Part shown: positions 1 to 64,000 of the stretch, piece by piece
How positions within the stretch are numbered: position 1 is the first letter of the stretch
Layout of the letters: each line of letters opens with the position of its first letter
Assembly (NCBI GenBank): GCA_019744975.1
Contig: JAIETP010000008.1
Span: 5,549-69,548 of the forward strand
Reading direction: 5' to 3'
DNA from: Burkholderiales bacterium
GTDB lineage: Bacteria; Pseudomonadota; Gammaproteobacteria; Burkholderiales; SG8-41
DNA: 64,000 nt
Notes under the pieces: model-generated
Databases searched by the model: none
What the model saw: the letters and a program-made list of their open reading frames with translations, nothing else
What the model was told of the DNA's origin: nothing
Translations under genes and position numbers: made by a program

Positions 1-139
1 TCAGCCGCATCGCCATCTCCGCCACCGAGGCCTTGGAACTCAGGCCAACCAGCGCGCCGATCCCTGAGTAGGAGGGCAGCATGCGGTGGCGGGCGTAGTA
101 GTCCTGCAGTTTTGCCAGATATTGAGTGTCGTCGGCCAT
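1..139 (-). CDS. lexA: LexA-family repressor, N-terminal wHTH (partial, runs off window start)
   Basis: Manual translation MADDTQYLAKLQDYYARHRMLPSYSGIGALVGLSSKASVAEMAMRL matches the LexA DNA-binding pattern PS..EI...G.SS.S.V; a palindromic box lies directly upstream. Confidence 0.75.
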   Translation of the reverse strand, partial: MADDTQYLAKLQDYYARHRMLPSYSGIGALVGLSSKASVAEMAMRL

Positions 140-150
140 GGAGTTACGAT

Positions 151-168
151 ACCGAACGATCGTTCGGT
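151..168. promoter_or_regulatory. Perfect palindrome ACCGAACGATCGTTCGGT, GAAC-N4-GTTC type SOS box
   Basis: 18-bp perfect palindrome 11 bp upstream of the lexA ATG. Confidence 0.75.
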
Positions 169-184
169 GGTCAATGTTGACCTC

Positions 185-248
185 GGTGATAAGTAACTGC
201 TGATTAGGTGATTAGGTGATTAGGTGATCGGTGATTGGTGATTCGGTG
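185..248. repeat. Short 7-8 bp tandem repeat (GGTGATT[A/C/G])n
   Basis: tgattagg tgattagg tgattagg tgatcgg tgattgg tgattcgg. Confidence 0.8.
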
Positions 249-292
249 CGGAAGGCGGGATGCGCGTTGCTTCTCCCGCCCTACGGGTTCTG

Positions 293-321
293 ACTTGAGG
301 TCACAAATTGTGACTTCAAGT
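293..321. repeat. Inverted repeat ACTTGAGGTCACAA-A-TTGTGACTTCAAGT
   Basis: 14-bp arms with 1 mismatch; a related palindrome AACTGGTCGCAATTTGCGACCGGTT lies at ~355-379. Confidence 0.75.
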
Positions 322-394
322 TTATAAGCTATTGATTTAATTATTAAAAATTATAACTGGTCGCAATTTGCGACCGGTTCGCCGCATATCCAGA

Positions 395-412
395 TATACC
401 TAATACGGTATA
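395..412. promoter_or_regulatory. Putative TA operator TATACC-N6-GGTATA
   Basis: Palindrome immediately upstream of the toxin ATG at 416. Confidence 0.5.
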
Positions 413-415
413 ATC

Positions 416-787
416 ATGACCAAGAAACCGGCAGTGCTGGAAAGACCTTTGCATTGGGTGGGCTCGGCAAAAAAGGATTTGCTGGAATTTCCGGCGCTGG
501 TAATTGATCGGCTCGGATATGGGCTGGGCGTGGTGCAGGCAGGCGGTATGCCGCCTGCCGCCAAGGCCTGGAAAGGCGAGGGGCCGGGCGTGTTTGAGTT
601 GGTTGAGGATTGGCGGGGTGATACCTGGCGCGTGGTGTTTGTGGTGCGCTTCGAAAAGGCGATTTATGTGTTGCATTGTTTTCAGAAAAAATCACCTTCC
701 GGGATGCGTACGGCGCAGCAGGATGTCGGATTGATTCACGAGCGCCTGAAAACGGCGCGTGCAGATTATGAGGTGCGTTATGGCTAA
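416..787 (+). CDS. Type II TA toxin, RelE/HigB (Gp49-like) family
   Basis: RPLHWVGSAKKDL...GVFELVED...IYVLHCFQKKS motif; precedes and overlaps an HTH gene. Confidence 0.9.
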   Translation: MTKKPAVLERPLHWVGSAKKDLLEFPALVIDRLGYGLGVVQAGGMPPAAKAWKGEGPGVFELVEDWRGDTWRVVFVVRFEKAIYVLHCFQKKSPSGMRTAQQDVGLIHERLKTARADYEVRYG

Positions 788-1160
788 AAAGGTCAAAGGC
801 AAGGCAAAGCAGTCCGCAGCAAAAGCGCGGCCCGGCAAACGCGGGGCGGTGGATGTTGGCAGCGGCAACGTGTTTGCCGATCTGGGCTACGCTGATTCAG
901 ATGAACGCCGGTTGCGCGTGCAGCTTGCCATGCAGTTGAATGAACTGATTGCCGCGCGTCCGCTTACGCAGGCGCAGGCCGCGGCGCTTTTCGGGATTCC
1001 GCAGCCGCATGTATCGGAGTTACGCAATTACAAGCTCACACGTTTTTCGTCGGAACGTTTGCTGCGTTTTCTGACGCAGCTTGATCGGGATGTACAGATA
1101 TTGATTCGCCCCAAGGCGCGTGGGAGTGCGGCTGGGTTGGTTTCGGTGTTGGTGGCGTGA
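780..1160 (+). CDS. HigA-type XRE/HTH_37 antitoxin
   Basis: GSGNVFADLG...LTQAQAAALFGIPQPHVSEL...FSSERLLRFL; ATG at 780 overlaps the toxin end. Confidence 0.9.
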   Translation: MAKKVKGKAKQSAAKARPGKRGAVDVGSGNVFADLGYADSDERRLRVQLAMQLNELIAARPLTQAQAAALFGIPQPHVSELRNYKLTRFSSERLLRFLTQLDRDVQILIRPKARGSAAGLVSVLVA

Positions 1161-1170
1161 ACTGCTGTTG

Positions 1171-1262
1171 GAGTAAGGCGCGACTGTGTCGCGCATGACC
1201 GAGGCGGACCGGCGGGTTACGCCCCGAAGGAAGTCCTATTGGGGGAAAACCCGCCTTACAGG
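1171..1262. repeat. REP-like element (GTAAGGCG...CGCCTTAC)
   Basis: Terminal inverted repeats; internal sequence resembles the element at 3366-3493. Confidence 0.55.
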
Positions 1263-1359
1263 TTCTACTAGTCCTCAGCCAGTCCCGGCGTTAGCCGCGG
1301 ATTCCGTATAACATGGCGCAACTTTGTACCCTTGTTTTCCCCTTGATAAAGGCAGAATC

Positions 1360-2337
1360 ATGCGTATTCAAATTCCGTATTTCACCTACATACTGACCGG
1401 CATCGCAGTACTGATGGTGCAACCGGCCGCAGCCCAGACTTATCCGTCGAAGCCGATCCGCATCCTGATTGCCCAGGCGCCGGGCAGCGCGACGGATAAC
1501 ATCAGCCGCGTGCTCACCAGCAAGCTCGCCGGGCAGATGGGCCAGCCGTTCGTGATTGAGGCGCGGCCGGGTGCCGGCGGTGCGGTCGGCACGGAAGCGG
1601 CGGCACGTTCGCCGGCTGATGGTTACACCCTGTTCATGGCCAACAATTCCACGCACGGTTCAAACCCCGCGGTGTACAAAAAGCTGCCCTACGATGCGAT
1701 CAAGGATTTCTCGCCGATCATCCTGATCGCGTCCACACCCTATGTGCTGACGGCGCACCCGTCGCTGCCGGTGAAGAATGTGAAGGAATTGATTGCGCTG
1801 GCGAAGAAGCGGCCGGGCGATCTCAACTACGGTTCCGCCGGCAACGGCAGCACCCATCACCTGAGCGGCGAGCTGCTGAAAACCATGGCGGGCATCAACC
1901 TCGTGCATGTGCCGTACAAGGGCACGACTCCCGCGCTGACCGGGCTGCTGAGCGGCGAAGTGTCGGTCATGTTCTTTACCGTGGTCGGGATTGAGCCGCA
2001 CGCGAAATCGGGCAAGGCGCGGGCGCTGGCGGTGACGACACCGAAACGCGCGAACTCGATGCCGGATCTGCCGACGATGACCGAGGCCGGTTATCCGGGT
2101 TTTGAAGTGACTTCGTGGTTCGGCCTGCTGGCGCCGGCGGGCACCCCCGCTGCCATCGTCAGCCGCGTCAATGCCGAGTCCGTGAAAGCCCTGGCGCTGC
2201 CCGATGTGAGTGGCGCCTTGAAGAAGATGGGCTTCGATGCGGTAGGCGGCACGCCGGAACAGTTTGCCGCACATATCAAGAGCGAGGTTGAGCGCTTCAC
2301 CAAGCTGGTAAAGGCGACCGGGATTACGGTGGATTGA
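1360..2337 (+). CDS. Bug/TctC tripartite tricarboxylate transporter substrate-binding protein
   Basis: Signal peptide, YPSKPIRI, DGYTL, HVPYKG motifs. Confidence 0.95.
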   Translation: MRIQIPYFTYILTGIAVLMVQPAAAQTYPSKPIRILIAQAPGSATDNISRVLTSKLAGQMGQPFVIEARPGAGGAVGTEAAARSPADGYTLFMANNSTHGSNPAVYKKLPYDAIKDFSPIILIASTPYVLTAHPSLPVKNVKELIALAKKRPGDLNYGSAGNGSTHHLSGELLKTMAGINLVHVPYKGTTPALTGLLSGEVSVMFFTVVGIEPHAKSGKARALAVTTPKRANSMPDLPTMTEAGYPGFEVTSWFGLLAPAGTPAAIVSRVNAESVKALALPDVSGALKKMGFDAVGGTPEQFAAHIKSEVERFTKLVKATGITVD

Positions 2338-2373
2338 ACAGCAGGATCTGAAGGGCAGCGCAGGGTGGCTTGA

Positions 2374-2415
2374 TAATACCCATATTGGGGTTTATCATAC
2401 CCAATATGGGTATTA
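2374..2415. promoter_or_regulatory. 16-bp perfect inverted repeat operator overlapping the start codon
   Basis: TAATACCCATATTGGG-N10-CCCAATATGGGTATTA. Confidence 0.7.
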
Positions 2416-3032
2416 AGAAAACAGACCAAGCCAAGGCACCAGCCGCTGTGGGGGTGGCCGATGCCTTGTTCACCAAGGTGCAGCAGCGGGTGCTCGCCGT
2501 GTTGTTCGGCAATCCGGGGCGGAGTTTTTATGCCAACGAGATCATCGTCCTCGCAGAATCCGGCACGGGTGCGGTACAGCGCGAGCTCACACGACTCGAG
2601 GCGTCCGGCCTGGTGACGGCGACTCGCGTGGGCAACCAGAAACACTATCAGGCCAATGCCGCGTCGGCGGTTTATGCTGAACTGCGCGGGCTGGTATTGA
2701 AAACCTCTGGACTCGCGGATGTGCTGCGTGCGGCCTTGCAGCCACTGGCGGCGCGCATTGAGAGCGCGTTTGTGTATGGCTCGGTGGCCAAGGGCGAGGA
2801 CACGGCGGCCAGTGATATAGACCTGATGGTGGTGAGCGATGCGCTGTCTCTCGCTGATCTGTTTGCGGCGCTGCAGAACGCCGAGGGCCGGCTCGGGCGC
2901 AAGGTGAATCCGACGGTCTATACCCGCAAGGAACTCGACAAGCGGATGCGCGCGGAAAATGCGTTTGTCCGGCGCGTGTGGTCGCAACCCCGGCTGCCGG
3001 TGATTGGGGAATTGCGTGGCTTCGCCGCTTGA
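2406..3032 (+). CDS. wHTH + minimal nucleotidyltransferase (MNT) antitoxin-like protein
   Basis: N-terminal HTH (GAVQRELTRLE); VYGSVAKGEDTAASDIDL NTase motif. Confidence 0.88.
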   Translation: MGIKKTDQAKAPAAVGVADALFTKVQQRVLAVLFGNPGRSFYANEIIVLAESGTGAVQRELTRLEASGLVTATRVGNQKHYQANAASAVYAELRGLVLKTSGLADVLRAALQPLAARIESAFVYGSVAKGEDTAASDIDLMVVSDALSLADLFAALQNAEGRLGRKVNPTVYTRKELDKRMRAENAFVRRVWSQPRLPVIGELRGFAA

Positions 3033-3162
3033 ATTGCTCAGCGGTTCGGGCAAGCCGTTGCGGCCTGAACCGCCGGATGCAAAGGAATTTTCCGGTTTGC
3101 AGCGTTCGGGCATGGCGAGCAAAGCGGTGGCCGCGGCACTGGAAAAACTCAAGCCGCTGTGA
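3016..3162 (+). pseudogene. Internally deleted remnant (48 aa) of the usual HEPN-like partner of the MNT gene
   Basis: VASPLELLSGSGKPLRPEPPDAKEFSGLQRSGM then abruptly ASKAVAAALEKLKPL*; overlaps the MNT stop. Confidence 0.6.
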
Positions 3163-3231
3163 AACCTTTTAATTCAGTTCAGTGGCTCACAAGTATCTGA
3201 GTTAACCTGAAGGCTTAACCAGGAGAACATC

Positions 3232-3351
3232 ATGGCCAAAGGTCAGCAACGCAGCAACAAGGAACAGAAAAAACCGAAAAAGGACAAGAAGGCCGTGCCG
3301 GTGGCGGGCGGGTTTCTTAAGCCCAAACAGAGTGAGCCGGTCCGGAAATAG
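3232..3351 (+). CDS. 39-aa small basic protein
   Basis: AGGAGA RBS; MAKGQQRSNKEQKKPKKDKKAVPVAGGFLKPKQSEPVRK. Confidence 0.7.
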   Translation: MAKGQQRSNKEQKKPKKDKKAVPVAGGFLKPKQSEPVRK

Positions 3352-3365
3352 TTGGGCTTGGTTGT

Positions 3366-3493
3366 CGTAGGGCGGATGAGCCGCGAAGCGGCGTTATCCG
3401 CCGGATGATTGTTTGCAATGAATGAGCAAAGCAAGGCACGACTGCGTCGTGCATGACAACGGCGAACCGGCGGGTTAACACCCGCCCTACGGG
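3366..3493. repeat. GTAG-type REP doublet
   Basis: CGTAGGGCGGATGAGCCGCGAAGCGGCGTTATCCGCC ... GGCGGGTTAACACCCGCCCTACG; a similar half element lies at ~254-287. Confidence 0.7.
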
Positions 3494-3503
3494 TTCTGCG
3501 GCA

Positions 3504-4619
3504 CTAACCGCGCTTCAATTCCGCGATTGATTTCACCAGCGCGCCATCCGCGCGTTTCAGCGGCCTGGTTGCGGCACGCGTGATGCCGAAGGTCGGCACG
3601 TATTGCGAGTGTTTGCCGGCGCCACCGGTGACGATGATGATCAGGTCATCGGGTTTCTGCCACATGTGCACGGGCGTATCGAGCGGGGCGTTGGCGTACT
3701 GCTCGGCGTTCCTGCGGCGGAAACGCCGCGCAATGTTTTCTTCGGAGAATCGCGACAGCGGGATCACCGCGTCGTCGTACAGCCATTGCTTCACTTGCGC
3801 CTTGGTCATGCCGCGGCTGGCGACGGTGGCGGCGTGTTCGGGGCCGAAGGCGAGCACCGGTTGCCCGGCGTAATAGGCGTTGTTCGATCCCGTGGTGGCC
3901 ATGGTGCCCGAGACCATGCGCAGGATGCCTTCCGGCGTCAGGCTTTCGTGGTCGTTGATGTTGTGCGGGCCTTCGGCGGCGACGACCGTCACGGTGGTGG
4001 TGTCCTTTGAGTAACCCATTTCCACATGCAGCGGTTCCCAGGGGCTGGCGGCTTCGTTCTCGGCGACGCAGAAGCTCCATTTCGCCGGTGTGCCCGCGGT
4101 GGCCATGTCTCCGGTGCCGGGGATGGCGGCGCCGATGTTGACCAGCGCCAGGCGCACTGCGCGACCGATGGTGGCATTGGCGCGGAAATAATTGCCCATC
4201 ACGTTGTGGCCGGCGTTGATGCCGACTTCGCGCGCCACCGGGCCGTTGAAAATCAGCATCGGTGTGCAGGGGTGGGTGGTCGCCTGCGTGCCATAGAGGT
4301 TGTATTGATCCTCGGCGAGTGTTTCCAGCGCCAGCAGCACCAGCGGGAAGTATTCCGGTTTGCAGCCGGCCATCACCGCATTGGCGGCGACGCGCACCGG
4401 CGTTGCAGCACCAAAACGCGGCGGGATCTTGATCACGGGTTGATCGAAATCGCGATCGCAGTACGACAGCATGCGTTCAACGCGCTCGGGTGTGGGCGGG
4501 ATCACGGGGAATCCGTCGCTCCAGCCTTTGGCGCAGAGCAGGTCGAACACAGCTTCCGGGTCGTCGTCGCATTCGATCAGTGCGCCGGGTTTTTGCAGCA
4601 GGGTGGTGATGGCGCTCAT
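3504..4619 (-). CDS. Conserved hypothetical protein, partner of the UGSC selenoprotein
   Basis: GWSDGFPVIPPTPERV, AANAVMAGC, RANATIGRA motifs; ATGA overlap with the upstream gene. Confidence 0.8.
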   Translation of the reverse strand: MSAITTLLQKPGALIECDDDPEAVFDLLCAKGWSDGFPVIPPTPERVERMLSYCDRDFDQPVIKIPPRFGAATPVRVAANAVMAGCKPEYFPLVLLALETLAEDQYNLYGTQATTHPCTPMLIFNGPVAREVGINAGHNVMGNYFRANATIGRAVRLALVNIGAAIPGTGDMATAGTPAKWSFCVAENEAASPWEPLHVEMGYSKDTTTVTVVAAEGPHNINDHESLTPEGILRMVSGTMATTGSNNAYYAGQPVLAFGPEHAATVASRGMTKAQVKQWLYDDAVIPLSRFSEENIARRFRRRNAEQYANAPLDTPVHMWQKPDDLIIIVTGGAGKHSQYVPTFGITRAATRPLKRADGALVKSIAELKRG

Positions 4620-5161
4620 GCGGGTTTCTCTTTGGAGGTATTGATGAACTTCAGTAACTGCGGCATCGCCACGGCAGCGCGTTCACGCACCTGGTCCATG
4701 TTCAGCCCGCCCAGCGGATGTTTGATTTCGAGCAAAGGCAGATCCGGCACGCCAAACACCTTGGCCTGCGCCTTGCCCAGCTTCATGAATGAATCCGAAA
4801 CCACCACGGCGGCCAGCAGGCCGCGTTTGGTCAACTGCGCCATGTCGTGGACACTCCACGACGTGCACGACCCTCAATCGGCCATGGCACTGACGACGAG
4901 GTCCGCCTCCTTCGCCAGCTGGTCGAGAATGGCATCGGTCGCCGGTTTGCTGGAAAAGGGTTTACGCGTCATCACCACCGAATCGACCTTGAAATCCTTT
5001 TTGACGCCTTCGATGATCATATTCAGCAGGTGGTCGGCATTGCCCTTGCTGTTGTCGAGCACGCCGAGGCGGATGCCGGCACCGCCCAGCGTGCGGCTGG
5101 ATTTGAGTTCGGCGGCCGCTTCAACCGGCGCATCCGGTACCACCAGGAATATCTTGCCCAT
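4616..5161 (-). CDS. UGSC-family selenoprotein (181 aa, in-frame UGA = Sec at 4874-4876)
   Basis: ORFs 4874..5161 and 4616..4843 are in frame and read AMAD-[TGA]-GSCTSWSVHD; LDNSKGNA and HPLGGL family motifs. Confidence 0.88.
4844..4862 (-). promoter_or_regulatory. Candidate bacterial SECIS hairpin
   Basis: GTCGTGGA-GTG-TCCACGAC perfect stem starting 11 nt after the UGA. Confidence 0.7.
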
Positions 5162-5204
5162 TGCAACTCCTTGTGAAAATTAACTACTTATTTCAAATAA
5201 CTAA

Positions 5205-5283
5205 CCGTTCGCCCTGAGCTTGTCGAAGGGCGGGCTTCGACAGAGCCTGTCCTGAGTTTGTCGAAGGGCTCAGCCCGAACGGG
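5205..5283. repeat. Intergenic palindromic repeat (CTGAGCTTGTCGAAG / CTTCGACA..CTCAG family), nested copy
   Basis: CCGTTCG...CTGAGCTTGTCGAAGGG...CTGAGTTTGTCGAAGGGCTCAGCCCGAACGG. Confidence 0.7.
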
Positions 5284-5305
5284 GTTAAGTGTTTTTCAAA
5301 GATCA

Positions 5306-6271
5306 TTAATTATTAACCTTGATCCCCGCCGCCTTGAACACCGGCGGCCATTTCTGCATTTCTTTTTTGACATGTTCGGTGAACTGCTCCGGTGTGTAGC
5401 TGACCGGATCAAAGCCGCGGGCTTCCATCTGCTGGTTCACATCCGGCAGTTTCAGGATGCGGTCGAATTCGGCATACAGCCGGTCGACGATGGGGCGCGG
5501 TGTTTTGCCCGGTGCGAGGATGCCGTAATAACCGTCAACGTCATATCCCGGCAGCGCGGCTTCGGCCACGGTCGGCACATCGGGCAGCGCCTTGACGCGT
5601 TTGGCCGAACCCACGGCGAGGGCGCGCAAGCGTCCGGCCTTGACGAAGGGAATCGCCGCACCCGGTGCCGTCATCAGCAAATGCACCTGGCCGCTGACGA
5701 CGGCCGTGGTCGCGTCGCCCGCGCCTTTGTACGGCACATGGACCATGTTGATGCTGCCCGCCATGTGTTTGAGCAGTTCGATCGACAGGTGGCCGCCGGT
5801 GCCGGCGCCGGAGGAGGCGTAGTTGAGTTCACCGGGGCGCGATTTGGCGAGTGCGATCAGTTCCTTGGTGGATTTCACCGGCAGCGAAGGATGCACCACC
5901 AGCACATTGGGTGAGAACGCCAGCAGGTTGATGCGCGCGAAATCCTCGATGGTGTCGTACGGCAGTTTGGAGTACAGGCTGGGGTTCAGCCCGTAGCCGG
6001 TGGCGACGATCAGGATGGTGTGGCCGTCGGGCGGCGCTTTGGCGACGATCTCGGAGCCGAGAATGCCGGCCGCGCCGGGGCGCAGATCCACCAGCACCTG
6101 CTGGCCCCAGTTCTCGGTGATCCTGGCGCCGAACAGCCGCGCCAGATAATCATTGCCGCCGCCGGCGGAAGAGGGCACGACGAAACGGATGGGTTTGCTT
6201 GGGTAGGTCTGTGCCTGCGCTGCACTTGTGATCAGCAACAGGGTGCAGAGCAGGATGATGGTTTTGTTCAT
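5306..6271 (-). CDS. Bug/TctC substrate-binding protein
   Basis: AQAQTYPSKPIRFVVP, PDGHT, HVPYKG. Confidence 0.95.
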   Translation of the reverse strand: MNKTIILLCTLLLITSAAQAQTYPSKPIRFVVPSSAGGGNDYLARLFGARITENWGQQVLVDLRPGAAGILGSEIVAKAPPDGHTILIVATGYGLNPSLYSKLPYDTIEDFARINLLAFSPNVLVVHPSLPVKSTKELIALAKSRPGELNYASSGAGTGGHLSIELLKHMAGSINMVHVPYKGAGDATTAVVSGQVHLLMTAPGAAIPFVKAGRLRALAVGSAKRVKALPDVPTVAEAALPGYDVDGYYGILAPGKTPRPIVDRLYAEFDRILKLPDVNQQMEARGFDPVSYTPEQFTEHVKKEMQKWPPVFKAAGIKVNN

Positions 6272-6296
6272 GGAGAAATCCTTAAAACTCTCACAT

Positions 6297-6375
6297 CGTC
6301 ATTCCGGCCAAGCGCAGCGCGAGCCGGAATCCAGTCGGTGCTAATTTATGGATTCCGGCTTTCGCCGGAATGACG
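6297..6375. repeat. Palindromic GTCATTCC...GGAATGAC repeat element
   Basis: CGTCATTCCGGC..GCCGGAATCCA..TGGATTCCGGCTTTCGCCGGAATGACG. Confidence 0.8.
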
Positions 6376-6400
6376 GATTTGGGTATTTGGTTGAGTCACG

Positions 6401-7366
6401 TTATTCCAGTTTCAAACCAGTTTTCTTAACCAATCCCCGCCATTTGTCATATTCGTTTTTCGCCTGCTGCGTGAATTCTCTCGGCGCGTTGCCGACAACC
6501 TCGGTGCCGCCGGCTTCCATGCCGGCAGCCACCTTGGGCTCATTGACGGCCTTGGCGGCTTCTTTGTACAACTGTTCAACAATTGCGGGCGGGAGTTTTG
6601 CCGGGCCGAACAGGCCGAACCAGGCACTGACTTCGTAGCCGGGTACCGTTTCGGCTATGGTCGGCAGATCCGGCAGCGCCTTGAGCCGTTTCTCGGTGGT
6701 CACGGCGATGCCGCGCATGCGCCCGGCTTTGATCAGCGGTTGCGCCGAGATCGGGCTGCCGAGCATCCAGTTCACCTGGCCGGAGATCACCGCGGGGTAA
6801 CCGTCGGCGACACCCTTGTACGGCACATGGGTCATTTTGGTATTGGTGAGGGCGGTGAGCAGTTCTGCGCCCATGTGCAATATGCCGCCGGTGCCGGATG
6901 AAGCGTAGGTGACGCTATCGGGTTTGGCTTTGGCCAGCGCAATCAGGTCGCTGACGGATTTCACCGGCAGCGACGGTGTGACCACGATGATGTACGGATT
7001 GGTGGTGAGCTTGGTGATCGGCTGGAAGTCGCGGATCGGGTCGTAACGCACGGTGCGGATCGCGGCATTGGTGAGGTAACTGCTGCTGCTGACCATCAGC
7101 GTGTAACCATCGGGCACCGCGCGCGCAACGATTTCCGCGCCAATGCTGCCGCCGGCACCGGCGCGGTTGTCGACGATGAAGGGCTGGCCCCACACGCTAT
7201 TGAAGTGCTGGCCGATCAGCCGCGCCAGACTGTCGACGCCGCCGCCCGCCGAAACGGGAACAACGATGCGCACCGGGCGTTCCGGGTAAGCCGCGGCGAT
7301 GGCGGTGAGCGGTGGGGTCAGCAGGGCGGCCATCAGTGCGGGCCGCAGTGTGCGTGAGATATTCAT
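6401..7366 (-). CDS. Bug/TctC substrate-binding protein
   Basis: YPERPVRIVVP, PDGYTL, HVPYKG; GGAGGAG RBS before the ATG at 7366. Confidence 0.95.
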   Translation of the reverse strand: MNISRTLRPALMAALLTPPLTAIAAAYPERPVRIVVPVSAGGGVDSLARLIGQHFNSVWGQPFIVDNRAGAGGSIGAEIVARAVPDGYTLMVSSSSYLTNAAIRTVRYDPIRDFQPITKLTTNPYIIVVTPSLPVKSVSDLIALAKAKPDSVTYASSGTGGILHMGAELLTALTNTKMTHVPYKGVADGYPAVISGQVNWMLGSPISAQPLIKAGRMRGIAVTTEKRLKALPDLPTIAETVPGYEVSAWFGLFGPAKLPPAIVEQLYKEAAKAVNEPKVAAGMEAGGTEVVGNAPREFTQQAKNEYDKWRGLVKKTGLKLE

Positions 7367-7576
7367 GAAATCTCCTCCGGTGTTGCAGCGCCTGTTTTTG
7401 TTGCGGGATCTTATGGGCCATATCTGTGACACGCGTGCAATTATCCGGCCCGCCAACTCTTGAGTAAAATGAAATTATTGCAACAATTGTTCGTGATGGC
7501 ACATCAATGGCCTGCTGATCAAAGTCGGGCCTGACAGATCGCGGTATGATGCGCTCCCCTCAGCCGCAGGCCGCAC

Positions 7577-8797
7577 ATGGATTTTGATGTCATCGTTCTG
7601 GGTGCCGGCGCCGCCGGCATGATGTGCGCCGCCACGGCCGGGCAGCGCGGGCGGCGGGTGCTGCTCATCGATCACGCCGCGACCCTTGCTGAAAAAATCC
7701 GCATCTCCGGTGGCGGGCGCTGCAATTTCACCAATCGTGAGGTCGGGCCGGGGAATTTTCTCTCGCGCAATCCGCATTTCTGCCGTTCGGCGCTGGCGCG
7801 TTATACGCCGCGCGATTTCATTGCGCTGGTCGAGCGCCACAACATTTCTTATCACGAACGCAACCTGGGCCAGCTGTTCTGTGATGACAGTGCGACGCAG
7901 ATCATCGCGATGCTCAAAGCCGAATGTGATGCCGCGGCTGTGCAGTGGGCGATGCCGGTGACGGTGGAGCGGGTGGCGCGGCTGGTGGGTGGTGAACAGG
8001 AGGATGCGCCGGGCTTCGAGGTGGCGACGAACAAGGGCAGTTATCGTACTCATGCGCTGGTGGTGGCCACCGGCGGACTGTCGATCCCGAAAATCGGCGC
8101 TACCCCGTTTGGTTACCGTTTGGCCGAACAATTCGGACTGAACATCGTGCCGCCCAAACCCGCGCTGGTGCCGCTGGCCCTGCCGCCGGAGTGGCTGGCG
8201 CAGTTCGGCGCCTTGTCCGGTTCATCATTTGATGCGGTGATGTCCTGCGTCGAGCTGCCGCGCGGCGCGCACTGGCCGGCGTTTCGCGAGGCGGCACTGG
8301 TCACCCATCGCGGCCTGTCGGGGCCGGCGATCCTGCAGGTGTCTTCGTACTGGCAGTTTGGCGGCGCGCGCGGGCCGGTGGCGATGGATCTGCTGCCGGA
8401 TCTCGACGCCGCTGCCTGGCTCAATGAACACCGCCGCGATCAACAGACGCTGGGCGCTTTGCTGGCGGAACATCTACCGCGGCGTTTTGCAATCAGCTTT
8501 GCCGAGTTGCACGGCTGGACGCAGCCACTGGCGCAGTTGTCCAACGCAACGCTGGCCGGCATCGCGCAGACGCTGAAGGGCTGGCCACTCCAGCCTTCGG
8601 GCACGCTGGGTTATGCCAAGGCCGAGGTCACGCTGGGCGGTGTGGATACTGACGAGTTGTCACAACAGACACTGGAGGCGTGCCGCGTGCCGGGGCTTTA
8701 TTTCATCGGCGAGGTGGTGGATGTGACGGGCTGGCTGGGCGGCTACAACTTTCAGTGGGCTTGGGCGTCGGGGCATGCGGCGGGGAGACACTGCTAG
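7577..8797 (+). CDS. HI0933/YhiN/BaiN-family FAD-dependent oxidoreductase
   Basis: GAGAAG, KIRISGGGRCNFTN, VATGGLS, GWLGGYNFQWAWASG. Confidence 0.95.
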   Translation: MDFDVIVLGAGAAGMMCAATAGQRGRRVLLIDHAATLAEKIRISGGGRCNFTNREVGPGNFLSRNPHFCRSALARYTPRDFIALVERHNISYHERNLGQLFCDDSATQIIAMLKAECDAAAVQWAMPVTVERVARLVGGEQEDAPGFEVATNKGSYRTHALVVATGGLSIPKIGATPFGYRLAEQFGLNIVPPKPALVPLALPPEWLAQFGALSGSSFDAVMSCVELPRGAHWPAFREAALVTHRGLSGPAILQVSSYWQFGGARGPVAMDLLPDLDAAAWLNEHRRDQQTLGALLAEHLPRRFAISFAELHGWTQPLAQLSNATLAGIAQTLKGWPLQPSGTLGYAKAEVTLGGVDTDELSQQTLEACRVPGLYFIGEVVDVTGWLGGYNFQWAWASGHAAGRHC

Positions 8798-8852
8798 TGA
8801 CTGGTGACTGGTGATTGGGTAATTAGGTGATTGGTAATGGGCGGGATTCTCT

Positions 8853-8872
8853 ATAAGTATTTGATTTTATTG
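8853..8872. promoter_or_regulatory. IHF-consensus-like 20-mer ATAAGTATTTGATTTTATTG
   Basis: Reverse complement contains AATCAAATACTTA (WATCAANNNNTTR); identical copies at 48466 and 55771. Confidence 0.6.
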
Positions 8873-8901
8873 TTATTTTAATGGGTCATCCTTGATGCAG
8901 G

Positions 8902-11900
8902 TCAATCCTTTTTGGATTTGAGTATCGGATGCGGGCCGCTGTTACTCATGGGGTCGGTGTTGGTTTGCAGGGCGTCGCGTACTTCTGCGCGCAGCTGTTC
9001 TGCCGTCCAGTTCTTGGGCAGGAACAAATGGATGCCGGCCATGTTGGTGGCGCGGGTCAGGGTAGGGGTGTCGTCGCTGCTCGATGCCAGCACACGCAGT
9101 GTGTTGGAGTAGAGTTTGCGGACTCGAGTCAGGAACTGGATGCCGCTCATTCCCGTCATGTCGTTGTCGCTGATGACGATATCCATCCGGTTGCCGGCGA
9201 GGATTTCGAAACCGTCCCTGGCATTTCTTGCGGTCAGCACGCGGAAGCCGTCGGGTGCAAATGCCTGCATCAGCAGCTGTAGTTCATTTTCATTTTCGAC
9301 AACCAGCAGCAGTGACACCGAGTTCCCGGTGGCCGGGCTCCGTGCCTGCGGCAGGCGCTTGTCGTCGGCGAGCATGCGCGCGCAGGCATCCGCCGGCAGG
9401 GGTTGCGAGAAATAAAAACCCTGGATTTCGTCGCAGCCGTGAAAACGCAGGAAATTAAGCTGGCCTTCGCTTTCGACGCCTTCAGCCACGACGCGGAGCT
9501 TGAGACTGTGCGCGAGATTGATGATGGTCACTGCGATTGCGGCGTCGTCCGGATCGTTGATGGCGTCGCGGATGAATTCGCGGTCGATCTTGAGTTCATC
9601 GAGCGGGAATCGTTTGAGATAAGCGAGGCTTGAGTATCCCGTACCAAAGTCGTCCACCGAGAGCTGCACACCCAGGCGTTTCAGCTGATGCAGGGTCTCG
9701 ACGGACTCCTGTGCATCGCTCATCAGCAAAGACTCGGTCAGTTCCAGTTTGAGCAGGGCCGGCTTGACCTTGTTGATGCGCAGCGCCTGTCCGACAGTAT
9801 CCACGAGATTTTTGACCTGGAACTGGCGGGCTGAAAGGTTGACTGCGACCGGATGCAGGACGACGCCTTCCTCTTCCCATTGCTTGATCTGCGCGCACAC
9901 GCTGTTCAGTATCCAGTCACCGACGGGTACGATCATGCCGGTTTCCTCGAGGACGGTGATGAATTCGGCCGGCGGAACCAGCGCCTCACCGTTTTGCCAG
10001 CGCAGCAGCGCTTCAAATCCGGTGACGGCGCCGCTCGCGAGGTCGGCCTTGGGCTGGTAGTGCAGCAGGAATTCCCCGCGGTCCAGGGCGCCGTGCAGTT
10101 TTGCTTCAAGTTGCTGGCGCTGGATCAGCCGCTCGTTCATTTGCGGCAGATAGAATTGATAACCGTTGCGTCCCTGGATTTTGGCCCGATACATCGCCGT
10201 GTCTGCATTTTTCAGCAATGCGTCGGAATCCTTGCCATCACTCGGGTAGAGGGCGATGCCGATGCTGGCGGAAATATAGGCCTGCTGGCCGTTGATGTCG
10301 AAGGGTGCCGCCAATGCTTCCACGATCTTCTGCGCGATCATGCCGGCGTCGTCGGTTTTCGCCAGATTCGACAGCACGACGGCGAATTCGTCGCCGCTCA
10401 GCCGCCCGACGGTGTCGCTGTTGCGGACGCAGGCCAGCATGCGCGTCGCGGCCTGGCGCAGCAGTTCGTCACCTGCCGCGTGGCCGTAGGTGTCGTTGAC
10501 GGCCTTGAAACGGTCGAGGTCCACAAACAGGATGCCCGCAGACCACTCGTTGCGTTGCGCCTGCGCCAGCATCTGGTTCAGTCGATCGGTGAACAAATAA
10601 CGGTTCGGCAGGTCGGTGACGGTGTCGAAACGCGCGAGAAAACTCAGCTTGTCCTCGGCCTGTTTGCGCTGGATGAACTGCCCGATCTGGCTGCCGATCG
10701 AGACCGTCGTTTGCACCAGCGCGGGTTCCGGTTTGCGTATGTTCGGTCCGAAGAATTCCATGACGCCGACCACGTCGCCGCCGATCAGGATCGGGAAGGC
10801 ATAGGCACTGTCCCATCCGAGTTTGATTGCGCTGGGCCGGCGGCGAAACGGTTTGTCGTCGTGCAGGTTGGAGAGCCAGGTGGCCTTTTTTTCATTCCAG
10901 GTGCGGCCCAGGAAGCGGCCGGTTTTGACATTTTTTGACGAGAGCCAGTTTTCCCGGTCGGCAGGATCGAATTCAGGTTCGGTTTTGCACCAGTATTCCG
11001 CGCGAATCATGAGCTGGGTTTTTTCGTCCAGCGACCAGCGCGCGCCATAAGCCCACTGCATCATTTCGCAGATGTTGCGGATGATCTGCTGCATGGCTTC
11101 GGCGACGGTCGTCGATTCGGCCAGCAGTTGGGTCACCGCATGCGACATGGCGCGGCGGACGGCGGCATCTTTTTCCTCGGTGATGTCCCGGCTGATGCCC
11201 ACTGTGCCGATGATTTCCCCGTCGACGGTCCGCAGCGGCACCTTGCGCGTCGAGCCCCAGCGGATTTTGTCCGTCTCCCCATCTTTGTGCTCGATCATCA
11301 GCCTGTGTTCGGGGTTTTGTATCGGTATCCCTGTCTGCACGATCTCCCGGTCCTGGCTGGCCAGGGTTTCAGCCACTTTGGGCGGGAAAAAGTCATGGAC
11401 GGTTTTGCCGGAAATATCGGTGTCGTGCGTGCCCCGGGCATTGAGCCAGCTCCGGTTGGCAATCAGGTAGGTGCCGTTCTTGTCCTTGGCGTAAATGTGA
11501 TCGGGAAGGGCATCGATGATGGTGCGCATCAAGGCGCGTTCGCGGACGATCACTTCCTCTGTTTTTTTGCGTTCGGTGATGTCCTCGATGATCCTCAGGT
11601 GGTAGAGCGGATTGCCCGAAGCGTCGCGCACCATGGACACCGAGCGGTTGCCCCAGAACACGGAACCGTCTTTGCGCACGAACTTGCGCTCTGACGAAAA
11701 CGAGGGTGCATTTTCTGTCTGCGCCAGGGCCTGGTACTTGGGGCGATCCTTGAACTGGTAATCAGGATGGACTAGTTGCGTGCTGGTCATGTTCAGCAAC
11801 TCGTCTTCGCTGTACCCGAGCATTTCGCAAAGTTTTGGATTTGCACGCAGGATTTTGTAGGAATCGATGGCCGTGTGGAGGATGCCCACCGGCGCGTTGT

Positions 11901-13113
11901 CAATGGTCGCCCGGTAGCGCAATTCAGCTTCCTTACGCGCGGAGATGTCTTCGATGACCCTGATGAAGAACAGCGGTTTTCCGGAGGCATCGCGTGCCAG
12001 TGACACCGTGCGGTTGGTCCAGAGCGCAGTTCCGTCTTTGCGGATGTATCTTTTTTCTTCGTTCAAATGGTCGAGTTTTCCCTCCCACATCAGGCGGCGT
12101 TTGTTCACGTCGTTCTGGTGATCTTCCGGGAGGGTGAAATCAACGACTTTGCGGCCCAGCAGCTCTGCCTGGCTGTAACCCAGCATTTCGCAGAACTTGC
12201 GGTTGACCCGCAGGTAGCGGCCGTCGGCGGAGGTATGAACGATACCCACGGCGGCTTGATCGAAGGTTTCCTGGTGATGTTGTTCGAGTTCTTTTTTGTC
12301 GGAGATGTCCTCGACGATGCTGATGACGTACTGCGGCGCGCCTGCGCTATCGCAGGCAGTGGACATGGTGCGCCGCACCCACAGGGGAGTGCCGTCTTTG
12401 CGCAGGAAGCGTTTTTCACCGCTTCGTGAACCGCTGTCGCCGCCCTGGGAGCGGTATTGCGCACCAATCCCGTAATCATCCGGGTGGGTGATGTCTTTTA
12501 TGGTCTTGCCCAGCAATTCTTCCTTGCTGAAACCGAGCAGGTCGCTGAATTTCTGGTTGCAGTCGATGAGCACTCCGTTCAGGTCGACACGGGTGATGCC
12601 CACCGCCGCCTGATCGAAGATTTCGCGGAAGCGGGCTTCGTTTTCCCGGGAACGCTGGTCAGCCAGCTTGCGCTGATGGATGTCGTCGATGGTATGGATC
12701 AGGTAGGACTCGCCATCGGGCGTCTGTGCCTTGGCCACGGTCCGCGAAACCCAGAAGGCGCTGCCGTCCTTGCGGACAAAACGTTTGTCGCTCGCGAAAT
12801 GGTCGCGGATGCCTTCGATCAATTCGTGCCGCATGTGATCCTGCTGGTCGCGATCCTCGGGATGGGTCAGGTCGCGGGTGGTCATGCCGAGCAGTTCGTC
12901 AGCGGTATAACCCAGCATCTCGGTCAGTTTGCGGTTGCTGCCGAGGATCCTGCCTTCGGTGGTCGTATAGGCAATACCGACGGCAATCTGGTCAAAGAAT
13001 GACTGAAAGCGGGCGCCGGTGGTATCAGCGGCAGGCGCAATGCCGCTCCCGGCCGCTTGAGCCGCGCTGTTGTCCGATTTCCCCCTTCGTGCCGCCATCG
13101 CTTTACCTGTCAT
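8902..13113 (-). CDS. Multi-PAS/PAC + GAF + GGDEF + EAL + C-terminal REC c-di-GMP signalling protein (start uncertain)
   Basis: Five PAS/PAC repeats, RNSD..RLSGDEF, FEALLRW, DDFGTGYSSL, C-terminal receiver-like domain. Confidence 0.95.
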   Translation of the reverse strand: MTGKAMAARRGKSDNSAAQAAGSGIAPAADTTGARFQSFFDQIAVGIAYTTTEGRILGSNRKLTEMLGYTADELLGMTTRDLTHPEDRDQQDHMRHELIEGIRDHFASDKRFVRKDGSAFWVSRTVAKAQTPDGESYLIHTIDDIHQRKLADQRSRENEARFREIFDQAAVGITRVDLNGVLIDCNQKFSDLLGFSKEELLGKTIKDITHPDDYGIGAQYRSQGGDSGSRSGEKRFLRKDGTPLWVRRTMSTACDSAGAPQYVISIVEDISDKKELEQHHQETFDQAAVGIVHTSADGRYLRVNRKFCEMLGYSQAELLGRKVVDFTLPEDHQNDVNKRRLMWEGKLDHLNEEKRYIRKDGTALWTNRTVSLARDASGKPLFFIRVIEDISARKEAELRYRATIDNAPVGILHTAIDSYKILRANPKLCEMLGYSEDELLNMTSTQLVHPDYQFKDRPKYQALAQTENAPSFSSERKFVRKDGSVFWGNRSVSMVRDASGNPLYHLRIIEDITERKKTEEVIVRERALMRTIIDALPDHIYAKDKNGTYLIANRSWLNARGTHDTDISGKTVHDFFPPKVAETLASQDREIVQTGIPIQNPEHRLMIEHKDGETDKIRWGSTRKVPLRTVDGEIIGTVGISRDITEEKDAAVRRAMSHAVTQLLAESTTVAEAMQQIIRNICEMMQWAYGARWSLDEKTQLMIRAEYWCKTEPEFDPADRENWLSSKNVKTGRFLGRTWNEKKATWLSNLHDDKPFRRRPSAIKLGWDSAYAFPILIGGDVVGVMEFFGPNIRKPEPALVQTTVSIGSQIGQFIQRKQAEDKLSFLARFDTVTDLPNRYLFTDRLNQMLAQAQRNEWSAGILFVDLDRFKAVNDTYGHAAGDELLRQAATRMLACVRNSDTVGRLSGDEFAVVLSNLAKTDDAGMIAQKIVEALAAPFDINGQQAYISASIGIALYPSDGKDSDALLKNADTAMYRAKIQGRNGYQFYLPQMNERLIQRQQLEAKLHGALDRGEFLLHYQPKADLASGAVTGFEALLRWQNGEALVPPAEFITVLEETGMIVPVGDWILNSVCAQIKQWEEEGVVLHPVAVNLSARQFQVKNLVDTVGQALRINKVKPALLKLELTESLLMSDAQESVETLHQLKRLGVQLSVDDFGTGYSSLAYLKRFPLDELKIDREFIRDAINDPDDAAIAVTIINLAHSLKLRVVAEGVESEGQLNFLRFHGCDEIQGFYFSQPLPADACARMLADDKRLPQARSPATGNSVSLLLVVENENELQLLMQAFAPDGFRVLTARNARDGFEILAGNRMDIVISDNDMTGMSGIQFLTRVRKLYSNTLRVLASSSDDTPTLTRATNMAGIHLFLPKNWTAEQLRAEVRDALQTNTDPMSNSGPHPILKSKKD

Positions 13114-13463
13114 TGTGGACGTTGGGTTTGATGCCCATGCGATTTCATGCGTCCGGTTTTGCCCCATCATGCATCGGATTCGATTTTGCAGTGCATGTTA
13201 TCCCGGGGCCGTCCGTTAATGGTGATCCGCGGGATTTTGCAGGCAGCGGAAAGGCCGGGAAAAGCGGTTTTATGGGGTATGCGGGGGGAGACTGGCGGGG
13301 GGAGGAGCCCCTGCTTGCAAAAAATGGAATTATTCAATATTTATAATGGCTTAGTTGCGTTTCTGCGGGTAAGGGAGTACCTTTCGGCGTAATTCGTGGA
13401 TCGGGAGGTGGCATCGTTAGGTCCATTTGGACATGGCGCGCTTGGTCAGCAGCACTGCTGCTG

Positions 13464-14339
13464 GTGATCGCGTCGGCGGCAAACGCCGCAGGTCTCGGCA
13501 AACTCGTCGTATTGTCGGCGATGGGGGAACCCTTCCGCGCTGAAATCGATCTGCTCAATCTGACGCAGTTTCCCGACAGCCGCACTACTGTGACGCCGCG
13601 TCTGGCATCCCCGGAGATCTACCCGCCGCTGGGTTTCCGCTATAACCCGGCATTGACCGGGGCCCGCCTGAGTATCCAGTCCCGTGCCAACGGTCGCCAT
13701 GTGCTTGAGCTGGTATCCCTTCAGCCGCTGAATGAGCCGTTTGTCTATCTGCTGGTCGAGCTCGAGTCGGACGCAGCACGCATCGTGCGCGGCTACACCG
13801 CGCTGCTGGATCCGCCGGGTTACCGTGCGCCGCGGCAGACCGCGGCAGTGGAATATGTGCCTGCGGTGGTTCCACCCACTGTAACAGCGGTGACTCCCGC
13901 TGCCGTGCGCGCACCGGCGCTTGATCGCCGTCCGGCAGTTGCACGTCCGGCGCCGCGACAGGACGTTTTGTCGAACACTGATGCAAAAACGCTGGCGGCC
14001 ATGCTCGACCGTGTTGCGGCGCTGGAGACCGCGGTCGCGCAATTGCAGCGCCATTGGGAAAAACCCGCGGTGGGCGCCGCGGCGCCGCCGCAAGCAGCAC
14101 CGGTCGCAGCCCAGCCGGCAGCCGTTGCTGCGCCAGCACCACCTGCGATTCAGGCACCAGTGGTGCAGACAAAACCGGCAGCCCCTTTCGAATCCGCACC
14201 GCGTCGTGCCTCAGACCAGGATTCCCTGCTCAACAATGCCCTGCTGGTGCTGGCGATCGGCTTGTTGATCCTTCTGGGCGGGCTGGTCTATGTGATGTGG
14301 GGGCGTCCGGCCAAAGATCGACCCGCGAAGGTCGACTGA
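13464..14339 (+). CDS. FimV N-terminal-like domain protein with Pro/Ala linker and C-terminal TM (start uncertain)
   Basis: AAGLGKLVVLSAMGEPFRAEIDL...PLNEPFVYLLVEL...YTALLDPP. Confidence 0.8.
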   Translation: MIASAANAAGLGKLVVLSAMGEPFRAEIDLLNLTQFPDSRTTVTPRLASPEIYPPLGFRYNPALTGARLSIQSRANGRHVLELVSLQPLNEPFVYLLVELESDAARIVRGYTALLDPPGYRAPRQTAAVEYVPAVVPPTVTAVTPAAVRAPALDRRPAVARPAPRQDVLSNTDAKTLAAMLDRVAALETAVAQLQRHWEKPAVGAAAPPQAAPVAAQPAAVAAPAPPAIQAPVVQTKPAAPFESAPRRASDQDSLLNNALLVLAIGLLILLGGLVYVMWGRPAKDRPAKVD

Positions 14340-14379
14340 GTTTGGCAACGGCGCCTTTGGCATTACGTGTGGAGCTGAC

Positions 14380-14958
14380 ATGACTTATCTGATACTCGGT
14401 TTGATTTTTTTCCTCGGCATTCATTCGACCCGCATCGTCGCCGACGGTTTTCGCACGCGCAGCATTGTCCGCAGCGGACTCCTGCCGTGGAAGGGCGTCT
14501 ATGCCCTGGTTTCAATCGCCGGTTTTGTGCTGCTGGTGTGGGGCTACGGACAGGCGCGTTACGAATCCGCAGTACTCTACAACCCGCCGCAGTTCATGCG
14601 TCATGTCGCCGGGCTGCTGATGCTGGTGTCGCTGGTGCTGGTGGCTGCGGCCTATGTGCCGCGCAATCACATCAAGGCGGCGCTCGGGCATCCGATGTTT
14701 GCCGGGATCAAGCTCTGGGCGTTTGCGCACCTGCTGTCGAACGGGCGGCTGGCGGATGTGCTGTTGTTCGGTACGTTTTTGGCCTGGGCCGTCGCCGGTT
14801 TTATTGTTTCGCGCAAACGGGACCGCGCCGCGGGTACGGTGTATCCGGCGGGGACTGGGCTGCGCACGCTGCTGACGGTGATTGTCGGGGTCGGGGCGTG
14901 GGCGGTGCTGGTGTCGGGCCTGCATCTTTGGCTGATCGGGGTTTCGCCCTTCGTGTAA
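14380..14958 (+). CDS. NnrU-family membrane protein
   Basis: LILGLIFFLGIHS, WKGVYALVS, HPMFAGIKLWAFAHLLSNG. Confidence 0.9.
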   Translation: MTYLILGLIFFLGIHSTRIVADGFRTRSIVRSGLLPWKGVYALVSIAGFVLLVWGYGQARYESAVLYNPPQFMRHVAGLLMLVSLVLVAAAYVPRNHIKAALGHPMFAGIKLWAFAHLLSNGRLADVLLFGTFLAWAVAGFIVSRKRDRAAGTVYPAGTGLRTLLTVIVGVGAWAVLVSGLHLWLIGVSPFV

Positions 14959-14988
14959 AGTGGCGCACCCATCGGCCGGGGAGGGGCG

Positions 14989-17157
14989 ATGAAGTCTTTG
15001 CAAACAGGGTATGTTGCGGCGGCAGGTTTTGCGCTCGCCGCTGTTATTCAGACACAAGCGCAGGCACAAGCGCAGGTGCAAGCGCAGGTGCAAGCGCAGG
15101 CACAAGCGCCTGCGCAGGATACGGGGCGGCCGGTCGCTGTTTTGCCCGAGGTCACGGTCAGCGCCACGCGCAGCGAGCGCGACAGCATGGATCTGCCGGT
15201 GTCCATCGACAGCGTGAACCTGCGCGCGATCCGCGAGGACAATCCGCAGGTCAATCTTTCCGAATCCCTGGGGCGCGTGCCCGGTATTGCGGTGCAGAAC
15301 CGGCAGAACTACGCGCAGGATCTGCAGATTTCCTCCCGCGGTTTTGGTGCGCGTTCGGCGTTCGGGGTGCGCGGGATCCGGCTGATTGCCGACGGCATAC
15401 CCGCCACCATGCCCGACGGCCAGGGGCAGGCGGCATCCTTCAATCTGTCATCGGCACAGCGCATCGAAGTACTGCGCGGCCCCTTCTCCAGCCTCTACGG
15501 CAACGCGGCCGGCGGCGTGGTGCAGATTTTTACCGCCGACGGGCCGGTGGATCCGACGTATTCGGCGAGCGCCGTGGCCGGCAGTTTCGGCAGCCGGAAG
15601 CTGGGTTTTCAGTACGGCGGGCAGCACGGGGCGCTCAATGTACTGATGGACGCCTCGCGTTTCGAGACCGACGGCTACCGTGACCACAGCGCGGCGCGGC
15701 GCGACCAGGTCAATGCCAGGCTCAAATACGATCTGGGCGGTGCGGGGCGCCTGACGCTGGTGTTCAACGCGCTTGACCAGCCGGAAGCCCAGGATCCGCT
15801 CGGTTTGACCGCGGCGCAGGTGGCGGCGAATCCGCGGCAGGCGGTTGCGAATGCCTACACCTTCAATACCCGCAAGAGCACGGCCCAGACGCAGGCCGGC
15901 ATGACCTGGGAGATGCCGTTGAGCCCGCAGGATACCCTGCATGCGCGGGCTTATTTCGGCGACCGCCAGGTGACCCAGCACTTGGGTTTCGAAGGTGCTT
16001 TTCCCCTTCTCAGCTCAGGTGGCGTGGTTGATCTGGACCGCGGCTACGGCGGGGTCGGATTGCGCTGGTCGCGGGAGGCCAAAGTCGCAGGTCGTGCTTT
16101 CACGGTCAACTTAGGTATCGATCATGATCGTATGGCCGAGCGCCGGCGCGGTTTCGTCAACAATAACGGCATCACCGGTGCCTTGAAGCGCGACGAAGAC
16201 AATACTGTCTCCAACACCGACGTTTATACGCAAGTCGAATGGCAGGCATCACGGCAACTGGGGTTGCTCGCGGGTGTGCGGCACAGCCGCGTTGCGTTTG
16301 ATTCGCGTGATTATTTTGTTGCCGGCCTCAATGGCGATGACAGCGGCGCAATCGATTATGTTCGTACGACACCGGCCGTTGGCGCGATCTGGCGCTTTAC
16401 GCCGGTTCTTAATGCCTACGCCAATTTCGGGCGAGGCTTTGAGACACCGACATTTGCTGAATTGGCATACCGGAGAAACGCAACTGGAACCCTGATTCCG
16501 GGACTCAACTTTGCGCTGAAACCGTCCAACAGCATGCATCGTGAGATCGGTATCAAAGCGCTGACGGGGGATCTCGGCCATGTCAATATGGCTCTGTTCC
16601 GCATCGACACCAAGGACGAGATTGTCGTCAACAGCTCTGCCAGCGGACGCACTGATTACCGCAATGCTTCGGGCACGCAGCGCAAAGGATTGGAAATCGC
16701 ATGGCAGCAGCGGTACAGCGCGGGATTTGAATCCGCGCTGGCGTGGACTTTGCTCGACGCCAAATTCAGCCAGCCGTTTACCTCGGGCGTGCCGCCGACC
16801 ACGGTGAACTCGGGTAACCGTCTCCCCGGTGTTGCACCCAATCTGTTTTATGGCGAGTTGGTTTGGCGTCATGCCGCGAGCGGATTTCATGCCGGGGTCG
16901 AGCTCCGACACAGCGGCAAGGTGTTCGTCAACGACCAGAACAGCGAGTCTGCCGCCGCCTACACGGTGGGCAATCTGCGTGCGGGTTTCCAGCAGCGTGG
17001 CCGAGGCTGGCGGCTCACCGAATTCCTGCGCATCGACAATGTTTCGGACCGGGCCTACATCGGTTCGGTCATCGTGGCGGATAACAACGGCCGTTATTAT
17101 GAGCCGGCGCCGGGGCGCGCGGCGATTGTGGGAGTGGCGCTGGAGTTGACGCGCTGA
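14989..17157 (+). CDS. TonB-dependent receptor (YncD-like)
   Basis: LPEVTVSATR TonB box, NRQNYAQDLQISSRGFGARS, IEVLRGPFSSLYGNA. Confidence 0.93.
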   Translation: MKSLQTGYVAAAGFALAAVIQTQAQAQAQVQAQVQAQAQAPAQDTGRPVAVLPEVTVSATRSERDSMDLPVSIDSVNLRAIREDNPQVNLSESLGRVPGIAVQNRQNYAQDLQISSRGFGARSAFGVRGIRLIADGIPATMPDGQGQAASFNLSSAQRIEVLRGPFSSLYGNAAGGVVQIFTADGPVDPTYSASAVAGSFGSRKLGFQYGGQHGALNVLMDASRFETDGYRDHSAARRDQVNARLKYDLGGAGRLTLVFNALDQPEAQDPLGLTAAQVAANPRQAVANAYTFNTRKSTAQTQAGMTWEMPLSPQDTLHARAYFGDRQVTQHLGFEGAFPLLSSGGVVDLDRGYGGVGLRWSREAKVAGRAFTVNLGIDHDRMAERRRGFVNNNGITGALKRDEDNTVSNTDVYTQVEWQASRQLGLLAGVRHSRVAFDSRDYFVAGLNGDDSGAIDYVRTTPAVGAIWRFTPVLNAYANFGRGFETPTFAELAYRRNATGTLIPGLNFALKPSNSMHREIGIKALTGDLGHVNMALFRIDTKDEIVVNSSASGRTDYRNASGTQRKGLEIAWQQRYSAGFESALAWTLLDAKFSQPFTSGVPPTTVNSGNRLPGVAPNLFYGELVWRHAASGFHAGVELRHSGKVFVNDQNSESAAAYTVGNLRAGFQQRGRGWRLTEFLRIDNVSDRAYIGSVIVADNNGRYYEPAPGRAAIVGVALELTR
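15055..15108 (+). repeat. In-frame 12-bp tandem repeat encoding (QAQA/QVQA)n
   Basis: caagcgcaggca caagcgcaggtg caagcgcaggtg caagcgcaggca caagcg. Confidence 0.85.
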
Positions 17158-17171
17158 GGCTGGAACCACTC

Positions 17172-17318
17172 CCGATGGGCGAGGTAATGCGCCAGCGCCG
17201 CTATGTCGGCATCCGTCGTTTTGTACATCACCGCATTCATGCTGGTATCGACGCCTGAGCGCTGGTTGTCGCGATAGGCCTTCAGCGCGGCGGCCGGATA
17301 ATCTTCACGCTGGTTGGT
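17172..17318 (-). pseudogene. C-terminal remnant of a cytochrome c4/c553-like gene
   Basis: Manual translation TNQREDYPAAALKAYRDNQRSGVDTSMNAVMYKTTDADIAALAHYLAHR; no CxxCH or plausible N-terminus upstream. Confidence 0.65.
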
Positions 17319-17573
17319 GTTGCGCCGTCAGGGCCGTTGCAGGCTTTGCGGCCGCGGTTTTCCGGTGCTTGATCCAGTATCAATTCTTGCTGACCGAATT
17401 TACAAAAAAATAAATAAAAACAAATGGTTAAAATAATTCATCAGAGATGCCGGGTGGCGCGAAACGGTGCTGCAGGCGGAATGTCATCGCAGCCGGTGTT
17501 GCCGGTGAGTGTGCGGTATTGCGCTGGTGTGCCGGCGACGATGACTACAGAATGCCCGCAGAGGGAGGGAAGC

Positions 17574-18245
17574 ATGGCGCGCAGCAGGAAAAATCTGGTT
17601 CATGACGTCATTGAGCTGACGGTTCGTTTGCCGTGGTGGGCTGGTGTGGCTGCGGCGCTGCTGTCGTGGGTGGTGTTGTATTGGCTCATTCGTACGCCGT
17701 CGCCGGTATCGTTTCCGTCGGATGTGGTGGTTTTGCCGGTGCTGCGCGGCCTCGCGATGGGTCTGCAATATCTGCTGCCGGCGGTTTTCCTCGCTGCTGC
17801 GGCAGTGTCGGCCTGGTTGCGTTACAAACAATACAAAAATTATGCTGATGTTGCCGGCGAGCGGGGCCATGCCGCGCTGGAACTGCTGACCTGGCGCGAG
17901 TTCGAGCATCTGGTGGCGGAGTTTTTCCGGCGCAAGGGTTTTCATGTCGAGCAGCGCGGCGGGCGCGAGCTCGACGGCGGCGTTGATCTGGTGGCGAGCA
18001 TCGGTGAAGACCGTTATCTCGTGCAGTGCAAACACTGGCGGGTACAGCGCGTCGGTGTGAAGGTGGTGCGTGAAATCTGCGGCGTGGCCGCGGCCGAAAA
18101 TGCCGCGGGCGTGTTTGTGGTGACTTCCGGCACATTCACCGACGAGGCACGGCGTTTTGTCGAGGAAAACCGCATTGACATCGAGCTCATTGCCGGCGAC
18201 CAGCTGCGGCGGATGATCCAGGGGCTGGAAACCACCAAGCCCTGA
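17574..18245 (+). CDS. Membrane-anchored Mrr-family restriction endonuclease
   Basis: Two TM segments, then LTWREFEHLVAEFFRRKG...DGGVDL...VQCKHW. Confidence 0.9.
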   Translation: MARSRKNLVHDVIELTVRLPWWAGVAAALLSWVVLYWLIRTPSPVSFPSDVVVLPVLRGLAMGLQYLLPAVFLAAAAVSAWLRYKQYKNYADVAGERGHAALELLTWREFEHLVAEFFRRKGFHVEQRGGRELDGGVDLVASIGEDRYLVQCKHWRVQRVGVKVVREICGVAAAENAAGVFVVTSGTFTDEARRFVEENRIDIELIAGDQLRRMIQGLETTKP

Positions 18246-18262
18246 CGATTTCCACGCCCCGG

Positions 18263-18340
18263 TTATTTCAGCAGCTTATCTTGATGCCTTATTTGAGGGC
18301 CTCATTTGAGTGCCTCATTCGAGTACCTCATTTTAGTACA
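18263..18340 (-). repeat. Six degenerate 13-bp tandem units, each ending in a stop codon
   Basis: Minus strand: tGTACTAAAATGA gGTACTCGAATGA gGCACTCAAATGA gGCCCTCAAATAA gGCATCAAGATAA gCTGCTGAAATAA. Confidence 0.8.
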
Positions 18341-20478
18341 TCACTGGCTTCCGCCGCCTTGATCAGTGCGGTGGCGTCTTTGTCCAGCAGGAATCCGGAT
18401 GCCTTTGCGGTTTCGGTTGCCTTGCGCACCGCAGCCACGAATCCCGCATGGTCGCCGTAACGTTCCTCGAGTGAGGGCCTCGGGTCCTTGTTGGCTTCGC
18501 GTTCGGTTTTGGTTCTGGCGAAGGGAATCATGCCGCCGGCGTAATTGCAGAGTTGCCCAGCGTGGAAGGGCCGTGCGCCGCCGGCAGTGATGTTCCATCC
18601 GAGATAGGTGCCCAGCGGGGCTTCCAGCAATACCACGGGGATGCCGCCCACTTCGTTGCCGTCCGCGTTGACCTTCGGCACGAGCATTTTCAAGACCTGT
18701 TTTATTTTTGGCGGAGCATTGTCCGGGATGCCTGCGGCGTCGTTCGGATCAAACCGCGGGCCCCAGTCGTAATCCAGCAGCGGGTTGATCAGCTCGGCTT
18801 CGGGTGCGGTGGCTCGGAGGCCCGGCAGCGTCGGGAAACCCATCGCCGCCTTGTTCGGCGCCACGAGCTGGCCGGCGCTGATCGTCGGATAACGGCTTGG
18901 CGGCGGCGCGACATCCTTCATCACCCAGTCGCGAAAGTGCACGGTGATCGCGCGCCAGGGTTCATCATGGGACAGCGGGTTGGCCGGCAGCACGGCGTTG
19001 CCCCAGTTGTTGCCGGGGCAGTCGACAGGTTTCGCGGTTTTGTGGAATTCAGCGAGGCTCGCGTTGAAGCCGCCGCGCCCGCCGCCGTGGGTGCTGCTGG
19101 CGATGTAGTAGCGGCGCACGTTGTCGGGCATGGGAATGTCTTCTTTTGGATCGGTGCCCACCCATTCGGGCCCAAGTTTCAGCGCCCAGATTTCAGCGGC
19201 GCCAAAGTGTTCGATGATTTTCGGGCAGGTCTTTGTTGCCATGCAGCGGTCCTGGATGCTGCGCGCGGGCAGATTGCGCGCGCGGTCGGGCCAGGGTTGC
19301 CACCACTGCGGGCCTTCGCTGCCGGCCTGGTAGAGCTCGAGTACGCCGTCGGGTTGCGCCCAGCGGAAATTCAGCGCGATGCGCCGCCCGGCGATGACCG
19401 GCCACATGCCGTCGTGGACGCGGCGCGCAGTCGAACCCTGTTTATTTTCCTCCTGGTTGAAGCCGAGGTGCAGCCAGCCGCGCAGATAGTTGCCGGATTG
19501 TGAACGGCCGCGCGCGATGCTGTGGGTGATGCGCCCGGCGAGAGGGTTGGGGGTGCCGGCGTCATCCTGTTTTGCGTATTTGAAAAATGCGCCAAGGTCG
19601 CGCCAGGCGGCAAAACCGATGCCCAGCGGGTAGGGGTCTTTGGCGGTGTAGACCACTTGATAGAGTTTTGCCGCGTTGAAGCCGCCTTTCAGGCAGATCT
19701 GCACCGGCAGCCTTGTCAATGCGACCGGTTCATCGTAGGTTCCACCGCCGCAGAATTTCCAGTCGGCCGCGTCGATGGCGGTTTCGCCTTTTACCTTGCC
19801 GTCCAGCGTTTCGTGGTCGCGCGAGACCAGCGTGGCTTTTGTGGTGTCGAGGCTCGCCGGCATGTATGGCACCGGGTTGGTCTGCACGATCAGCGGCTGC
19901 GCGCCGGCGCCGCCGCGATTGATGATCCGCGCGAACACCGGGCCGGTAACCGGTGAGCCATCGGCATTTTTGGCAATCGGCAATTGCAGCCAGTGGTTGC
20001 CGCCGGCCGTCATGGTGGCGCGCACTGCCGTGCCGAGGGTCGGGCTCATGCCGGCGTTGTCACCCTGCCATGCGGTGGCGAGGCCGATGTCGCCGAATTC
20101 GCGCTCCTGGGTCGAGATCAACACCGGGCGGCCGCGGTTGGGCACTTCATGCCACAAGAGGCCGCTGGCCTTGCTCATGTCGACGGGCCTGGTGATGACG
20201 AAGGTGGCGACGTAACGTACCTTGCCGTCAGGGTCGCGCACGAGCTGGATGTCCTGGATCAGGCGGTTCAGCGGGTCGGCGGGGTCGAGTTCACCAAAGG
20301 CGCGACCGGCAATCTGTTCGTACTGGCCGGCGCCGCCCCAGGAGCCGCAGCTGTTGCCTTTGCAGAATGCGGGTGACACCGTTTCGTCGATCACGATGCG
20401 GGTGACGCGTGCCTGCGCGGGTGCGGCAAAGATCAATGCCGCAGCAATGGCGGCAGCCAGCGAATGACGGCTGTTCAT
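18328..20478 (-). CDS. Secreted alpha/beta-hydrolase domain protein
   Basis: Signal peptide AQARVTRIVI; GELDPADP, GRSQSG nucleophile-like motif, DPRPSLEERY C-terminal motif. Confidence 0.85.
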   Translation of the reverse strand: MNSRHSLAAAIAAALIFAAPAQARVTRIVIDETVSPAFCKGNSCGSWGGAGQYEQIAGRAFGELDPADPLNRLIQDIQLVRDPDGKVRYVATFVITRPVDMSKASGLLWHEVPNRGRPVLISTQEREFGDIGLATAWQGDNAGMSPTLGTAVRATMTAGGNHWLQLPIAKNADGSPVTGPVFARIINRGGAGAQPLIVQTNPVPYMPASLDTTKATLVSRDHETLDGKVKGETAIDAADWKFCGGGTYDEPVALTRLPVQICLKGGFNAAKLYQVVYTAKDPYPLGIGFAAWRDLGAFFKYAKQDDAGTPNPLAGRITHSIARGRSQSGNYLRGWLHLGFNQEENKQGSTARRVHDGMWPVIAGRRIALNFRWAQPDGVLELYQAGSEGPQWWQPWPDRARNLPARSIQDRCMATKTCPKIIEHFGAAEIWALKLGPEWVGTDPKEDIPMPDNVRRYYIASSTHGGGRGGFNASLAEFHKTAKPVDCPGNNWGNAVLPANPLSHDEPWRAITVHFRDWVMKDVAPPPSRYPTISAGQLVAPNKAAMGFPTLPGLRATAPEAELINPLLDYDWGPRFDPNDAAGIPDNAPPKIKQVLKMLVPKVNADGNEVGGIPVVLLEAPLGTYLGWNITAGGARPFHAGQLCNYAGGMIPFARTKTEREANKDPRPSLEERYGDHAGFVAAVRKATETAKASGFLLDKDATALIKAAEASDVLK

Positions 20479-20647
20479 GGAACTCCTCCGGACATGGCCG
20501 CTGAGCATTTTTTTTCAGTCACTTTACCGCAATTCGCGGCGCAGGCTGCGCTAAGATTGGGTGTCGGGTGGGTAACCACTGAAATGCAATCACTGCAATG
20601 CGGTCGCCGCCGACGCGGCCGCCATCATGCGGCAACAGGAGAGGTGA

Positions 20648-21637
20648 ATGAATACGGAAATGTGCAAACCATTACAGGCGCTTGCTGCGCTGACACTGCT
20701 GATGCTTTCGGGGATCGCGGCAGTGCAGGCGGCAGAGGCGAAATATCCGACACGTCCGGTGCGCATGCTGATCAGTTATCCGCCCGGCGGCCCCAGTGAC
20801 CTGACTGCGCGCCTGGTCGCGCCGCATCTGACCGAATCCCTCGGTCAGCAGTTCATCATCGACAACCGGGGCGGCGCCGGCGGCACGCTGGCGGTCACCT
20901 TGCTGACGCAGTCAACACCCGATGGTTATACCCTGCTGATGTCGGCGGGCGGTGAGATTGTCATTGCGCCGAATCTACGCTCGAAGCTGCCCTATGACCC
21001 GACGAAGGACATCATTCCGATCAGCCGCGTTGGTTCGAGCCAGCTGGTGCTGGTGGTGCATCCCTCGGTCGCGGCGAAGTCGGTGAAGGAACTGGTGGCG
21101 CTGGCGAAAACAAAGCCGGGGACGATCAATTTTGCGTCGGCCGGCTCGGGTTCGACGGCGCATCTCGCCGGTGAGCAGTTCAAATATCTCGCCGGCATCG
21201 ACATCGTGCATGTGCCGTATAAAGGGGCGGGTCCTGCGTTGAGCGATTTGATCGGCGGCCAGGTGCAGATGCTGATCAGTGCCTATTCCTCGGCGTTTGC
21301 GCACATCAAGGCGGGCAAGCTGCGCCCGCTGGGCGTCACCGGCTTGAAGCGTATTGCGTCGGCCCCCGATCTGCCGACCATCGCCGAGACCGTGCCCGGT
21401 TATGAAGTATTGTCCTGGTATGGCCTGCATGCGCCCAAGGGTACGCCGCCCGCGGTGATCAGTCGCTTGCACCGGGAACTCGCGACCATCGTCCGCAAGC
21501 CGGAGATTTCAGAGCGCCTGGCCGGACTGGGCGTAGAACCCGAGGGCAATTCACCGCAGGAATTCCTGGCCCAGATCAAGACTGAGATTGCTGCCTGGGG
21601 CAAGGTGATTACGGCGGCGAAGATTCCGAAAGAGTAG
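20648..21637 (+). CDS. Bug/TctC substrate-binding protein
   Basis: YPTRPVRM, PDGYTLL, HVPYKG. Confidence 0.95.
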   Translation: MNTEMCKPLQALAALTLLMLSGIAAVQAAEAKYPTRPVRMLISYPPGGPSDLTARLVAPHLTESLGQQFIIDNRGGAGGTLAVTLLTQSTPDGYTLLMSAGGEIVIAPNLRSKLPYDPTKDIIPISRVGSSQLVLVVHPSVAAKSVKELVALAKTKPGTINFASAGSGSTAHLAGEQFKYLAGIDIVHVPYKGAGPALSDLIGGQVQMLISAYSSAFAHIKAGKLRPLGVTGLKRIASAPDLPTIAETVPGYEVLSWYGLHAPKGTPPAVISRLHRELATIVRKPEISERLAGLGVEPEGNSPQEFLAQIKTEIAAWGKVITAAKIPKE

Positions 21638-21711
21638 GGCTGACTGGGGAAACGGTGTGGCGGGCTGCGCGGTGAATTATCCGTGCAATAACCCGCACGC
21701 GCGACGAATCA

Positions 21712-22320
21712 TCAGCGCAAAAGCCCGCTCATTTCGAATTTCAGATACAGCTCGCGGCACACCCAGGCATCGGTCGCTGCATAAATGATTTGCGCGGGCG
21801 TCAGTTGCGGTGCCGACCAGTTGGTGGTTTTGGCGCCTTTGGGAATGCGGTAACCGAGGAAAATGCCGGCGAGGTTGCGCACGCCGCTTTGACCATAATC
21901 GTGGCGTTTGGCGACCTGGCCCAGGTCGACCACGTGTTTTTCCGCGAACGGAAACACCTGTTTCAGCGTGCGCAGATCATAGGCCAGCGCAACGCCGGCC
22001 TTGGCTGTCTCCTGTGCCTGAAGCATCTCGGTGATCACGGCGTGGGTGTCCGGGTAACGCAGCGGGAAAATGTAGGCCATGCTCGCGGTGGCGACCTGCA
22101 CGATGCTCGGCAGGTAACTTTCGCCCTTGCGGAAAGCGGGCCGGGTTTCGGTATCGAGACCGACCACACGTTCGTTGCGGATGTCGGTCAGGGCGGCGAA
22201 CAGCAGCGCGGGTGTGTCGACCAGTGTCACCGGGCCTTCGTAACGGCGTACCGGCAGCACGTTGAGGTCGTCGCGCGAGATTGCGCGTGCGGTTTCGGTT
22301 TGCGGGCCGGGGTTGTTCAT
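21712..22320 (-). CDS. 3'-5' exonuclease (DEDDy, RNase D/WRN-like)
   Basis: VVGLDTETRP, TNWSAPQLTPAQIIYAATDAW. Confidence 0.92.
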   Translation of the reverse strand: MNNPGPQTETARAISRDDLNVLPVRRYEGPVTLVDTPALLFAALTDIRNERVVGLDTETRPAFRKGESYLPSIVQVATASMAYIFPLRYPDTHAVITEMLQAQETAKAGVALAYDLRTLKQVFPFAEKHVVDLGQVAKRHDYGQSGVRNLAGIFLGYRIPKGAKTTNWSAPQLTPAQIIYAATDAWVCRELYLKFEMSGLLR

Positions 22321-22389
22321 CAGGAGTGGGAGAGTAACAGGTGGCGCGCGTGGTACAGTAATTATCTGCGATGACGGCAAGGAGGGGAC

Positions 22390-23136
22390 ATGGCGCAGCG
22401 GGTGATCGGGTGGTTTTTGTGTCTGGCAGTGCTGCTGCTGTCTGCCTGCGCGCAGCTGCCGGTCTACACCACGCTGCCGGTGGACGTGAAACCCTCGCCC
22501 AATGCCGGCGAGCGGCGGCCCAATTACGTGATCATCCATCACACCACCAATGACACGGCAGAACGCGCACTGGCCACGCTGACCAATCCTGCGCTTGGGG
22601 TCAGCGCGCATTACCTGATTGCACGAGACGGCCGGATCATTTACCTGGTGGACGAACTAAAACGCGCCTGGCATGCCGGTGATTCGTACTGGGGCGGCAA
22701 CCGCGACCTCAATTCCTCGTCGATCGGCATCGAACTCGACAACAACGGGCGCGAACCTTTTGCCGAAGCGCAGATCGTCGCGCTGATCGCATTGCTCGCG
22801 GATCTGAAATCGCGCTGGAATATTCCGGCGGCCAATTTTCTGGGCCACGGTGATGTGGCGCCGGGGCGAAAAGTCGACCCGAGTGCATTTTTTCCGTGGC
22901 AACGGCTGGCTGCGGCGGGTTTCGGTTTGTGGTGCGAGCCGCCCTTCGATGCGGCGCCCGCGGGTGCGGACGATACGACGCTGCTCAGTGCGCTGGGTTA
23001 CGACGTGACGGTGCCGTGGTCGGCGGTGGCGGCGTTCAAACGCCACTGGGCGGTGGAGGATACCGCGCCGGAGCTGACCCCCGAGCAGCGTGGCCTGTTG
23101 CAGTGCCTGATCCGCAAGCAGCAGGCGGGCGGTTAA
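22390..23136 (+). CDS. N-acetylmuramoyl-L-alanine amidase (Amidase_2, AmiD-like lipoprotein)
   Basis: LLSAC lipobox, IIHHT, VSAHYLI, RAWHAG, SIGIELDN, GHGDVAPGRKVDP. Confidence 0.93.
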   Translation: MAQRVIGWFLCLAVLLLSACAQLPVYTTLPVDVKPSPNAGERRPNYVIIHHTTNDTAERALATLTNPALGVSAHYLIARDGRIIYLVDELKRAWHAGDSYWGGNRDLNSSSIGIELDNNGREPFAEAQIVALIALLADLKSRWNIPAANFLGHGDVAPGRKVDPSAFFPWQRLAAAGFGLWCEPPFDAAPAGADDTTLLSALGYDVTVPWSAVAAFKRHWAVEDTAPELTPEQRGLLQCLIRKQQAGG

Positions 23137-23248
23137 ATTATTTTTAAAAACAACATGTTATAAACACATGCGTGACCTGGGTGTGGCGACATGTTGACGG
23201 AGGTAGTGTGTTACACTTCTCGGCAATTTGTCATACACAGGTGTTTCC

Positions 23249-23503
23249 ATGCCATTGTCAGTACGTATCCCGCAAGCCGTGGAGCAAGAGCTTGCCGAAT
23301 ACTGCATCAAGCATCGGGTTTCAAAAAGTGATGCGGTAAAGCAGGCGCTGGATGAATTCCTGGCGATCAAGGCCGGTGATCGTTCGCCGTACGAACTGGC
23401 TCGGGATTTGATTGCGCCTGATACCGATGAGCGTCCTACCGAGGACGTTGCCCGCAATACCAAGCGCCTGTTGCGTGAACGTTTCCGCGGCAAAGGCAAG
23501 TGA
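23249..23503 (+). CDS. RHH/CopG-type antitoxin
   Basis: PLSVRIP...SKSDAVKQAL; GTGA overlap with the PIN gene. Confidence 0.8.
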   Translation: MPLSVRIPQAVEQELAEYCIKHRVSKSDAVKQALDEFLAIKAGDRSPYELARDLIAPDTDERPTEDVARNTKRLLRERFRGKGK

Positions 23504-23913
23504 ACAGGGTCCTGGTCGATACCGGTTTTCTGGCGGCCTTGTTCCGCCGCAACGACCGCCAGCGTGCGGCTGCCCGCGATTACCTGATTGCGCACCGGCA
23601 TCCGCTGATTACTGTTTCTGCAGTGATCGTCGAGGCGTGTTTTTTTCTGGATCCCCGGGGTAAAAGTGATCTGTTGCAATGGGTGCAGCGTGGCGGTGTC
23701 GCGGTTGTTGATATCCCCGTTTCCGCTTATGCCTCAATCGAGGTGTTGATTCGCAAGTATGCGGATCGCGATATTGATTTCACGGATGCTGCGCTGGTCT
23801 GGCTGGCGCTCGAATCAGGTTTGCGTGAAATACTGACAGTCGATGAAAAAGACTTCACTGTTTTCCGGTTGAAGGCCGGCAAGCGATTTGACATCGTGCC
23901 GTGGATGCGCTGA
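23500..23913 (+). CDS. PIN-domain VapC toxin
   Basis: VLVDTGFL, VIVEA, DFTDAAL, ILTVDEKDF. Confidence 0.9.
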   Translation: MNRVLVDTGFLAALFRRNDRQRAAARDYLIAHRHPLITVSAVIVEACFFLDPRGKSDLLQWVQRGGVAVVDIPVSAYASIEVLIRKYADRDIDFTDAALVWLALESGLREILTVDEKDFTVFRLKAGKRFDIVPWMR

Positions 23914-23972
23914 AACCGGCGATTGTTCCCGGTTAGAATGCACTGACTGCACCCGTTCCCGGAGGAGGGTTC

Positions 23973-24656
23973 ATGACGGTGAAGCTTGGGCTGATGGTGC
24001 CCGCCAACAATACGACCATGGAACCGGAACTGCTCGACTGGCTGCCCGGTTCGCAGTGCCGTACGCTGCGCATTCCGCGCGGCAAGGGCCTGCTCGGTCC
24101 CGCGGAAATTCCCGCTTATGTCGCGCAGGCGCTGGAACTGGCCCGCGATTACGATCCGGCGCAAACCGATATCGTGGCCTATGGCTGCACCGCCGCCGGA
24201 TTTATCGGCGGCCCGGTGCGGGATGCGGAAATCCAGCAAAAACTCGCGGCGATTACCGGCAAACCGGTGGTGACCACCGCCGGCGCGATGATCGAGGCGC
24301 TGCGCCACATCGGCGCCCGGCGTATTGCCGTGGTGACGCCGTACCTGGACCTGGTCAATGAACGCCTGCGCGCCTACCTGGAACAATCCGGCATCACCGT
24401 GCTGCAACTGGCGAGTTTTAATGCGGAAACCACGGATGAACTCGGGGCGATTACGCCGGAGCAGATCACGGCGCTGGCGCGCGAGACCATGACGCCGGAC
24501 GCCGATGCACTGTTCATCGCCTGTTCGCAGTTGCCGACCCGCGACATCATGCCGCGGCTGGAACGCGAGTTCGGCAAACCGGTGTGGTCGTCGATCAAAG
24601 CCACGGCCTGGAATGCGGAACGGGTGCTGACGGGTAAGGCGGCTCTTGCAGTCTGA
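23973..24656 (+). CDS. Maleate cis-trans isomerase / Asp-Glu racemase family protein
   Basis: VPANNTTMEPE, YGCT, VVTPY, IACS; both catalytic Cys present. Confidence 0.88.
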   Translation: MTVKLGLMVPANNTTMEPELLDWLPGSQCRTLRIPRGKGLLGPAEIPAYVAQALELARDYDPAQTDIVAYGCTAAGFIGGPVRDAEIQQKLAAITGKPVVTTAGAMIEALRHIGARRIAVVTPYLDLVNERLRAYLEQSGITVLQLASFNAETTDELGAITPEQITALARETMTPDADALFIACSQLPTRDIMPRLEREFGKPVWSSIKATAWNAERVLTGKAALAV

Positions 24657-24673
24657 ATAAAATAACCAGGGGA

Positions 24674-25648
24674 GTGATGATGCGTTCCATGTTGAAGGCG
24701 GTGGCGGCGGCTGTATTCGCTGCGTTGTCCTGCACGGCGCCGGCGCAGAACTTTCCGGCGAAACCGGTGCGTATCGTCGTGCCCTTTCCGCCGGGCGGTG
24801 GCGTGGATATCGTCGCGCGCGTGGTCGGACCCAGACTCTCCGCGCAGTACGGCCAGCAGGTGATTGTCGAAAACCGCGCCGGTGCGGCGGGCATCATCGG
24901 CACCGAATTCACCGCGCGCGCCGCGCCCGATGGTTACACCTGGGCGATCGCGACGCTGGGCAATCTCGCGGCGAACAAACACCTGTATCCGAAAATGGCG
25001 GTGGATCCGCTGAAGGATCTGGCGGCGGTGACGCAGGTGGTGGATGTGCACTTCGTGATGGTGGCGCATCCCTCGCTGCCGGCGAAAACCGTGCCGCAGC
25101 TGATTGCGCTGGCGAAGGCGCGTCCCGGTGAAATCACCTTTGCGTCTTCAGGGGCGGGCGGCGCGCCGCACTTGGGCGGGGAACTCTTCAACCGCCTCGC
25201 CGGCGTCAAAATCATCCATGTGTCGTACAAGGGCAGCGGTCCGAGTTTTGCCGACCTGCTTGGCGGGCATGTGTCGCTGACCTACGACAGCATGCTGCAG
25301 GCCTTGCCGTACATCCGTGACAAAAAACTGGTGGCGCTGGGTGTGCTCGGCGGCAAACGCGCCGCGGCGCTGCCCGATGTGCCGACGATCGCCGAGCAGG
25401 GCGTGAAGGGTTACGAGCTGACCAACTGGTTCGGGCTGGTGGTGCCGTCCGCCACACCGAAAGACCTGATCACACGCATCCATGGCGATTTCACCCGGGT
25501 GCTGCAGGAAAAGGACATCCGCGACAAGATTGCCGGCATGGGTGCCGACGTGGTGGGCAATTCGCCGGAACAGTTCGCGGCGTTCTGGCGCAACGAATCG
25601 GAGAAGTGGGGGCGGGTGATTCGTGAGGCGGGGATTAAAGCTGAATGA
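24674..25648 (+). CDS. Bug/TctC substrate-binding protein
   Basis: FPAKPVRIVVPFPPGG, PDGYT, HVSYKG. Confidence 0.95.
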   Translation: MMMRSMLKAVAAAVFAALSCTAPAQNFPAKPVRIVVPFPPGGGVDIVARVVGPRLSAQYGQQVIVENRAGAAGIIGTEFTARAAPDGYTWAIATLGNLAANKHLYPKMAVDPLKDLAAVTQVVDVHFVMVAHPSLPAKTVPQLIALAKARPGEITFASSGAGGAPHLGGELFNRLAGVKIIHVSYKGSGPSFADLLGGHVSLTYDSMLQALPYIRDKKLVALGVLGGKRAAALPDVPTIAEQGVKGYELTNWFGLVVPSATPKDLITRIHGDFTRVLQEKDIRDKIAGMGADVVGNSPEQFAAFWRNESEKWGRVIREAGIKAE

Positions 25649-25732
25649 TGAGTGAGGAGTGATGAATGCGGAGTACAGGCAGAACCGCTTTTCGCTCATC
25701 ACTCATCATTCATCGCTCATCATTAGCATTGC
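25642..25732. repeat. Inverted arrays of 7-bp repeats (TGATGAG.. / ..CTCATCA) between convergent genes
   Basis: tgaatgatgagtgaggagtgatgaatg ... ctcatcactcatcattcatcgctcatcattagc. Confidence 0.75.
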
Positions 25733-26428
25733 TCAACGCAAAGCGTTGAGCAATGCAAGCGCCTTGTCCATCGAGAATCTGCGCGTGTCCGGGCTGTAGG
25801 CCTTGGCATTCTCCGGCATCATGTAGCCGTGCAGGATGCCGGGGAAGATGTGCACTTCCAGACTGGCCAGGGTTTTGGCTTTTTCAACGTAAGCGGCCAG
25901 CACATCCGGTGGCGCGGCAGTGTCCTTGTCACCCCAGATCAGGCACACCGGTTTGCTCAGGCCGTCGAATTCCTGGAGGAAATCTTTCATCTGCGTGCTG
26001 TGGCAGCCGATGCCGGCGTCGTAACCGAGACGTTTCGGGCCGAGGATCGCGTACGGCCCGCCGAAACAGAAACCCATCGCGACGGCGCGGCCGTTGTGCT
26101 GTTTCAACTGGCGCACGGCGAGCAGCGTGTCGGCCATGTCGGTTTCACCGGACTTCAGCACGGGCATGCGCGGTTGCGAGCGTTGTCCGGCGCGTTCGTC
26201 TTCACGCGGCAACGGGCCGGGGATGGTGCGCCAGAACAGGTCGGGCGCCGCGGCGATATAACCCGCAGCGGCAAACTCGTCGGCAATGCCGCAGATGTCG
26301 GCATTGACGCCGTGTACGGCAGAGGCCAGCACGATGGCCGGCACCTTGTTGTTGCCGGCGGGTTTGGCGACATAGCAGTCGAATTCGCCGTTGTTGCGCG
26401 AGCGGACCTTGATGGTTTTGCCGGCCAT
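25733..26428 (-). CDS. Dienelactone hydrolase family protein
   Basis: APDLFWR, GFCFGG nucleophile, GDKD, HGY. Confidence 0.9.
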   Translation of the reverse strand: MAGKTIKVRSRNNGEFDCYVAKPAGNNKVPAIVLASAVHGVNADICGIADEFAAAGYIAAAPDLFWRTIPGPLPREDERAGQRSQPRMPVLKSGETDMADTLLAVRQLKQHNGRAVAMGFCFGGPYAILGPKRLGYDAGIGCHSTQMKDFLQEFDGLSKPVCLIWGDKDTAAPPDVLAAYVEKAKTLASLEVHIFPGILHGYMMPENAKAYSPDTRRFSMDKALALLNALR

Positions 26429-26435
26429 GGGCGGC

Positions 26436-26780
26436 TCAGTCGATCGCGAGGAGTTCGACTTCGAACACCAGCGTGGCGTTCGGCGGGATCACGCCGCCGG
26501 CACCGCGCGCGCCGTAACCGAGTGCCGGCGGAATCGTCAGTTTGCGTTTGCCGCCGATTTTCATGCCCTGCACGCCTTCGTCCCAGCCGCGGATCACGCG
26601 GCCGCCGCCCAGCGGAAACACGAAGGGATCATCGCGGTCCTTGCTCGAATCAAATTTTTTGCCGTCGGTGAGCCAGCCGGTGTAATGCACGGTGACTTCG
26701 ATGCCGGCGGTCGCTTCCGCGCCGTCGCCGGTGACGAGGTCTTCGATGATCAGTCCGCTTGCGGTGGTGGTCGATGCCAT
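26436..26780 (-). CDS. FKBP-type peptidyl-prolyl cis-trans isomerase
   Basis: [38 protein letters not shown]. Confidence 0.97.
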
Positions 26781-26887
26781 GGATGTGCCCTGTTGAGAAT
26801 CGGATGGAGGCTGCATTATAAGCCTCGCGGGAGGGCGCTGAACCCGGCCCGGCATTTTTCCCATTTGCGCCGCTTCTATTGGGCCCT

Positions 26888-27424
26888 CTACTTGCGCATG
26901 TTCTGGTAACGCTGCGTAGCCAGCGTGATGCGGCCCCAGTCGATGGTGGTGGTGGTGCCGTCGAGTTTGACGGTGAAATCCTTGAAGTCCCATTCCGCGA
27001 ACTTCGAGGGATAACGCGAGCGGTGGGCCTTGATGGTTTCGCTGCGGCTGCGCGCCGGCGGGCCGTATTTTTTGGTGAGTGTTTCCAGCGCCGTGCCCTG
27101 TCCCTGGATGCCCCAGGTGTTGATGTGGATGGCTTCGATGATGCCGTTGACCACCTCGACCATCATTTCACCGCGCGCCCAGGGCGTGGACGAGGTGTGT
27201 GGGTAGAACAGGTGATATTGCTCGGCGCCCCAGGCGGTTTTTGCGGTCAGCGATTCGGCGTAGCAGTGGCGTTTGGTCATGGTGTCTTCGCCGCGCGCAC
27301 AGGCGGGGTAGAGAAAACGCGTGCCGAGTTCGACGTCGAACATGGTTTTGGCGGGATCGGCGGCGCCGGCGGTGGCGGGGAGCAGAAGCAGCGCGAGGAT
27401 CGGCAGATGGCGCATTGTTTTCAT
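26888..27424 (-). CDS. Hypothetical secreted protein
   Basis: Signal peptide, one Cys pair, genome-typical codon use. Confidence 0.7.
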
Positions 27425-27469
27425 TGGCGGCATGATACGCGGATATCAGATCAGACAGGGGAGCCGGTC

Positions 27470-27748
27470 TTGGGTTCATGGCAGGTGTATATCGCGCGTT
27501 GCGCCGACGGCACGCTGTATACAGGCATCGCGCGTGATGTCGAAAAGCGCATCGCCGAACACAACACCGGCAAGGGCGCGGCAGCCAGCTATACGCGCGC
27601 GCGGCGGCCGGTGGTGCTGGCGTACCAGGAGCCGGCGGCCGACCGCTCCTCGGCGAGCAAACGCGAATACCAGATCAAGCAGTTGAGCCGTGCGGAAAAG
27701 CTGGCGTTAGTACTCGCTTCAGGCGGCAGCAGGACGACTTCGACTTAG
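27470..27748 (+). CDS. GIY-YIG nuclease family protein (YhbQ/UPF0213-like)
   Basis: WQVYIARCADGTLYTGIARD...HNTGKGA..YTRARRP..ASKREYQIK; TTG start. Confidence 0.9.
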   Translation: MGSWQVYIARCADGTLYTGIARDVEKRIAEHNTGKGAAASYTRARRPVVLAYQEPAADRSSASKREYQIKQLSRAEKLALVLASGGSRTTST

Positions 27749-28900
27749 CAGCATCACCAGCAGCAATGCGGCCGCGCCCCAGCAGGCCGCCGGCAGATAC
27801 ATCAGCGCCTGCTGCAGCCCGGTGTCCTGGTTGAGTTGTGTGGCGATCATCAGGATGCGCAGCATCGCGGCGAAGGCGAACATCGAGAACATGCCGCCGG
27901 TGGCATAACCCTCGCGACCGCTGCGCCCGAGCAGGATAGCCGCGCCGAAGGCGCCAAACATCACCGCGGCCCATGCCGCCCCCGCGGCAAGTTGCGCGGC
28001 GATCAACAGGCCCAGCGATCCGGCTTGCGTGGCATAAGCGACGGCGAGTGCGCCGACCGCGGCACCGGCAGCGAGCACTTTGAAGTCACCATGGCGGCGG
28101 ATCAAATACGTCAGCGGCAGCATCGCGAGGTTGAATCCCACCCAGAACACGGGCATCAGCTGACCGAGTTCGGCAGCGGGCACAAAACGCAGGTATTGCG
28201 GCGCCGAACTCAGTGAAAAATGCACCTGGAAACCCAGCGCGGTGAGCGCAACAATGGCGAGGAATGCGGCAATCGGCAGCGGTTTGCGCTCAGGCGTTTC
28301 CGGCAGCGGTGCGGCTGCCGTCGCGAGATGGCGTTCCGCCCAGGCCAGGGCCCATGCGGCGACTGCCACTGCGATCGACGCCAGGGCGAAGGGCAGCCGG
28401 GCATCGGTGTCGCGCAACACGCCGGTGAGGTAGGGCGCGATCGCGCCGGCGATGCCGAAGCCGAACAACCACAGTCCGGCGATGGCGGGTTGCGCGCCGG
28501 CGCCGGCGTATTTGCTGATCAGCATCAGCGGCGGCGCGCGCAGCGCCGACGAGGTGACGGTCCACAAAAAAGTCAGGCCGAGGAACAGCAGCGGGCTGGC
28601 CAGCGGTGCGGCAAACGGCAGCAGCAGGAAGGCGAACGCGGAGAGCAGAGTGATCAGCGCCAGCCGTGGTCCGAGTGTGCCGACGATGCGCGACATGCGG
28701 TCGGCTTTTGCGCCCATCAGCCAGTCGGCAATCATGAACACCAGCTGGTCGGCGATGAGTATCCACAGGATCCACGACTTGGGGATGCCGGCTTCAGCGG
28801 CGAGCCGCGGCAGGAAAATGACATAGACCGTCCACGCCAGCGTGAAAAAAAGCTGCAGCAGTGCGAAATAAATCCCAACGTGTCGGGTAATGGGAGTCAT
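27719..28900 (-). CDS. MFS transporter
   Basis: About 12 hydrophobic segments, GAKADR loop motif. Confidence 0.85.
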   Translation of the reverse strand: MTPITRHVGIYFALLQLFFTLAWTVYVIFLPRLAAEAGIPKSWILWILIADQLVFMIADWLMGAKADRMSRIVGTLGPRLALITLLSAFAFLLLPFAAPLASPLLFLGLTFLWTVTSSALRAPPLMLISKYAGAGAQPAIAGLWLFGFGIAGAIAPYLTGVLRDTDARLPFALASIAVAVAAWALAWAERHLATAAAPLPETPERKPLPIAAFLAIVALTALGFQVHFSLSSAPQYLRFVPAAELGQLMPVFWVGFNLAMLPLTYLIRRHGDFKVLAAGAAVGALAVAYATQAGSLGLLIAAQLAAGAAWAAVMFGAFGAAILLGRSGREGYATGGMFSMFAFAAMLRILMIATQLNQDTGLQQALMYLPAACWGAAALLLVMLLSRSRPAAA

Positions 28901-28994
28901 GGTGGCGCCGGCAGTGTGACGAAGCGCGCGGTGTCGGTCAATCGACGGCGGTTTGTTAACATCAATGCTGTAATTCCAAAGGGCAGAACCCACC

Positions 28995-29687
28995 ATGACC
29001 GATATCAACCAGGCCGCGCCCGACGTTTTTGCCGCGGCGCATACGCGGCGTTCCATCCGCGCCTATAAATCCGATCCGGTGCCGCCGCAGCTGTTGCGCG
29101 ACATCGTGGAACTCGGGCGTCATGCGCCCAGCGGTTCGAACATCCAGCCGTGGCGGGTGCATGTGCTGACGGGCTCGGCGCTGAAACGCGTGGGCACGGC
29201 GATCCAGTCGGCGTTTCTCAACGAAGAGCACGGCCATAAACGTGATTACGATTACTACACCGATCCGGTGTTCGAGCCGTACCTCAAGCGCCGCCGCGAA
29301 TGCGGCTGGGGGCTTTACGGCATCCTCGGCATCGGCCGCGGTGACCATGAAAAATCAAAAGCGTACCGCGCCAGCAATTACACGTTCTTCGGTGCGCCTG
29401 CCGGTTTGATTTTCACCATCGAACGCAAACTGGAAAAGGGCAGCTGGCTGGATTACGGCATGTTTCTGCAGACGCTGATGCTCGCGGCGCGTGCGAAGGG
29501 ATTACATACCTGTGCCGAAGCGTCGATCGCGAGTTATCCCGACGTGGTGCGGCGCGAGTTGGGTTTGAGCCATGACTGGGTGGTGATCTGCGGCATGGCG
29601 ATGGGTTATGCCGACAACGCTGCAATAGTGAATACCTTCCAGCCCTCGCGCATCACGCTTGATGAATATACGACTTTCCTCGATTAA
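28995..29687 (+). CDS. Nitroreductase family protein
   Basis: RRSIRAY, APSGSNIQPW, FFGAP, DYGMFLQTLMLAA. Confidence 0.93.
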   Translation: MTDINQAAPDVFAAAHTRRSIRAYKSDPVPPQLLRDIVELGRHAPSGSNIQPWRVHVLTGSALKRVGTAIQSAFLNEEHGHKRDYDYYTDPVFEPYLKRRRECGWGLYGILGIGRGDHEKSKAYRASNYTFFGAPAGLIFTIERKLEKGSWLDYGMFLQTLMLAARAKGLHTCAEASIASYPDVVRRELGLSHDWVVICGMAMGYADNAAIVNTFQPSRITLDEYTTFLD

Positions 29688-29712
29688 TAAAAAAACTAAT
29701 TAAAACAAATAC

Positions 29713-30123
29713 TTATGGATAAAACACGCGGCTGCCCGAACGCGGCGGCTGTGTCTGCAGATGGCACCAGCCGGGTGTCGCGTCCGGATGTTCCAGCCAC
29801 AAACCGAGTGCTTCGAGTGTGTCGAGATTGGCCATGCACCAGGCATCGAGCGCGCCGTTGCGGTCTTCGAGATCAATGGCGAGGCAGTTGAGGTGTTTGC
29901 TGCCGCGGGCGGCACCGGGTACCGCGGCATTGATGGATGCCGGTCGCCAGCCTGAAGTTACTTTGCGCATCATGCCGGCGCTTCTGAGCAGGCGATTCGT
30001 GCGGCGCAGAGTCTCGCGTGCATTGGCGCGTATTTCGCGGGTCAATTCGCTGCGATGCAGCTTGTCGCGACCCATGTAGTAGTCGGCGAGTTTCAGCGTG
30101 GGAGGACGTTTGCGGGCGGGCAT
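29713..30123 (-). CDS. Peptidase M15-family (D-Ala-D-Ala carboxypeptidase / phage endolysin-like) metallohydrolase
   Basis: TSGWRP..N..V.GA..SKH...AIDL...WCHLQ zinc-binding motifs. Confidence 0.8.
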   Translation of the reverse strand: MPARKRPPTLKLADYYMGRDKLHRSELTREIRANARETLRRTNRLLRSAGMMRKVTSGWRPASINAAVPGAARGSKHLNCLAIDLEDRNGALDAWCMANLDTLEALGLWLEHPDATPGWCHLQTQPPRSGSRVFYP

Positions 30124-30171
30124 GTTCAGTACGGATTTTAGCCGAAGCCAGGCACTATAATCACCAGACCC

Positions 30172-31014
30172 ATGGACCTGCTGATACACGCCACATTGAC
30201 CGTCACCGGCGAGCGCGAACAGCTGCCGGCGGCCGACGCGCGCATCAAGGCGCTGCTGGTCGAGGAGATTTTTGTCGGCGAATTCGAGGAGCACCACGGT
30301 GACGATGCGCTGTCCTATGACTTCAAGGTCCACGGCGGCATCCCGTTCCCGGCCTTCGCTGCCGCCTCACTGGAATTTCCGGAACTGAAGATTGCCGCGG
30401 AATGGGTCAATGTCGCCGCCGGCCGCAAGGGCCGCGCTCTTCTGACCAATGGCGCCATCGCGGAACATGTCGAAGAGCCCCTGGCCACGGGCAGCACTGA
30501 AACACACAACCGTTATTTGCGCGCCGCGCCTGACGGCACCCTGCAACTGGCCTTTGCGCTGCTGCGGCGCGGCCGCGGCGAGTGGGCGGGGTATGTGCTG
30601 AACCACGAGCGTGATGCGCTGTTCCGCATTACGCGGGATGGTGATGCCGTTGAGTTGCTGACCACCGAAGGCGCCACGGAATGGGCTTGTGCGTGGCGGC
30701 TGAATGGCCTGGACGACAGGCCTTCGCCGGCCGCCATGGCGCAGGCGGTTGAGCCGGGGTTGTATGCAGAACTGGAGCAACTCGCGCAGGACTATGTCGC
30801 GGAATGGTTCTGGCTCAGTACAGCGCCGGCCGTGGACAACGCGATCGAGATCGACCGTTACGCGCGTTACGGCTACACCGTGCGCGAAGCCAATGTGCGT
30901 GCCGCAAAATTGCACCGGCTGCGCGGTGAACTCGCAGCGACGGATGTGCTGGAATATTCGACGCTGGATGCGGACAACGTGTGGATCCGCGATTTGCTTC
31001 TTAAGTGCTGGTGA
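30172..31014 (+). CDS. Hypothetical protein
   Basis: 280-aa ORF with genome-typical codon use; no recognised family. Confidence 0.75.
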   Translation: MDLLIHATLTVTGEREQLPAADARIKALLVEEIFVGEFEEHHGDDALSYDFKVHGGIPFPAFAAASLEFPELKIAAEWVNVAAGRKGRALLTNGAIAEHVEEPLATGSTETHNRYLRAAPDGTLQLAFALLRRGRGEWAGYVLNHERDALFRITRDGDAVELLTTEGATEWACAWRLNGLDDRPSPAAMAQAVEPGLYAELEQLAQDYVAEWFWLSTAPAVDNAIEIDRYARYGYTVREANVRAAKLHRLRGELAATDVLEYSTLDADNVWIRDLLLKCW

Positions 31015-31083
31015 TTAGGTGATTAAGTAATTAAGTGACGTGTGCTAATTCCCTAATCACCTGATCACTTAGTCACTTAATCA
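31011..31083. repeat. Inverted arrays of 8-bp repeats (GTGATTAG / CTAATCAC) between convergent genes
   Basis: gtgattaggtgattaagtaattaagtgac ... ctaatcacctgatcacttagtcacttaatcac. Confidence 0.8.
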
Positions 31084-31674
31084 CCGTCTCGACCGCCATT
31101 GCCGGATCAAAATATAACCGCCAAGCATGCCGCCCAGATGCGCAAAATGCGCAACGCCGGCCTGGGTGCCGGTGACACCGAGGTAGAGTTCGACCAATCC
31201 GTACAGCGTGACGAACAGCCACGCTGGCATGGGGATCGGCGGGAAAATCAGCAGTACCGTACGCTTCGGGAAAAAAAGGCCATAGGCGAGCAGCAGGCCG
31301 AACACGCCGCCGGAGGCGCCCACCGTCGGCAGCGCGGGGCCGCCACTGAAGGTCGACATCGCCAGTTGCGCCAGCGCCGCGGCGAACACGCAGCCCAGGT
31401 AATAGATCAGGAAGCGCCGCGATCCGAACACCTGTTCGATCTGGCCGCCGAACATGTACAGCGCCAGCATGTTGAAGCCGATGTGGATCAAGCCGCCATG
31501 CAGGAAGCCGTAGCTGATGACCTGCCATGGCAGGAAGCCGGCACCGAACGATGACGGTGTGTGGAAGGGCCACAACGCAAACCAGATGATCAGCATGTCA
31601 CCGAACACCTGCTGCAACAGGTAGACGGTGACGTTAATGATCAGCAGCAGACGGGTGATGGGCGGCAGAAACAT
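31081..31674 (-). CDS. Rhomboid-family intramembrane serine protease
   Basis: FLHGG..HIGFNM, GASGG, AHFAHLGG. Confidence 0.95.
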   Translation of the reverse strand: MFLPPITRLLLIINVTVYLLQQVFGDMLIIWFALWPFHTPSSFGAGFLPWQVISYGFLHGGLIHIGFNMLALYMFGGQIEQVFGSRRFLIYYLGCVFAAALAQLAMSTFSGGPALPTVGASGGVFGLLLAYGLFFPKRTVLLIFPPIPMPAWLFVTLYGLVELYLGVTGTQAGVAHFAHLGGMLGGYILIRQWRSRR

Positions 31675-31709
31675 GCCCTGATGGTACTACGGCGCGACCA
31701 TTCTCCGCT

Positions 31710-32855
31710 TCAGGCGAGGACTGGCGGCAATTGTGGCGCGAGTTTGGCGCGTTCCGCGGTGGCCGTGCCGTTCAGTGCGAAGCCCAGCAGTTTGCCGTCG
31801 GCGGCGACGAACAGGGATTTGACGCCGTCTGCCGTGGCTTCAACTTGCCATGTGCCTTCGGCGCCAATCGCGGGAGGAGAAACGATAGTCGGGCAGGCCG
31901 GGGTCTTGACCATCACCGGCATCGCAGGAAAAGAGACCGCTGTGCGCTTACCCGCCAGCGTCTGCGCCAGCGCGCGCGTGGCGTGCATGATCGGCATTAC
32001 ATAAGGCATCACCAGGCCTTCGATTTCGGCGCAGTCGCCCAGCGTGTAAACATCGGGGGCGCTGGTTTCGAGGTGGCGGTTGGCGATAATGCCGCGCCGG
32101 ACCTCAATGCCGGCAGCGGCAGCGATGGCCGTGCGTGGTTTGAGGCCGACCGCGGACAGCACGACATCGACCCGCAGCACATTGCCGTTGGCCAGCTTGA
32201 CCGCATAACCGGTCTCCGCGCGATCCACGGCCTCAACACTGGTGCCGAGATGCCACTGCACGCCGAGTGCGGCGAGCCTGGCCTGCAGCAGTGCGCCGCC
32301 TTCCGGTGGTAGCAGCCGGCCCAGCGCCTGTGGCGCGATGTCGATGATGTCGACGCCGTAACCGCCGATGGCAAGGTCATTGGCGAATTCACAGCCGATC
32401 AGACCGGCGCCGATGATGGCCACGCGTTTTTTGCCGGCGATGGTGCTGCGGAAACGCGCGTAATCGTCGAGGTCGTTGACGGTCAGGATATGGTCGGCGC
32501 CGCTACCCGTGATCGGCAGGCGGATCTGGTCGGCGCCCAGCGCCAGCACCAGTTTCGAATAGGCCAGCGTTTCATCACCGATGCGCAGCACATGCGCGGC
32601 GGTGTCGATGGCATCGACAGCGGTGTGCGCGCGTACCGTGGCATTGAGTTGCGTCGCCATCTGCTCCGGCGTGCTCAGTGCGATGGCTTCCGCCGTTTTT
32701 TTCGAGGCCAGCGCATTGGACAGCATGGGTTTGGAATAAAACGGGCCGCTGTCGGCGGCGATGATGACGAGGGGGGTTGCGGTGTCGAGTTTGCGCAGCT
32801 CCTTGGCGGTGTTGTAACCCGCGAGGCCGCTGCCGATGATGATGATGGGATTCAT
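31710..32855 (-). CDS. Rubredoxin-NAD(H) reductase
   Basis: IIGSGLAG, YSKPMLS, GAGLIGCEFANDL, VKTPACP; downstream of rubredoxin. Confidence 0.92.
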   Translation of the reverse strand: MNPIIIIGSGLAGYNTAKELRKLDTATPLVIIAADSGPFYSKPMLSNALASKKTAEAIALSTPEQMATQLNATVRAHTAVDAIDTAAHVLRIGDETLAYSKLVLALGADQIRLPITGSGADHILTVNDLDDYARFRSTIAGKKRVAIIGAGLIGCEFANDLAIGGYGVDIIDIAPQALGRLLPPEGGALLQARLAALGVQWHLGTSVEAVDRAETGYAVKLANGNVLRVDVVLSAVGLKPRTAIAAAAGIEVRRGIIANRHLETSAPDVYTLGDCAEIEGLVMPYVMPIMHATRALAQTLAGKRTAVSFPAMPVMVKTPACPTIVSPPAIGAEGTWQVEATADGVKSLFVAADGKLLGFALNGTATAERAKLAPQLPPVLA

Positions 32856-32874
32856 TGTGTTTCCATGGAAAATC

Positions 32875-32960
32875 AGCGCTGCATGGTATCAAACCGTACC
32901 ATGCACCGCTTTTCTTGATTGGGGGTACAGCACCCGTCCCGCACAGGGCGGGACGGGGTA
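32875..32960. other. Two intergenic hairpins between rubredoxin and its reductase
   Basis: AGCGCTGCATGGTA-N8-TACCATGCACCGCT and CCCGTCCCGC..GCGGGACGGG. Confidence 0.55.
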
Positions 32961-33012
32961 TTGCGTGTTACTTCCTGCCAGTTACTTGATAACTTAATCA
33001 CTTGATTATGGA

Positions 33013-33201
33013 TTAAGCGGCTTTCAACACCATTTCGAAGTCGGCTTTGGCAACACCACACTCCGGGCAGGCCCAGTCTGCCGGGATGTCTTCCCAGCGG
33101 GTGCCGGCTTTGATGCCGTGTTCCGGATCACCCGCGGCTTCGTCATAAACGTAACCGCAGACGATACATTCCCATTTGCGCAGTTCAGTCGTCATGTTCA
33201 T
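33013..33201 (-). CDS. Rubredoxin
   Basis: CIVCGYVYD...WACPECG. Confidence 0.97.
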
Positions 33202-33207
33202 TGCTCC

Positions 33208-33687
33208 TTAAGCGGCTTTAACACGCGCCAGCGTGGCGCGGTAGTGGTTGGCGTGGCGTTCCTCGACCTTGGCCAGCGCGGCAAAACGTTTGGCGGCCTT
33301 GGCGAGGGTTTGCTGGAAACGCGCGGCGTGTTCCTTCGATTCCTCGATCTGCTCATCCATTTCCTTCACTGCGGCATGGTTGCCTTCCTGCTCGGCGAGG
33401 TGGCGGAACTGCGGATACATTTCGGTGTATTCGTAGGTCTCGCCGGCAATCGCCATATCCAGCGCCCTGGCCGGGGTCAGTTCGGTTTTCGGGTAGAGCA
33501 GGTCAAGGTGGCCGAAGGCATGCTGCACCTCCTGCGCGGCGGTTTCTTCGAACACTTTGGCGGTTTCAATGTCGCCCTGTTCGCGGCTGATTTTGGCGAA
33601 ATACATGTATTTGATGTGCGCCATGGATTCGCCGGCGAAGGCGGCTTCGATGTTTTTGATGGTCACTGATTCGGCTTTCATCTGCAT
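33208..33687 (-). CDS. Rubrerythrin-family (short, no rubredoxin domain) protein
   Basis: AFAGESMA, QEVQHA, GETYEYTEMYP, VEERHA. Confidence 0.93.
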   Translation of the reverse strand: MQMKAESVTIKNIEAAFAGESMAHIKYMYFAKISREQGDIETAKVFEETAAQEVQHAFGHLDLLYPKTELTPARALDMAIAGETYEYTEMYPQFRHLAEQEGNHAAVKEMDEQIEESKEHAARFQQTLAKAAKRFAALAKVEERHANHYRATLARVKAA

Positions 33688-33760
33688 CTCCTGTGGTTAA
33701 AAAGTGGCGCGTCTTGCAACGCTTGGAGTGCATTCTGACTGCCGGCAGTTAATTAATCTA

Positions 33761-33797
33761 ATTGATTGTTTTTAGTAAATTGATAGCAATTAACTAT
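33761..33797 (-). promoter_or_regulatory. OxyR-type binding site
   Basis: ATAG-N7-CTAT-N7-CTAA-N7-CAAT on the minus strand upstream of rubrerythrin. Confidence 0.7.
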
Positions 33798-33833
33798 ATT
33801 TGAGAAATGGTTATAAATATTTGATTTTTAAAG

Positions 33834-34766
33834 CTATTTTTTCTTGACCGGGGTGCTGCCGTTCAGATCGCAGGCCGCCACCGCATCGCGGATGACGTCC
33901 AGCGCGGCGTTGCGCGCGAAACTCGAACGCGACGCCAGCACTACCCGGCGGTCGGGCACCGGGCGCGAGAACGGGACATAGGTCAGCAGGTCGGCCGCCG
34001 CGCGTTTGGCCGGTACGGCCGAGGCCGGCAGCACGGTCATGCCCATGCCCGAGGCCACCATCAGGCGGATGGTTTCCAGCGAGGAGCCTTCGACGGTTTT
34101 TTGCAACGAGCCCGGCATGGCACTGGAGCGATTGAGCGCCGGGCAGGCATCGAGCACCTGGTCGCGAAAGCAGTGGCCGGTGCCGAGCAGCAGCAGGCTT
34201 TCGCGCGCGAGTTCGTCGGCGGCGATGGATTTGCGCGCGGCCCAGCTGTGGGTCTTGGCGAGCGCCACGACAAAAGATTCGTCGTAGAGGGGTGTCACGG
34301 TGATTCCCGCCTCACTGAAGGGCAGGGCGACAATGGCGGCGTCGATGTCGCCACGTTTCAGCCGCTCGGATAATGTCGCGGTGTAGTTCTCCTCGAGCAT
34401 CAGCGGCATTTTTGGCGCGCGCCGGCGCAGCACTGGGATCAGTTGCGGTAGCAGGTAGGGTGCGATGGTGAAAATGACACCCAGCTTGAGCGGGCCTTCC
34501 AGCGGGTCGCCGGTGGACTTGGCGATGTTGCGGATTTTGTCGGCTTCTTCCAGCGCGCGTTGCGCCTGCTCGACGACACGGCCGCCGGCGGCGGTGACCG
34601 TGACCTCGGTCGGCCCGCGCTCGAAGAGCTGCACGCCCAGTTCTTCTTCGAGTTTTTTGACCGCCACCGACAGCGTTGGCTGGCTGACAAAGCAGGCTTC
34701 GGCGGCGCGGCCAAAATGACGCGCATGGGCGACGGCGACGATGTAACGCAGTTCAGTGAGGGTCAT
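33834..34766 (-). CDS. oxyR: OxyR, H2O2-sensing LysR regulator
   Basis: MTLTELRYIVAVA..RHFGRAAEACFVSQPTLS; GHCFRDQVLDAC two-Cys motif; SSLETIRLMVASG. Confidence 0.92.
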   Translation of the reverse strand: MTLTELRYIVAVAHARHFGRAAEACFVSQPTLSVAVKKLEEELGVQLFERGPTEVTVTAAGGRVVEQAQRALEEADKIRNIAKSTGDPLEGPLKLGVIFTIAPYLLPQLIPVLRRRAPKMPLMLEENYTATLSERLKRGDIDAAIVALPFSEAGITVTPLYDESFVVALAKTHSWAARKSIAADELARESLLLLGTGHCFRDQVLDACPALNRSSAMPGSLQKTVEGSSLETIRLMVASGMGMTVLPASAVPAKRAAADLLTYVPFSRPVPDRRVVLASRSSFARNAALDVIRDAVAACDLNGSTPVKKK

Positions 34767-34895
34767 GGCGGCGGAACTTTACCGGAAACACCGGGTCTAG
34801 TTTTTGTGAGCGTTGTGCCGGGCCTGCGCTGATTTTGAAATCCCCGCAAAATCAATGGCCTGTGCGGAACGTGCACAAACGCATGCAGGATCCTC

Positions 34896-34924
34896 AAGGG
34901 CGCTTCCCCGGCGCCCTTTTTTTT
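34896..34924 (+). terminator. Rho-independent terminator
   Basis: AAGGGCGC-N7-GCGCCCTT followed by a T run. Confidence 0.7.
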
Positions 34925-34968
34925 GGGCAGGTCCCAGGCGCGCTTTTTGACTCATTTACGTAACTTAT

Positions 34969-36456
34969 TTACGTAACTGAGCCGGACGGGATTTTCCAGG
35001 CATCTTCCTTGGACACCCCGGGCGGCGGGGTGAACAGGATCTGGGTTTCCTCCAGCAGTTTTGCCGCGCCGCCCCAGGCGTCCGCGGCCTTGCGCTGGTC
35101 GGCTTTGGCGCGGGCATCAACCGCTTCGGGATCACAAATCACGCGAAGTTTTTTCTCCAGGGCCTGCACGATTTCCGGGGAGCCGGCGGCCAGGTCACGG
35201 GTTTCGTCCGGATCTTTTGCCAGATCAAACAGTTGCGCCGGCATGCCGACGTGATAAATGAGTTTCATCGCGCCGTCGCGCAGGACAAAGGCGCCGGCTT
35301 TTGAGGCCTGCGCGTGGTATTCGGCAAAGGCGATGCGTTTTGTTTCATGTCCGCCGATCGCCGGCCACAGGTCCACACCCGGCAGGTCGGCGTCTGCAGC
35401 GCCGGGTTTTGCGCCGGCGCCGGCAAGCAGCGTCGGGAACAGGTCGATATGGGAGGCGAATTGCTGAACCACGCGGCCCTGCGGCACGCCGGGGCCGGCA
35501 ATCAGCAGCGGCACTTTGATCGCGCCCTCATACAGGTTTTTCTTGCCGAACAGGCCCTGCGCGCCGAACAACTCGCCATGGTCGCTGGTATAGGCGATGC
35601 GGGTGTTGGCCAGCAATCCGAGTTCTTCCGCGCATTTCATGACTTCGCCGATTTGTTCATCGAGGTGGGTGATCAGGCCGAAATAACCCGCCGCGATGCG
35701 GCGCAGGGCGGCTTCGTCGGTCATCATGCGCATGCCGTCCATCCGGCGCAGGAATTCCATCGCGGGATGTTCGGGACGTTCACCGGGGCGGAAGGCCGGC
35801 GGCAGGGGCATGTCGCGTTCCGCATACAGGTCCCAGAAACGCTGCGGCACGGTGAACGGCGGATGGGCGCTGATGTAGGAGACATACAGCACCCAGGGTT
35901 TGCCGCCGGCATGGGCGTGCTGTTTCAGCCAGGCCACGGCCTTGGCGGTGATGTTGCGATCATAATCCTGATAATGCGTGGCGCCGACGCCGGAGCGCTC
36001 GATATAGAGTTTCCAGAAACTGGCATCGCCCTTGGGCGGCTCGTTGTCGTAGCCGCGCAGCAGGTTCTTGATCGCACCCTTGCCCTCGTGCAAATGCATG
36101 GGCACGATTTCCTCGGTGAAGCCGTTGTCGTCCTCGCTGGAGCGGTAGTGCAGTTTTCCCACCGCCGTGATGTTGTGGCCCTGTTCGCGCAGGCGGTGGT
36201 GCCAGGTCGGCAACCGGCCGTCGTAGGTCAGCGCGTTGTCCCAGTAACCGGTCTGGTGCGGGTAACGGCCGGTGGCGAGGCTGGAGCGCGACGGGCAGCA
36301 CAGCGGGCTGGTGCAATAGGCATTGGCGAAACGCACGCCGGCCGCGGCGATGCGATCCATCACCGGCGTCTTCACGTAGGGATGGCCGTAACAGCCGGTG
36401 ATCTGGCCGTTGTGGTTGTCCGACTGGAACAGGATCAGGTTGGCGGCTCGTGTCAT
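34969..36456 (-). CDS. Cys-type sulfatase (choline-sulfatase-like)
   Basis: QSDNH, CCPSRSSLATG (CxPxR), GKLH, TSDHG. Confidence 0.93.
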   Translation of the reverse strand: MTRAANLILFQSDNHNGQITGCYGHPYVKTPVMDRIAAAGVRFANAYCTSPLCCPSRSSLATGRYPHQTGYWDNALTYDGRLPTWHHRLREQGHNITAVGKLHYRSSEDDNGFTEEIVPMHLHEGKGAIKNLLRGYDNEPPKGDASFWKLYIERSGVGATHYQDYDRNITAKAVAWLKQHAHAGGKPWVLYVSYISAHPPFTVPQRFWDLYAERDMPLPPAFRPGERPEHPAMEFLRRMDGMRMMTDEAALRRIAAGYFGLITHLDEQIGEVMKCAEELGLLANTRIAYTSDHGELFGAQGLFGKKNLYEGAIKVPLLIAGPGVPQGRVVQQFASHIDLFPTLLAGAGAKPGAADADLPGVDLWPAIGGHETKRIAFAEYHAQASKAGAFVLRDGAMKLIYHVGMPAQLFDLAKDPDETRDLAAGSPEIVQALEKKLRVICDPEAVDARAKADQRKAADAWGGAAKLLEETQILFTPPPGVSKEDAWKIPSGSVT

Positions 36457-36478
36457 GGCGTTTTGCGGTCGGATTATT

Positions 36479-37444
36479 TCAGTCGAGGACGATGCCGGCC
36501 TGTTTGCCGACGTTGGCGATGCGTGCGCGTTCGGCTTTCATGAAAGCGACGAATTCAGCGGGAGCCTCCGGGTTGGGGGTCGCGCCGTTCTTGTTCATCA
36601 AGGCTTTGACCTCCGGCGCATTGAGGGCGGTCATCAGTTCCTGATGCAGCCGGCGGGTGACCGCGGCCGGGGTGCCTTTGGGCGCGGCGATACCCCACCA
36701 TTGCACAATTTCATAACCGGGCACCGTGTCGGCCACGGTCGGCAACTCCGGCAGCAACGGGTCGCGCTGCGCACCGGTTGAAGCCAGCACCTTGATGCGA
36801 CCGGCGCGGCCGTGCGGCATCGCCACCAGAGGCGAGGTGATCAGGAACTGGATCTGGCCGCCCATCATGTCGGACATCGCCGGGGCGGCGCCTTTGTACG
36901 GAATATGCGTGGTCTTGACCCCCGCGAGCACGTTGAACATGGCGCCTGCAAGGTGCGCCGGTGAACCGTTGCCGGCGGAGCCGTAGTTGAGGGTTCCGGG
37001 TTTTGCCTTGGCCAGCTTGACGAGATCGGCAGTGGAATTCACGCCCAGTCCTGCATTTACGGTCACCACATTGGCCACCCAGGCGACGCGCGACAGTGCA
37101 ATGAAATCCCGATCCGGGTCGTAGGGCAGTTTCTTTTTCAGCACCGGCAGCGACGCAAAGGTTGTCGAGGTGACCAGCAGAAGCGTGTAGCCGTCGGGCG
37201 CTGCGGCCCGGGCGATTTCGACGCCAATGATGCCGCTGCCGCCGGGGCGGGTGTCGACCACGACCTGGGTTTTCATCTGTTCCCCCAGCTTGTTGCCGAC
37301 GATGCGCGCGAGGATGTCCGGCGAGCCGCCGGGGGCGGTGGGTACGATGAAGCGGATCGGTTTGCTGGGATAGGTTTGCGCCTGCGCAGCGCCGATGAAG
37401 CTGATGGTTGCCGCAATCAGGCATCTGAGCATGAGTCTGGGCAT
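36479..37444 (-). CDS. Bug/TctC substrate-binding protein
   Basis: YPSKPIRFIVP, PDGYTLL, HIPYKG. Confidence 0.95.
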   Translation of the reverse strand: MPRLMLRCLIAATISFIGAAQAQTYPSKPIRFIVPTAPGGSPDILARIVGNKLGEQMKTQVVVDTRPGGSGIIGVEIARAAAPDGYTLLLVTSTTFASLPVLKKKLPYDPDRDFIALSRVAWVANVVTVNAGLGVNSTADLVKLAKAKPGTLNYGSAGNGSPAHLAGAMFNVLAGVKTTHIPYKGAAPAMSDMMGGQIQFLITSPLVAMPHGRAGRIKVLASTGAQRDPLLPELPTVADTVPGYEIVQWWGIAAPKGTPAAVTRRLHQELMTALNAPEVKALMNKNGATPNPEAPAEFVAFMKAERARIANVGKQAGIVLD

Positions 37445-37477
37445 GATGGTCCTCCGGAGATGTTATGTTTTGGTGAA

Positions 37478-38953
37478 TCAGCTTTTCTGGTCTGCGTAAA
37501 ACGCCGCTTTGGAGCCGGGCGGCGGCGAATAACGGAAGGTGCCGAGCTTCTTGATGGCCTCGACACCGCCGTGCTGCGCGATCCGGGCTTTCTGGTCGGC
37601 CATGGCCAGCCGGTGCGCGGCATCGGGATCGACGACCGTGCGCAGCGCACGCTCGCATTCGGCGACGACGCCCGCATGCGCGGGATCGCACCCGAGATCC
37701 TTCAGTTCGAGAGGGTCGTTTTTCAGGTCGAAGAGCATCGGCGGCACGGTCGCGTAGTGGATGTATTTCCACTGGCCGTGGCGAATCATGAAGGCGCCGC
37801 ACATCGATCCGGCCGCGTGGTATTCGGAAAGCACGGTGCGCGCCGGCACCCGGCCCTGCGCGATGTCGATCAGCGAGTTGCCGGGGAGTCTGGCGTCGTC
37901 GGGATGCGGCTTCGCGCCCAGCGCGTGGATGAAGGTCGGGAACCCGTCGGCCAGCGTCACCGGCGTGTCGCAGACGCTGCCGGCCGGCACGCCGGGCCCG
38001 GCGATCATCATCGGGATGCCCGCGGATTCCTCGTACATCGTCGATTTGCCCCACAGGCCGCGGGTGCCGAGGTTGTCGCCGTGATCCGAGGAATAAACCA
38101 CGCGGGTATTGTTCATCAGGCCGGTTTCCTCGAGGGTGCGCAGGATCTTGCCGACGTTGTCGTCCATGAACGAAGTCAGGCCGAAGTAGGCGGTGATCGC
38201 GCGGCGCACCATCGCGATGTCGAAAAACCCCTCATCGTAACACTGGCTGGCGCGCAAGGCGTCGATGAACGGATGCCGCGGCCGTTGCGATTTTTCATAG
38301 AGATTCGGCAGCGGCACTGCGTCTTCCGGGTAGAGGTCGTAGAACTGCGGCGGGGCGATCAGCGGGAAGTGCGGCGCCACGAAGCCGACATACAGCGCCC
38401 AGGGTTTTGCCTGGGGGGAGGCTGCGCGGGCCTTGAGCCATTTCACGGTTTCATCGGCGATGTCACGGTCGTACTTGGTGTATTCGGATTCGCCGCGACC
38501 CGCCTCGGGCCCGAGCTTCAGCGCGCCGACGCGGCGCGGCAGTTCCTCGCGGATCATGCCCAGCAGGTCGCCCACGCCGTTGACGATGTGCATGGGCAGG
38601 ATTTCCTCGTCGAAACCGTTTCTTTTGGCATCGGAATCCAGGTAATGCAGCTTGCCGATGGAGGCGACATGGTGGCCCTGGTCCATCAGGCGGTGGCCCC
38701 AGGTGGGGATTTTGCCGTCGTAGGCGATGGCGTTGTCCCAGTAGCGGATCTTGTGCACGTACTGGCCGGTGGCGAAGGACGCGCGCGCCGGCACGCAGAT
38801 CGGGCAGTTGGTGTAGGCCGAGGTGAAACGCGTGCCGCGGGCGGCCAGTGCGTCGAGGTTGGGCGTCTTGATCATCGGGTGGCCGGCACAGCCGAGCACG
38901 CGTTTGTTGTGCTCGTCGGACAGGATAAATATCAGGTTGGTGGCTTCGCTCAT
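37478..38953 (-). CDS. Cys-type sulfatase (choline-sulfatase-like)
   Basis: LSDEH, CVPARASFATG, GKLH, SSDHG. Confidence 0.93.
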   Translation of the reverse strand: MSEATNLIFILSDEHNKRVLGCAGHPMIKTPNLDALAARGTRFTSAYTNCPICVPARASFATGQYVHKIRYWDNAIAYDGKIPTWGHRLMDQGHHVASIGKLHYLDSDAKRNGFDEEILPMHIVNGVGDLLGMIREELPRRVGALKLGPEAGRGESEYTKYDRDIADETVKWLKARAASPQAKPWALYVGFVAPHFPLIAPPQFYDLYPEDAVPLPNLYEKSQRPRHPFIDALRASQCYDEGFFDIAMVRRAITAYFGLTSFMDDNVGKILRTLEETGLMNNTRVVYSSDHGDNLGTRGLWGKSTMYEESAGIPMMIAGPGVPAGSVCDTPVTLADGFPTFIHALGAKPHPDDARLPGNSLIDIAQGRVPARTVLSEYHAAGSMCGAFMIRHGQWKYIHYATVPPMLFDLKNDPLELKDLGCDPAHAGVVAECERALRTVVDPDAAHRLAMADQKARIAQHGGVEAIKKLGTFRYSPPPGSKAAFYADQKS

Positions 38954-38977
38954 GATGCTGGTGCTCCTTGCAGTGGG

Positions 38978-39706
38978 CTATTTGTATTTTTTGGTGATCA
39001 GGTCGGCAACGCTGGCGCCGGCATCGATGTCGGCCTTGCGTTTGGTATCACCGGCGTCAATCCTGCGCGCGGCTTCCAGCACCAGTGCGGCTTTTTCCCT
39101 CGGGATGAAGGCAACGCCCGCTTCGTCGGCGCAGGCGATGTCGCCGGGTCTGACCTGGATGCCGCAGATTTGCACCGTGCCGTTGATTTCCACGGTCTGC
39201 GTGCGCCATTTGCCGGTGATCGGCGTGAAGCCTTTGCACCACACCGGCCAGTCCATGCCGCGGTACTGCTCGGGGTCGCGCACGGTGGCGTCGACGATGG
39301 CGCCGATGAAACCCTGGCGTTTCGCAATGGTCGCCGACTGGCCGCCCATATTGGAGCAGCCCATTACGCCTTCGATCACCAGCACATCGCCGGGTTCGGC
39401 GAGATTGTGCGCCTCGGTTTCGCCCTGGCCGCTGGTTTTGTCATTCGCCGCTTTGTGGATTTGCGCGGTGTGCGCGATGTTGCGCACCGTCAGCGCCGGG
39501 CCGACGATGCGTTTGCCGGTGTTGACCGGCGGCAGGATGTAACCGGGGATCACCGCGACAATGCCGAGTTCATCGCAGGCATCGGACAAGGTGCCGGTGA
39601 GGTCAACGAGGTTGCGGAACCCTTCCAGGATTTCGGGGGCGACGCGCGGCAGTTCCAGCATGCGAATGGCGTCGCGCGGCAGTTTGCCGAGGGTGGTTTT
39701 GGGCAT
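38978..39706 (-). CDS. RraA/HMG-aldolase family protein
   Basis: LSDACD, IVGPALTV, PGDVLVI, VDATVRD, VRPGDIACADEAGV; GGAGGAG RBS. Confidence 0.9.
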   Translation of the reverse strand: MPKTTLGKLPRDAIRMLELPRVAPEILEGFRNLVDLTGTLSDACDELGIVAVIPGYILPPVNTGKRIVGPALTVRNIAHTAQIHKAANDKTSGQGETEAHNLAEPGDVLVIEGVMGCSNMGGQSATIAKRQGFIGAIVDATVRDPEQYRGMDWPVWCKGFTPITGKWRTQTVEINGTVQICGIQVRPGDIACADEAGVAFIPREKAALVLEAARRIDAGDTKRKADIDAGASVADLITKKYK

Positions 39707-39820
39707 GGTTCTCCTCCAGTCGAGCGGGGAGTTTACATCGTGCGCGACTCGTACATGCTCCGGGCCCGAAGATGTGGACTTGGACTTAACCGACCTGGGT
39801 TCAATCAATAGTCAGTCGGG

Positions 39821-40636
39821 TCAGCCGGTTTTCAGCGCACACAGCGCGGCTGCAGTGCGCGTGGCAACTCCGAGCCGCCTGAATATGCTTTCAATCCGGG
39901 TCTTGACGGTGGACAGACTGATGCCCAGTGTTTTTGCGATCTCGTCATTGGTCTTGCCAGCGGCGATTTCGTGCAGCACTTCGGCTTCGCGCCGGCTGAG
40001 ACCAAAACGCGTCATCAGAGCAAACACCGCGGCTACGCCGTAGATGTATTCAGCGTCGACGGAACGATTGGTTTCTGCGCGCAGGCTGGCGAGTTCGGAG
40101 CGCGCGGCAGCGTTTTGATAGGCCTGAATAAAGTGCGGCCGCAGGCTGGTCAGAAGGTCACGTTCGGTTTCGCTGAAATCGCGATGTTTCCGGCTGACTG
40201 CGAAAAAAATCAGCGAGTCTCCGATACGCTGGCCGATGGTTAACTGGAAGCGCACGTCGGCCAGCGGACGGTAGAAATCCGCGTATAGCCCCGAGCTGCG
40301 CCAGCGTTGCTGGCTGACAAAGTCGCTGGTTTTGAGCGCGCTTGTACCGCTGCCGTTCACCTTGAGGATGTGCTGCACTGAGGGATGCTGCTCGACATGA
40401 TCGAAGAATGCCAGCCGCAGAACCGGGAAATCCGTGATCGGGTCGCTCAAGGCGCTCAAGGAATCGCCGTTCACCAGATTGATTTCGTTGTGACAGGTCA
40501 ATTCGCCGCCAAACTCGCGTTTAACCATCGACAGCGAGCGTTCGCGGAAGTCATCAAGGCTCTCGGCTGCATAAATGCCGAGCAGGATTTCCGAAAGCGG
40601 GTGCAGGAACTGGGAGGCGGTGGCCGGATGATTCAT
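39821..40636 (-). CDS. LuxR-type HTH transcriptional regulator with GAF-like N-terminus
   Basis: LSRREAEVLHEIAAGKTNDEIAKTLGISLSTVKTRIESIFRRLGV. Confidence 0.9.
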   Translation of the reverse strand: MNHPATASQFLHPLSEILLGIYAAESLDDFRERSLSMVKREFGGELTCHNEINLVNGDSLSALSDPITDFPVLRLAFFDHVEQHPSVQHILKVNGSGTSALKTSDFVSQQRWRSSGLYADFYRPLADVRFQLTIGQRIGDSLIFFAVSRKHRDFSETERDLLTSLRPHFIQAYQNAAARSELASLRAETNRSVDAEYIYGVAAVFALMTRFGLSRREAEVLHEIAAGKTNDEIAKTLGISLSTVKTRIESIFRRLGVATRTAAALCALKTG

Positions 40637-40860
40637 GGTCGGTTTGCGTTGTGATTAACGTTGCCCGGAATGTCATTCAGTGCGCTGACCATAAAATCAG
40701 ACTTTTGGCCGATGGTCAAAGTATAAAAGTATGAACATCATGCGCGGCAATGTCCTGGTTGGTTTTTTATCGGGTAATTTTCCAACAGGGTTATGCAGCG
40801 TTTGCGTGGCAGTGCGTAAGCGAATTAATTAAAATTAATTAAAAATCAATAACTTGCATA

Positions 40861-43800
40861 ATGCCGGCGTCATCAACTCGAAAAACAAGATCAAACCTTT
40901 CCAGATTCAAAGTCCATCCGCTTGCTGAGCGGGGGGCGTTTCCTTGGGGTTCATTTCGGCGCTTTGTGCTACGGCCGATTGCGTTTGCGGTCATGTTGTC
41001 CTGGACGGCCGGTGCAATGGCCAACCCGACCGGCGCCCAAGTCGCAGCCGGCGCGGCCAGCTTCCAGACCTCTGGCAAAACCCTGACGGTGACCAATACT
41101 CCGGGGACTATTCTCAACTGGTCATCGTTTTCCATCGCTGCCGGTGAGGTTACACGGTTTCAGCAGCAGTCTGCGCTGAGCGCGGTACTGAACCGCGTCA
41201 CCGGCGCCAATCCCTCCAGCATTCTCGGCACGCTGTCATCCAACGGCCGCGTATTCCTGGTCAATCCGCACGGCATCGTCTTCGGCCAGGGCTCGGTGAT
41301 CAACACCGCGGGTTTTGTCGCTTCGACGCTCAATATCAGCGATGCCGATTTCCTCGCCGGCCGGATGAAATTCGAGGGCGGTGGCCACGGCGTGTTGCGC
41401 AACGAAGGCGCGATCCAGGCCGCGGGGGATATTTTCCTGGTCGGCCCGCGGATTGAAAACGCCGGACTGATCAAAAGCGACAACGGCAGCGTGCTGCTCG
41501 CCGCCGGGCAGGCCATCACCATCACCAGTCCGGACGCGCATGGTGTGCAGTTCGCGCTGCAGGCGCCGACCGACAGCGCGCTGAACCTCGGCGTGATTGA
41601 GGCGAAAAATGCGGCAGGAATGTTTGCGGGGACTCTGAAACATTCAGGCGACATCCGCGCCACCAGCGCCAGTGTCGATGCCAGTGGCCGCGTGGTTCTT
41701 GCCGCGCAGAAGGATGCGATCCTCGACGGCAATGCCACCATCAATGTCGACAACATCGCGGGCAAGGGTGGTGCGGTGCAGATCACCGGTGAACGCGTCG
41801 GGCTGTTTGACAATGCGACCGTGACCGCGCGTGGTGTCGCGGGTGGCGGCACGATTCTGGTGGGCGGCGATTATCAGGGCGCGAATCCGGCCGTGCGTAA
41901 TGCAGCCCGCACTTTTGTCGGGTCCGGCGCCGTGCTTGATGCATCCGCTACTTCCAGCGGCGACGGCGGCAAGATCATCGTGTGGGCAGATGATGTCACC
42001 CGTTATTTCGGCAGCGCGGCAGTGCGCGGCGGCGCGCAGGGCGGTGACGGCGGGCTGGTCGAGGTGTCGGGCAAGAATGCGCTGGTTTTTGAAGGCCGCG
42101 TCGGGCTGGAGGCGGTCAATGGCAGGTCCGGTACGTTGTTGCTCGATCCTCTGAATATCACGGTGCAGGCGGGGGCCGGTACGTTGGATGGCGAATTGTC
42201 CGCGCCGGGCGATCCGCTGCTGGCTTTTGCTGAGCCTGACAACGTGACCACTGGCACGCTGAGCGTGGCGTCGCTGCAGGCCTTCACCACCGGTACCGTC
42301 GAGCTGCAGGCGAACAACAACATCACTTTTGATGCGGCGGTCACCATGCAGTCCGGCGTGTCGCTGAAAGCAGCGGCGATGAACAATGTCAACGTCAATG
42401 CCAACATCACCACTTCGGGCGGCGGCGTGCTGCGACTCGAAGCCGATACCGATCAATCGGGTGCCGGTGTGGTGAATCTGGGTACGGCCACCATCAACGC
42501 GCCCCTGATCATCGGTGATACCGGCAAGGAGTTTTCGGGGAATGCCAACATCACCGGCAATTTCAGCTTCGGCGGCAATACGCAGGTGTTCGGCCAGCTC
42601 AACCTCAGCACCGGTTCGATGACCGTTGCGACCGGGCAGACCCTGAGCCTGACCGGCGGCATGAACTGGGCGACCAGTGCGGGTATCAACGGGCCCGGCA
42701 CGGTCACCCTGCCATCAGGCCAGACACTGACACTCGCGGGAAACGCCGACCGTCCGCTGGTCAACGCGACCTTCAACAACAACGGCACGGTGGTCAGCCA
42801 GGACGCCGGCGCCAACCTGCTGATCAACGACGGCTCGGTGTTCAACAACGCCGGGGTGTATCGCATTGTGTCGGGCGCCTCGATCACCCGCAATTCGGGT
42901 GCCGGCACATTCAACAATACTGGCGAGCTGGAGATCGGCGGCGCGATCACCGGTACGGTCAGCAATGTGACCTTCACCAACACCGGCGGCACACTCGACA
43001 GTGGCACCGGCACACTGGACCTCGGTGCCGGCGGCAGCCATTCCGGCGCGCTGACCATACAGGGCAACCACGTCAGGCTGAATTCCGGTACGCACACTTT
43101 TGCCGACAGCACGACGGTGGCAGGCCGGCTCAACGTGGTCGGCGGTACGGCCAGCTTTGGTACGGTGACAGTCAACGGCCTGGTGAACTACACCAGCGGA
43201 GGCATCAATGTCACTGCGGGTGACACGCTGACGCTGAATGGCGGTATGAGCTGGGCGACCGCCTCGGGCATCAGCGGGCCCGGCACGATCACACTGCCCA
43301 CGGGGCAGACGCTGACGCTGGTGTCGAACATCGACCGCCCGCTGGTCAACGCGACCTTCAACAACAACGGCACGGTGGTCAGCCAGGACGCAGGCTCCAA
43401 CCTGTTGATCAATGACAGCTCGGTGTTCAACAACGCCGGGGTGTATCGATTCCAAACGGGCGGTGCCATCACCCGCAATTCGGGTGCCGGCACATTCAAC
43501 AACACCGGCGAAGTGGAGGGTGTTGCCGGCAACAACCAGGTCAACAACGTGACCTTCACCAATGCCGGCGGCACGCTCGACAGCGGTCCCGGCACACTTG
43601 AGCTGAATTCCGGCGGCAGCCATTCCGGTGCGCTGACGATGCAGGGCAACAACGTCAGGCTGAATGGCGGTACCCACACGTTTGCAGACAGCACGACCAT
43701 CGCGGGCATACTGAATGTGACTGGCGGCGGCACCGCCAGCTTCGGCACGGTGGCTGCCAACGGGCTGGTGAATTACACCGGTGGCGGATTCAATGTCACC

Positions 43801-46800
43801 GCCGGCGACACGCTGACACTGAATGCCGGCATGAACTGGTCCGAGGGTTTCAGCATTGCCGGTCCGGGCACGGTTGTGCTGCCGGCAGGGCAGACGCTGG
43901 CCACGGCCGGTGGCGGCGGCAGCCGTACTCTGGTCAACGTCACCTTCAACAACAACGGCACCTTCGACAGCGGCAGCAACGGCAGTGTGCTGGTCAATGA
44001 CAACTCGGTGTTCAACAACGCCGGGCTGTACCGCTTCCTGAACGCAGGCAATTTCATCAGCCGCAATTCGGGCGCAGGCACCTTCAACAACACCGGCACC
44101 ATCCAGGTCGGCGGTGCCTTTCCGAACAACATCAACAATGTGACCTTCACCAACACCGGTGGCATCCTGGACAGCGGCACCGGAACGCTGAACCTGAATG
44201 CCGGCGGCAGCCACTCCGGTGCGCTGACGATGCAGGGCAGCAATGTGTTCCTCGCCGGCGGCACCCACGATTTTGCCGACGGCGCGACCGTGGCCGGGCG
44301 GCTCAATGTGGATGGCGGCACGGCGAGTTTCGGCACGGTGACCACCAACGGACTGGTGACCTACGACGGCGTCGGCTTCAATGTCACCGCGGCCGACACG
44401 CTGACTTTGAACGGCGGCATGAACTGGACCGCCGGCGATATCGGCGGCCCCGGCACCATCGTGCTGCCTGCCGGGCAGACGCTGGCGATGAGTAATGCCG
44501 GCAACCGCGCCATGGTCAATGTGGTGTTCAACAACAACGGCACGGTGACCAGCCAGATCGGGGCGCAACTGCTGATCAACGACGGGTCGGTGTTCAACAA
44601 TGCGGGTGTGTACCGCTTTCTTGACAGCAGCGTGATCAACCGTACTTCCGGCACTGGCGCCTTCAACAACACCGGCGAAATCGAAGTGGTCGGCGCCTTC
44701 AACGGTTTTGTCAGCGGTGTGGCCCTCACCAACACCAGCGGCACACTCGACAGCGGTACCGGCATGTTGAGGCTGGACGCCAGCGGCACACATTCAGGCG
44801 CGCTGACGCTGCAGGGTACCAACGTGCAGTTGAACGCCGGCACGCACACTTTCGCCGACGGCACCACGGTGTCGGGCACGCTGAACGTGCAGGGCAGTGC
44901 CACCGCCAGCTTCGGCACCGTGACCATGAACGGGCTGGTGAATTACAGCAACGGTGGTTTCAATGTCACTGCCGGCGATACGCTGACGCTCAACGCCGGC
45001 ATGAACTGGACAGGTGCCGGCATCAGCGGGCCGGGTGCGATCACGCTGCCGGCGGGGCAGACGCTGGCGATCAGCGCGGGTGGTGGCAGTGCCCTGGTCA
45101 ACGTTACTTTCAACAACAATGGCACGGTGACCAGCCAGATCAACGGCGGCAGCGTGCTGATCAATGATGGTTCGGTGTTCAACAACGCCGGGGTGTTCCG
45201 CTTCCTGACCGGTGACGCCATCAACCGCACTTCGGGCACCGGTGTCTTCAACAACACCGGAGAAATTGAAGTGGGTGGTGCCTTCACCGCCTCGATGGCC
45301 AATGTGACGTTTACCAATACCGCAGGGACACTCGACAGCGGCACCGGCACGCTGAATCTGAATGCCGGCGGCAGTCATTCGGGAGCACTGACGATGCAGG
45401 GTACTGGAGTGCAGATGAGTGGCGGCACACATGATTTTGCCGATACCACCACCGTGGCCGGGCAGCTCAATGTGTCCGCAGGCGGCATCGCCAACTTCGG
45501 CACGGTGACCACCAACGGGCTGGTGAGCTACAGCAGCGGCGGTTCCGGATTCAATGTGACCGCGGGCGACACGCTGACGCTCAATGCCGGCATGAACTGG
45601 GCTGGCGGCGGCAATGTCAGCGGGCCGGGCACGGTCACGCTGCCGGCGGGGCAGACGCTGGCGATGGCCGGCGGTGGCGGCAACCGCGCGCTGGTCAATG
45701 TGACTTTCAACAACAACGGCACGGTGACCAGCCAGCTTGGTACGCAAGGCCTGCTGGTGAATGACGGTACGGTTTTCAACAACGCCGGGATGTATCGTTT
45801 TCTGAGTGGCGATTTCATCACCCGCAACTCGGGTACGGGCACTTTCAACAACACTGGCGAGATTGAAGTGGGCGGCGCGTTCACCGGCACCATGAACAAC
45901 GTGGTTTTCAGCAATACCAGCGCCACGCTGGATGCCGGTACCGGCATCTTCAATCTCGATGGCGGCGGCAGCTACACCGGTACGATGACCTTGCAGGGCG
46001 CCAACGTACGTCTGAATGGCGGCACCCACAATATTGCCGACGGCGTGACGGTGGCGGGACAGCTCAATGTGACTAGCGGCGCGACCGCCAACTTTGGCAC
46101 GGTGATCACCAACGGGCTGGTGAATTACGCGGCTACCGGTCTCAACGTCACCGCAGGCGACACGCTGACACTGAATGGCGGCATGAACTGGACGAGCGGC
46201 AACGTCAGTGGGCCAGGTACGGTCACGTTGCCTGCCGGGCAGACGCTGGCAATGACCAACACCAGTACCCATGCACTGGTCAACGCCACCTTCAACAACA
46301 ATGGCACCGTGACCAGCCAGATCGGTGGCCAGAACCTGCTGATCAACGATGGTTCCGTCTTCAACAACGCCGGGGTGTACCGCTTCCTTGGCAGCGATGC
46401 CATCGCCCGTACGTCCGGTGCCGGCACCTTCAACAACACCGGCACCATGCAGGTGGTCGGCGCTTTCACCGGCACCGTCAACGATGTGGCGTTCAGCAAC
46501 ACCGGCGGCACACTGGATAGCGGCGCCGGCACGCTGAATCTGACTCCCGGCGGCAATCATTCCGGCGCGTTGACGATGCAGGGTGGCAATGTGCGGCTGG
46601 CTGCCGGTACGCACAACTTTGCGGATGGCACGACGGTGGCCGGGCAACTCAATGTGGCCGGCGGCACCGCAAGCTTCGGTACGGTGACGACGAATGGTCT
46701 GGTGAATTACACCGCGGGCGGCTTGAATATAACCGCGGGCGACACGCTGACGCTCAATGGCGGCATGAACTGGGTGACCGGCGCGAACATTTTCGGCCCC

Positions 46801-48420
46801 GGCGCGATTACCCTGCCGACGGGACAGACCATGGCCATGACCAATGCCGGCGGGAACGCCCTGGTCAACGCCATCTTCAACAACAATGGCACGGTGACCA
46901 GTCAGTTCAACGCCGGCCAGAACTTTTTGCTGAACGATGGTACGGTCTTCAACAATGCCGGCGTGTATCGCTTCCTCGATACCAACACCATTGTCCGCAC
47001 TTCGGGGGTGGGCACTTTCAACAACAGCGGCACGCTGCAGGTGAACGGTGCTTTCACCGGCACCATGAACAATGTGGTGTTCAGCAACAACGGCGGCACC
47101 CTCGACAGCGGCGCCGGTACGCTTAACATCAATGTCGGCGGCGCACATTCCGGCACGATGACTGTCCAGGGCGCTGATGTCCGTTTCAACGCCGGTACAC
47201 ACATTTTCACGACAGCGAGTTTTGCCGGTAGCGGGGCCATCAATATTCAAGGTGCGGGTTTTACGCTGAGCAATACCAACTGGAATCGCCCGTTCAACCT
47301 GACTTCTGGCACGGTAACCATTCCGGCGGCAACCACCACCACGGTTCCCGCCGGCGCCAATATCGCCATCAATCATGCGGTCGGTGGCACCGGCACAATG
47401 CTGAACCAGGGTACCGTGGATTTGAGCGGGGGTTCGCTGGCGGGAACGCTGAACAATCAGGGCGCGCTGAATCTGACGTCGGGCAATACGACGGTGGGCG
47501 GCGGCATCTCGATGGTTTCGGGCGCGATCAACGTGGCGACCGCGCGTACGCTGAATGTCGCCGGCACCGGTGTTGACTGGCAGGGCGGCACATTGTCCGG
47601 CGCCGGCAGCTACAACCTGACCGGCGGCCTGGCGATCACCGGCGGCGGCGCGCGGGTGCTCAACGGTCCGACGCTGAATCTCGGCGCGACCACGCTGGGT
47701 GGCTCGCTGAACGTGCAATCCGGCGCACTCAACTTCGGCGGCATCGCCACCATCGGCCCGGCGGCGACGCTGGAGTTGACCGGCGGCACGGTGACCGGTG
47801 CGCTGGCCGTCGATGTGCAGGGACTGCTCAAGATGAATGGTGGTGTGCTCAACGCGGCCTCGGTGGGTCTGGTGCCCGGCGCAACCCTCAGCGGCAGCGG
47901 CGGCACGATCAATGCGCCGGTCGTCAACGGCGGCACTGTCGCGGTCGGCGCTTCGCCGGGCACGCTGGTGGTCAACGGCAATTATTCGCAGACACCGACC
48001 GGCGTGTTGAATGTCGAGCTAGGCGGCACCACGCAGGGCGTCAACTACGATCTGTTGCAGGTCAACGGCACGGCGAGCCTGGGCGGCACGATGAACGTAT
48101 CGATGTTCGGCGGCTTCACCGGAGCGGTAGGCAATGTCTTTGATGTCATCACCTACACCAGTCGTACCGGAGATTTCACCACCATCAATTTCCCCCCCGG
48201 TTTTGGCATGAGCGCCGCGCCCAACGCCACTTTCTACCAACTGGCGCTGGCCTCGGTGCCGGCAGTTGCCGCTGGTCCGGGCGGTGCGACCGAGGCCGCG
48301 ATACTCAAGCTGCTGGCTGGCGAGACCAAGATCCTCAACGACAAATTCCTCGCGACGGTTGATGCCGGCAAACAACCGGAAGAGGAAGAAAAGAAAGGCG
48401 CGGTGCTCGAATGCATCTGA
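40861..48420 (+). CDS. TpsA / filamentous haemagglutinin-family exoprotein (2519 aa)
   Basis: Signal peptide; TPS domain (LNWSSFSI, LNRVTG, NGRVFLVNPHGIVFG); DGGLVEVSG, GTLLLDP; G/N/T-rich beta-helix repeats. Confidence 0.93.
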   Translation: MPASSTRKTRSNLSRFKVHPLAERGAFPWGSFRRFVLRPIAFAVMLSWTAGAMANPTGAQVAAGAASFQTSGKTLTVTNTPGTILNWSSFSIAAGEVTRFQQQSALSAVLNRVTGANPSSILGTLSSNGRVFLVNPHGIVFGQGSVINTAGFVASTLNISDADFLAGRMKFEGGGHGVLRNEGAIQAAGDIFLVGPRIENAGLIKSDNGSVLLAAGQAITITSPDAHGVQFALQAPTDSALNLGVIEAKNAAGMFAGTLKHSGDIRATSASVDASGRVVLAAQKDAILDGNATINVDNIAGKGGAVQITGERVGLFDNATVTARGVAGGGTILVGGDYQGANPAVRNAARTFVGSGAVLDASATSSGDGGKIIVWADDVTRYFGSAAVRGGAQGGDGGLVEVSGKNALVFEGRVGLEAVNGRSGTLLLDPLNITVQAGAGTLDGELSAPGDPLLAFAEPDNVTTGTLSVASLQAFTTGTVELQANNNITFDAAVTMQSGVSLKAAAMNNVNVNANITTSGGGVLRLEADTDQSGAGVVNLGTATINAPLIIGDTGKEFSGNANITGNFSFGGNTQVFGQLNLSTGSMTVATGQTLSLTGGMNWATSAGINGPGTVTLPSGQTLTLAGNADRPLVNATFNNNGTVVSQDAGANLLINDGSVFNNAGVYRIVSGASITRNSGAGTFNNTGELEIGGAITGTVSNVTFTNTGGTLDSGTGTLDLGAGGSHSGALTIQGNHVRLNSGTHTFADSTTVAGRLNVVGGTASFGTVTVNGLVNYTSGGINVTAGDTLTLNGGMSWATASGISGPGTITLPTGQTLTLVSNIDRPLVNATFNNNGTVVSQDAGSNLLINDSSVFNNAGVYRFQTGGAITRNSGAGTFNNTGEVEGVAGNNQVNNVTFTNAGGTLDSGPGTLELNSGGSHSGALTMQGNNVRLNGGTHTFADSTTIAGILNVTGGGTASFGTVAANGLVNYTGGGFNVTAGDTLTLNAGMNWSEGFSIAGPGTVVLPAGQTLATAGGGGSRTLVNVTFNNNGTFDSGSNGSVLVNDNSVFNNAGLYRFLNAGNFISRNSGAGTFNNTGTIQVGGAFPNNINNVTFTNTGGILDSGTGTLNLNAGGSHSGALTMQGSNVFLAGGTHDFADGATVAGRLNVDGGTASFGTVTTNGLVTYDGVGFNVTAADTLTLNGGMNWTAGDIGGPGTIVLPAGQTLAMSNAGNRAMVNVVFNNNGTVTSQIGAQLLINDGSVFNNAGVYRFLDSSVINRTSGTGAFNNTGEIEVVGAFNGFVSGVALTNTSGTLDSGTGMLRLDASGTHSGALTLQGTNVQLNAGTHTFADGTTVSGTLNVQGSATASFGTVTMNGLVNYSNGGFNVTAGDTLTLNAGMNWTGAGISGPGAITLPAGQTLAISAGGGSALVNVTFNNNGTVTSQINGGSVLINDGSVFNNAGVFRFLTGDAINRTSGTGVFNNTGEIEVGGAFTASMANVTFTNTAGTLDSGTGTLNLNAGGSHSGALTMQGTGVQMSGGTHDFADTTTVAGQLNVSAGGIANFGTVTTNGLVSYSSGGSGFNVTAGDTLTLNAGMNWAGGGNVSGPGTVTLPAGQTLAMAGGGGNRALVNVTFNNNGTVTSQLGTQGLLVNDGTVFNNAGMYRFLSGDFITRNSGTGTFNNTGEIEVGGAFTGTMNNVVFSNTSATLDAGTGIFNLDGGGSYTGTMTLQGANVRLNGGTHNIADGVTVAGQLNVTSGATANFGTVITNGLVNYAATGLNVTAGDTLTLNGGMNWTSGNVSGPGTVTLPAGQTLAMTNTSTHALVNATFNNNGTVTSQIGGQNLLINDGSVFNNAGVYRFLGSDAIARTSGAGTFNNTGTMQVVGAFTGTVNDVAFSNTGGTLDSGAGTLNLTPGGNHSGALTMQGGNVRLAAGTHNFADGTTVAGQLNVAGGTASFGTVTTNGLVNYTAGGLNITAGDTLTLNGGMNWVTGANIFGPGAITLPTGQTMAMTNAGGNALVNAIFNNNGTVTSQFNAGQNFLLNDGTVFNNAGVYRFLDTNTIVRTSGVGTFNNSGTLQVNGAFTGTMNNVVFSNNGGTLDSGAGTLNINVGGAHSGTMTVQGADVRFNAGTHIFTTASFAGSGAINIQGAGFTLSNTNWNRPFNLTSGTVTIPAATTTTVPAGANIAINHAVGGTGTMLNQGTVDLSGGSLAGTLNNQGALNLTSGNTTVGGGISMVSGAINVATARTLNVAGTGVDWQGGTLSGAGSYNLTGGLAITGGGARVLNGPTLNLGATTLGGSLNVQSGALNFGGIATIGPAATLELTGGTVTGALAVDVQGLLKMNGGVLNAASVGLVPGATLSGSGGTINAPVVNGGTVAVGASPGTLVVNGNYSQTPTGVLNVELGGTTQGVNYDLLQVNGTASLGGTMNVSMFGGFTGAVGNVFDVITYTSRTGDFTTINFPPGFGMSAAPNATFYQLALASVPAVAAGPGGATEAAILKLLAGETKILNDKFLATVDAGKQPEEEEKKGAVLECI
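42600..47250 (+). repeat. Eight tandem ~585-bp (~195-aa) intragenic repeats
   Basis: M(N/S)W anchor at 42661, 43246, 43831, 44419, 45001, 45592, 46183, 46765. Confidence 0.92.
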
Positions 48421-51400
48421 CTCCGCGCAACCCGGCTGTTGTTGCCCTGCATTCAGGCGATTATCATAAGTATTTGATTTTATTGATAAAATTAATATTT
48501 TTCACAATCGCCATATATGGCCTGTTGCTAAGCGCGCCGGCGCAGGCCCAGGTCGCGCGCGTGCTGGATACCAAAGGCACGGCGTTGGTCGAACGCAGCG
48601 GCCAGATTCCGCGCCTGCTCGGCGCCGGTGAACGGCTTGATGAGCGTGACGTGATCAACGTCGCGCGTGACTCCTGGGCGATCCTCGAATTCAACGACCA
48701 GACCCGCATCACGCTGCGGCCGAACACCGTGTTCCGCCTCGACAGTTACAAGGCCGATGCGCCGGAAGCGATGCTGCTGGGACTGGTGAAGGGTGGACTG
48801 CGCGTGGTGACCGGTTTGCTCGGCAAGCGCAATCCCTCCGGCGTCAAAGTACAGACCGCGGTGGCGACCATCGGTATCCGCGGTACCGAGTTTGATGCGC
48901 GTTTGTGCGAAGCGGATTGTGCAGTTGAAGAACGCACGCGGCCTGCGCCGCGGCCGCTGGTGCTGCCGGTGGCGCGGGTGGTGGAGATGAATGGCGTGGT
49001 CGGTGCCGGGCGCGCCGGCGAATCAGTGCGCCTGCTGGTGCCGGGTGCGATGCTTAATGAAGGGGATGCGGTGGCCGTTGGCCGTGGCGGCAGCGCGCTG
49101 CTGGTGTTTCGTGACGGCGCGCGTGTGGCGCTGGCGCAGAACAGCCGCTTCGCGATCAACCGTTTCCGTTACAGCGAAGCGCAGCCGCGCGAAGGCTCGG
49201 CGTTTCTGACCTTGTATGACGGTTATGCACTGGTCAGCACCGGGCAACTTGCCAAGATCAGCCCTGATGCCTTTTTGTTTCGCAGCGCGCTGGGGGTGGC
49301 ACGGTTTTTGGGAAGTACCGGTGGTTTTTCCGGTTGTTTGGGTGCTGCCTGTGTCTCGGGCAGTGTATCGGTAAGCTCCGATGGCGTCACGGTGTCTGGC
49401 GGAGCGAGTGCCGGTGGGGCCAGCGCCACAGGCGAAACCACTGTAGACAGCGGTGGTGTCAGCGGATCGGGCTCAGTGACTGTAGGCAACAACACGGCAT
49501 CCGGATCGACCGGCACGGCCAAGCTCAATCTGCCCGGCGGCCAGCAGGTGCTGTCGAATGCCGAGCAGCTTGCGAATGAAGTGGTCGACGGCGTGCGTAA
49601 TATCACTGCCGTGGTGGTGTCGACGGTTGGTAACCAGAATCAGAACTTCCAGCAACAGGTGGGTAATGTTGTAACCCAGACGCAGAACACCTTCCAAAAC
49701 ACCACGCAGGTGGTCACCAATGCAGCAGTGGATCAGGCGGTCAATGCGCTGAATACGGCGACGGCACCCATCGTTGCCGAGATGACCGCGCTGCTGACGC
49801 AGATGCGCAACAACCCGCCGCAGACCGAGGCCGCCGCCCAGCAACTGTCCACGCGTGTGACGCAGTTATCCCAGTTGCTGACCACGGCATTGAATCAGGC
49901 GAGGACTGCGGCCGGGGCGGTTGCGCAGAATGATGCTTTCCGCGCGAGTTATGGTCTGGCAATGGCGGAATATCTGACCTTCAATTCGGTATTGGGGGCT
50001 GGAATGGCAGGGACTGGCGGCACTGGCGGAAGCCACTTTGCACAGCAGGCCATGTACGACTCAGAAATCAACAGGATTCTTGCCGATCCCTATGCGCTGG
50101 GCAGTATCGGCTTGGTAGGTCTCTCTGCTGGAGATTTGATCGAAGCACGTAATGCAGGTATTTACGGTGGCTCGGGTGTCATTCAGCGCGAGATCGCTTC
50201 GCACCTTGCAAGCCAGGGCAGTGCGGCGGCCAAGTCTTTTTTCAACGAAGCTCAATCAACTGCAACCACGTTCCAGCAGCGCGCAGCCGAAGAGGCGGCG
50301 CGCGTGGCTGCTGAGGCCGAGAGAATAGCCGCTGCCGCAAAAGTCGAGGCAGAGGCCAAGTTTGCTGCCCAACAGAAGATTGTCGAAGAGAAGCTCGCCC
50401 GGATCAAAGCCTTGGCTGTGTCTGCGGCGGACCGAGCCTCGTCAGCCATGAAGGAGTTGCACGCAGTTTTGGAGCGGATAAAAGGTCTTCCTGCTGACGG
50501 CGCTGCCGCAGAAACTGTTTTGGCGCAGGCGCGCAAGGACCTGACGCGAATTTCCGCAGAACTTAACGCGGTTGCAGCCTTGACTGCTGATCCGCAGTTG
50601 AGAAGCCAATTGCGACAACTTTCAGTACTCGCGACGGCGGTTATCTTGGCGCCAGGTCTGACTGGCGCGGTTGTAGCAGCGCTTGCCGTCGATGCGATAG
50701 TCGTGGCGGCACTGACGACTCTTGCCACAACCCCGGCAATGCTGGTCGCATCAGCCATGCTTTTGGAGTCGGTCGGTATGCAAGAGGCGGCTGCCGTATT
50801 ACGCGGTGCTGCCGGGGATTTTCCTGATACGGCTCAGACAGTCCTGGTGGTGCGATCAATGCTGCTCAGCCTTCCTGCGACCGCAGCCTCGGCAGCAAGG
50901 CGGACAGTCGAGAACGTATTGGCGCGGTTGGAGCAGGATGCCACCCGGTTGGCAGCACAATCATCAAGGGCTGCCGCCGATGCTAAGTTCGCCAGAGCCA
51001 AAACCGATGTACAAACTACCGCCGAGATCGCTAGGATTATTACAACATTCACTGCCAATAAGGATGTTCGGGAGGCACAGGAAAGCCTGGAAAGACTCAG
51101 GGCCGAGCTCAGCAAATTGGGTGAGCAGGGGCGTATTTTACTGGGTCAGCTTGACCGCCTTTCTTTAACTGGCGGCGATGCGGTGGCGATAATGCTTGCT
51201 TTTCTCGACGGCATGAGAAAACAGTTTTCAGCAGATCGGGGCGGCGATGCCACCTCCAATTCAGCGCAAACATCAAATTCAGAAAAGACTGCTACAGACC
51301 CGATCGTTGTTGTCCATGATGGTGCAGTAGAGATCATTGGCCGCGGCCGTGTGCTGAAAGGTGAAATGCTGGCTGCGACCGGTGGTCCGATGCGTATGGC

Positions 51401-51710
51401 CGGCCTCGCCACTGTGCCGGATGTCAAGGTGGATCCCGATCTGTTCAAAAGCGCTGATAAAGCGGTTGATGAGGGCCTCTACGTCTGGGTCCGTGACGGC
51501 GCGGTTCGTGTGACCAAGGATGCGGAGTCGGTGGATGTTGCAGCCGGCAATGCCGCGGTGGTGACGGATCATGTGCGCCTGCTCGATGTTGTGCCGAACT
51601 TCATGCGCTTTGATGGCACGCCGCGTCCGCTGCCCAGCGGCAGCGGCTCGGTGATCGATACCTTCAGGGCGGGTGACGGGGCGATACTCAATATGTGCAG
51701 TGTGCGTTGA
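48411..51710 (+). CDS. FecR-domain protein with nested domains and a large central insert
   Basis: Signal peptide; FNDQTRITLRPNT, ATIGIRGTEF; second copy FRDGARVALAQNS; C-terminal VHDGAVEI and GLYVWVRDGAV halves. Confidence 0.85.
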   Translation: MHLTPRNPAVVALHSGDYHKYLILLIKLIFFTIAIYGLLLSAPAQAQVARVLDTKGTALVERSGQIPRLLGAGERLDERDVINVARDSWAILEFNDQTRITLRPNTVFRLDSYKADAPEAMLLGLVKGGLRVVTGLLGKRNPSGVKVQTAVATIGIRGTEFDARLCEADCAVEERTRPAPRPLVLPVARVVEMNGVVGAGRAGESVRLLVPGAMLNEGDAVAVGRGGSALLVFRDGARVALAQNSRFAINRFRYSEAQPREGSAFLTLYDGYALVSTGQLAKISPDAFLFRSALGVARFLGSTGGFSGCLGAACVSGSVSVSSDGVTVSGGASAGGASATGETTVDSGGVSGSGSVTVGNNTASGSTGTAKLNLPGGQQVLSNAEQLANEVVDGVRNITAVVVSTVGNQNQNFQQQVGNVVTQTQNTFQNTTQVVTNAAVDQAVNALNTATAPIVAEMTALLTQMRNNPPQTEAAAQQLSTRVTQLSQLLTTALNQARTAAGAVAQNDAFRASYGLAMAEYLTFNSVLGAGMAGTGGTGGSHFAQQAMYDSEINRILADPYALGSIGLVGLSAGDLIEARNAGIYGGSGVIQREIASHLASQGSAAAKSFFNEAQSTATTFQQRAAEEAARVAAEAERIAAAAKVEAEAKFAAQQKIVEEKLARIKALAVSAADRASSAMKELHAVLERIKGLPADGAAAETVLAQARKDLTRISAELNAVAALTADPQLRSQLRQLSVLATAVILAPGLTGAVVAALAVDAIVVAALTTLATTPAMLVASAMLLESVGMQEAAAVLRGAAGDFPDTAQTVLVVRSMLLSLPATAASAARRTVENVLARLEQDATRLAAQSSRAAADAKFARAKTDVQTTAEIARIITTFTANKDVREAQESLERLRAELSKLGEQGRILLGQLDRLSLTGGDAVAIMLAFLDGMRKQFSADRGGDATSNSAQTSNSEKTATDPIVVVHDGAVEIIGRGRVLKGEMLAATGGPMRMAGLATVPDVKVDPDLFKSADKAVDEGLYVWVRDGAVRVTKDAESVDVAAGNAAVVTDHVRLLDVVPNFMRFDGTPRPLPSGSGSVIDTFRAGDGAILNMCSVR

Positions 51711-51795
51711 GTAAAAATATCAATAAAAACAAATACTTAATGATGACTCTCGATCTGGCTTCAGCGGCTGCACCAGTTCCCTGTCGATCTGCTAG

Positions 51796-51819
51796 GATCA
51801 TTACGATCATACTGGTCAT
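51796..51819. promoter_or_regulatory. Putative Phd-type operator, three G(A/G)TCAT repeats at 9-bp period
   Basis: gatcat-tac-gatcat-act-ggtcat just upstream of the antitoxin RBS. Confidence 0.45.
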
Positions 51820-51830
51820 GGGAGATTGCA

Positions 51831-52124
51831 ATGATCCGCGAAGCCCCCGCTGTCAAAGTGCGGCAAAACCTCGGCGAATTGCTGAACGAGGTGCAATACA
51901 AGCGCGACTCGGTGGTGATACTCAAGGATGGCAAGCCGGTAGCGGCGCTGATCGATATCGGACTGTTCGAGCGTATCCGCGCGATGGAGACGCGGTTCAC
52001 CGAAATCACCAACAAGATACAGGCTGCTTTTGCCGGCTTGAGCGATGATGAACTGGAAACACTCATTGACGAGGCGGTGGAATACGCGCGCCGTCCGCCA
52101 CGCAAGGCACGCAAATCCAAGTGA
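51831..52124 (+). CDS. Phd/YefM-family antitoxin
   Basis: VRQNLGELLNEV....VVILKDGKPVAALI. Confidence 0.9.
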   Translation: MIREAPAVKVRQNLGELLNEVQYKRDSVVILKDGKPVAALIDIGLFERIRAMETRFTEITNKIQAAFAGLSDDELETLIDEAVEYARRPPRKARKSK

Positions 52125-52636
52125 GGATCGTACTCGACACCAACGTCCTGCTCTCGGGGCTGACCCGGGCGGATCGACCGCCGGGGATTATCCTGTCAGC
52201 CTGGCACGAGGGGCAATTCGATCTGGTGATATCGGAGCCGATGATCGAGGAGATCCTGCGCGTTTTTCATTATCCCAAAGTGCGCAGGGTGCTCGCGAAA
52301 GCGGCCGTGACCTACGAGGATCCTCGCGAAATCACGGAAATGCTGAGATTGAGGGCGATCTTGGTGGACGTTACTGGCGTGGTGCTGCAGACGGTACCGC
52401 AAGACCCGAAGGACGCACTGGTGCTCGCAACGCTGATCGCAGCCGAAGCGGAATGGCTGGTCACCGGCGACAAGCGGGATCTGCTGTCGCTGGGGCTGCG
52501 CAATGTCATCACGGCGCGGGATTTCCTGTCGCGGCTCGAGGCGCTGCGCCTGCCGCCCCTGGCGGAGCAGCCGCGGGCGGCCTATCGGGTGGCGCGGGAA
52601 CGGCGCAAGCGTCCGGCAGCGGTCGCGCAAGCCTGA
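52121..52636 (+). CDS. PIN-family putative toxin
   Basis: RIVLDTNVLLSG, DPKD, LVTGDKRDLL; GTGA overlap. Confidence 0.9.
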   Translation: MRIVLDTNVLLSGLTRADRPPGIILSAWHEGQFDLVISEPMIEEILRVFHYPKVRRVLAKAAVTYEDPREITEMLRLRAILVDVTGVVLQTVPQDPKDALVLATLIAAEAEWLVTGDKRDLLSLGLRNVITARDFLSRLEALRLPPLAEQPRAAYRVARERRKRPAAVAQA

Positions 52637-54192
52637 GGCGGTTTGCCGCCGGTCTGGCCGGTGTGCTGCTACTGGCGATACTTTCGTTGGTCGCGGATGA
52701 CGCATCCGCGCAAACTGCTGCCGAGCCGCGCTTCGCCGTCAGCGGCTACAAGGTGGAAGGTGACAACCCGCTGTCGGTAGAGGCAACCCAAGCATTACTC
52801 GCGCCGTACACCGGCGAGATCGTCAGCATCGACCGCCTGCAGGCTGCCGCCGCTGCGCTGGAGCAGACCCTCAAGGACCGCGGTTACGGTTTTCTGCGTG
52901 TGGTGATTCCACCGCAGGATGCCAAGGGCGTGATCACCCTGCGTGTGCTGGCGTTCAAGCTGAACACCATCAACGTCAGCGGCAACCAGCATTTTGATAC
53001 CGATAACATCCGCCGCAGCCTGCCGGCGCTGCAAAGCGGCGCAACACCCAATCTGCTGGAAATCGCGCGCGCGCAGGCCCTGGCCAATGACCACGCCTCC
53101 AAACAACTCTCGGTGACCATCCAGCAGGGCAAGGCGACGGATACCGTCGATGCCGCGGTCAAGGTCGAAGACAGCAAGCCACTGCAGTTTTTCGCCAGCC
53201 TCGACAACACGGGCAACAAGCAAAGCGGCCATACGCGGCTGGGTGTCGGTGTGCAGCACAGCAATCTGTTCAACCGCGATCATGCGCTGACGGCGACCTG
53301 GACCACCTCGCCCGACGGCCATGTCGATGATCTGTCGCAGTATGGTTTTTATTACCGCGCGCCGATCTACGCATGGAACGGCGCCCTGTCGGCGTATTAC
53401 ACGCGGTCTGACACCGATTCCGGCGTGGTGGCGAATTTTTTCAATGTCAGCGGCAGCGGTGAATTTTATGGAATACGCTGGACGCACCGCCTGCTGCCTT
53501 TTGGCAGTTACAGCCATGCCGCCGAGGTCGGCCTCGAAAACCGTTTTTTCGGCAATGACGTGACGTTCAGCGGCACCCCCATCGGCACCGATGTGCGCAG
53601 CCGGCCGCTGCTGCTGCGCTACAGCGGGCGGCTCGATGGCGCGGCGTATGGCGTGCGCGGCAGCCTGGAATTCGCGCGCAACCTCTCCGGCGGTGCCAAC
53701 AACACGGATATTGAATACGCCGCGAATCGCGCAGGTGCGACCGCGGACTGGCAGGCCTGGCGTTACTCGGTGGAGGGTTCGCAGGCGCTGGGGGCCTGGG
53801 CCGTCACTGCAAAACTGCGCGGCCAGGCATCAAGCGACGCGCTGATTCCCGGTGAACAGTTCGGCTTGGGTGGCGCATCCGGCGTACGCGGGCTGGAAGA
53901 ACGTGAAGGAACCGGTGGCCAGGGCCTGCTCGGCAGTATCGAAGCAATGACGCCGCAGATTGTCGAAGGCCTGCGCCTGCTGGCCTTCGCTGATGCCGGC
54001 CAGGTGCGCAACCATCAGGCCGGGGCCGGTGTGCCGGAACGGGAAGGCGCCTCCGGTGCGGGCCTCGGCATGCGTTACCAGTGGCGGCGCAATTTCACCA
54101 TGGCGGTGGACTGGGCTTATGTGCTGAACGGTGCGGGTACGACCAACAAACACGACAACCGCGCGCACGCTACTTTGGCATTCCGCTACTAG
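52633..54192 (+). CDS. TpsB ShlB/FhaC/HecB-family outer-membrane transporter (start uncertain)
   Basis: Signal-like LRRFAAGLAGVLLL..ASAQ, POTRA (VVIPPQ), LDNTG, EQFGLGG..GVRG, terminal AFRY. Confidence 0.9.
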   Translation: MRRFAAGLAGVLLLAILSLVADDASAQTAAEPRFAVSGYKVEGDNPLSVEATQALLAPYTGEIVSIDRLQAAAAALEQTLKDRGYGFLRVVIPPQDAKGVITLRVLAFKLNTINVSGNQHFDTDNIRRSLPALQSGATPNLLEIARAQALANDHASKQLSVTIQQGKATDTVDAAVKVEDSKPLQFFASLDNTGNKQSGHTRLGVGVQHSNLFNRDHALTATWTTSPDGHVDDLSQYGFYYRAPIYAWNGALSAYYTRSDTDSGVVANFFNVSGSGEFYGIRWTHRLLPFGSYSHAAEVGLENRFFGNDVTFSGTPIGTDVRSRPLLLRYSGRLDGAAYGVRGSLEFARNLSGGANNTDIEYAANRAGATADWQAWRYSVEGSQALGAWAVTAKLRGQASSDALIPGEQFGLGGASGVRGLEEREGTGGQGLLGSIEAMTPQIVEGLRLLAFADAGQVRNHQAGAGVPEREGASGAGLGMRYQWRRNFTMAVDWAYVLNGAGTTNKHDNRAHATLAFRY

Positions 54193-54222
54193 GTTGGCAT
54201 CACTGTCAGCCGGGGTCATCCC

Positions 54223-54867
54223 ATGACGCAACAGCCGAAACTCCTGCCTTGTCCCTGCTGCGGGAACAAGACATTGTCGCGGCGTGGCGCCGGCGAGGAA
54301 TGCAGGCGCTGCCGCTGGTGTGATGATCCCGGGCAGAATGAACAACAGGCCGACCAGGTGATTGAGGGGCGCAACCACGGGCTGAGCCTGAACGCGGCGC
54401 GCAAGGTTCATCAGCACTACGGTTCGATCAGGCCAGCGGACTACATCCCCAACCATGTGCCGCTGGGCCGGCGGGTGTTCAGCGGCGTGATCGCTGCGCT
54501 GGTCATCGCCTACTGCGGGTTCAGCCTGTGGGTCGGGACCATGATCCTGCCGGGTGGCAGCGGTAACCGGCGGCCTGTTCAGCTTGAGGGAATGGAAGTC
54601 TGGCTGATGGTTGCGGCGGGGGTGGCCGGGGTGATGTACGGCGTACTGGCCATCGTCGATCACTACGACAAACGCCGCAACGAACATGTCTATCACAAGG
54701 CGGTGAAAGTCAGCTATGTGCTGATGGCGGTGTTCATGGGCCTGGCGCTCGTGGTCAAGGTGTACCGTGAGTTTGGCGGGTGGCTTGCGTTGGCGATGGG
54801 TTTCATGATGCTGGTGATCGTGTGCGGGGTGATTACCAGCGTCAGGGATCAGAAGATCGAATACTGA
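54223..54867 (+). CDS. CPCC cysteine-rich Zn-finger membrane protein, paralogue 1
   Basis: CPCC..RGAGEECRRCRW.DD...N.GLSL..AR, ~4 TM segments, DHYDKRRNE. Confidence 0.8.
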   Translation: MTQQPKLLPCPCCGNKTLSRRGAGEECRRCRWCDDPGQNEQQADQVIEGRNHGLSLNAARKVHQHYGSIRPADYIPNHVPLGRRVFSGVIAALVIAYCGFSLWVGTMILPGGSGNRRPVQLEGMEVWLMVAAGVAGVMYGVLAIVDHYDKRRNEHVYHKAVKVSYVLMAVFMGLALVVKVYREFGGWLALAMGFMMLVIVCGVITSVRDQKIEY

Positions 54868-54882
54868 TAGCCGATATTGCCA

Positions 54883-55776
54883 ATGACTCCGCCCAGCGAA
54901 AAATACGACCTGCTGCTGACCGGCCGCATCCTGCCCGGCCACAAACGCGAGGTGGTGGCGGCTGCGCTGGCGAAACTGATGCGGATATCCGAAGCGCAGG
55001 CGCTGGAACTGCTGTCGGGGCGTGAGCAGACCGTCAAAGGCGGACTTGAACTGGCTGCAATGGGGCGTTATGTCCGGGCGCTGCGCGATGCGGGTGTGGA
55101 GACCCGTGCCGAGCTGGCGATCGCCGGTGCAATGATGGATTGCCCCTGCTGCCGCAAGCGTTCCCTGAAGCAGCGCGGTGCCGGCGAGTTGTGCCGGGTC
55201 TGCGGCTGGCGGGATGATGCGGAGCAGAACGAGTCCTGTCCTGATCAGGTGATTCCCGGACGCAACTGGGGGTACAGCCTCGCGCAGGCGCAAAAACAAT
55301 TCGCTGAACGGGGTTCGCTGGAGCCGCTGAGTTACGTGCCCAATGTGGTGCCGCTGAAAAAACGCATCACCGAAACGCTGGTGACTTTGCTGGTTCTGGC
55401 CTATTGCGGCTACAGCCTGTGGCGCGATGCATTGTTCATACCCAACATCAGCCGTAATCAATTCGGCAGCGTACCGAGCTTCACGCTGCACGGTGTTGAG
55501 GCTTGGCTGGTTTCAGGGGCGCTGCTTTTTGGCGTGCTGCAGTTTTTTGTGCCTGTCATCGACCATTACGACAAACGCAACAACGAGGCGCTCTCCGAAA
55601 AGATCGCACTGATCTGCCGGGTGCTGATGTTTGTGTTTCTGGCGCTGTGGCTGGGGGCGAATATTTATCTGGGATCAGGTGGCGACCTGCGGGTGCTTGC
55701 GGTGCTTGTAGTGGTGGGGGTGGTATTGCTGGTGATGGGCATCAAGGTCTACAAGAACAGAAATAAATATCAATAA
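54883..55776 (+). CDS. CPCC cysteine-rich membrane protein, paralogue 2, with extra N-terminal domain
   Basis: YDLLLTG..VAAALAKL.. N-domain; CPCC..RGAGELCRVCGW; DHYDKRNNE. Confidence 0.8.
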   Translation: MTPPSEKYDLLLTGRILPGHKREVVAAALAKLMRISEAQALELLSGREQTVKGGLELAAMGRYVRALRDAGVETRAELAIAGAMMDCPCCRKRSLKQRGAGELCRVCGWRDDAEQNESCPDQVIPGRNWGYSLAQAQKQFAERGSLEPLSYVPNVVPLKKRITETLVTLLVLAYCGYSLWRDALFIPNISRNQFGSVPSFTLHGVEAWLVSGALLFGVLQFFVPVIDHYDKRNNEALSEKIALICRVLMFVFLALWLGANIYLGSGGDLRVLAVLVVVGVVLLVMGIKVYKNRNKYQ

Positions 55777-55827
55777 AATCAAATACTTATGTAATTTTAT
55801 AGTGTCGCGCTTATTGTGGGAGGGAAG

Positions 55828-56877
55828 ATGAGTGTGCCCTGGTTGAGTGAGCGTTACATGCTGCTGATCAGCGGCAAGCTGCGCGCCGGATTGTCCCGCG
55901 CCGAGGCGGCTGACGCTTTGCAGCGCCTGCTGGCAGTGGATGCAGCGCAGGCCGCGCATTGGCTGCAGGGCGGCTGGCAATTGTTGCGTATCGGGCTTGA
56001 TGCCGGCGAGGCGAAGCGCCTGGCCGGGCTGCTGTCCAAGGCGGGCATGGAGACAAGGCAGCGGCGGATGACCGACGCCGAGAAAGCCCATGCCATGGGC
56101 TACCGTGAAAGCGCCGCAGATTTGCGGGCCTTCGAGGACGATCAGGAGACATTGAGCGCGGCGCATCCCGAACTGGTGCCGGCGCTGGAGGCGATGTCGA
56201 TGCCGGCCCATCCTGAAGAAAACCAGCCAGCGTCGGGGAAACTGCCTTGCCCCTGCTGCGGCTGGCCGGCGCTGACACAGCGTGGCGCGGGTGAGGAATG
56301 CGTGGCCTGCGGCTGGCGTGATTATCGCGGGCAAAGCGAATATCAGCCGGACAAGGTGGTGCCGGGGCGTAATTTCGGCCTGAACCTGTCCGAAGCGCGC
56401 AAGGAATACGAGGCCTATGGTTCGATCAATCCGGCGCACTACACGCCGAATGCAGTGCCGCTGCGTACGCGGTTTTTCAATATTCTGCTGGCGCTGTTTT
56501 TTGTGGCTTATTCCGGTTACTGCCTGTGGATTGGCCAGATGTATTTTCCGTTCATCAACAAATATGCGCCGGGCCAGAGCATGGCCATTACTTTTCAAGG
56601 AGCCGAAACCTGGGTGATGGCGGCGGCTTTGCTGAGCTCGGTGCTGTTCTGTGTGCTGTCTGTCGTTGATCACTATGACAAAAGACGCAACGAACGCAGC
56701 TACCAGCTAGGAGTGCAAATCAGTATGGTGCTGTTCGGTTTGTTCATGATGATTGCAATGATCATGTACACATTCCGGGTGGAAGGTCTGGGTACCGCGT
56801 TGTGGATGGTGTTTGGAACGCTGGTGATACTGGGCGCGCTGGCCGTGCGTTTCAGCCGCGGCAGGATTGAATACTGA
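55828..56877 (+). CDS. CPCC cysteine-rich membrane protein, paralogue 3, with extra N-terminal domain
   Basis: GGAGG RBS; YMLLISG N-domain; CPCC..RGAGEECVACGW; DHYDKRRNE. Confidence 0.8.
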   Translation: MSVPWLSERYMLLISGKLRAGLSRAEAADALQRLLAVDAAQAAHWLQGGWQLLRIGLDAGEAKRLAGLLSKAGMETRQRRMTDAEKAHAMGYRESAADLRAFEDDQETLSAAHPELVPALEAMSMPAHPEENQPASGKLPCPCCGWPALTQRGAGEECVACGWRDYRGQSEYQPDKVVPGRNFGLNLSEARKEYEAYGSINPAHYTPNAVPLRTRFFNILLALFFVAYSGYCLWIGQMYFPFINKYAPGQSMAITFQGAETWVMAAALLSSVLFCVLSVVDHYDKRRNERSYQLGVQISMVLFGLFMMIAMIMYTFRVEGLGTALWMVFGTLVILGALAVRFSRGRIEY

Positions 56878-56888
56878 GCTGAGTGCCG

Positions 56889-57482
56889 ATGGATGCAGGA
56901 AGGGATGACGCCATGAATAAAGGCATCGAATTCCAGAACATTGATCTCGCCCTGTTTAAGCGCCTGCTGCGGGAGCGGCCGTTCGCGGTCCTGGCCGTGC
57001 TGTCGCTGGCGGGTTGCGTATTCGTGCCGCATGGCAATACCTTCAGCGCCGGACAGATGATGACCACGCCACTGCTGGTTGGTGGCTGTGCGGGATTTGT
57101 CCTGGCGCTGTCCGCGGCGCTGCGTGATCCGGAGGTGGCGGAGCGCCGCCCGATGCTGTTCGACACGCGCAACGCCTTGTTCTACGCGATCCAGGCCGCG
57201 GTGGTTGCCGGACTTGCCGCCATCCTGCTGTCTTATGCCGTGAACCGCTGGATACCCGCGGGGTCGTGGCAGTGGCGGGAGTTGCAGGTCAAGGCCGTGC
57301 ATCGTGAATCGGGTCGTTTCGGTCTCAGCGAGACGGCATTCATCAACGAGGAGCGATGCTGCCTCGGCTTGTCAGGCACGGATTATGGCGGAGTCGGCGC
57401 GCGGGTCGAGTTCCGCATGCGGCGGGGTCTGCTCGGCTACTGGGTCTACAGCGAATACCGCCACCCCGCAAGTCCACGGTGA
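56889..57482 (+). CDS. Hypothetical membrane protein (start uncertain)
   Basis: Three TM segments and C-terminal RRGLLGY; co-oriented with the CPCC genes. Confidence 0.65.
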   Translation: MDAGRDDAMNKGIEFQNIDLALFKRLLRERPFAVLAVLSLAGCVFVPHGNTFSAGQMMTTPLLVGGCAGFVLALSAALRDPEVAERRPMLFDTRNALFYAIQAAVVAGLAAILLSYAVNRWIPAGSWQWRELQVKAVHRESGRFGLSETAFINEERCCLGLSGTDYGGVGARVEFRMRRGLLGYWVYSEYRHPASPR

Positions 57483-57503
57483 TGCGTAATGGTATGGAGT
57501 AAC

Positions 57504-57535
57504 AAAAAAACGGCCGGGAAATCCCGGCCGTTTTT
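57504..57535. terminator. Bidirectional rho-independent terminator
   Basis: AAAAAAACGGCCGGGA-AA-TCCCGGCCGTTTTT between convergent genes. Confidence 0.9.
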
Positions 57536-57552
57536 GATGGAGCGGGAAGCGC

Positions 57553-60500
57553 TCAGCCGCAGGCCCCGGTAAATCCGCAGGCCGTGCAGTAATCACAACC
57601 GTCCTTGCGGATCAGCGTGTGGTTGCCGCATTCATCACAGCGGCGGCCTTTCATGACCTGCGGCGTGGTGCTGCGCTCCGGCGTGGCGAGGATGCCCATC
57701 TGCGTCAGCGGTGCGCCGTTGGCGTCGAGGATACCGAGCATGGTGTAACGATGCAGGATCAGCCGCGCGACATAGGCGACGGTCGAGGGGAAGGTGGCCT
57801 GTTTGCGTTCACCCGGCACGAAGGCCATGAAGTCGCCGAGCGGCTCCGGGAATTCGAGGAGTTTTTGCAGTTTCATGCCGATCCACGCCGGATCCATCAC
57901 GCGCATGTCCAGCGACAGGATTTTGCACAGGCCGTCGAGGGCGCGCGGGTATTCACCGGACAGCCACATCGAATAGGGCCGCGTGACGCCGGGGTTTTTG
58001 CCGTCGCCGGGCAGGGTGATTTCCTTCAGGCCCAGTACAAAATCGTCCCCGGTGCGCGGGTTCAGCACATCGACCGTCCACGACATCGTGCCGTCGGTGC
58101 CGGTCTTGGGTTCCTTCAGCGAGAACATGGCGTCGAATACGGGGGTCAGCGACTGGCCGAACAGCGGCGCGCCGGGCGGCGTGAGGCCCCCGAGCTGATC
58201 GACGCGCCAGCGCACGACCTGCGCGAAGGCGGCAACCACCGACGGCATGCGTTTGGTTTCGCCCAGTGGCGGGAAGGCCATGTCGAAGGGTTCGTCGCCG
58301 CCGGCCTTGGCCAGGGTGTCGAGTTTCAGTTGCAGCCAGCCCGGATCGCTGGCGCGCATGTCCATCGACAAAGTCTTGGCGACGGCGCCGAGGCCGCGCG
58401 GCTGTTCGCTGCCGTTGACCCAGACTTCGAAGGCCCGTTTGCTGCCGCTTTCGACGCTGCTTTCGACATGGCCGACAAACACCGCGAAGGCACCGTGCGG
58501 ATGTTCGATCATGTAGGTCCAGGCCGGATTGCCGGCACTCATCGCCGGCCGGCCCGGCCAGCGCAGGCTGGACAGCACGGGCGCGGGCAGGTTCTGGATC
58601 AGGATGCGGCGGTTGACGTCATCGCTGCGGAAATCCTGTGGCGCTTTGTCCTTGCCCGAGGGCTCGACCGACAGCACCGAGCCGAGGATGTTGTTCGGGC
58701 GGTAGGTGGCAAGACCCTTCAAGCCGGATTTCCAGGCGCGGAAATAAAGATCCTGGAATTCGCCGTAGGGATAGTCTTCCGGCACGTTGACGGTTTTGGA
58801 AATGCTGGTGTCGACGTACGGTGCGACTGCAGCGACCATTTCTTCATGGGCACGCGCCGAGATTTCCAGCGCGGTGACAAACCACGGCGGCAGCTTGTCG
58901 GTGTTGCCGCCCTGCGCCTTGTAACGCCGCCAGGCGTGATCCTCGACCGCGAATTCGCGCATGGTGTTGTCGGGCATGCGTTTTTTGCGGGTGTAGGTCC
59001 AGGAAAACGGCGGCTCGATGCCGTTCGAGGCGTTGTCGGCGAAGGACAGGCTGATCGTGCCGGTGGGTGCGATTGACAGCAGGTGGCTGTTGCGGATGCC
59101 CTGTTTGCGGATGGCCTGTTTGACGTCTTCCGGCAGACGCGCGGCGAAACTGCTGCCGCTCAGGTACAAGTCGGCGTTGAACAGCGGGAACGCGCCTTTC
59201 TCGCGCGCGATCTCGCTGGATGCGCGATAGGCGTGGTCACGCATGGCTTCGGAAATTTTCGCCGCCATTTGCCGCGCTTCTGCGGTGTCGTATCGGAGGC
59301 GCAGCATGATCAGCGCGTCCCCCAGCCCGGTGAAGCCGAGGCCGACACGGCGTTTGTTCATCGCCTCTTCATGCTGCTGCTTCAGCGGCCAGGCGGTGAC
59401 GTCGAGCACGTTGTCGAGCATGCGGGTGGCGACGGCGACGACGCGGCCGAAGTGTTCGTAATCGAAACTGGCGTTTTCAGCAAAAGGATGTTTAACGAAT
59501 TTCGTCAGGTCGATTGAACCCAGGCAGCAGCAGCCGTAGGGAGGCAATGGTTGCTCGGCGCAGTTGTGTACGTACGCGCCGTTGGCGTCAAAGGCATGTA
59601 CTTCGGATACGGTGACGTCGTAAACCGCTGCAATGCCGTCCTCATCGACACTGTCGATAGTCGCGACAAAATGGTCCTGGTTGAGGGCGCGTTGGTAGGC
59701 GCTGAGAGATCGCTGCAGACGGTTTTTCTTGTCGGCATCGGCAAAACCGATGCGTGTCGCAAATGTCGCCAGATTCACGCCGCTGATGATCAACTCATGC
59801 AGCGGCTGCGTCGGATACTCCCTGCTGCCGCCTTTGCCGTCGGGCAGCGCCTTCGGGCCGCCAGACCTGCGGTTGCGGTAAATGGTCGAATTGATGCCCA
59901 GTCGCGCCAGCATGCGCTGTGTGCCTTCGAGCACCGCGAGGCTGACCTGGGTGAGCCGCACGGAAACGCCTTTGGACTGCGTCCCTTGCACCGAGCCGTC
60001 CGCATCAAACAGGCCGCGCAGGAATCCACGATAAAACGCGGATGAGCAGCGCTCGATTTCAGGTGTCAGTGTTTTGTGGCCCGGCGCCATGCCCAGCGCA
60101 TGGGCAAGGGTTTTCAGCGCGCCGAGCGCGAGCCGGTAATGTCCCGGTTGCCCGGCAACGGTCAGCCATCCGGTGAAGTCTGCGCGGTGCGGCAAGGTCA
60201 GCGCGGCGGCATGGGCGGCATCCATCATGGTGCGCACGCCATGCGATTGCAGGGTCTCGCCGTTTGCTGCTTTGCTTGCCAGCGGATCCCATGCACCCAG
60301 GAGTGCCTTGTCGGTCTTGAGCGTGCCGTCACCCAGCAGCAGGCCGATCAGATAACCTTCGGACTCCGAGTGCGGGCCCGCCCATTCGGCGACATCACCA
60401 TGATTGTGGAGCACGATTCCATCGCCGGGTCGCAGGTCCTGCGCTTTGCGCCATTCAGTTTCCCGGCGATGACGCGTCCGTTCCGAAACGGACAACACCA

Positions 60501-61584
60501 GATGGTCAGGCGTCAGCCGCAACGCATGGCCTTCGCGGGTGCGTAGTTTCAGCACCGGCTTGGTGCCCGTGGCGAAAAAGCCGCTGGATTCGGTGTGGTA
60601 GGCCTTGCCATCAACAATGGCGTTGAACCGGGTGCCGATCAGCTGATGAACCTGCCTTGCGCCCTCGCTGGTCATGACCCAGGTATCGGCGGTCACGCAA
60701 GGATTCGTAGCCTCGATGGTTTCGCAGTAATTGAGGTTGTTGTCCTTGTTCATGCGGTCGATGAACAGGATGCCCGGCTCGGCGTGGTCGTAGGTCGATT
60801 GCATGATCTGTTCCCACAGCTCGCGTGCCGGTATCTTGCGGTAGACCCACAGGCCGTCTTCGCGCTGGTACGAACCTTTGGCCATCTGTTTGGCATTGGG
60901 TTTCGAACGGTGGACGAGTTCAACATCGGTATTGTTCTCGACCGCTTCCATGAACACGTCGGTGACGCCGACGGAGATGTTGAAGTTGGTGAGGTCGCCC
61001 TTGTCCTTGGCGTGGATAAACTCCTCGATATCCGGATGGTCGCAGCGCAGCACGCCCATCTGCGCGCCGCGGCGCGAGCCGGCGGATTCCACGGTTTCGC
61101 AGGAGCGGTCGAACACGCGCATGTAAGACACCGGGCCGCTGGCGTTGGACTGTGTGCCCTTGACATCTGCCCCCTTGGGCCGGATCGACGAGAAGTCATA
61201 ACCGACGCCGCCGCCGCGGCGCATGGTTTCGGCGGCTTCCTGCAAGGCGATGTAAATGCCGGGGCGGCCGTCGACGGTCTCCGAAATCGAATCGCCGACC
61301 GGCTGCACAAAACAGTTGATCAGTGTGGCCGCCAGTTGCACACCGGCGGCGGAGTTGATGCGGCCGGCGGGAATGAAGCCGTCTTCCTGCGCCTGTAAAA
61401 AGCGTTTTTCCCAGACGGCGCGCTGGTCTTCGGCCTCGGCCTGGGCCAGTGCGCGCGCCACGCGGCGGCGCACTTCGGTGATGCTGGTTTCCCTGCCCTT
61501 GGCGTATTTCTCGATCAGCGTGTCGCGGCTGATTTCCTGTTCAGCGGGGATGTTCAATGCGGCGCCGGTCACTGCTTCGTTCAT
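57553..61584 (-). CDS. nrdJ: Class II (adenosylcobalamin-dependent) ribonucleotide reductase with intein and C-terminal Zn ribbon
   Basis: IPAGRI, LINCFV, GGGVG, RRGAQM, TNP^[27 protein letters not shown], terminal CDEC...[11 protein letters not shown]. Confidence 0.95.
59563..60699 (-). mobile_element. Intein (379 aa) with LAGLIDADG homing endonuclease
   Basis: Begins CVTADTWV, block [17 protein letters not shown] and [10 protein letters not shown], ends [18 protein letters not shown] followed by Cys. Confidence 0.95.
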
Positions 61585-61759
61585 TGTTGCTGGCCTTTCG
61601 TGCTGCAGGTTGGTAGATGATCATCAAGTATGCGCCCAGCCGCGGGCCGTGAAAACCCCAATACGCGAGCACTCCCGAACGATGCGCAGGGTGGTTGCGC
61701 GCCGGCGACAGCGCCGGTATGGTGCCGGCACTTCAAGACGCACAAGGAAAGGCACCGCC

Positions 61760-62548
61760 ATGTACCAGACCATCCAGTGGGAAATCCGCGAACACACCGG
61801 CGTACTGACGCTCAACCGTCCGGAGCGGCTCAATGCCATCGACAACGTGATGCGCAGCGAAGTCGAGCAGGTGCTGCGCGCGGCGGAAGCCAATGACGAG
61901 GTGTGGACCATCATCGTCACCGGCAACGGCCGGGGATTTTGTTCCGGCGCCGACCTGAAGGCGCGCGCCGAGGCCGAAAAAAGCGGCAACAGCAGCATGA
62001 ATCCGCAGCCGCTGTTCGAGCCGAAGTATTACTACACGATTGTATTCAGCGAACTGACCAAGCCGGTGATTGCCGCGGTCAACGGTGTGACCCGTGGCGC
62101 GGGCTGCAATATGGTGTTTGCGGCGGATTTCCGCATCGCCAGCGAGCAGGCCAATTTTGGCGTCAACTTCGTCGAGCGCGGCTTGATGGGTGAAACCTCG
62201 ACCTGGACGCTGCCGCGCCTGGTGGGGCATGCCATTGCCAGCGAGATCTGCCTGCTCGGCGAACCGTTCGACGCCGCGAAAGCCAAGGCCTGGGGGCTGC
62301 TGCATGCCGTGGTGCCTCACGACAAACTGATGGACGAGGCGATGGCGCTGGCACGGCGCATCAACAGCAAGGCGCCGCTGGCGGTGCGCATGACCAAGAT
62401 GGCGCTGCGCCGCGCTTACGATCAAAGTGCCGAGCAGCATTTGGAAATGCAGAACACCATGAACGGCAAGCTGCGCAATACCCAAGACACACGGGAAGCG
62501 CTGCGCGCCTTCATTGAAAAACGGCCGCCGGTGTTCCGCGGCGTTTAA
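61760..62548 (+). CDS. Enoyl-CoA hydratase/isomerase family protein
   Basis: LTLNRPERLNA, GRGFCSGADL, KPVIAAVNG, AFIEKRPPVFRG. Confidence 0.93.
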   Translation: MYQTIQWEIREHTGVLTLNRPERLNAIDNVMRSEVEQVLRAAEANDEVWTIIVTGNGRGFCSGADLKARAEAEKSGNSSMNPQPLFEPKYYYTIVFSELTKPVIAAVNGVTRGAGCNMVFAADFRIASEQANFGVNFVERGLMGETSTWTLPRLVGHAIASEICLLGEPFDAAKAKAWGLLHAVVPHDKLMDEAMALARRINSKAPLAVRMTKMALRRAYDQSAEQHLEMQNTMNGKLRNTQDTREALRAFIEKRPPVFRGV

Positions 62549-62571
62549 GTATTGTTGACCCTGCGGCCGGG

Positions 62572-63294
62572 TCAGAACACGATGCGCGGCGGCAGGTATT
62601 TCTCGATGATGGGGCGGTAGTCTTCCAGCCGGCCGCGTGGCCGTTTGAAGGGTGACTTGCTGAACAGGTCGTACATCTGGAAAGGCGTCAGGTAGCGTTC
62701 AGCGAGATCGCGGTCCTGTGCATCCATGTACGGCGCGCACAGTTCGGGCTCGATGCCGTGATAACGCACCAGCCAGGCTATTTGCGGCGGGAGGTGGTTT
62801 TTCAGCCGCGACCAGGCGAGGTCATCGCAACTCCACTGGAGTGTGCACTGATCCAGTCCGCATCCGGGTTCGCCGGTGGCCAGCAGGCTGTTCATGTAAG
62901 TCACATTTTCCGCCGACTCGCCCTTCAGCATGCACACCTTGCCGAGGTCATGCACCAGTGCGGCGAGGATGAATTCATCGCTGGCCATGCCGTCGGCGGC
63001 CATGGCCTCGACGACCTGCAGCATGTGGATTTCCTGGCTGGTGCAATAGAGGCGGTCATCGGCGGTGTCGATCACCCGCGCCATCATTTCGAACAGCGAC
63101 CAGGTGGGGATTTCGCCGAATATCGGTTGCCGGTATTTGTGGCGCAACGCCGCTGCCTCAGCTGTGGTCTGCGCGGCGTGGCGGGCGCGGATCGCGGCGG
63201 CTTCCCGGGTGTAAGCCTCGTAAAACCGCATGGTCTGCTCTTGGACTCGCTCGGGGGTCCATGGCGGCTGCGCTGTGATGGTTGTTGTTGCCAT
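62572..63294 (-). CDS. Myo-inositol oxygenase-like HD-domain protein
   Basis: H..QT, D..D, H.LQ..E, HDLGK, GCGLD, VRYH, YDLFSK. Confidence 0.75.
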   Translation of the reverse strand: MATTTITAQPPWTPERVQEQTMRFYEAYTREAAAIRARHAAQTTAEAAALRHKYRQPIFGEIPTWSLFEMMARVIDTADDRLYCTSQEIHMLQVVEAMAADGMASDEFILAALVHDLGKVCMLKGESAENVTYMNSLLATGEPGCGLDQCTLQWSCDDLAWSRLKNHLPPQIAWLVRYHGIEPELCAPYMDAQDRDLAERYLTPFQMYDLFSKSPFKRPRGRLEDYRPIIEKYLPPRIVF

Positions 63295-63442
63295 TCGGGT
63301 ATATCCGGCCCTCTGCTCAGCTTGCCGAATGATGCTAGCACAGGCATCCCGGGCCGGTGACAGGGGGCGGCATGCCTTGCCTCGGTCAGGCCCTTCAGCT
63401 ATCGTGCGTTCCTGATTTTCACTCCTGATCCGACTCATTCCC

Positions 63443-64000
63443 ATGGCTGACAAGAAAGCAAAAAGCACCGCCCGCAAAACCGGCATGCGCAAGGGCCTCA
63501 CCGCTTATGGCGACGAGGGTTTTTCGCTGTTCCTGCGCAAGGCCTTCGTCAAGGCGATGGGTTATACCGATGACGCGCTCGACCGGCCCATCGTCGGCAT
63601 CACCAACACTTTCAGCGGCTTCAATGCCTGTCACCGCAATGTGCCGGATCTGATCGAGGCGGTGAAACGAGGCGTGATGCTCGCCGGCGGTCTGCCGGTG
63701 GAATTCCCGGTGATCACGCTGCATGAATCGTTTGCCTACCCGACCAGCATGTACCTGCGCAACCTGATGTCGGTGGACACCGAGGAGATGATGCGCGGAC
63801 AACCGGTGGATGCGGTGGTGCTGATCGGCGGTTGCGACAAAACCGTGCCCGCGCTGCTGATGGGCGCGGCGAGTGCCAACGTACCTTCGATCATGCTGGT
63901 GACCGGTCCGATGATCACCGGCGACCACAAGGGCGAACGCCTGGGTGCCTGCACTGATTGCCGCCGCTTCTGGGGCAAATACCGCGCCACCGAAATTTCC
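63443..64000 (+). CDS. IlvD/Edd-family dihydroxy-acid dehydratase (partial, runs off window end)
   Basis: Manual translation: RPIVGITNT..FNACH, MYLRNLMS, GGCDKTVPALLMGA. Confidence 0.93.
   Translation, partial: MADKKAKSTARKTGMRKGLTAYGDEGFSLFLRKAFVKAMGYTDDALDRPIVGITNTFSGFNACHRNVPDLIEAVKRGVMLAGGLPVEFPVITLHESFAYPTSMYLRNLMSVDTEEMMRGQPVDAVVLIGGCDKTVPALLMGAASANVPSIMLVTGPMITGDHKGERLGACTDCRRFWGKYRATEIS

Follow-up and report, generated by a model that had tools for sequence, protein, structure and literature searches.

A conserved FecR-like partner of two-partner secretion, related to adhesin retention modules, and its possible role as a fibre anchor

The window analysed here, 64,000 nucleotides from a Burkholderiales bacterium, contains a cluster in which a gene for a FecR-domain protein lies between the tpsA and tpsB genes of a two-partner secretion (TPS) system. 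We found that this FecR protein is conserved as the third component of a TPS subclass that is widespread, and that its family is homologous, in both sequence and fold, to the retention module of LapA and MpIBP. We see about an even chance that the locus is built around a two-partner (type Vb) secretion operon with three components, in which an adhesin is tethered through a disulfide to a retention module supplied in trans. Literature searches returned no account of a TpsA/FecR/TpsB triad, a FecR-domain protein being tied to TpsA/TpsB only in the context of the sigma regulator VreR; this agrees with the first-pass annotation of the window, which had called the arrangement a candidate undescribed system.

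Organization of the locus

The cluster comprises, in order, a divergent LuxR regulator, TpsA, the FecR-domain protein, a Phd/PIN pair, TpsB, three CPCC genes and a 199-aa ORF, followed by a terminator. All genes described in the first-pass annotation were recovered at or near the positions given there, including the LuxR-type regulator divergent from one co-oriented cluster. This regulator (39821-40636, minus strand; 271 aa; GerE HTH, PF00196, E 2.3e-16) is separated from tpsA by an intergenic region (40637-40860) of lower G+C (0.53 for 40000-40999, compared with about 0.63 on either side). The region probably harbors promoters, as judged from G+C and from two plus-strand matches to a sigma-70-like consensus (40670-40697 and 40806-40835). 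A regulator gene always adjoins tpsA, and its type differs among species. Orthologues with 78-79% identity occupy this site in G019 and G002. Judging by sequence, the corresponding gene of G007 codes for another protein, of 336 aa, whose C-terminus is GerE-like; in G020, two ORFs stand here, the first starting like the receiver domain of a response regulator and the second 598 aa long. At the other end, between the cluster and a convergent RNR gene, lies a strong bidirectional hairpin resembling an intrinsic terminator (57506-57535; 13-bp stem with 8 G-C pairs, 4-nt loop, A and T runs on the flanks), matching the terminator previously placed at 57504. The genes of the operon are presumably co-transcribed, and overlaps of 10 nt (TpsA/FecR gene) and 4 nt (PIN/TpsB) suggest translational coupling. 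The co-oriented TpsA/FecR-domain/TpsB unit is real and, as previously noted, has no ECF sigma or CHASE2 partner: family searches detected neither among the genes of the cluster, and the three CHASE2 genes of the genome all lie outside it.

The presence of the TPS, POTRA_2 and ShlB domains identifies the system as two-partner secretion. TpsA (40861-48420, plus strand; 2519 aa) begins with a long signal peptide followed by the TPS domain (PF05860, E 2.2e-27, aa 53-284). A block of eight tandem repeats, each about 197 aa long and 64-70% identical, covers aa 559-2114. The C-terminus consists of a conserved beta module, a Pro/Ala-rich linker and an acidic tail ending in ...EEEEKKGAVLECI; the last 200 aa are 44-58% conserved across six relatives. 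No VENN-type motif is present in TpsA. The only toxin-family Pfam row on it, RnlA_toxin_N, has no single stretch passing the threshold and looks like a repeat artefact. TpsB (52633-54192, plus strand; about 519 aa) has POTRA_2 and a ShlB barrel (PF03865, E 5.7e-24; PF08479, E 2.1e-12). A 715-aa version of this ORF, starting at 52045, was rejected, as it crosses the Phd/PIN genes in another frame. Most likely, the true start is the CTG at 52633, which overlaps the PIN stop codon (CTGA), since no ATG, GTG or TTG precedes the signal peptide and G003 is arranged alike.

The third component (48411-51710, plus strand; 1099 aa; PF04773, E 2.5e-15) is an exported FecR-domain, retention-module-like protein with a cleavable signal peptide (AQA|Q) and no membrane anchor, and it presumably resides in the periplasm. 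Two beta-sandwich domains (aa ~49-307) each end in a close cysteine pair (166/170 and 309/314). Toward the C-terminus, a conserved beta domain (aa ~960-1075) is followed by a flexible tail, ...NMCSVR. In the AF2 model, pLDDT exceeds 90 for aa 50-300, ranges between 80 and 95 for aa 965-1070 and falls below 50 in the tail. Sigma-factor signalling by this protein is unlikely because of its cleavable signal peptide and because family searches gave no match to an anti-sigma domain. Between the conserved parts lies a hypervariable insert (aa ~315-955; 49353-51275, plus strand): only the N- and C-terminal parts of orthologues align, and their total lengths range from 730 to 1379 aa. The insert is a low-complexity, Ala/Gly/Ser/Gln-rich region, modeled as a Gly/Ser-rich, predicted disordered stretch (aa 312-380) followed by long helices (aa 377-940). 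Within the genus, the partner carries a fast-evolving helical insert of 300-900 aa.

Conservation of the FecR-like partner and its relation to retention modules

Among 25 genomes of the genus that were searched, six, including G000, have the orthologous locus. Beyond the genus, the FecR-like gene adjoins tpsB in all nine loci examined from seven genomes of the order, and TpsA is visible in six of these; in one order-level locus (G219), the FecR-like gene and tpsB are present and no TpsA was detected within 20 kb of sequence. At the class level, 400 genomes were sampled; 20 of them match the FecR-like family at E<=1e-40, and 15 of the 17 full-length loci have TpsA and/or TpsB within 1.5 kb. The family as a whole comprises 1155 representative clusters at E<=1e-30. 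Since the relatives are not independent, these counts of loci, like those of cysteines below, overstate significance.

The relationship to retention modules emerged from several comparisons. The NCBIfam model NF033682 (retention_LapA) matches all seven short family members (best E 3.4e-19), one of them scoring 55.4 bits against the 50-bit cut-off; the FecR protein of the window matches it at aa 188-252 with E 6.3e-5 and 23.2 bits, below the curated cut-off of 50. When the family profile was run against all PDB sequences, the sole match was 5ix9_A (E 3.9e-5), and Foldseek superimposed 5ix9 with a TM of 0.74 and an rmsd of 1.3 A over 61 columns. In the source text available to us, 5ix9 is the template for the LapA retention-module model (10.1101/198937). 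The same profile matches the N-termini of all nine giant non-TPS ORFs examined in other Pseudomonadota, one of which carries cadherin/Ig repeats. Ranking by Z-score puts anti-sigma FecR/PupR domains first among the structural matches (134 residues aligned at an rmsd of 2.7 A, Z 15.8). The Pfam FecR family evidently takes in retention modules, and therefore the fold alone is no proof of a plug function.

Terminal cysteines and a possible tethering mechanism

The only cysteine in the 2519 residues of TpsA is C2518, the penultimate residue (position -2); its codon (48412-48414, plus strand; sequence GAATGCATCTGA) lies in the 10-nt gene overlap, where it shares nucleotides with the ATG of the FecR gene. 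The FecR partner has, besides its two close pairs, an odd cysteine, Cys1096, at position -4, and TpsB has none. A cysteine within the last four residues is present in all 12 TpsA C-termini of FecR-linked loci from the genus and order and in all seven from the class sample, so that the pattern holds in 19 of 19 visible adjacent TpsA tails; the background frequency is 153 of 2865 ORFs (5.3%). On the partner side, 142 of 150 representatives of the FecR-like family have a cysteine within the last six residues, and the terminal cysteine is missing in two of the 17 class-sample partners. This genome encodes five FecR-domain proteins. The two located beside Cys-terminated TpsA-like genes have a C-terminal cysteine, and the other three, including the CHASE2-adjacent one, do not; the second FecR/TpsA-like pair is conserved in four other genomes of the genus. 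Two further TpsA paralogues of this genome end in PVCR or PVCK without an adjoining FecR-like gene, so that a terminal cysteine also occurs outside FecR-linked loci; either several fibres share one partner or this cysteine has another role. Taken as isolated sequences irrespective of gene context, 24 of 29 TPS-bearing homologues of the TpsA C-terminal module end in cysteine.

In the mechanism that we propose, a large repetitive surface fibre would be produced from an operon controlled by the divergent LuxR-type regulator. Sec would export TpsA, which would then pass through TpsB beginning with its N-terminus. The product of the third gene would act as a soluble periplasmic protein built of two FecR-fold, retention-module-like domains and a C-terminal beta domain, and its unpaired C1096 might form an intermolecular disulfide with C2518 of TpsA. 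If the folded partner cannot pass the TpsB pore, it would serve as a periplasmic stopper keeping the fibre on the cell, and reduction or proteolysis could then release the fibre.

Accessory genes

The toxin-antitoxin genes noted in the first-pass annotation proved to be a Phd/YefM-family antitoxin (51831-52124, plus strand; 97 aa; PF02604, E 1.5e-7; TIGR01552) and a PIN_3 toxin (52121-52636, plus strand; 171 aa; PF13470, E 1.9e-19; TIGR00305), whose GTG start overlaps the phd stop (GTGA). Together they form a mobile addiction module that has been inserted between the FecR gene and tpsB. At the same site, G003 has a Phd with 84% identity and a PIN orthologue with 58%, and tblastn detected no Phd in G020, G019, G002 or G007.

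Downstream of tpsB lie CPCC1 (54223-54867, plus strand; PF14206, E 1.1e-12), CPCC2 (54877-55776, plus strand; E 5.6e-12; 41% identical to CPCC1, with an N-terminal extension of about 85 aa) and CPCC3 (55816-56877, plus strand; E 1.4e-9; 46% identical to CPCC1, with an extension of about 140 aa). All three share one architecture, an N-terminal zinc-ribbon-like CPCC domain and four predicted membrane helices; the loop DHYD(K/R)R(R/N)NE is conserved, and the invariant alignment columns are CPCC..C..C..W.D and DHYD.R.NE. The block also includes a fourth co-oriented gene, a 199-aa membrane ORF missing from the earlier annotation (56883-57482, plus strand), which has no Pfam or NCBIfam match and has an 84% identical orthologue at the same position in G020. 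Full-length CPCC-membrane genes occur in only two of 40 genus genomes. The block is found in two of the six orthologous loci (G000 and G020), hence in one of the five other genus genomes with the locus, the G002 contig ending ahead of the site. The RNR gene directly follows tpsB in G003 and G007, and an unrelated RDD-ankyrin gene occupies the site in G019. None of 67 other loci with the CPCC membrane domain has a TPS or FecR gene nearby, and the 65 that were analysed have no conserved neighbour in common. The three CPCC genes and the 199-aa ORF are thus a rare accessory block between tpsB and the terminator, outside the conserved system and probably co-transcribed with the operon.

Alternative explanations

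The first-pass annotation had suggested that a variable payload may sit in the FecR protein, with the CPCC paralogues as immunity or receptor proteins. Such a polymorphic toxic payload, exported via the TPS pair, would fit the high variability of the insert between species, the tandem, diverged nature of the CPCC paralogues (41-46% identity to one another), their closeness to tpsB (gaps of 30, 9, 39 and 5 nt, the sole strong terminator lying 3' of the block) and a hydrophobic stretch of the insert (aa 737-781). We take this stretch to resemble loosely the hairpin of pore-forming toxins, but the hydropathy scan found it in this genome only and in no other sequence scanned. The presumed linkage of the CPCC genes to the cluster is largely refuted by their neighbourhoods. 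Strong variation of the central FecR part between genomes was borne out, but co-variation with the CPCC genes was not: the CPCC proteins of G000 and G020 are 81-84% identical, yet the distal halves of the inserts (aa 624-942) cannot be aligned, which is unlike a cognate toxin-immunity pair. The insert is low-complexity and helical, has no match to an enzyme or other family in Pfam or NCBIfam and is missing from the majority of the top 150 family representatives, whose lengths are mostly 440-530 aa; this speaks against a payload. Our literature searches returned no paper linking CPCC and immunity, and the absence of the term from the accessible text of the polymorphic-toxin survey PMC3482391 also counts against this explanation. 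We therefore regard it as very improbable, and the genes for the small membrane proteins appear to be unrelated additions to the locus rather than immunity genes.

Retention is also not the only role conceivable for the FecR-like protein. Instead of anchoring, it might work with TpsB in the periplasm in signalling or gating, as in FecR/CHASE2/TpsB-like sensor modules but without CHASE2, and report fibre secretion or surface state to the cell, with the LuxR-type regulator perhaps as the final recipient. The best PDB fold matches are indeed cell-surface-signalling anti-sigma domains (PupR 6ovk_R, Z 15.8; 4m0n, Z 15.4), and FecR-domain/CHASE2 pairing is known: LysM-FecR and CHASE2 kinase operons appear in the available part of PMC5192318, and this genome has one pair on contig C1. 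The G219 locus without a detected TpsA and the ever-present regulator of changing type point the same way. We nevertheless consider this role unlikely, as the protein has a cleavable signal peptide and no membrane anchor, anti-sigma or output domain, and no inner-membrane receptor gene is conserved across the loci examined. Moreover, the C-terminal cysteine matched by one in TpsA plays no part in such a model, and the CHASE2-adjacent FecR protein lacks it. It is similarly doubtful that the protein is a periplasmic chaperone or pilot, which would hold the unfolded TpsA C-terminus, possibly via a transient mixed disulfide, or prime TpsB, and so serve export or folding. The same linkage and cysteine data would support it, and a helper made in stoichiometric amounts would agree with the translational coupling between tpsA and the FecR gene, but the homology is to a module with a demonstrated retention role in an outer-membrane pore. 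Also against it, to our knowledge and as far as the accessible text of PMC5422565 goes, a dedicated disulfide chaperone has no precedent in TPS systems. Finally, the terminal cysteines might be unrelated, serving TpsA self-dimerisation or another modification, with the FecR-like protein binding non-covalently or not at all. Cys-terminated TpsAs without an adjoining FecR-like gene are in line with this idea, but both features occur together in every adjacent pair with a visible TpsA tail, and within this genome the C-terminal cysteine is restricted to TpsA-linked FecR proteins; we think this improbable.

Comparison with known systems

Read as a disulfide-tethered three-component operon, the locus resembles several known systems in part. 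Like CdiBAI and BcpAIOB of contact-dependent inhibition, it combines TpsA/TpsB with extra small genes, among which BcpO, an accessory periplasmic lipoprotein gene, is reported for some loci in the part of PMC5422565 seen. Unlike in those systems, there is no VENN-type motif, variable C-terminal toxin or immunity gene after tpsA, and the TpsA C-terminus is conserved among orthologues. With FecR/PupR anti-sigma regulators it shares PF04773 and the beta-sandwich fold, whereas a cytoplasmic anti-sigma domain match, a membrane anchor, and an ECF sigma gene or TonB-dependent transducer in the cluster are all lacking.

Closer parallels are found among retained adhesins. According to the accessible portion of PMC5422565, HMW1 (HMW1/HMW1B) and HxuA (HxuA/HxuB) of Haemophilus influenzae are type Vb adhesins that stay lodged in their TpsB through a C-terminal loop closed by a disulfide, this small periplasmic element being unable to go through the pore. 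Here too, a cysteine stands at the extreme C-terminus after a linker; however, their anchors consist of two cysteines in one chain, whereas we propose that the second cysteine is on a separate, conserved protein encoded in the operon. In CdrA/CdrB of Pseudomonas aeruginosa, the TpsA fibre is likewise repetitive, its stalk repeats vary in number, and a hook or retention element at the C-terminus, the 'cysteine hook' of the excerpts available from PMC13405001 and 10.1101/198937, holds it in its TpsB. As far as these go, the hook of CdrA forms within one molecule, and LapG releases the fibre by acting at a TAAG site; the LapG family (PF06035) has no match in this genome, which is 99% complete. 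The retention module of LapA and MpIBP, type 1-secreted RTX adhesins, stalls the adhesin in the outer-membrane channel from the periplasmic side (10.1101/198937, text seen in part), and the FecR-like family is its homolog. In LapA-type adhesins, the module is the adhesin's own N-terminus and works with a TolC-like pore, whereas here it is duplicated, made as a separate Sec-exported protein, encoded in a type Vb operon and equipped with a C-terminal cysteine.

Gene content of the locus

The ORF listing and family scans recovered every gene that the first-pass annotation had described, from a LuxR regulator through TpsA, the FecR protein, a toxin-antitoxin pair, TpsB and three CPCC genes to a terminator. 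The GerE/LuxR regulator gene (39821-40636) lies on the minus strand. On the plus strand follow tpsA (40861-48420), whose 2519-aa product matches PF05860 (E 2.2e-27, 97 bits against a cut-off of 33.5) and TIGR01901 (E 6.8e-22); the gene for a 1099-aa FecR-domain protein, hereafter the partner (48411-51710, family scans); a Phd antitoxin gene (51831-52124; PF02604, TIGR01552); and a PIN_3 toxin gene (52121-52636; PF13470, TIGR00305). Next comes tpsB, which lies 4.2 kb downstream of tpsA on the same strand, ends at 54192 and encodes a POTRA_2 domain and a ShlB barrel (PF03865, E 5.7e-24; PF08479, E 2.1e-12). It is followed by three genes for PF14206 CPCC proteins (54223-54867, 54877-55776 and 55816-56877; 48.0, 45.7 and 38.0 bits, cut-off 24.5) and, in the ORF listing, a 199-aa membrane ORF (ORF199, 56883-57482); we refer to these four genes as the CPCC block. 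A bidirectional hairpin with a 13-bp stem (57506-57535) precedes the convergent ribonucleotide reductase (RNR) gene. Genes of the cluster overlap or are spaced 5-120 nt apart, and the start codon of the partner overlaps the cysteine codon of TpsA (GAATGCATCTGA). An N-terminal TPS domain on TpsA together with a POTRA/ShlB-barrel TpsB in the operon gives the family-scan signature of two-partner (type Vb) secretion. The small antitoxin gene, joined to the PIN gene by a GTGA overlap, has the layout of a Phd/YefM-PIN type II system, making this a putative toxin-antitoxin (TA) pair. As had been claimed, no ECF sigma factor is encoded among the genes of the cluster; Pfam and NCBIfam scans of the same genes yielded no TonB-dependent transducer either.

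The TpsA repeats were delimited by blastp; Tandem Repeats Finder reported none because their period of ~590 nt exceeds its limit. A Pfam row for RnlA_toxin_N on TpsA (E 9.3e-12) is probably an artefact of summed repeats, with no single stretch passing. The genome is 3.7 Mb in size and 99% complete, and drinking-water and freshwater metagenome runs contain DNA near-identical to that of the window. Of the flanking genes, the RNR large-subunit gene (57553-61584, minus strand) contains an intein that includes a LAGLIDADG domain (PF14890, PF14528). The RNR genes of two same-genus genomes, G003 and G007, align with it over their full length, intein included; in a third, G020, residues 1-296 and 675-1343 align contiguously, and that gene therefore has no intein. 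Upstream of the regulator lies an 811-aa ORF of no known family (37376-39811), which is kept in the loci of relatives and has a partial paralogue (35% identical) just upstream (~35095-36456).

A conserved core with optional insertions

Partner orthologues with both ends conserved occur in 5 of the 24 other same-genus genomes, and tblastn on the fetched loci places all orthologous loci at one chromosomal site, between the 811-aa gene and the RNR gene. G020 has a long TpsA, a partner of 1141 aa and no TA pair, and its tpsB is followed by CPCC1-3 and ORF199 at 81-84% identity. TA genes are likewise missing from G019 (TpsA ~1380 aa, partner 1379 aa, an unrelated RDD-ankyrin gene after tpsB), G002 (a short TpsA, a partner translation interrupted by X residues, and a contig ending in tpsB) and G007 (a short TpsA, a partner of 1210 aa, and RNR right after tpsB). 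G003, where a contig end cuts the TpsA N-terminus, combines a 730-aa partner with Phd and PIN genes and also has RNR right after tpsB. Since the TA pair and the CPCC block vary across the six orthologous loci, being present at two each, the core consists of regulator, TpsA, partner and TpsB, and both of these elements are optional insertions. A LuxR-type regulator stands beside tpsA in three genomes with a tblastn-detected orthologue; in G007 and G020 different ORFs, regulator-like as judged from sequence only, occupy that position. The gene in G019 (L013:16018-17961) replaces the CPCC block and encodes a membrane protein of the RDD family, 647 aa long and ending in ankyrin repeats; the tpsB-RNR site accepts differing membrane-protein cargo.

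The Phd/PIN insertion, confined to our genome and G003, is accompanied by an altered start of tpsB. A 715-aa "TpsB" ORF is spurious, produced by a frame that stays open across both TA genes. The TpsB signal peptide starts right at the PIN stop codon, where the sole in-frame start-like codon is CTG (CTGA), and G003 shows the same CTG arrangement. In TA-less relatives, tpsB starts with GTG or ATG behind an AT-rich spacer. With the canonical start lost in both TA-bearing genomes and the CTG overlapping the PIN stop, translation of TpsB may depend on translation of the toxin gene.

We conclude that the CPCC block is an acquired accessory, probably read through from tpsB. Its G+C content is 0.58-0.59 against 0.62-0.64 in the flanks. 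In each CPCC protein, a cysteine-motif domain is joined to four predicted helices, and the loop DHYD.R.NE is invariant. Only 12 clusters in a collection of 5.8 billion protein sequences match these CPCC-membrane proteins, and full-length genes are present in 2 of 40 genus genomes; the supposed linkage of CPCC genes to the cluster largely fails in relatives. A scan of species-representative genomes gave 69 loci, all of which except that of G020 match chiefly the membrane part, typically as free-standing proteins of 110-125 aa. None of the 67 other membrane-domain loci contains TpsA, TpsB or a FecR-like gene, and among the 65 analysed for neighbours no family is common to more than five. A metagenome scan with CPCC1 returned 19 loci, all with the CPCC domain alone and no new context for fused CPCC-membrane proteins. 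In the Protein Atlas, the membrane part of CPCC1 matched unnamed clusters only (111-117 aa, scores 0.80-0.82). This membrane part represents a widespread unnamed family of ~110-125 aa (loci L053-L119, for example L055:9995-10336), with the motifs YTPNHIP...AYG..G.W and VVDHYD(R/K)RNNE, found in Proteobacteria, Bacteroidota, cyanobacteria and others, in neighbourhoods that are not conserved.

Architecture of the FecR-domain partner

In an alignment of partner orthologues, the N-terminal ~310 aa and the C-terminal ~100-150 aa are conserved. The central region differs in both length and sequence, is made up of Gly/Ser runs and of Gln/Asn/Thr-rich and Ala/Glu/Lys-rich segments, and contains tandem repeats in G019, G020, G002 and G007. 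The protein begins with a cleavable signal peptide (AQA|Q), the only segment picked up by a hydropathy scan of the orthologues; the sole hydrophobic stretch of the insert (aa 737-781) is peculiar to this genome. An AlphaFold model built from a 103-row alignment has two confident β-sandwich domains (aa 50-300, pLDDT >90), a disordered segment (aa 312-380), long helices (aa 377-940, pLDDT about 50-85) and a confident C-terminal β domain (aa 965-1070) followed by a flexible tail. A structural alignment to a PupR/FecR-type domain covers model residues 77-1072. This span suggests that the two terminal parts are packed together as a single core, with the helical insert projecting from it. It is a hint and nothing firmer, since the output names only the two end residues of the aligned range.

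Outside the genus, the partner usually has 440-530 aa and no insert, which makes the insert a lineage-specific elaboration and not a family-wide cargo. An independent expansion occurs at locus L036 (G412:C163:4206-6407), where the partner exceeds 733 aa through proline-rich ~190-aa tandem repeats and retains the C-terminal domain and a ...DMCVVR tail.

The partner as a third component of two-partner secretion

Of 401 genomes of the order searched with the C-terminal domain, 10 gave matches. In all nine fetched loci, representing seven genomes outside the genus, the FecR-like gene adjoins TpsB, with TpsA visible in six and the order being either TpsA-partner-TpsB or TpsA-TpsB-partner. In a class-wide sample, 20 of 400 genomes had partner matches at E<=1e-40, and 15 of 17 full-length loci had TpsA and/or TpsB within 1.5-kb flanks; of the two exceptions, one is truncated where its contig begins, and the other represents a variant of 1212 aa. 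The triad proposed as a neighbourhood query, TpsA with FecR protein and TpsB, thus recurs in the order and class, and its expected companion, the CPCC membrane domain, is found elsewhere without secretion genes. Searched against 1.84 billion representatives, a profile of seven short members matched 27,226 proteins at E<=0.001, and 1,155 at the stricter threshold of E<=1e-30. A phylum-wide profile search gave chiefly single-domain matches, and a tblastn search of PLSDB plasmids with a short FecR-like protein gave nothing at E<=1e-20.

The partner family is also related to the retention modules of adhesins. The NCBIfam model NF033682 (retention_LapA) matches the partner of the window at aa 188-252 with E 6.3e-5 and 23.2 bits, below its curated cut-off of 50. 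The same model matches all seven short homologues at E<=0.01 (best 3.4e-19), member 1 exceeding the cut-off with 55.4 bits. Among all PDB sequences, the family profile had 5ix9_A as its sole match (E 3.9e-5), and Foldseek aligned the model to 5ix9, a "cell surface anchoring domain", with a target-normalised TM of 0.74, an rmsd of 1.3 Å over 61 columns and a probability of 1.0. In 10.1101/198937, the LapA retention module is described as stalling the adhesin in the outer-membrane pore, with 5ix9 as its modelling template. The profile further matches the N-termini of all nine giant ORFs examined in other Pseudomonadota (2040 to >3500 aa), one of which is annotated with FecR plus cadherin/He_PIG/Big_9. 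All nine carry the module N-terminally and have no TPS domain; no TpsA-FecR fusion was found among them. The TpsA tail has a LapG-type "AAG" site noticed by eye (VAAG), which the aligned orthologues do not conserve.

Terminal cysteines of TpsA and its partner

TpsA has exactly one cysteine among its 2519 residues, the penultimate C2518. The partner has two close pairs (166/170 and 309/314) plus an odd cysteine, C1096, four residues from its end; no cysteine is present in TpsB, Phd or PIN. All 12 TpsA C-termini seen at FecR-linked loci of the genus and order have cysteine as the last or penultimate residue, usually after an acidic stretch, and every partner whose C-terminus was seen has one 2-4 residues from the end. 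In the class sample, all seven visible TpsA proteins have cysteine within the last four residues, and 15 of 17 partners within the last six. The same holds for 142 of 150 family representatives, several of the eight exceptions being short fragments. As a background, 153 of 2865 crude ORFs of at least 150 aa in our genome have cysteine within the last four residues. A second pair is encoded on contig C16 of this genome, where a TpsA-like protein (...GGVCK) occurs together with a Crp-family regulator and a single-domain FecR-like protein of 262 aa (...ECIVR), and the three FecR-domain proteins located away from any TpsA have no terminal cysteine.

Parts of this second system (loci L019, L020) lie on two contigs. 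C33 (19537-23332) breaks off in a TpsB gene region with a TpsA N-terminus, and C16 (37-6127) begins inside the GGVCK-ending protein; the two parts may be one locus split by assembly. Four other genus genomes have the Crp/FecR-like pair, at 81-87% identity. Among database matches to the TpsA C-terminal module (P0165-P0207), many are TpsA proteins of 1400-4000 aa with 1-3 cysteines from Burkholderiales and Gammaproteobacteria metagenome bins. Of those bearing a TPS domain, as judged from the proteins alone, 24 of 29 end in Cys, with one penultimate cysteine (...C[RKQSN]), and three of the five exceptions have a caspase-family domain (PF00656).

Discussion

Our results indicate that the locus is a variant of type Vb secretion with a probable trans-acting retention protein. 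The usual account of two-partner secretion has two proteins and, to our knowledge, how a TpsA adhesin is retained or released has been worked out in few instances (HMW1, HxuA and CdrA). In those three, according to PMC5422565, PMC13405001 and 10.1101/198937, the anchor is an intramolecular C-terminal disulfide that the TpsB pore does not let through. A single cysteine in TpsA and an odd one on a homologue of retention modules suggest an in-trans version of that anchor, with TpsA tethered to its partner by a disulfide. The two cysteines would form an intermolecular bond to a folded periplasmic plug, the bridged attachment would be reversible by redox state or proteolysis, and the genus-specific hypervariable helical stalk of 300-900 aa could span the periplasm and mechanically couple the fibre to the envelope. 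The fullest form of this proposal, plausible though short of probable, is a widespread and undescribed type Vb class in which a lone cysteine pair covalently and reversibly bridges the fibre to a separately encoded tandem retention module, the insert serving as a stalk. Full-text searches, with subscription papers and supplements outside their scope, found no description of a FecR-domain third TPS partner or of a trans disulfide anchor.

Several alternatives deserve consideration. The first-pass annotation had read the locus as secreted antagonism, with the FecR insert as payload and the CPCC proteins as immunity or receptor proteins. Its observation that TpsA has no evident C-terminal toxin was borne out: VENN, VDNN, NEALV and ELYN motifs are missing, and the C-terminal 200 aa are conserved at 44-58% in six relatives. 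The insert does vary between genomes, as expected on that reading, but the expected co-variation with the CPCC genes fails: the partners of our genome and G020, 71% identical over residues 38-623, are unalignable over residues 624-942, and their CPCC proteins remain 81-84% identical. In CDI and polymorphic-toxin TpsA systems, moreover, an immunity gene follows the variable toxin, whereas here the next gene encodes the FecR-like protein. A literature search found neither a link between CPCC proteins and immunity nor a function for the PF14206 family, and "CPCC" does not appear in the polymorphic-toxin survey PMC3482391 over its first 300,000 characters. With an insert that is not family-wide, a CPCC block that is optional and no TPS or FecR gene at the other membrane-domain loci, the antagonism reading is not supported.

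The partner might instead be a signalling protein, as its FecR domain could suggest. We consider this unlikely: a FecR domain was the only domain found in the partner, which has no cytoplasmic anti-sigma domain with a single span, and the related loci that were annotated contain no CHASE2, ECF sigma or TonB-dependent transducer genes; one of them has a sigma-70-family gene nearby (Sigma70_r1_2, r2 and r4 matches). CHASE2/FecR is the usual pairing, and our genome has one, separate from the secretion loci, on contig C1 (118016-121080), where a CHASE2-domain gene adjoins a small FecR-domain protein with a cysteine-free mature part of ~140 aa. A periplasmic chaperone for TpsA would fit the same linkage and cysteine data; given the homology to a retention module, we regard this role as unlikely. 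Finally, the terminal cysteines of the two proteins might be unrelated. Two other TpsA paralogues of our genome end in PVCR and PVCK with no FecR-like neighbour, which counts against exclusivity, as do the 24 of 29 TPS-bearing homologues of the C-terminal module that end in Cys. Set beside the recurrence of terminal cysteines in both proteins across the order and class, unrelated cysteines seem very unlikely. A complex prediction of partner aa 45-315 and 955-1099 with the last 75 aa of TpsA, run without controls, scored 0.06 (mark 0.32) and weighs on neither side.

If disulfide anchoring in trans is correct, a conserved third protein supplying the stopper through a single bond would constitute a new anchoring principle, would bring type 1 (LapA) and type Vb adhesins under one logic of retention, and would account for a large "FecR domain" family now annotated like sigma-factor regulators. 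In annotation, a FecR-domain gene next to tpsA/tpsB is not to be taken as evidence of iron or sigma signalling, and CPCC genes at this locus should not be named immunity genes.

The comparison with LapA has a clear boundary. In the LapA system, the module forms the N-terminal end of a giant adhesin that is type 1-secreted and has a LapG site, and LapG/LapD accompany it. Here, in contrast, the retention-like module is a separate exported protein encoded in a TPS operon, and LapG (PF06035) has no match in the genome; therefore, the partner would at most act in the manner of a retention module and does not belong to the LapA system. What the locus adds to the known systems is the occurrence of this arrangement in Burkholderiales and the wider class, its link to a LapA-type module and a hypervariable insert specific to the genus.

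Follow-up and report, generated by a model that had tools for sequence, protein, structure and literature searches.

What is a FecR-like protein doing between the two genes of a two-partner secretion (TPS) operon, and why does it carry several hundred extra residues in its middle? The window analysed here, a 64,000-nt stretch of a Burkholderiales genome, holds such a protein, P0001, whose ORF sits between tpsA and tpsB (Table 1). The first 10 nt of this ORF are shared with the end of tpsA, and a Phd/PIN pair (51831..52636, +) is wedged between P0001 and tpsB. This pair has no counterpart at the equivalent position in the related G095 and G086, where the partner gene is followed directly by tpsB, the partner gene is closely preceded by the end of a TpsA-like ORF, and the TpsB counterparts share 74% identity (511 aa) with that of the window. 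The start of tpsB is approximate, and the TpsB signal peptide is ...LLLAILSLVADDASA, followed by QT. The signal-peptide region of P0001 holds one copy of a dispersed 22-nt AT-rich motif (48467-48488).

In the window, L012 and L013, the genes tpsA, partner and tpsB are grouped, overlapping or abutting one another. The Gallionellaceae MAG L020 has the identical gene order, except for an unrelated 196-aa ORF ahead of tpsB. A TpsA-like ORF terminates just ahead of the partner gene in all related loci with upstream sequence (10/10). P0001 is highly likely to be a third, periplasmic partner dedicated to this TPS (type Vb) system.

Table 1. Features of the operon and of P0001 (residue numbers refer to P0001)
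Feature	Position	Strand	Basis or remark
GerE/LuxR regulator gene	39821-40636	divergent	upstream of operon
tpsA, 2519-aa secreted fibre protein	40861..48420	+	Pfam TPS domain PF05860 E 2.2e-27; TIGR01901
P0001, double-FecR partner gene	48411..51710	+	1099 aa
Signal peptide, aa 1-46 (h-region 20-46; AQA/QV)	48411..48548	+	hydropathy; helix 19-40 in model
N1, pre-cleavage-site half of FecR domain 1	48549..48920	+	Pfam; pLDDT 94-98; part of 135 residues aligned to 6ovk_R, 4m0n
N2, pre-site half of FecR domain 2	48969..49319	+	profile comparison with N1; Pfam
Insert start: C309xxxxC314 loop and Gly/Ser/Thr-rich linker	49320..49553	+	composition G18 S15 V13
N/Q-rich long helix (aa 383-423) and helical bundle (aa 429-602)	49557..50216	+	model, family modules
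Atypical codon usage tract, aa 481-1000	49851..51410	+	GC3 against genome expectation
Ala-rich single helix, 87 residues (aa 605-691)	50223..50483	+	DSSP helix H605-691, pLDDT 74-89
Distal variable cassette, aa 681-960	50451..51290	+	GC3 0.536 (lowest); without counterpart in closest relatives
Hydrophobic helical hairpin, aa 736-785, turn ~aa 755-763	50616..50765	+	Kyte-Doolittle >1.6 over 50 residues
C2, post-site half of domain 2 (PIVVVHDGAVEIIGRGRVLKGEML...)	51291..51440	+	alignment with short homologues; pLDDT 83-96
C1, post-site half of domain 1 (GLYVWVRDGAVRV...)	51468..51626	+	hhalign against C2; structural alignments
C-terminal tail with unpaired Cys1096 (codon 51696-51698)	51627..51707	+	conservation, Cys census
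Phd/YefM antitoxin	51831-52124	+	Pfam
PIN toxin	52121-52636	+	Pfam
tpsB outer-membrane transporter	52645..54192	+	Pfam ShlB E 5.7e-24, POTRA_2 E 2.1e-12

A FecR domain within a FecR domain

An earlier note had read P0001 as a Russian doll, with a second FecR domain nested in the first and about 660 residues inserted into the second. The Pfam profile PF04773 scores 57.1 bits on the whole protein (cutoff 24). In domain 1 it covers aa 80-171 with its positions 1-88 (profile length 97; E 6.7e-11 when this piece is scanned by itself) and stops just past ...GIRGTEFDARLCEADC, where the final profile strands are absent; N1 ends GIRG158-T159-EFDARLC166EADC170. The domain-2 match is shorter, aligning aa 220-278 to no more than profile positions 2-55 (E 1.1e-3, 19.8 bits), and N2 ends ...GVARFLG301-S302-T303, with G-S in place of G-T. 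Family profiles of N1 and N2 from short homologues (alignment A1) matched each other in hhalign with 100% probability (E 6.6e-52, 119 columns). The C-terminal C1 (GLYVWVRDG...) proved homologous to C2, which follows the G-T motif in domain 2 (probability 98.2%, E 3.2e-14, 49 columns).

Solved FecR-type domains, including those of PupR and BDI_1681, were superposed on the AF2 model of the window protein. Across 77..1072, 135 residues align with 6ovk_R (Z 15.3, rmsd 2.8) and with 4m0n (Z 15.1, rmsd 2.5), and for 6ovk_R, 6ovm_R, 4m0n and 4m0h the alignments comprise 134-140 residues over 64/77/79..1071/1072 (Z 14.6-15.5). Because the superpositions run across 77..1072, the outer domain is modelled as closed by the C-terminus, and the alignments spanning N1 to C1 indicate that these halves make one FecR fold around ~850 intervening residues. 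The short homologue P0047 (pLDDT 90.8, pTM 0.80) has a contiguous domain 2 (model residues 197-340) that matches 4m0n with Z 15.3 and 6ovk_R with Z 14.9. From this domain, and from the pLDDT of 83-96 at aa 961-1010 of the window model, N2 and C2 are predicted to be in contact across the insert. The strongest covarying pair of domain 2 joins the position directly following G-T to the one two residues ahead of the DG turn; the positional equivalent in N1/C1, E139-R369 of P0047, ranks 10 among all pairs (105 sequences) and is only suggestive.

In L020 the gene is split exactly at the domain-2 G-T site into two cistrons. The first encodes 281 aa comprising the signal peptide, N1 and N2, and the second, with its own Shine-Dalgarno, ATG and signal peptide, encodes the insert, C2 and C1. 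This natural split fits halves that assemble in trans.

The split Pfam matches, the hhalign comparison of the halves and the superposition across 77..1072 bear out the nesting, and we are confident that domain 2 lies within domain 1, in the order N1-N2-C2-C1. After signal-peptide removal, the chain would build the first two thirds of domain 1 (N1), exit straight after the G-T motif and a small CxxxC loop, and make domain 2 (N2...C2). It would come back at the extreme C-terminus to supply the missing strands of domain 1 (C1).

The nesting is not confined to this one protein. A search at E<=1e-30 yielded a family of periplasmic relatives with 295 cluster representatives, mostly ~470 aa long, apparently a large and undescribed family, and FecR-in-FecR nesting is its ground plan. 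The domain 1 G-T motif is kept in at least 90% of the rows of an 84-row alignment (A2: 37 short rows, 46 other rows and the window protein).

Anatomy and origin of the insert

We measured insert length as the residues from the domain-2 G-T motif (G301-S302 in the window) to the VxVxDGxVEV strand (aa 965-976 in the window). In A2 it is 16-74 in the short rows and 69-1101 in the 46 others; the 668 residues of the window protein agree with the size and place first proposed. Thirty-nine long rows form one clade (local support 92) in a core tree built without the insert, on which the long-insert state requires 4 changes, compared with ~40 in shuffles. The loop after the domain-2 G-T (here G-S) is an insertion hotspot in one clade of the family.

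The Gly/Ser-rich stretch (aa 316-381) has pLDDT <50 at 316-339, 345-352, 356-358 and 363-381. Between aa 441 and 620 the pLDDT is 86-96, bar one 10-residue block at 73 (aa 531-540), and modules 450-520 and 520-620 are present in 17/174 and 12/174 family proteins. From the Ala-rich helix, a low-confidence helical region runs on to aa 941. The hairpin within it is rich in Ala, Val and Thr, with an Asp mid-way (pLDDT 50-65). Among 61 long rows of the family, 10 have a hydrophobic hairpin of about 40-50 aa; these fall into three sequence types unrelated to one another, and the recurrence suggests that the hairpins are probably functional.

A drop in GC3 had been noticed within the insert and ascribed to cassette exchange. 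The drop is real: GC3 over aa 481-1000 is 0.562, against 0.755 expected when genome codon usage is applied to the identical amino acids (z -10.9), and is lower still in only 1.3% of 753 genome windows of 500 codons. For aa 47-300 the observed value is 0.744 (expected 0.751), and in-frame GC3 is 0.746 in tpsB and 0.785 in tpsA.

Exchange fits the distal part of the insert and not the proximal. The window protein and its closest relatives are collinear to ~aa 680 and again from ~aa 965, and aa 681-960 had no match in these relatives. A search of 5.8 billion clusters found this segment in only one other protein, P0010 (51% identity). Far ends of the insert are swapped among close relatives in the long-insert clade, and the distal cassette was probably acquired by recombination from DNA of poorer GC3. 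The proximal half (aa 303-680) shares 72-75% identity with relatives and was therefore inherited within the clade, not brought in as a recent foreign piece. Since aa 481-680 is also low in GC3 (0.60) though common to relatives, a swap of aa 681-960 alone leaves part of the codon shift unexplained.

One alternative keeps the core as a TPS partner and gives the insert no specific job. It would be an extension that evolves fast and is tolerated at a permissive surface loop, one where FecR domains can be cut, in which low-complexity linkers and coiled coils drift, duplicate and recombine. That insert lengths in a single clade run from 69 to 1101 residues agrees with this, as do the duplicated modules in P0003, the large parts with pLDDT <50, the low-complexity composition, the nearly unique distal cassette and the short members that work without an insert. 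However, the bundle at aa 429-602 has a confident predicted fold and keeps 32-76% identity across 12-17 family members, hydrophobic hairpins equal in length appeared or persisted in three sequence types, and the frame is open over 2 kb. We consider an insert without a job unlikely.

Signalling, pore formation and the hydrophobic hairpin

FecR and FoxR cut themselves between G and T via an N-O acyl shift and the fragments remain together, as described in the cited passages (PMC12036975, PMC9249621). P0001 has the fold of the periplasmic domain of FecR/PupR anti-sigma factors, with PF04773 above cutoff, and a G-T at the strand equivalent to that self-cleavage site. Unlike FecR-type anti-sigma factors, it has a cleavable signal peptide, two FecR domains, one nested in the other, and its long insert in the cleavage-site loop; its gene lies within a tpsA-tpsB operon, with neither a TonB-dependent transducer nor a sigma factor encoded next to it. 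No cytoplasmic anti-sigma domain, N-terminal membrane span or C-terminal STN-type subdomain was detected in P0001.

The shared fold and the retained G-T motif of domain 1 would also suit a signalling device, in which the FecR nest senses the state of TpsA/TpsB at the outer membrane. G-T/G-S self-cleavage and the hairpin, which could cross the inner membrane, would relay this to that membrane or to a regulator such as the product of the divergent LuxR-type gene. However, no anti-sigma N-domain, sigma factor gene or CHASE2 gene adjoins the operon, and 97/103 short rows lack a hydrophobic segment past residue 60. Most family members (~470 aa), having neither insert nor hydrophobic segment, would thus be unable to reach the inner membrane in this way, which makes signalling improbable.

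Pore-forming domains of the colicin A/E1/Ia type have a buried hydrophobic helical hairpin. The insert had been likened to these and to translocon pore formers, and it does have a hydrophobic hairpin of ~40-50 residues between long amphipathic helices. It could be a module in which a soluble helical bundle hides the hairpin, as in colicins or type III translocators, with the hairpin inserting into a target or host membrane and the FecR halves serving as mere carrier. The recurrence of the hairpin in three unrelated sequence types, exchange of the cassette among relatives, which is common for toxin tips, and matches to domain I of Cry5B and Cry4Ba (Z 8.4-8.5) are in keeping with this. Yet the likeness was not borne out. 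No insert piece matched a Pfam family of colicin or translocon pore-former kind up to E 10, and no structural support for a pore-former fold emerged, the helical parts of the insert matching only generic four-helix bundles at Z 8-11.7, all below 12 and so within the noise range stated by the tool for helical models. Periplasmic four-helix-bundle sensor domains and QseG (Z 9.7-11.7) outscore the Cry domains.

Unlike a colicin, the insert is internal to a periplasmic protein and an immunity gene is absent, the next genes downstream being the Phd/PIN pair. Nothing points to P0001 leaving the periplasm, since it carries a Sec signal peptide and lacks a TPS domain, and the folded domain closing the insert at both sides is more in keeping with an arm than with a toxin that is released; a pore-forming role is very improbable. 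A membrane anchor accounts for the hairpin at least as well as a pore does, although we think even the anchoring role rather unlikely, and the window hairpin could lie buried at the centre of a soluble bundle.

Cysteines and a proposed periplasmic tether

TpsA, for all its 2519 residues, has a single cysteine, the penultimate C2518, whose codon (48412-48414) overlaps the ATG of P0001. Across 11 TpsA tails no column but that of the penultimate Cys is invariant, and in 10/10 related TpsA C-terminal fragments (310-500 aa) this residue is the only Cys. TpsB has zero Cys. The cysteines of P0001 are 166/170, 309/314 and 1096, the last kept in at least 90% of the 84 rows. Beyond the first 40 residues, the number of cysteines is odd in 133/140 complete family members and even in 7/140. 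On these counts and this conservation only, we give a Cys1096-Cys2518 disulfide tether an even chance. The lone terminal Cys could instead be used in some other linkage, with a different partner or in processing, and we infer the contacts of P0001 with TpsA or TpsB.

Related means of keeping such proteins on the cell exist. In HMW1 and HxuA of Haemophilus influenzae, also TPS proteins, the C-terminus remains periplasmic, locked by a disulfide-bearing globule unable to pass TpsB, according to the cited section (PMC5422565). There the globule and both cysteines are within TpsA itself. The TpsA of this operon has only one Cys, and a second protein that brings an unpaired Cys of its own would serve as the globule, a link that is inferred. 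The N-terminal retention module of RTX adhesins, such as LapA of P. fluorescens, is a periplasmic beta domain that serves as a plug beneath an outer-membrane pore, as the cited part of the preprint describes (bioRxiv 10.1101/198937). P0001 has a weak match to NCBIfam retention_LapA (NF033682) at aa 188-252 (score 23.2, under the cutoff of 50), and N1 of P0047 aligns with region I of the Marinomonas ice-binding RTX adhesin, its periplasmic anchoring domain (5ix9; Z 8.3, 75/76 residues, rmsd 2.2). RTX adhesins differ in using type I and not type V secretion, in carrying the module within the adhesin and in being released by the LapG protease.

We lean towards a combined explanation in which P0001 is a nested TPS partner, a tether and the bearer of a variable arm. 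Its unpaired Cys1096 would form a disulfide with Cys2518 of TpsA, and the folded FecR nest would then be a periplasmic stopper that holds the fibre in or under the TpsB pore. The helical insert would extend away from the stopper as the variable arm, and its hydrophobic hairpin may fix the assembly in the inner membrane. P0001 would thereby perform in trans the task for which HMW1 and HxuA have a small disulfide-locked domain at their own C-terminus. If this is true, a giant secreted fibre stays on the cell via a cysteine bridge to a separate periplasmic protein.

Two nested FecR domains

FecR (PF04773) is the sole Pfam family of the double-FecR partner encoded between tpsA and tpsB, found in two stretches with 57.1 bits against a gathering cutoff of 24 (E 2.5e-15), when the whole protein was scanned to E 0.1 and six pieces of it to E 10. 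The protein starts with a signal peptide (h-region aa 20-46, cleavage between AQA and QV). Scanned alone, FecR domain 1 (aa 80-171) matched profile positions 1-88 of 97 with 42.9 bits, and its Pfam match stops at ...GIRGTEFDARLCEADC. FecR domain 2 (aa 220-278) reached 19.8 bits, short of the cutoff of 24, since its contiguous part covers only profile positions 2-55. The last 139 residues (aa 961-1099) had no Pfam match in the piece scan to E 10, and a PDB sequence search with the whole protein returned 0 matches at E<=1. The public gene call for this protein (P0002, 1019 aa) starts at residue 81, without the signal peptide and the first strands, and its start is probably miscalled.

In profile-profile comparisons the two N-terminal parts proved to be duplicates of each other (probability 100%, E 6.6e-52, 119 columns), and the C-terminal GLYVWV... 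segment proved homologous to the stretch after the second G-T (probability 98.2%, E 3.2e-14, 49 columns). These homologies place the halves in the order N1-N2-C2-C1 along the chain, N1 and C1 belonging to the outer domain 1 and N2 and C2 to the inner domain 2. The Gly-Thr motif at the self-cleavage strand of FecR domains is present in domain 1 as G158-T159 and is kept in at least 90% of the 84 rows of the family alignment. At the equivalent site of domain 2 at least 90% of the rows have G-T, and the window protein has G301-S302. Domain 2 is nested after G158-T159, and a 668-residue insert follows G301-S302.

The model of a short homologue (P0047, 437 aa; alignment of 105 sequences) had a mean pLDDT of 90.8 and a pTM of 0.80. 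Its contiguous inner domain (residues 195-341) matched BDI_1681 (4m0n; Z 15.3, 134 residues, rmsd 2.3) and PupR (6ovk_R; Z 14.9). The model of the window protein (alignment of 84 sequences) had a mean pLDDT of 76.3, with high confidence at aa 50-310, 440-620 and 960-1070. Solved FecR-type domains matched this model over 134-140 residues each (6ovk_R Z 15.3, 6ovm_R Z 15.5, 4m0n Z 15.1, 4m0h_A Z 14.6), and the alignments run from residues 64, 77 or 79 to 1071 or 1072, on which two independent searches concur. A domain of ~135 residues that spans almost 1000 chain residues can only be N1 plus C1, so in the model the outer FecR domain closes around the intervening chain. The earlier note had read a Russian-doll arrangement from the sequence and named structure prediction as a check, and the closed outer doll bears this arrangement out. 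We infer from the pLDDT of 83-96 at aa 961-1010 and from the short homologue that the inner domain would also be closed, around the insert. In a mutual information analysis of 105 sequences, the top covarying inner-domain pair was the residue after G-T and the residue two before the DG turn, and the equivalent N1/C1 pair ranked 10th among all pairs. Over all pairs the analysis is too shallow at this depth to tell N1-C1 contacts from N1-C2 contacts; the one equivalent pair is notable and suggestive of the nest.

According to a 2025 FecR paper and a review, the G-T bond of FecR and FoxR is cut non-enzymatically, by an N-O acyl shift, while both fragments remain assembled (PMC12036975, PMC9249621). 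A related locus in a Gallionellaceae MAG (VIKH01000021.1, 5163-8830) has its partner gene split in two, with the break exactly at the second G-T. A signal peptide, N1 and N2 are encoded by the first cistron (281 aa); the second, preceded by its own Shine-Dalgarno sequence, begins with an ATG and another signal peptide and encodes the insert, C2 and C1. This split by itself shows only that separate FecR halves are tolerated. The same locus has a further frameshift in a DAPP(D/E)GYTET repeat near its 3' end. Both insertions in the window protein lie at the loop where FecR domains are known to cut themselves, and one relative is split there, which makes the cleavage-site loop a natural permissive site; self-cleavage of the window protein is putative.

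The insert and its distal cassette

A search of 1.84 billion cluster representatives yielded 7019 relatives at the E<=1e-3 level, 295 of which reach E<=1e-30. Among 176 collected proteins, 77 are 450-500 aa long. The family consensus starts with a signal peptide and ...ATIGIRGTxFDARLCxxDC, followed by a second ...ATIGIRGTGFDxxCxGxC, and ends with GLxxxVWxGxI..., then PGLYVxVxxGxV... and a C-terminal Cys. From the second G-T to the VxVWDGxVEV strand, 37 short rows of the alignment have 16-74 residues and the other 46 have 69-1101; the 668 residues of the window protein confirm that it carries a large insert inside FecR domain 2, as the earlier note had described. A core tree of 140 complete members, built with FastTree with the insert left out, placed 39 long members in a single clade (local support 92) beside four short members; the tree is unrooted, and gain and loss of the insert are indistinguishable on it. 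The long/short label changes 4 times on this tree versus about 40 times in shuffles. The FecR nest characterizes the whole family, the insert only one clade, and the end of the insert has been swapped locally. Three family proteins (P0091, P0048 and P0084) were considered as insert-only proteins and rejected, as all end in the family C-terminus; they are most simply 5'-truncated gene calls. Only P0132 is a real split form.

Features of the window protein (aa) and of its neighbourhood (window positions, nt)
Feature	Coordinates	Length	Remarks
Insert start: C309xxxxC314 loop and Gly/Ser-rich linker			pLDDT under 50
N/Q-rich helix	aa 383-423		window insert
Helical bundle	aa 429-602		window insert; confidently folded
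Long helix	aa 605-691	87 residues	window insert
Low-confidence helical region, including hydrophobic hairpin	hairpin aa 736-785		after the 87-residue helix
tpsA	40861-48420	2519 aa	TPS domain PF05860, E 2.2e-27, at aa 53-284
Double-FecR partner gene	48411-51710 (+)	1099 aa	
Phd/YefM-PIN toxin-antitoxin pair	51831-52636		between partner gene and tpsB; Pfam
tpsB	about 52645-54192		ShlB and POTRA_2 domains
Three Cys_rich_CPCC (PF14206) membrane proteins	54223-56877		tandem paralogues, directly 3' of tpsB
AT-rich motif, four copies	48467-48488 (+), 51718-51739 (-), 55768-55789 (-), 8854-8875 (+)	22 nt	

The modules of the helical bundle are present in 12-17 of 174 family proteins, and BLAST found 0 recurrences of the hairpin and the region behind it among the same 174. 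A search with aa 690-960 against a collection of 5.8 billion clusters, covering proteins of 604-1924 aa, recovered only one sharer of this distal part (P0010; 51% identity over 64%). With aa 421-960 as the query, the insert was found in none of 300 other genomes of the order, only 6 of them from the bacterial family to which the window belongs, and aa 400-960 had no usable match in the ESM Atlas. Collinearity of the window protein with its closest relatives extends to about aa 680, at 72-75% identity, and resumes near aa 961, at 80-88%. In between, aa 681-960 are without counterpart in these relatives, which carry Lys/Glu-rich repeats and a beta-rich module instead. A 900-aa FecR protein in a Thermodesulfovibrionales MAG (JAGUWD010000018.1, 5200-8666) has a truncated N1 and no C1. 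Its hairpin-bearing insert shares 62% identity with the insert of the Gallionellaceae protein, within a host FecR protein that is built differently; this identity points to transfer across phyla. The gene that follows there encodes a 257-aa single-FecR protein, and the upstream TpsA again ends in ...ILECK.

Third-position GC content (GC3) at aa 47-300 was 0.744, against 0.751 expected from genome codon usage for the same amino acids. It fell to 0.562 at aa 481-1000, against 0.755 expected (z -10.9), and only 1.3% of 753 genome windows of 500 codons are lower. Inside this tract it was 0.600 at aa 481-680 and 0.536 at aa 681-960. The flanking genes are ordinary (tpsA 0.785, tpsB 0.746 in frame), so the atypical tract is real and internal to the gene. 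An extension of the low-GC3 or recombined tract into tpsB was considered and dropped, given the in-frame GC3 of that gene and its 74% identity to its counterparts in two same-genus genomes. The drop seen by the earlier note was recovered, and the cassette exchange that it had proposed holds for part of the tract: recombination that replaced the distal cassette accounts for the core. The low GC3 at aa 481-680, a region common to the relatives, falls outside this explanation.

The earlier note also likened the insert to colicin or translocon-type pore formers, which our searches did not substantiate. No such family was found among the six Pfam-scanned pieces to E 10, where only weak helical matches at chance level appeared. 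In structure searches the helical parts matched QseG (Z 11.7), periplasmic four-helix-bundle sensor domains (Z 8.8-10.2) and designed bundles. The best pore-former folds among the matches listed (50 per search) were domain I of Cry5B/Cry4Ba (Z 8.4-8.5) and IpaD (7.9), which generic four-helix bundles outscored (Z up to 11.7) in the search with the whole 1099-residue model. All helical matches of this model lie below the noise mark for helical models of about Z 13. Of 61 long rows, 10 have a hydrophobic hairpin of 40-50 residues, and these hairpins belong to three unrelated sequence types, a recurrence that argues for a function; the window's type is the least hydrophobic. The insert leads back into a periplasmic domain on either side, a topology that fits a two-helix membrane anchor whose two termini are periplasmic.

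The partner gene in its operon

The flanking genes have the hallmarks of type Vb secretion. The N-terminal TPS domain of TpsA was also recognized by TIGR01901 (E 6.8e-22), and TpsB matched PF03865 (E 5.7e-24) and PF08479 (E 2.1e-12). The partner gene begins within the final codons of tpsA; at 48411-48414 its ATG overlaps the codon of the single invariant Cys of TpsA (...GAA TGC ATT TGA). A TpsA-like gene ends just 5' of the partner gene in all 10 related loci with upstream sequence, and tpsB lies downstream of it in L012, L013, the Gallionellaceae locus (L020) and two same-genus genomes (G095 and G086). In these two genomes tpsB directly follows the partner gene, and no match to the Phd/YefM-PIN pair was found. 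The order of the CPCC triplet is the same in G095, at 81-84% identity. TpsA also matched RnlA_toxin_N (PF19417; 45.5 bits against a cutoff of 24) over 34-residue stretches of its ~190-aa repeats (aa ~1398-1431 and repeats); chance similarity driven by the repeats is the probable explanation, rather than an RNase LS domain.

The AT-rich motif occurs in the window in 4 copies at <=3 mismatches, with 0 expected, and one of them encodes the start of the h-region of the partner's signal peptide; other copies also encode signal-peptide N-termini. The partner gene is flanked by the motif as an inverted repeat, which was rejected as the border of a mobile unit, as the genome (3.69 Mb) has 245 copies at <=4 mismatches, mostly at gene borders and in either orientation.

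FecR-type anti-sigma factors have an N-terminal cytoplasmic anti-sigma domain and one membrane span, whereas the window protein has its cleavable signal peptide. No anti-sigma domain was found in it with Pfam at the depths used for FecR, and no STN-type transducer-binding subdomain at its C-terminus (aa 961-1099). In PupR and BDI_1681 the structural alignments reach chain residues 249-263, short of the last subdomain of these proteins. The neighbours differ as well: an ECF sigma factor and a TonB-dependent transducer accompany anti-sigma systems, whereas the window has tpsA, the Phd/PIN pair, tpsB, the CPCC proteins and a divergently oriented gene for a LuxR-type regulator upstream of the tpsA operon. 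N1 of the short homologue has a counterpart in the domain that anchors an RTX adhesin in the periplasm (5ix9; Z 8.3, 75 of 76 residues), a likeness that is structural only, and the window protein scored 23.2 bits against a cutoff of 50 for the LapA-type retention module (NF033682). In full-text literature searches, no paper turned up that describes a FecR-type protein encoded between tpsA and tpsB as a partner, and this family-wide partner is apparently undescribed. The nearest literature concerns the anti-sigma factor VreR regulating a TPS system (PMC2729926) and a LysM-FecR/CHASE2 operon (PMC5192318).

Cysteines and a proposed tether to the fibre

Two-partner secretion is commonly presented as a system of two genes, and to our knowledge it is understood for only a few pathogens how the giant TPS fibres stay on the cell. 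TpsA has one Cys in 2519 residues, at the penultimate position. The penultimate residue is also the only Cys in 10 of 10 related TpsA C-terminal fragments, and it is the sole invariant column of the 11 aligned tails. The partner has Cys pairs 166/170 and 309/314, each just after a G-T or G-S motif, and Cys1096 four residues from its end. The Cys count is odd in 133 of 140 complete family members, and TpsB, in frame, has 0 Cys.

This pattern of Cys counts and conservation suggests a testable covalent tether between partner and fibre. In HMW1 and HxuA, according to a review, the C-terminus of TpsA is kept periplasmic, locked by a small disulfide-bearing globule (PMC5422565). The Cys pattern and this likeness lead us to propose that here the globule would come in trans: a disulfide would join the FecR nest to the final TpsA residues, and the nest would act as a periplasmic stopper. 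A predicted complex of N1+N2 (aa 47-316) and C2+C1 (aa 958-1099) with the last 56 TpsA residues scored 0.03 against a mark of 0.32, with the fold of the TpsA tail itself uncertain, and counts neither for nor against binding. We consider it rather unlikely, at present, that the full arrangement is a novel, family-wide type Vb anchor, in which an interlocked and self-cleavable FecR pair would be bound by a disulfide to the terminal Cys of TpsA and plug TpsB from below, and in which the arm of the long clade, with its membrane hairpin, would tie the plug to the inner membrane.

The partner gene is a clean natural example of a domain-in-domain-in-domain insertion and a concrete case of an internal cassette of a periplasmic protein exchanged by recombination. 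A third, periplasmic partner of TPS recurs in hundreds of environmental clusters. If the proposed anchor were true, the fibre would be mechanically coupled across the whole envelope, and the G-T-cut, non-covalently interlocked halves could be a force- or signal-sensitive release latch.
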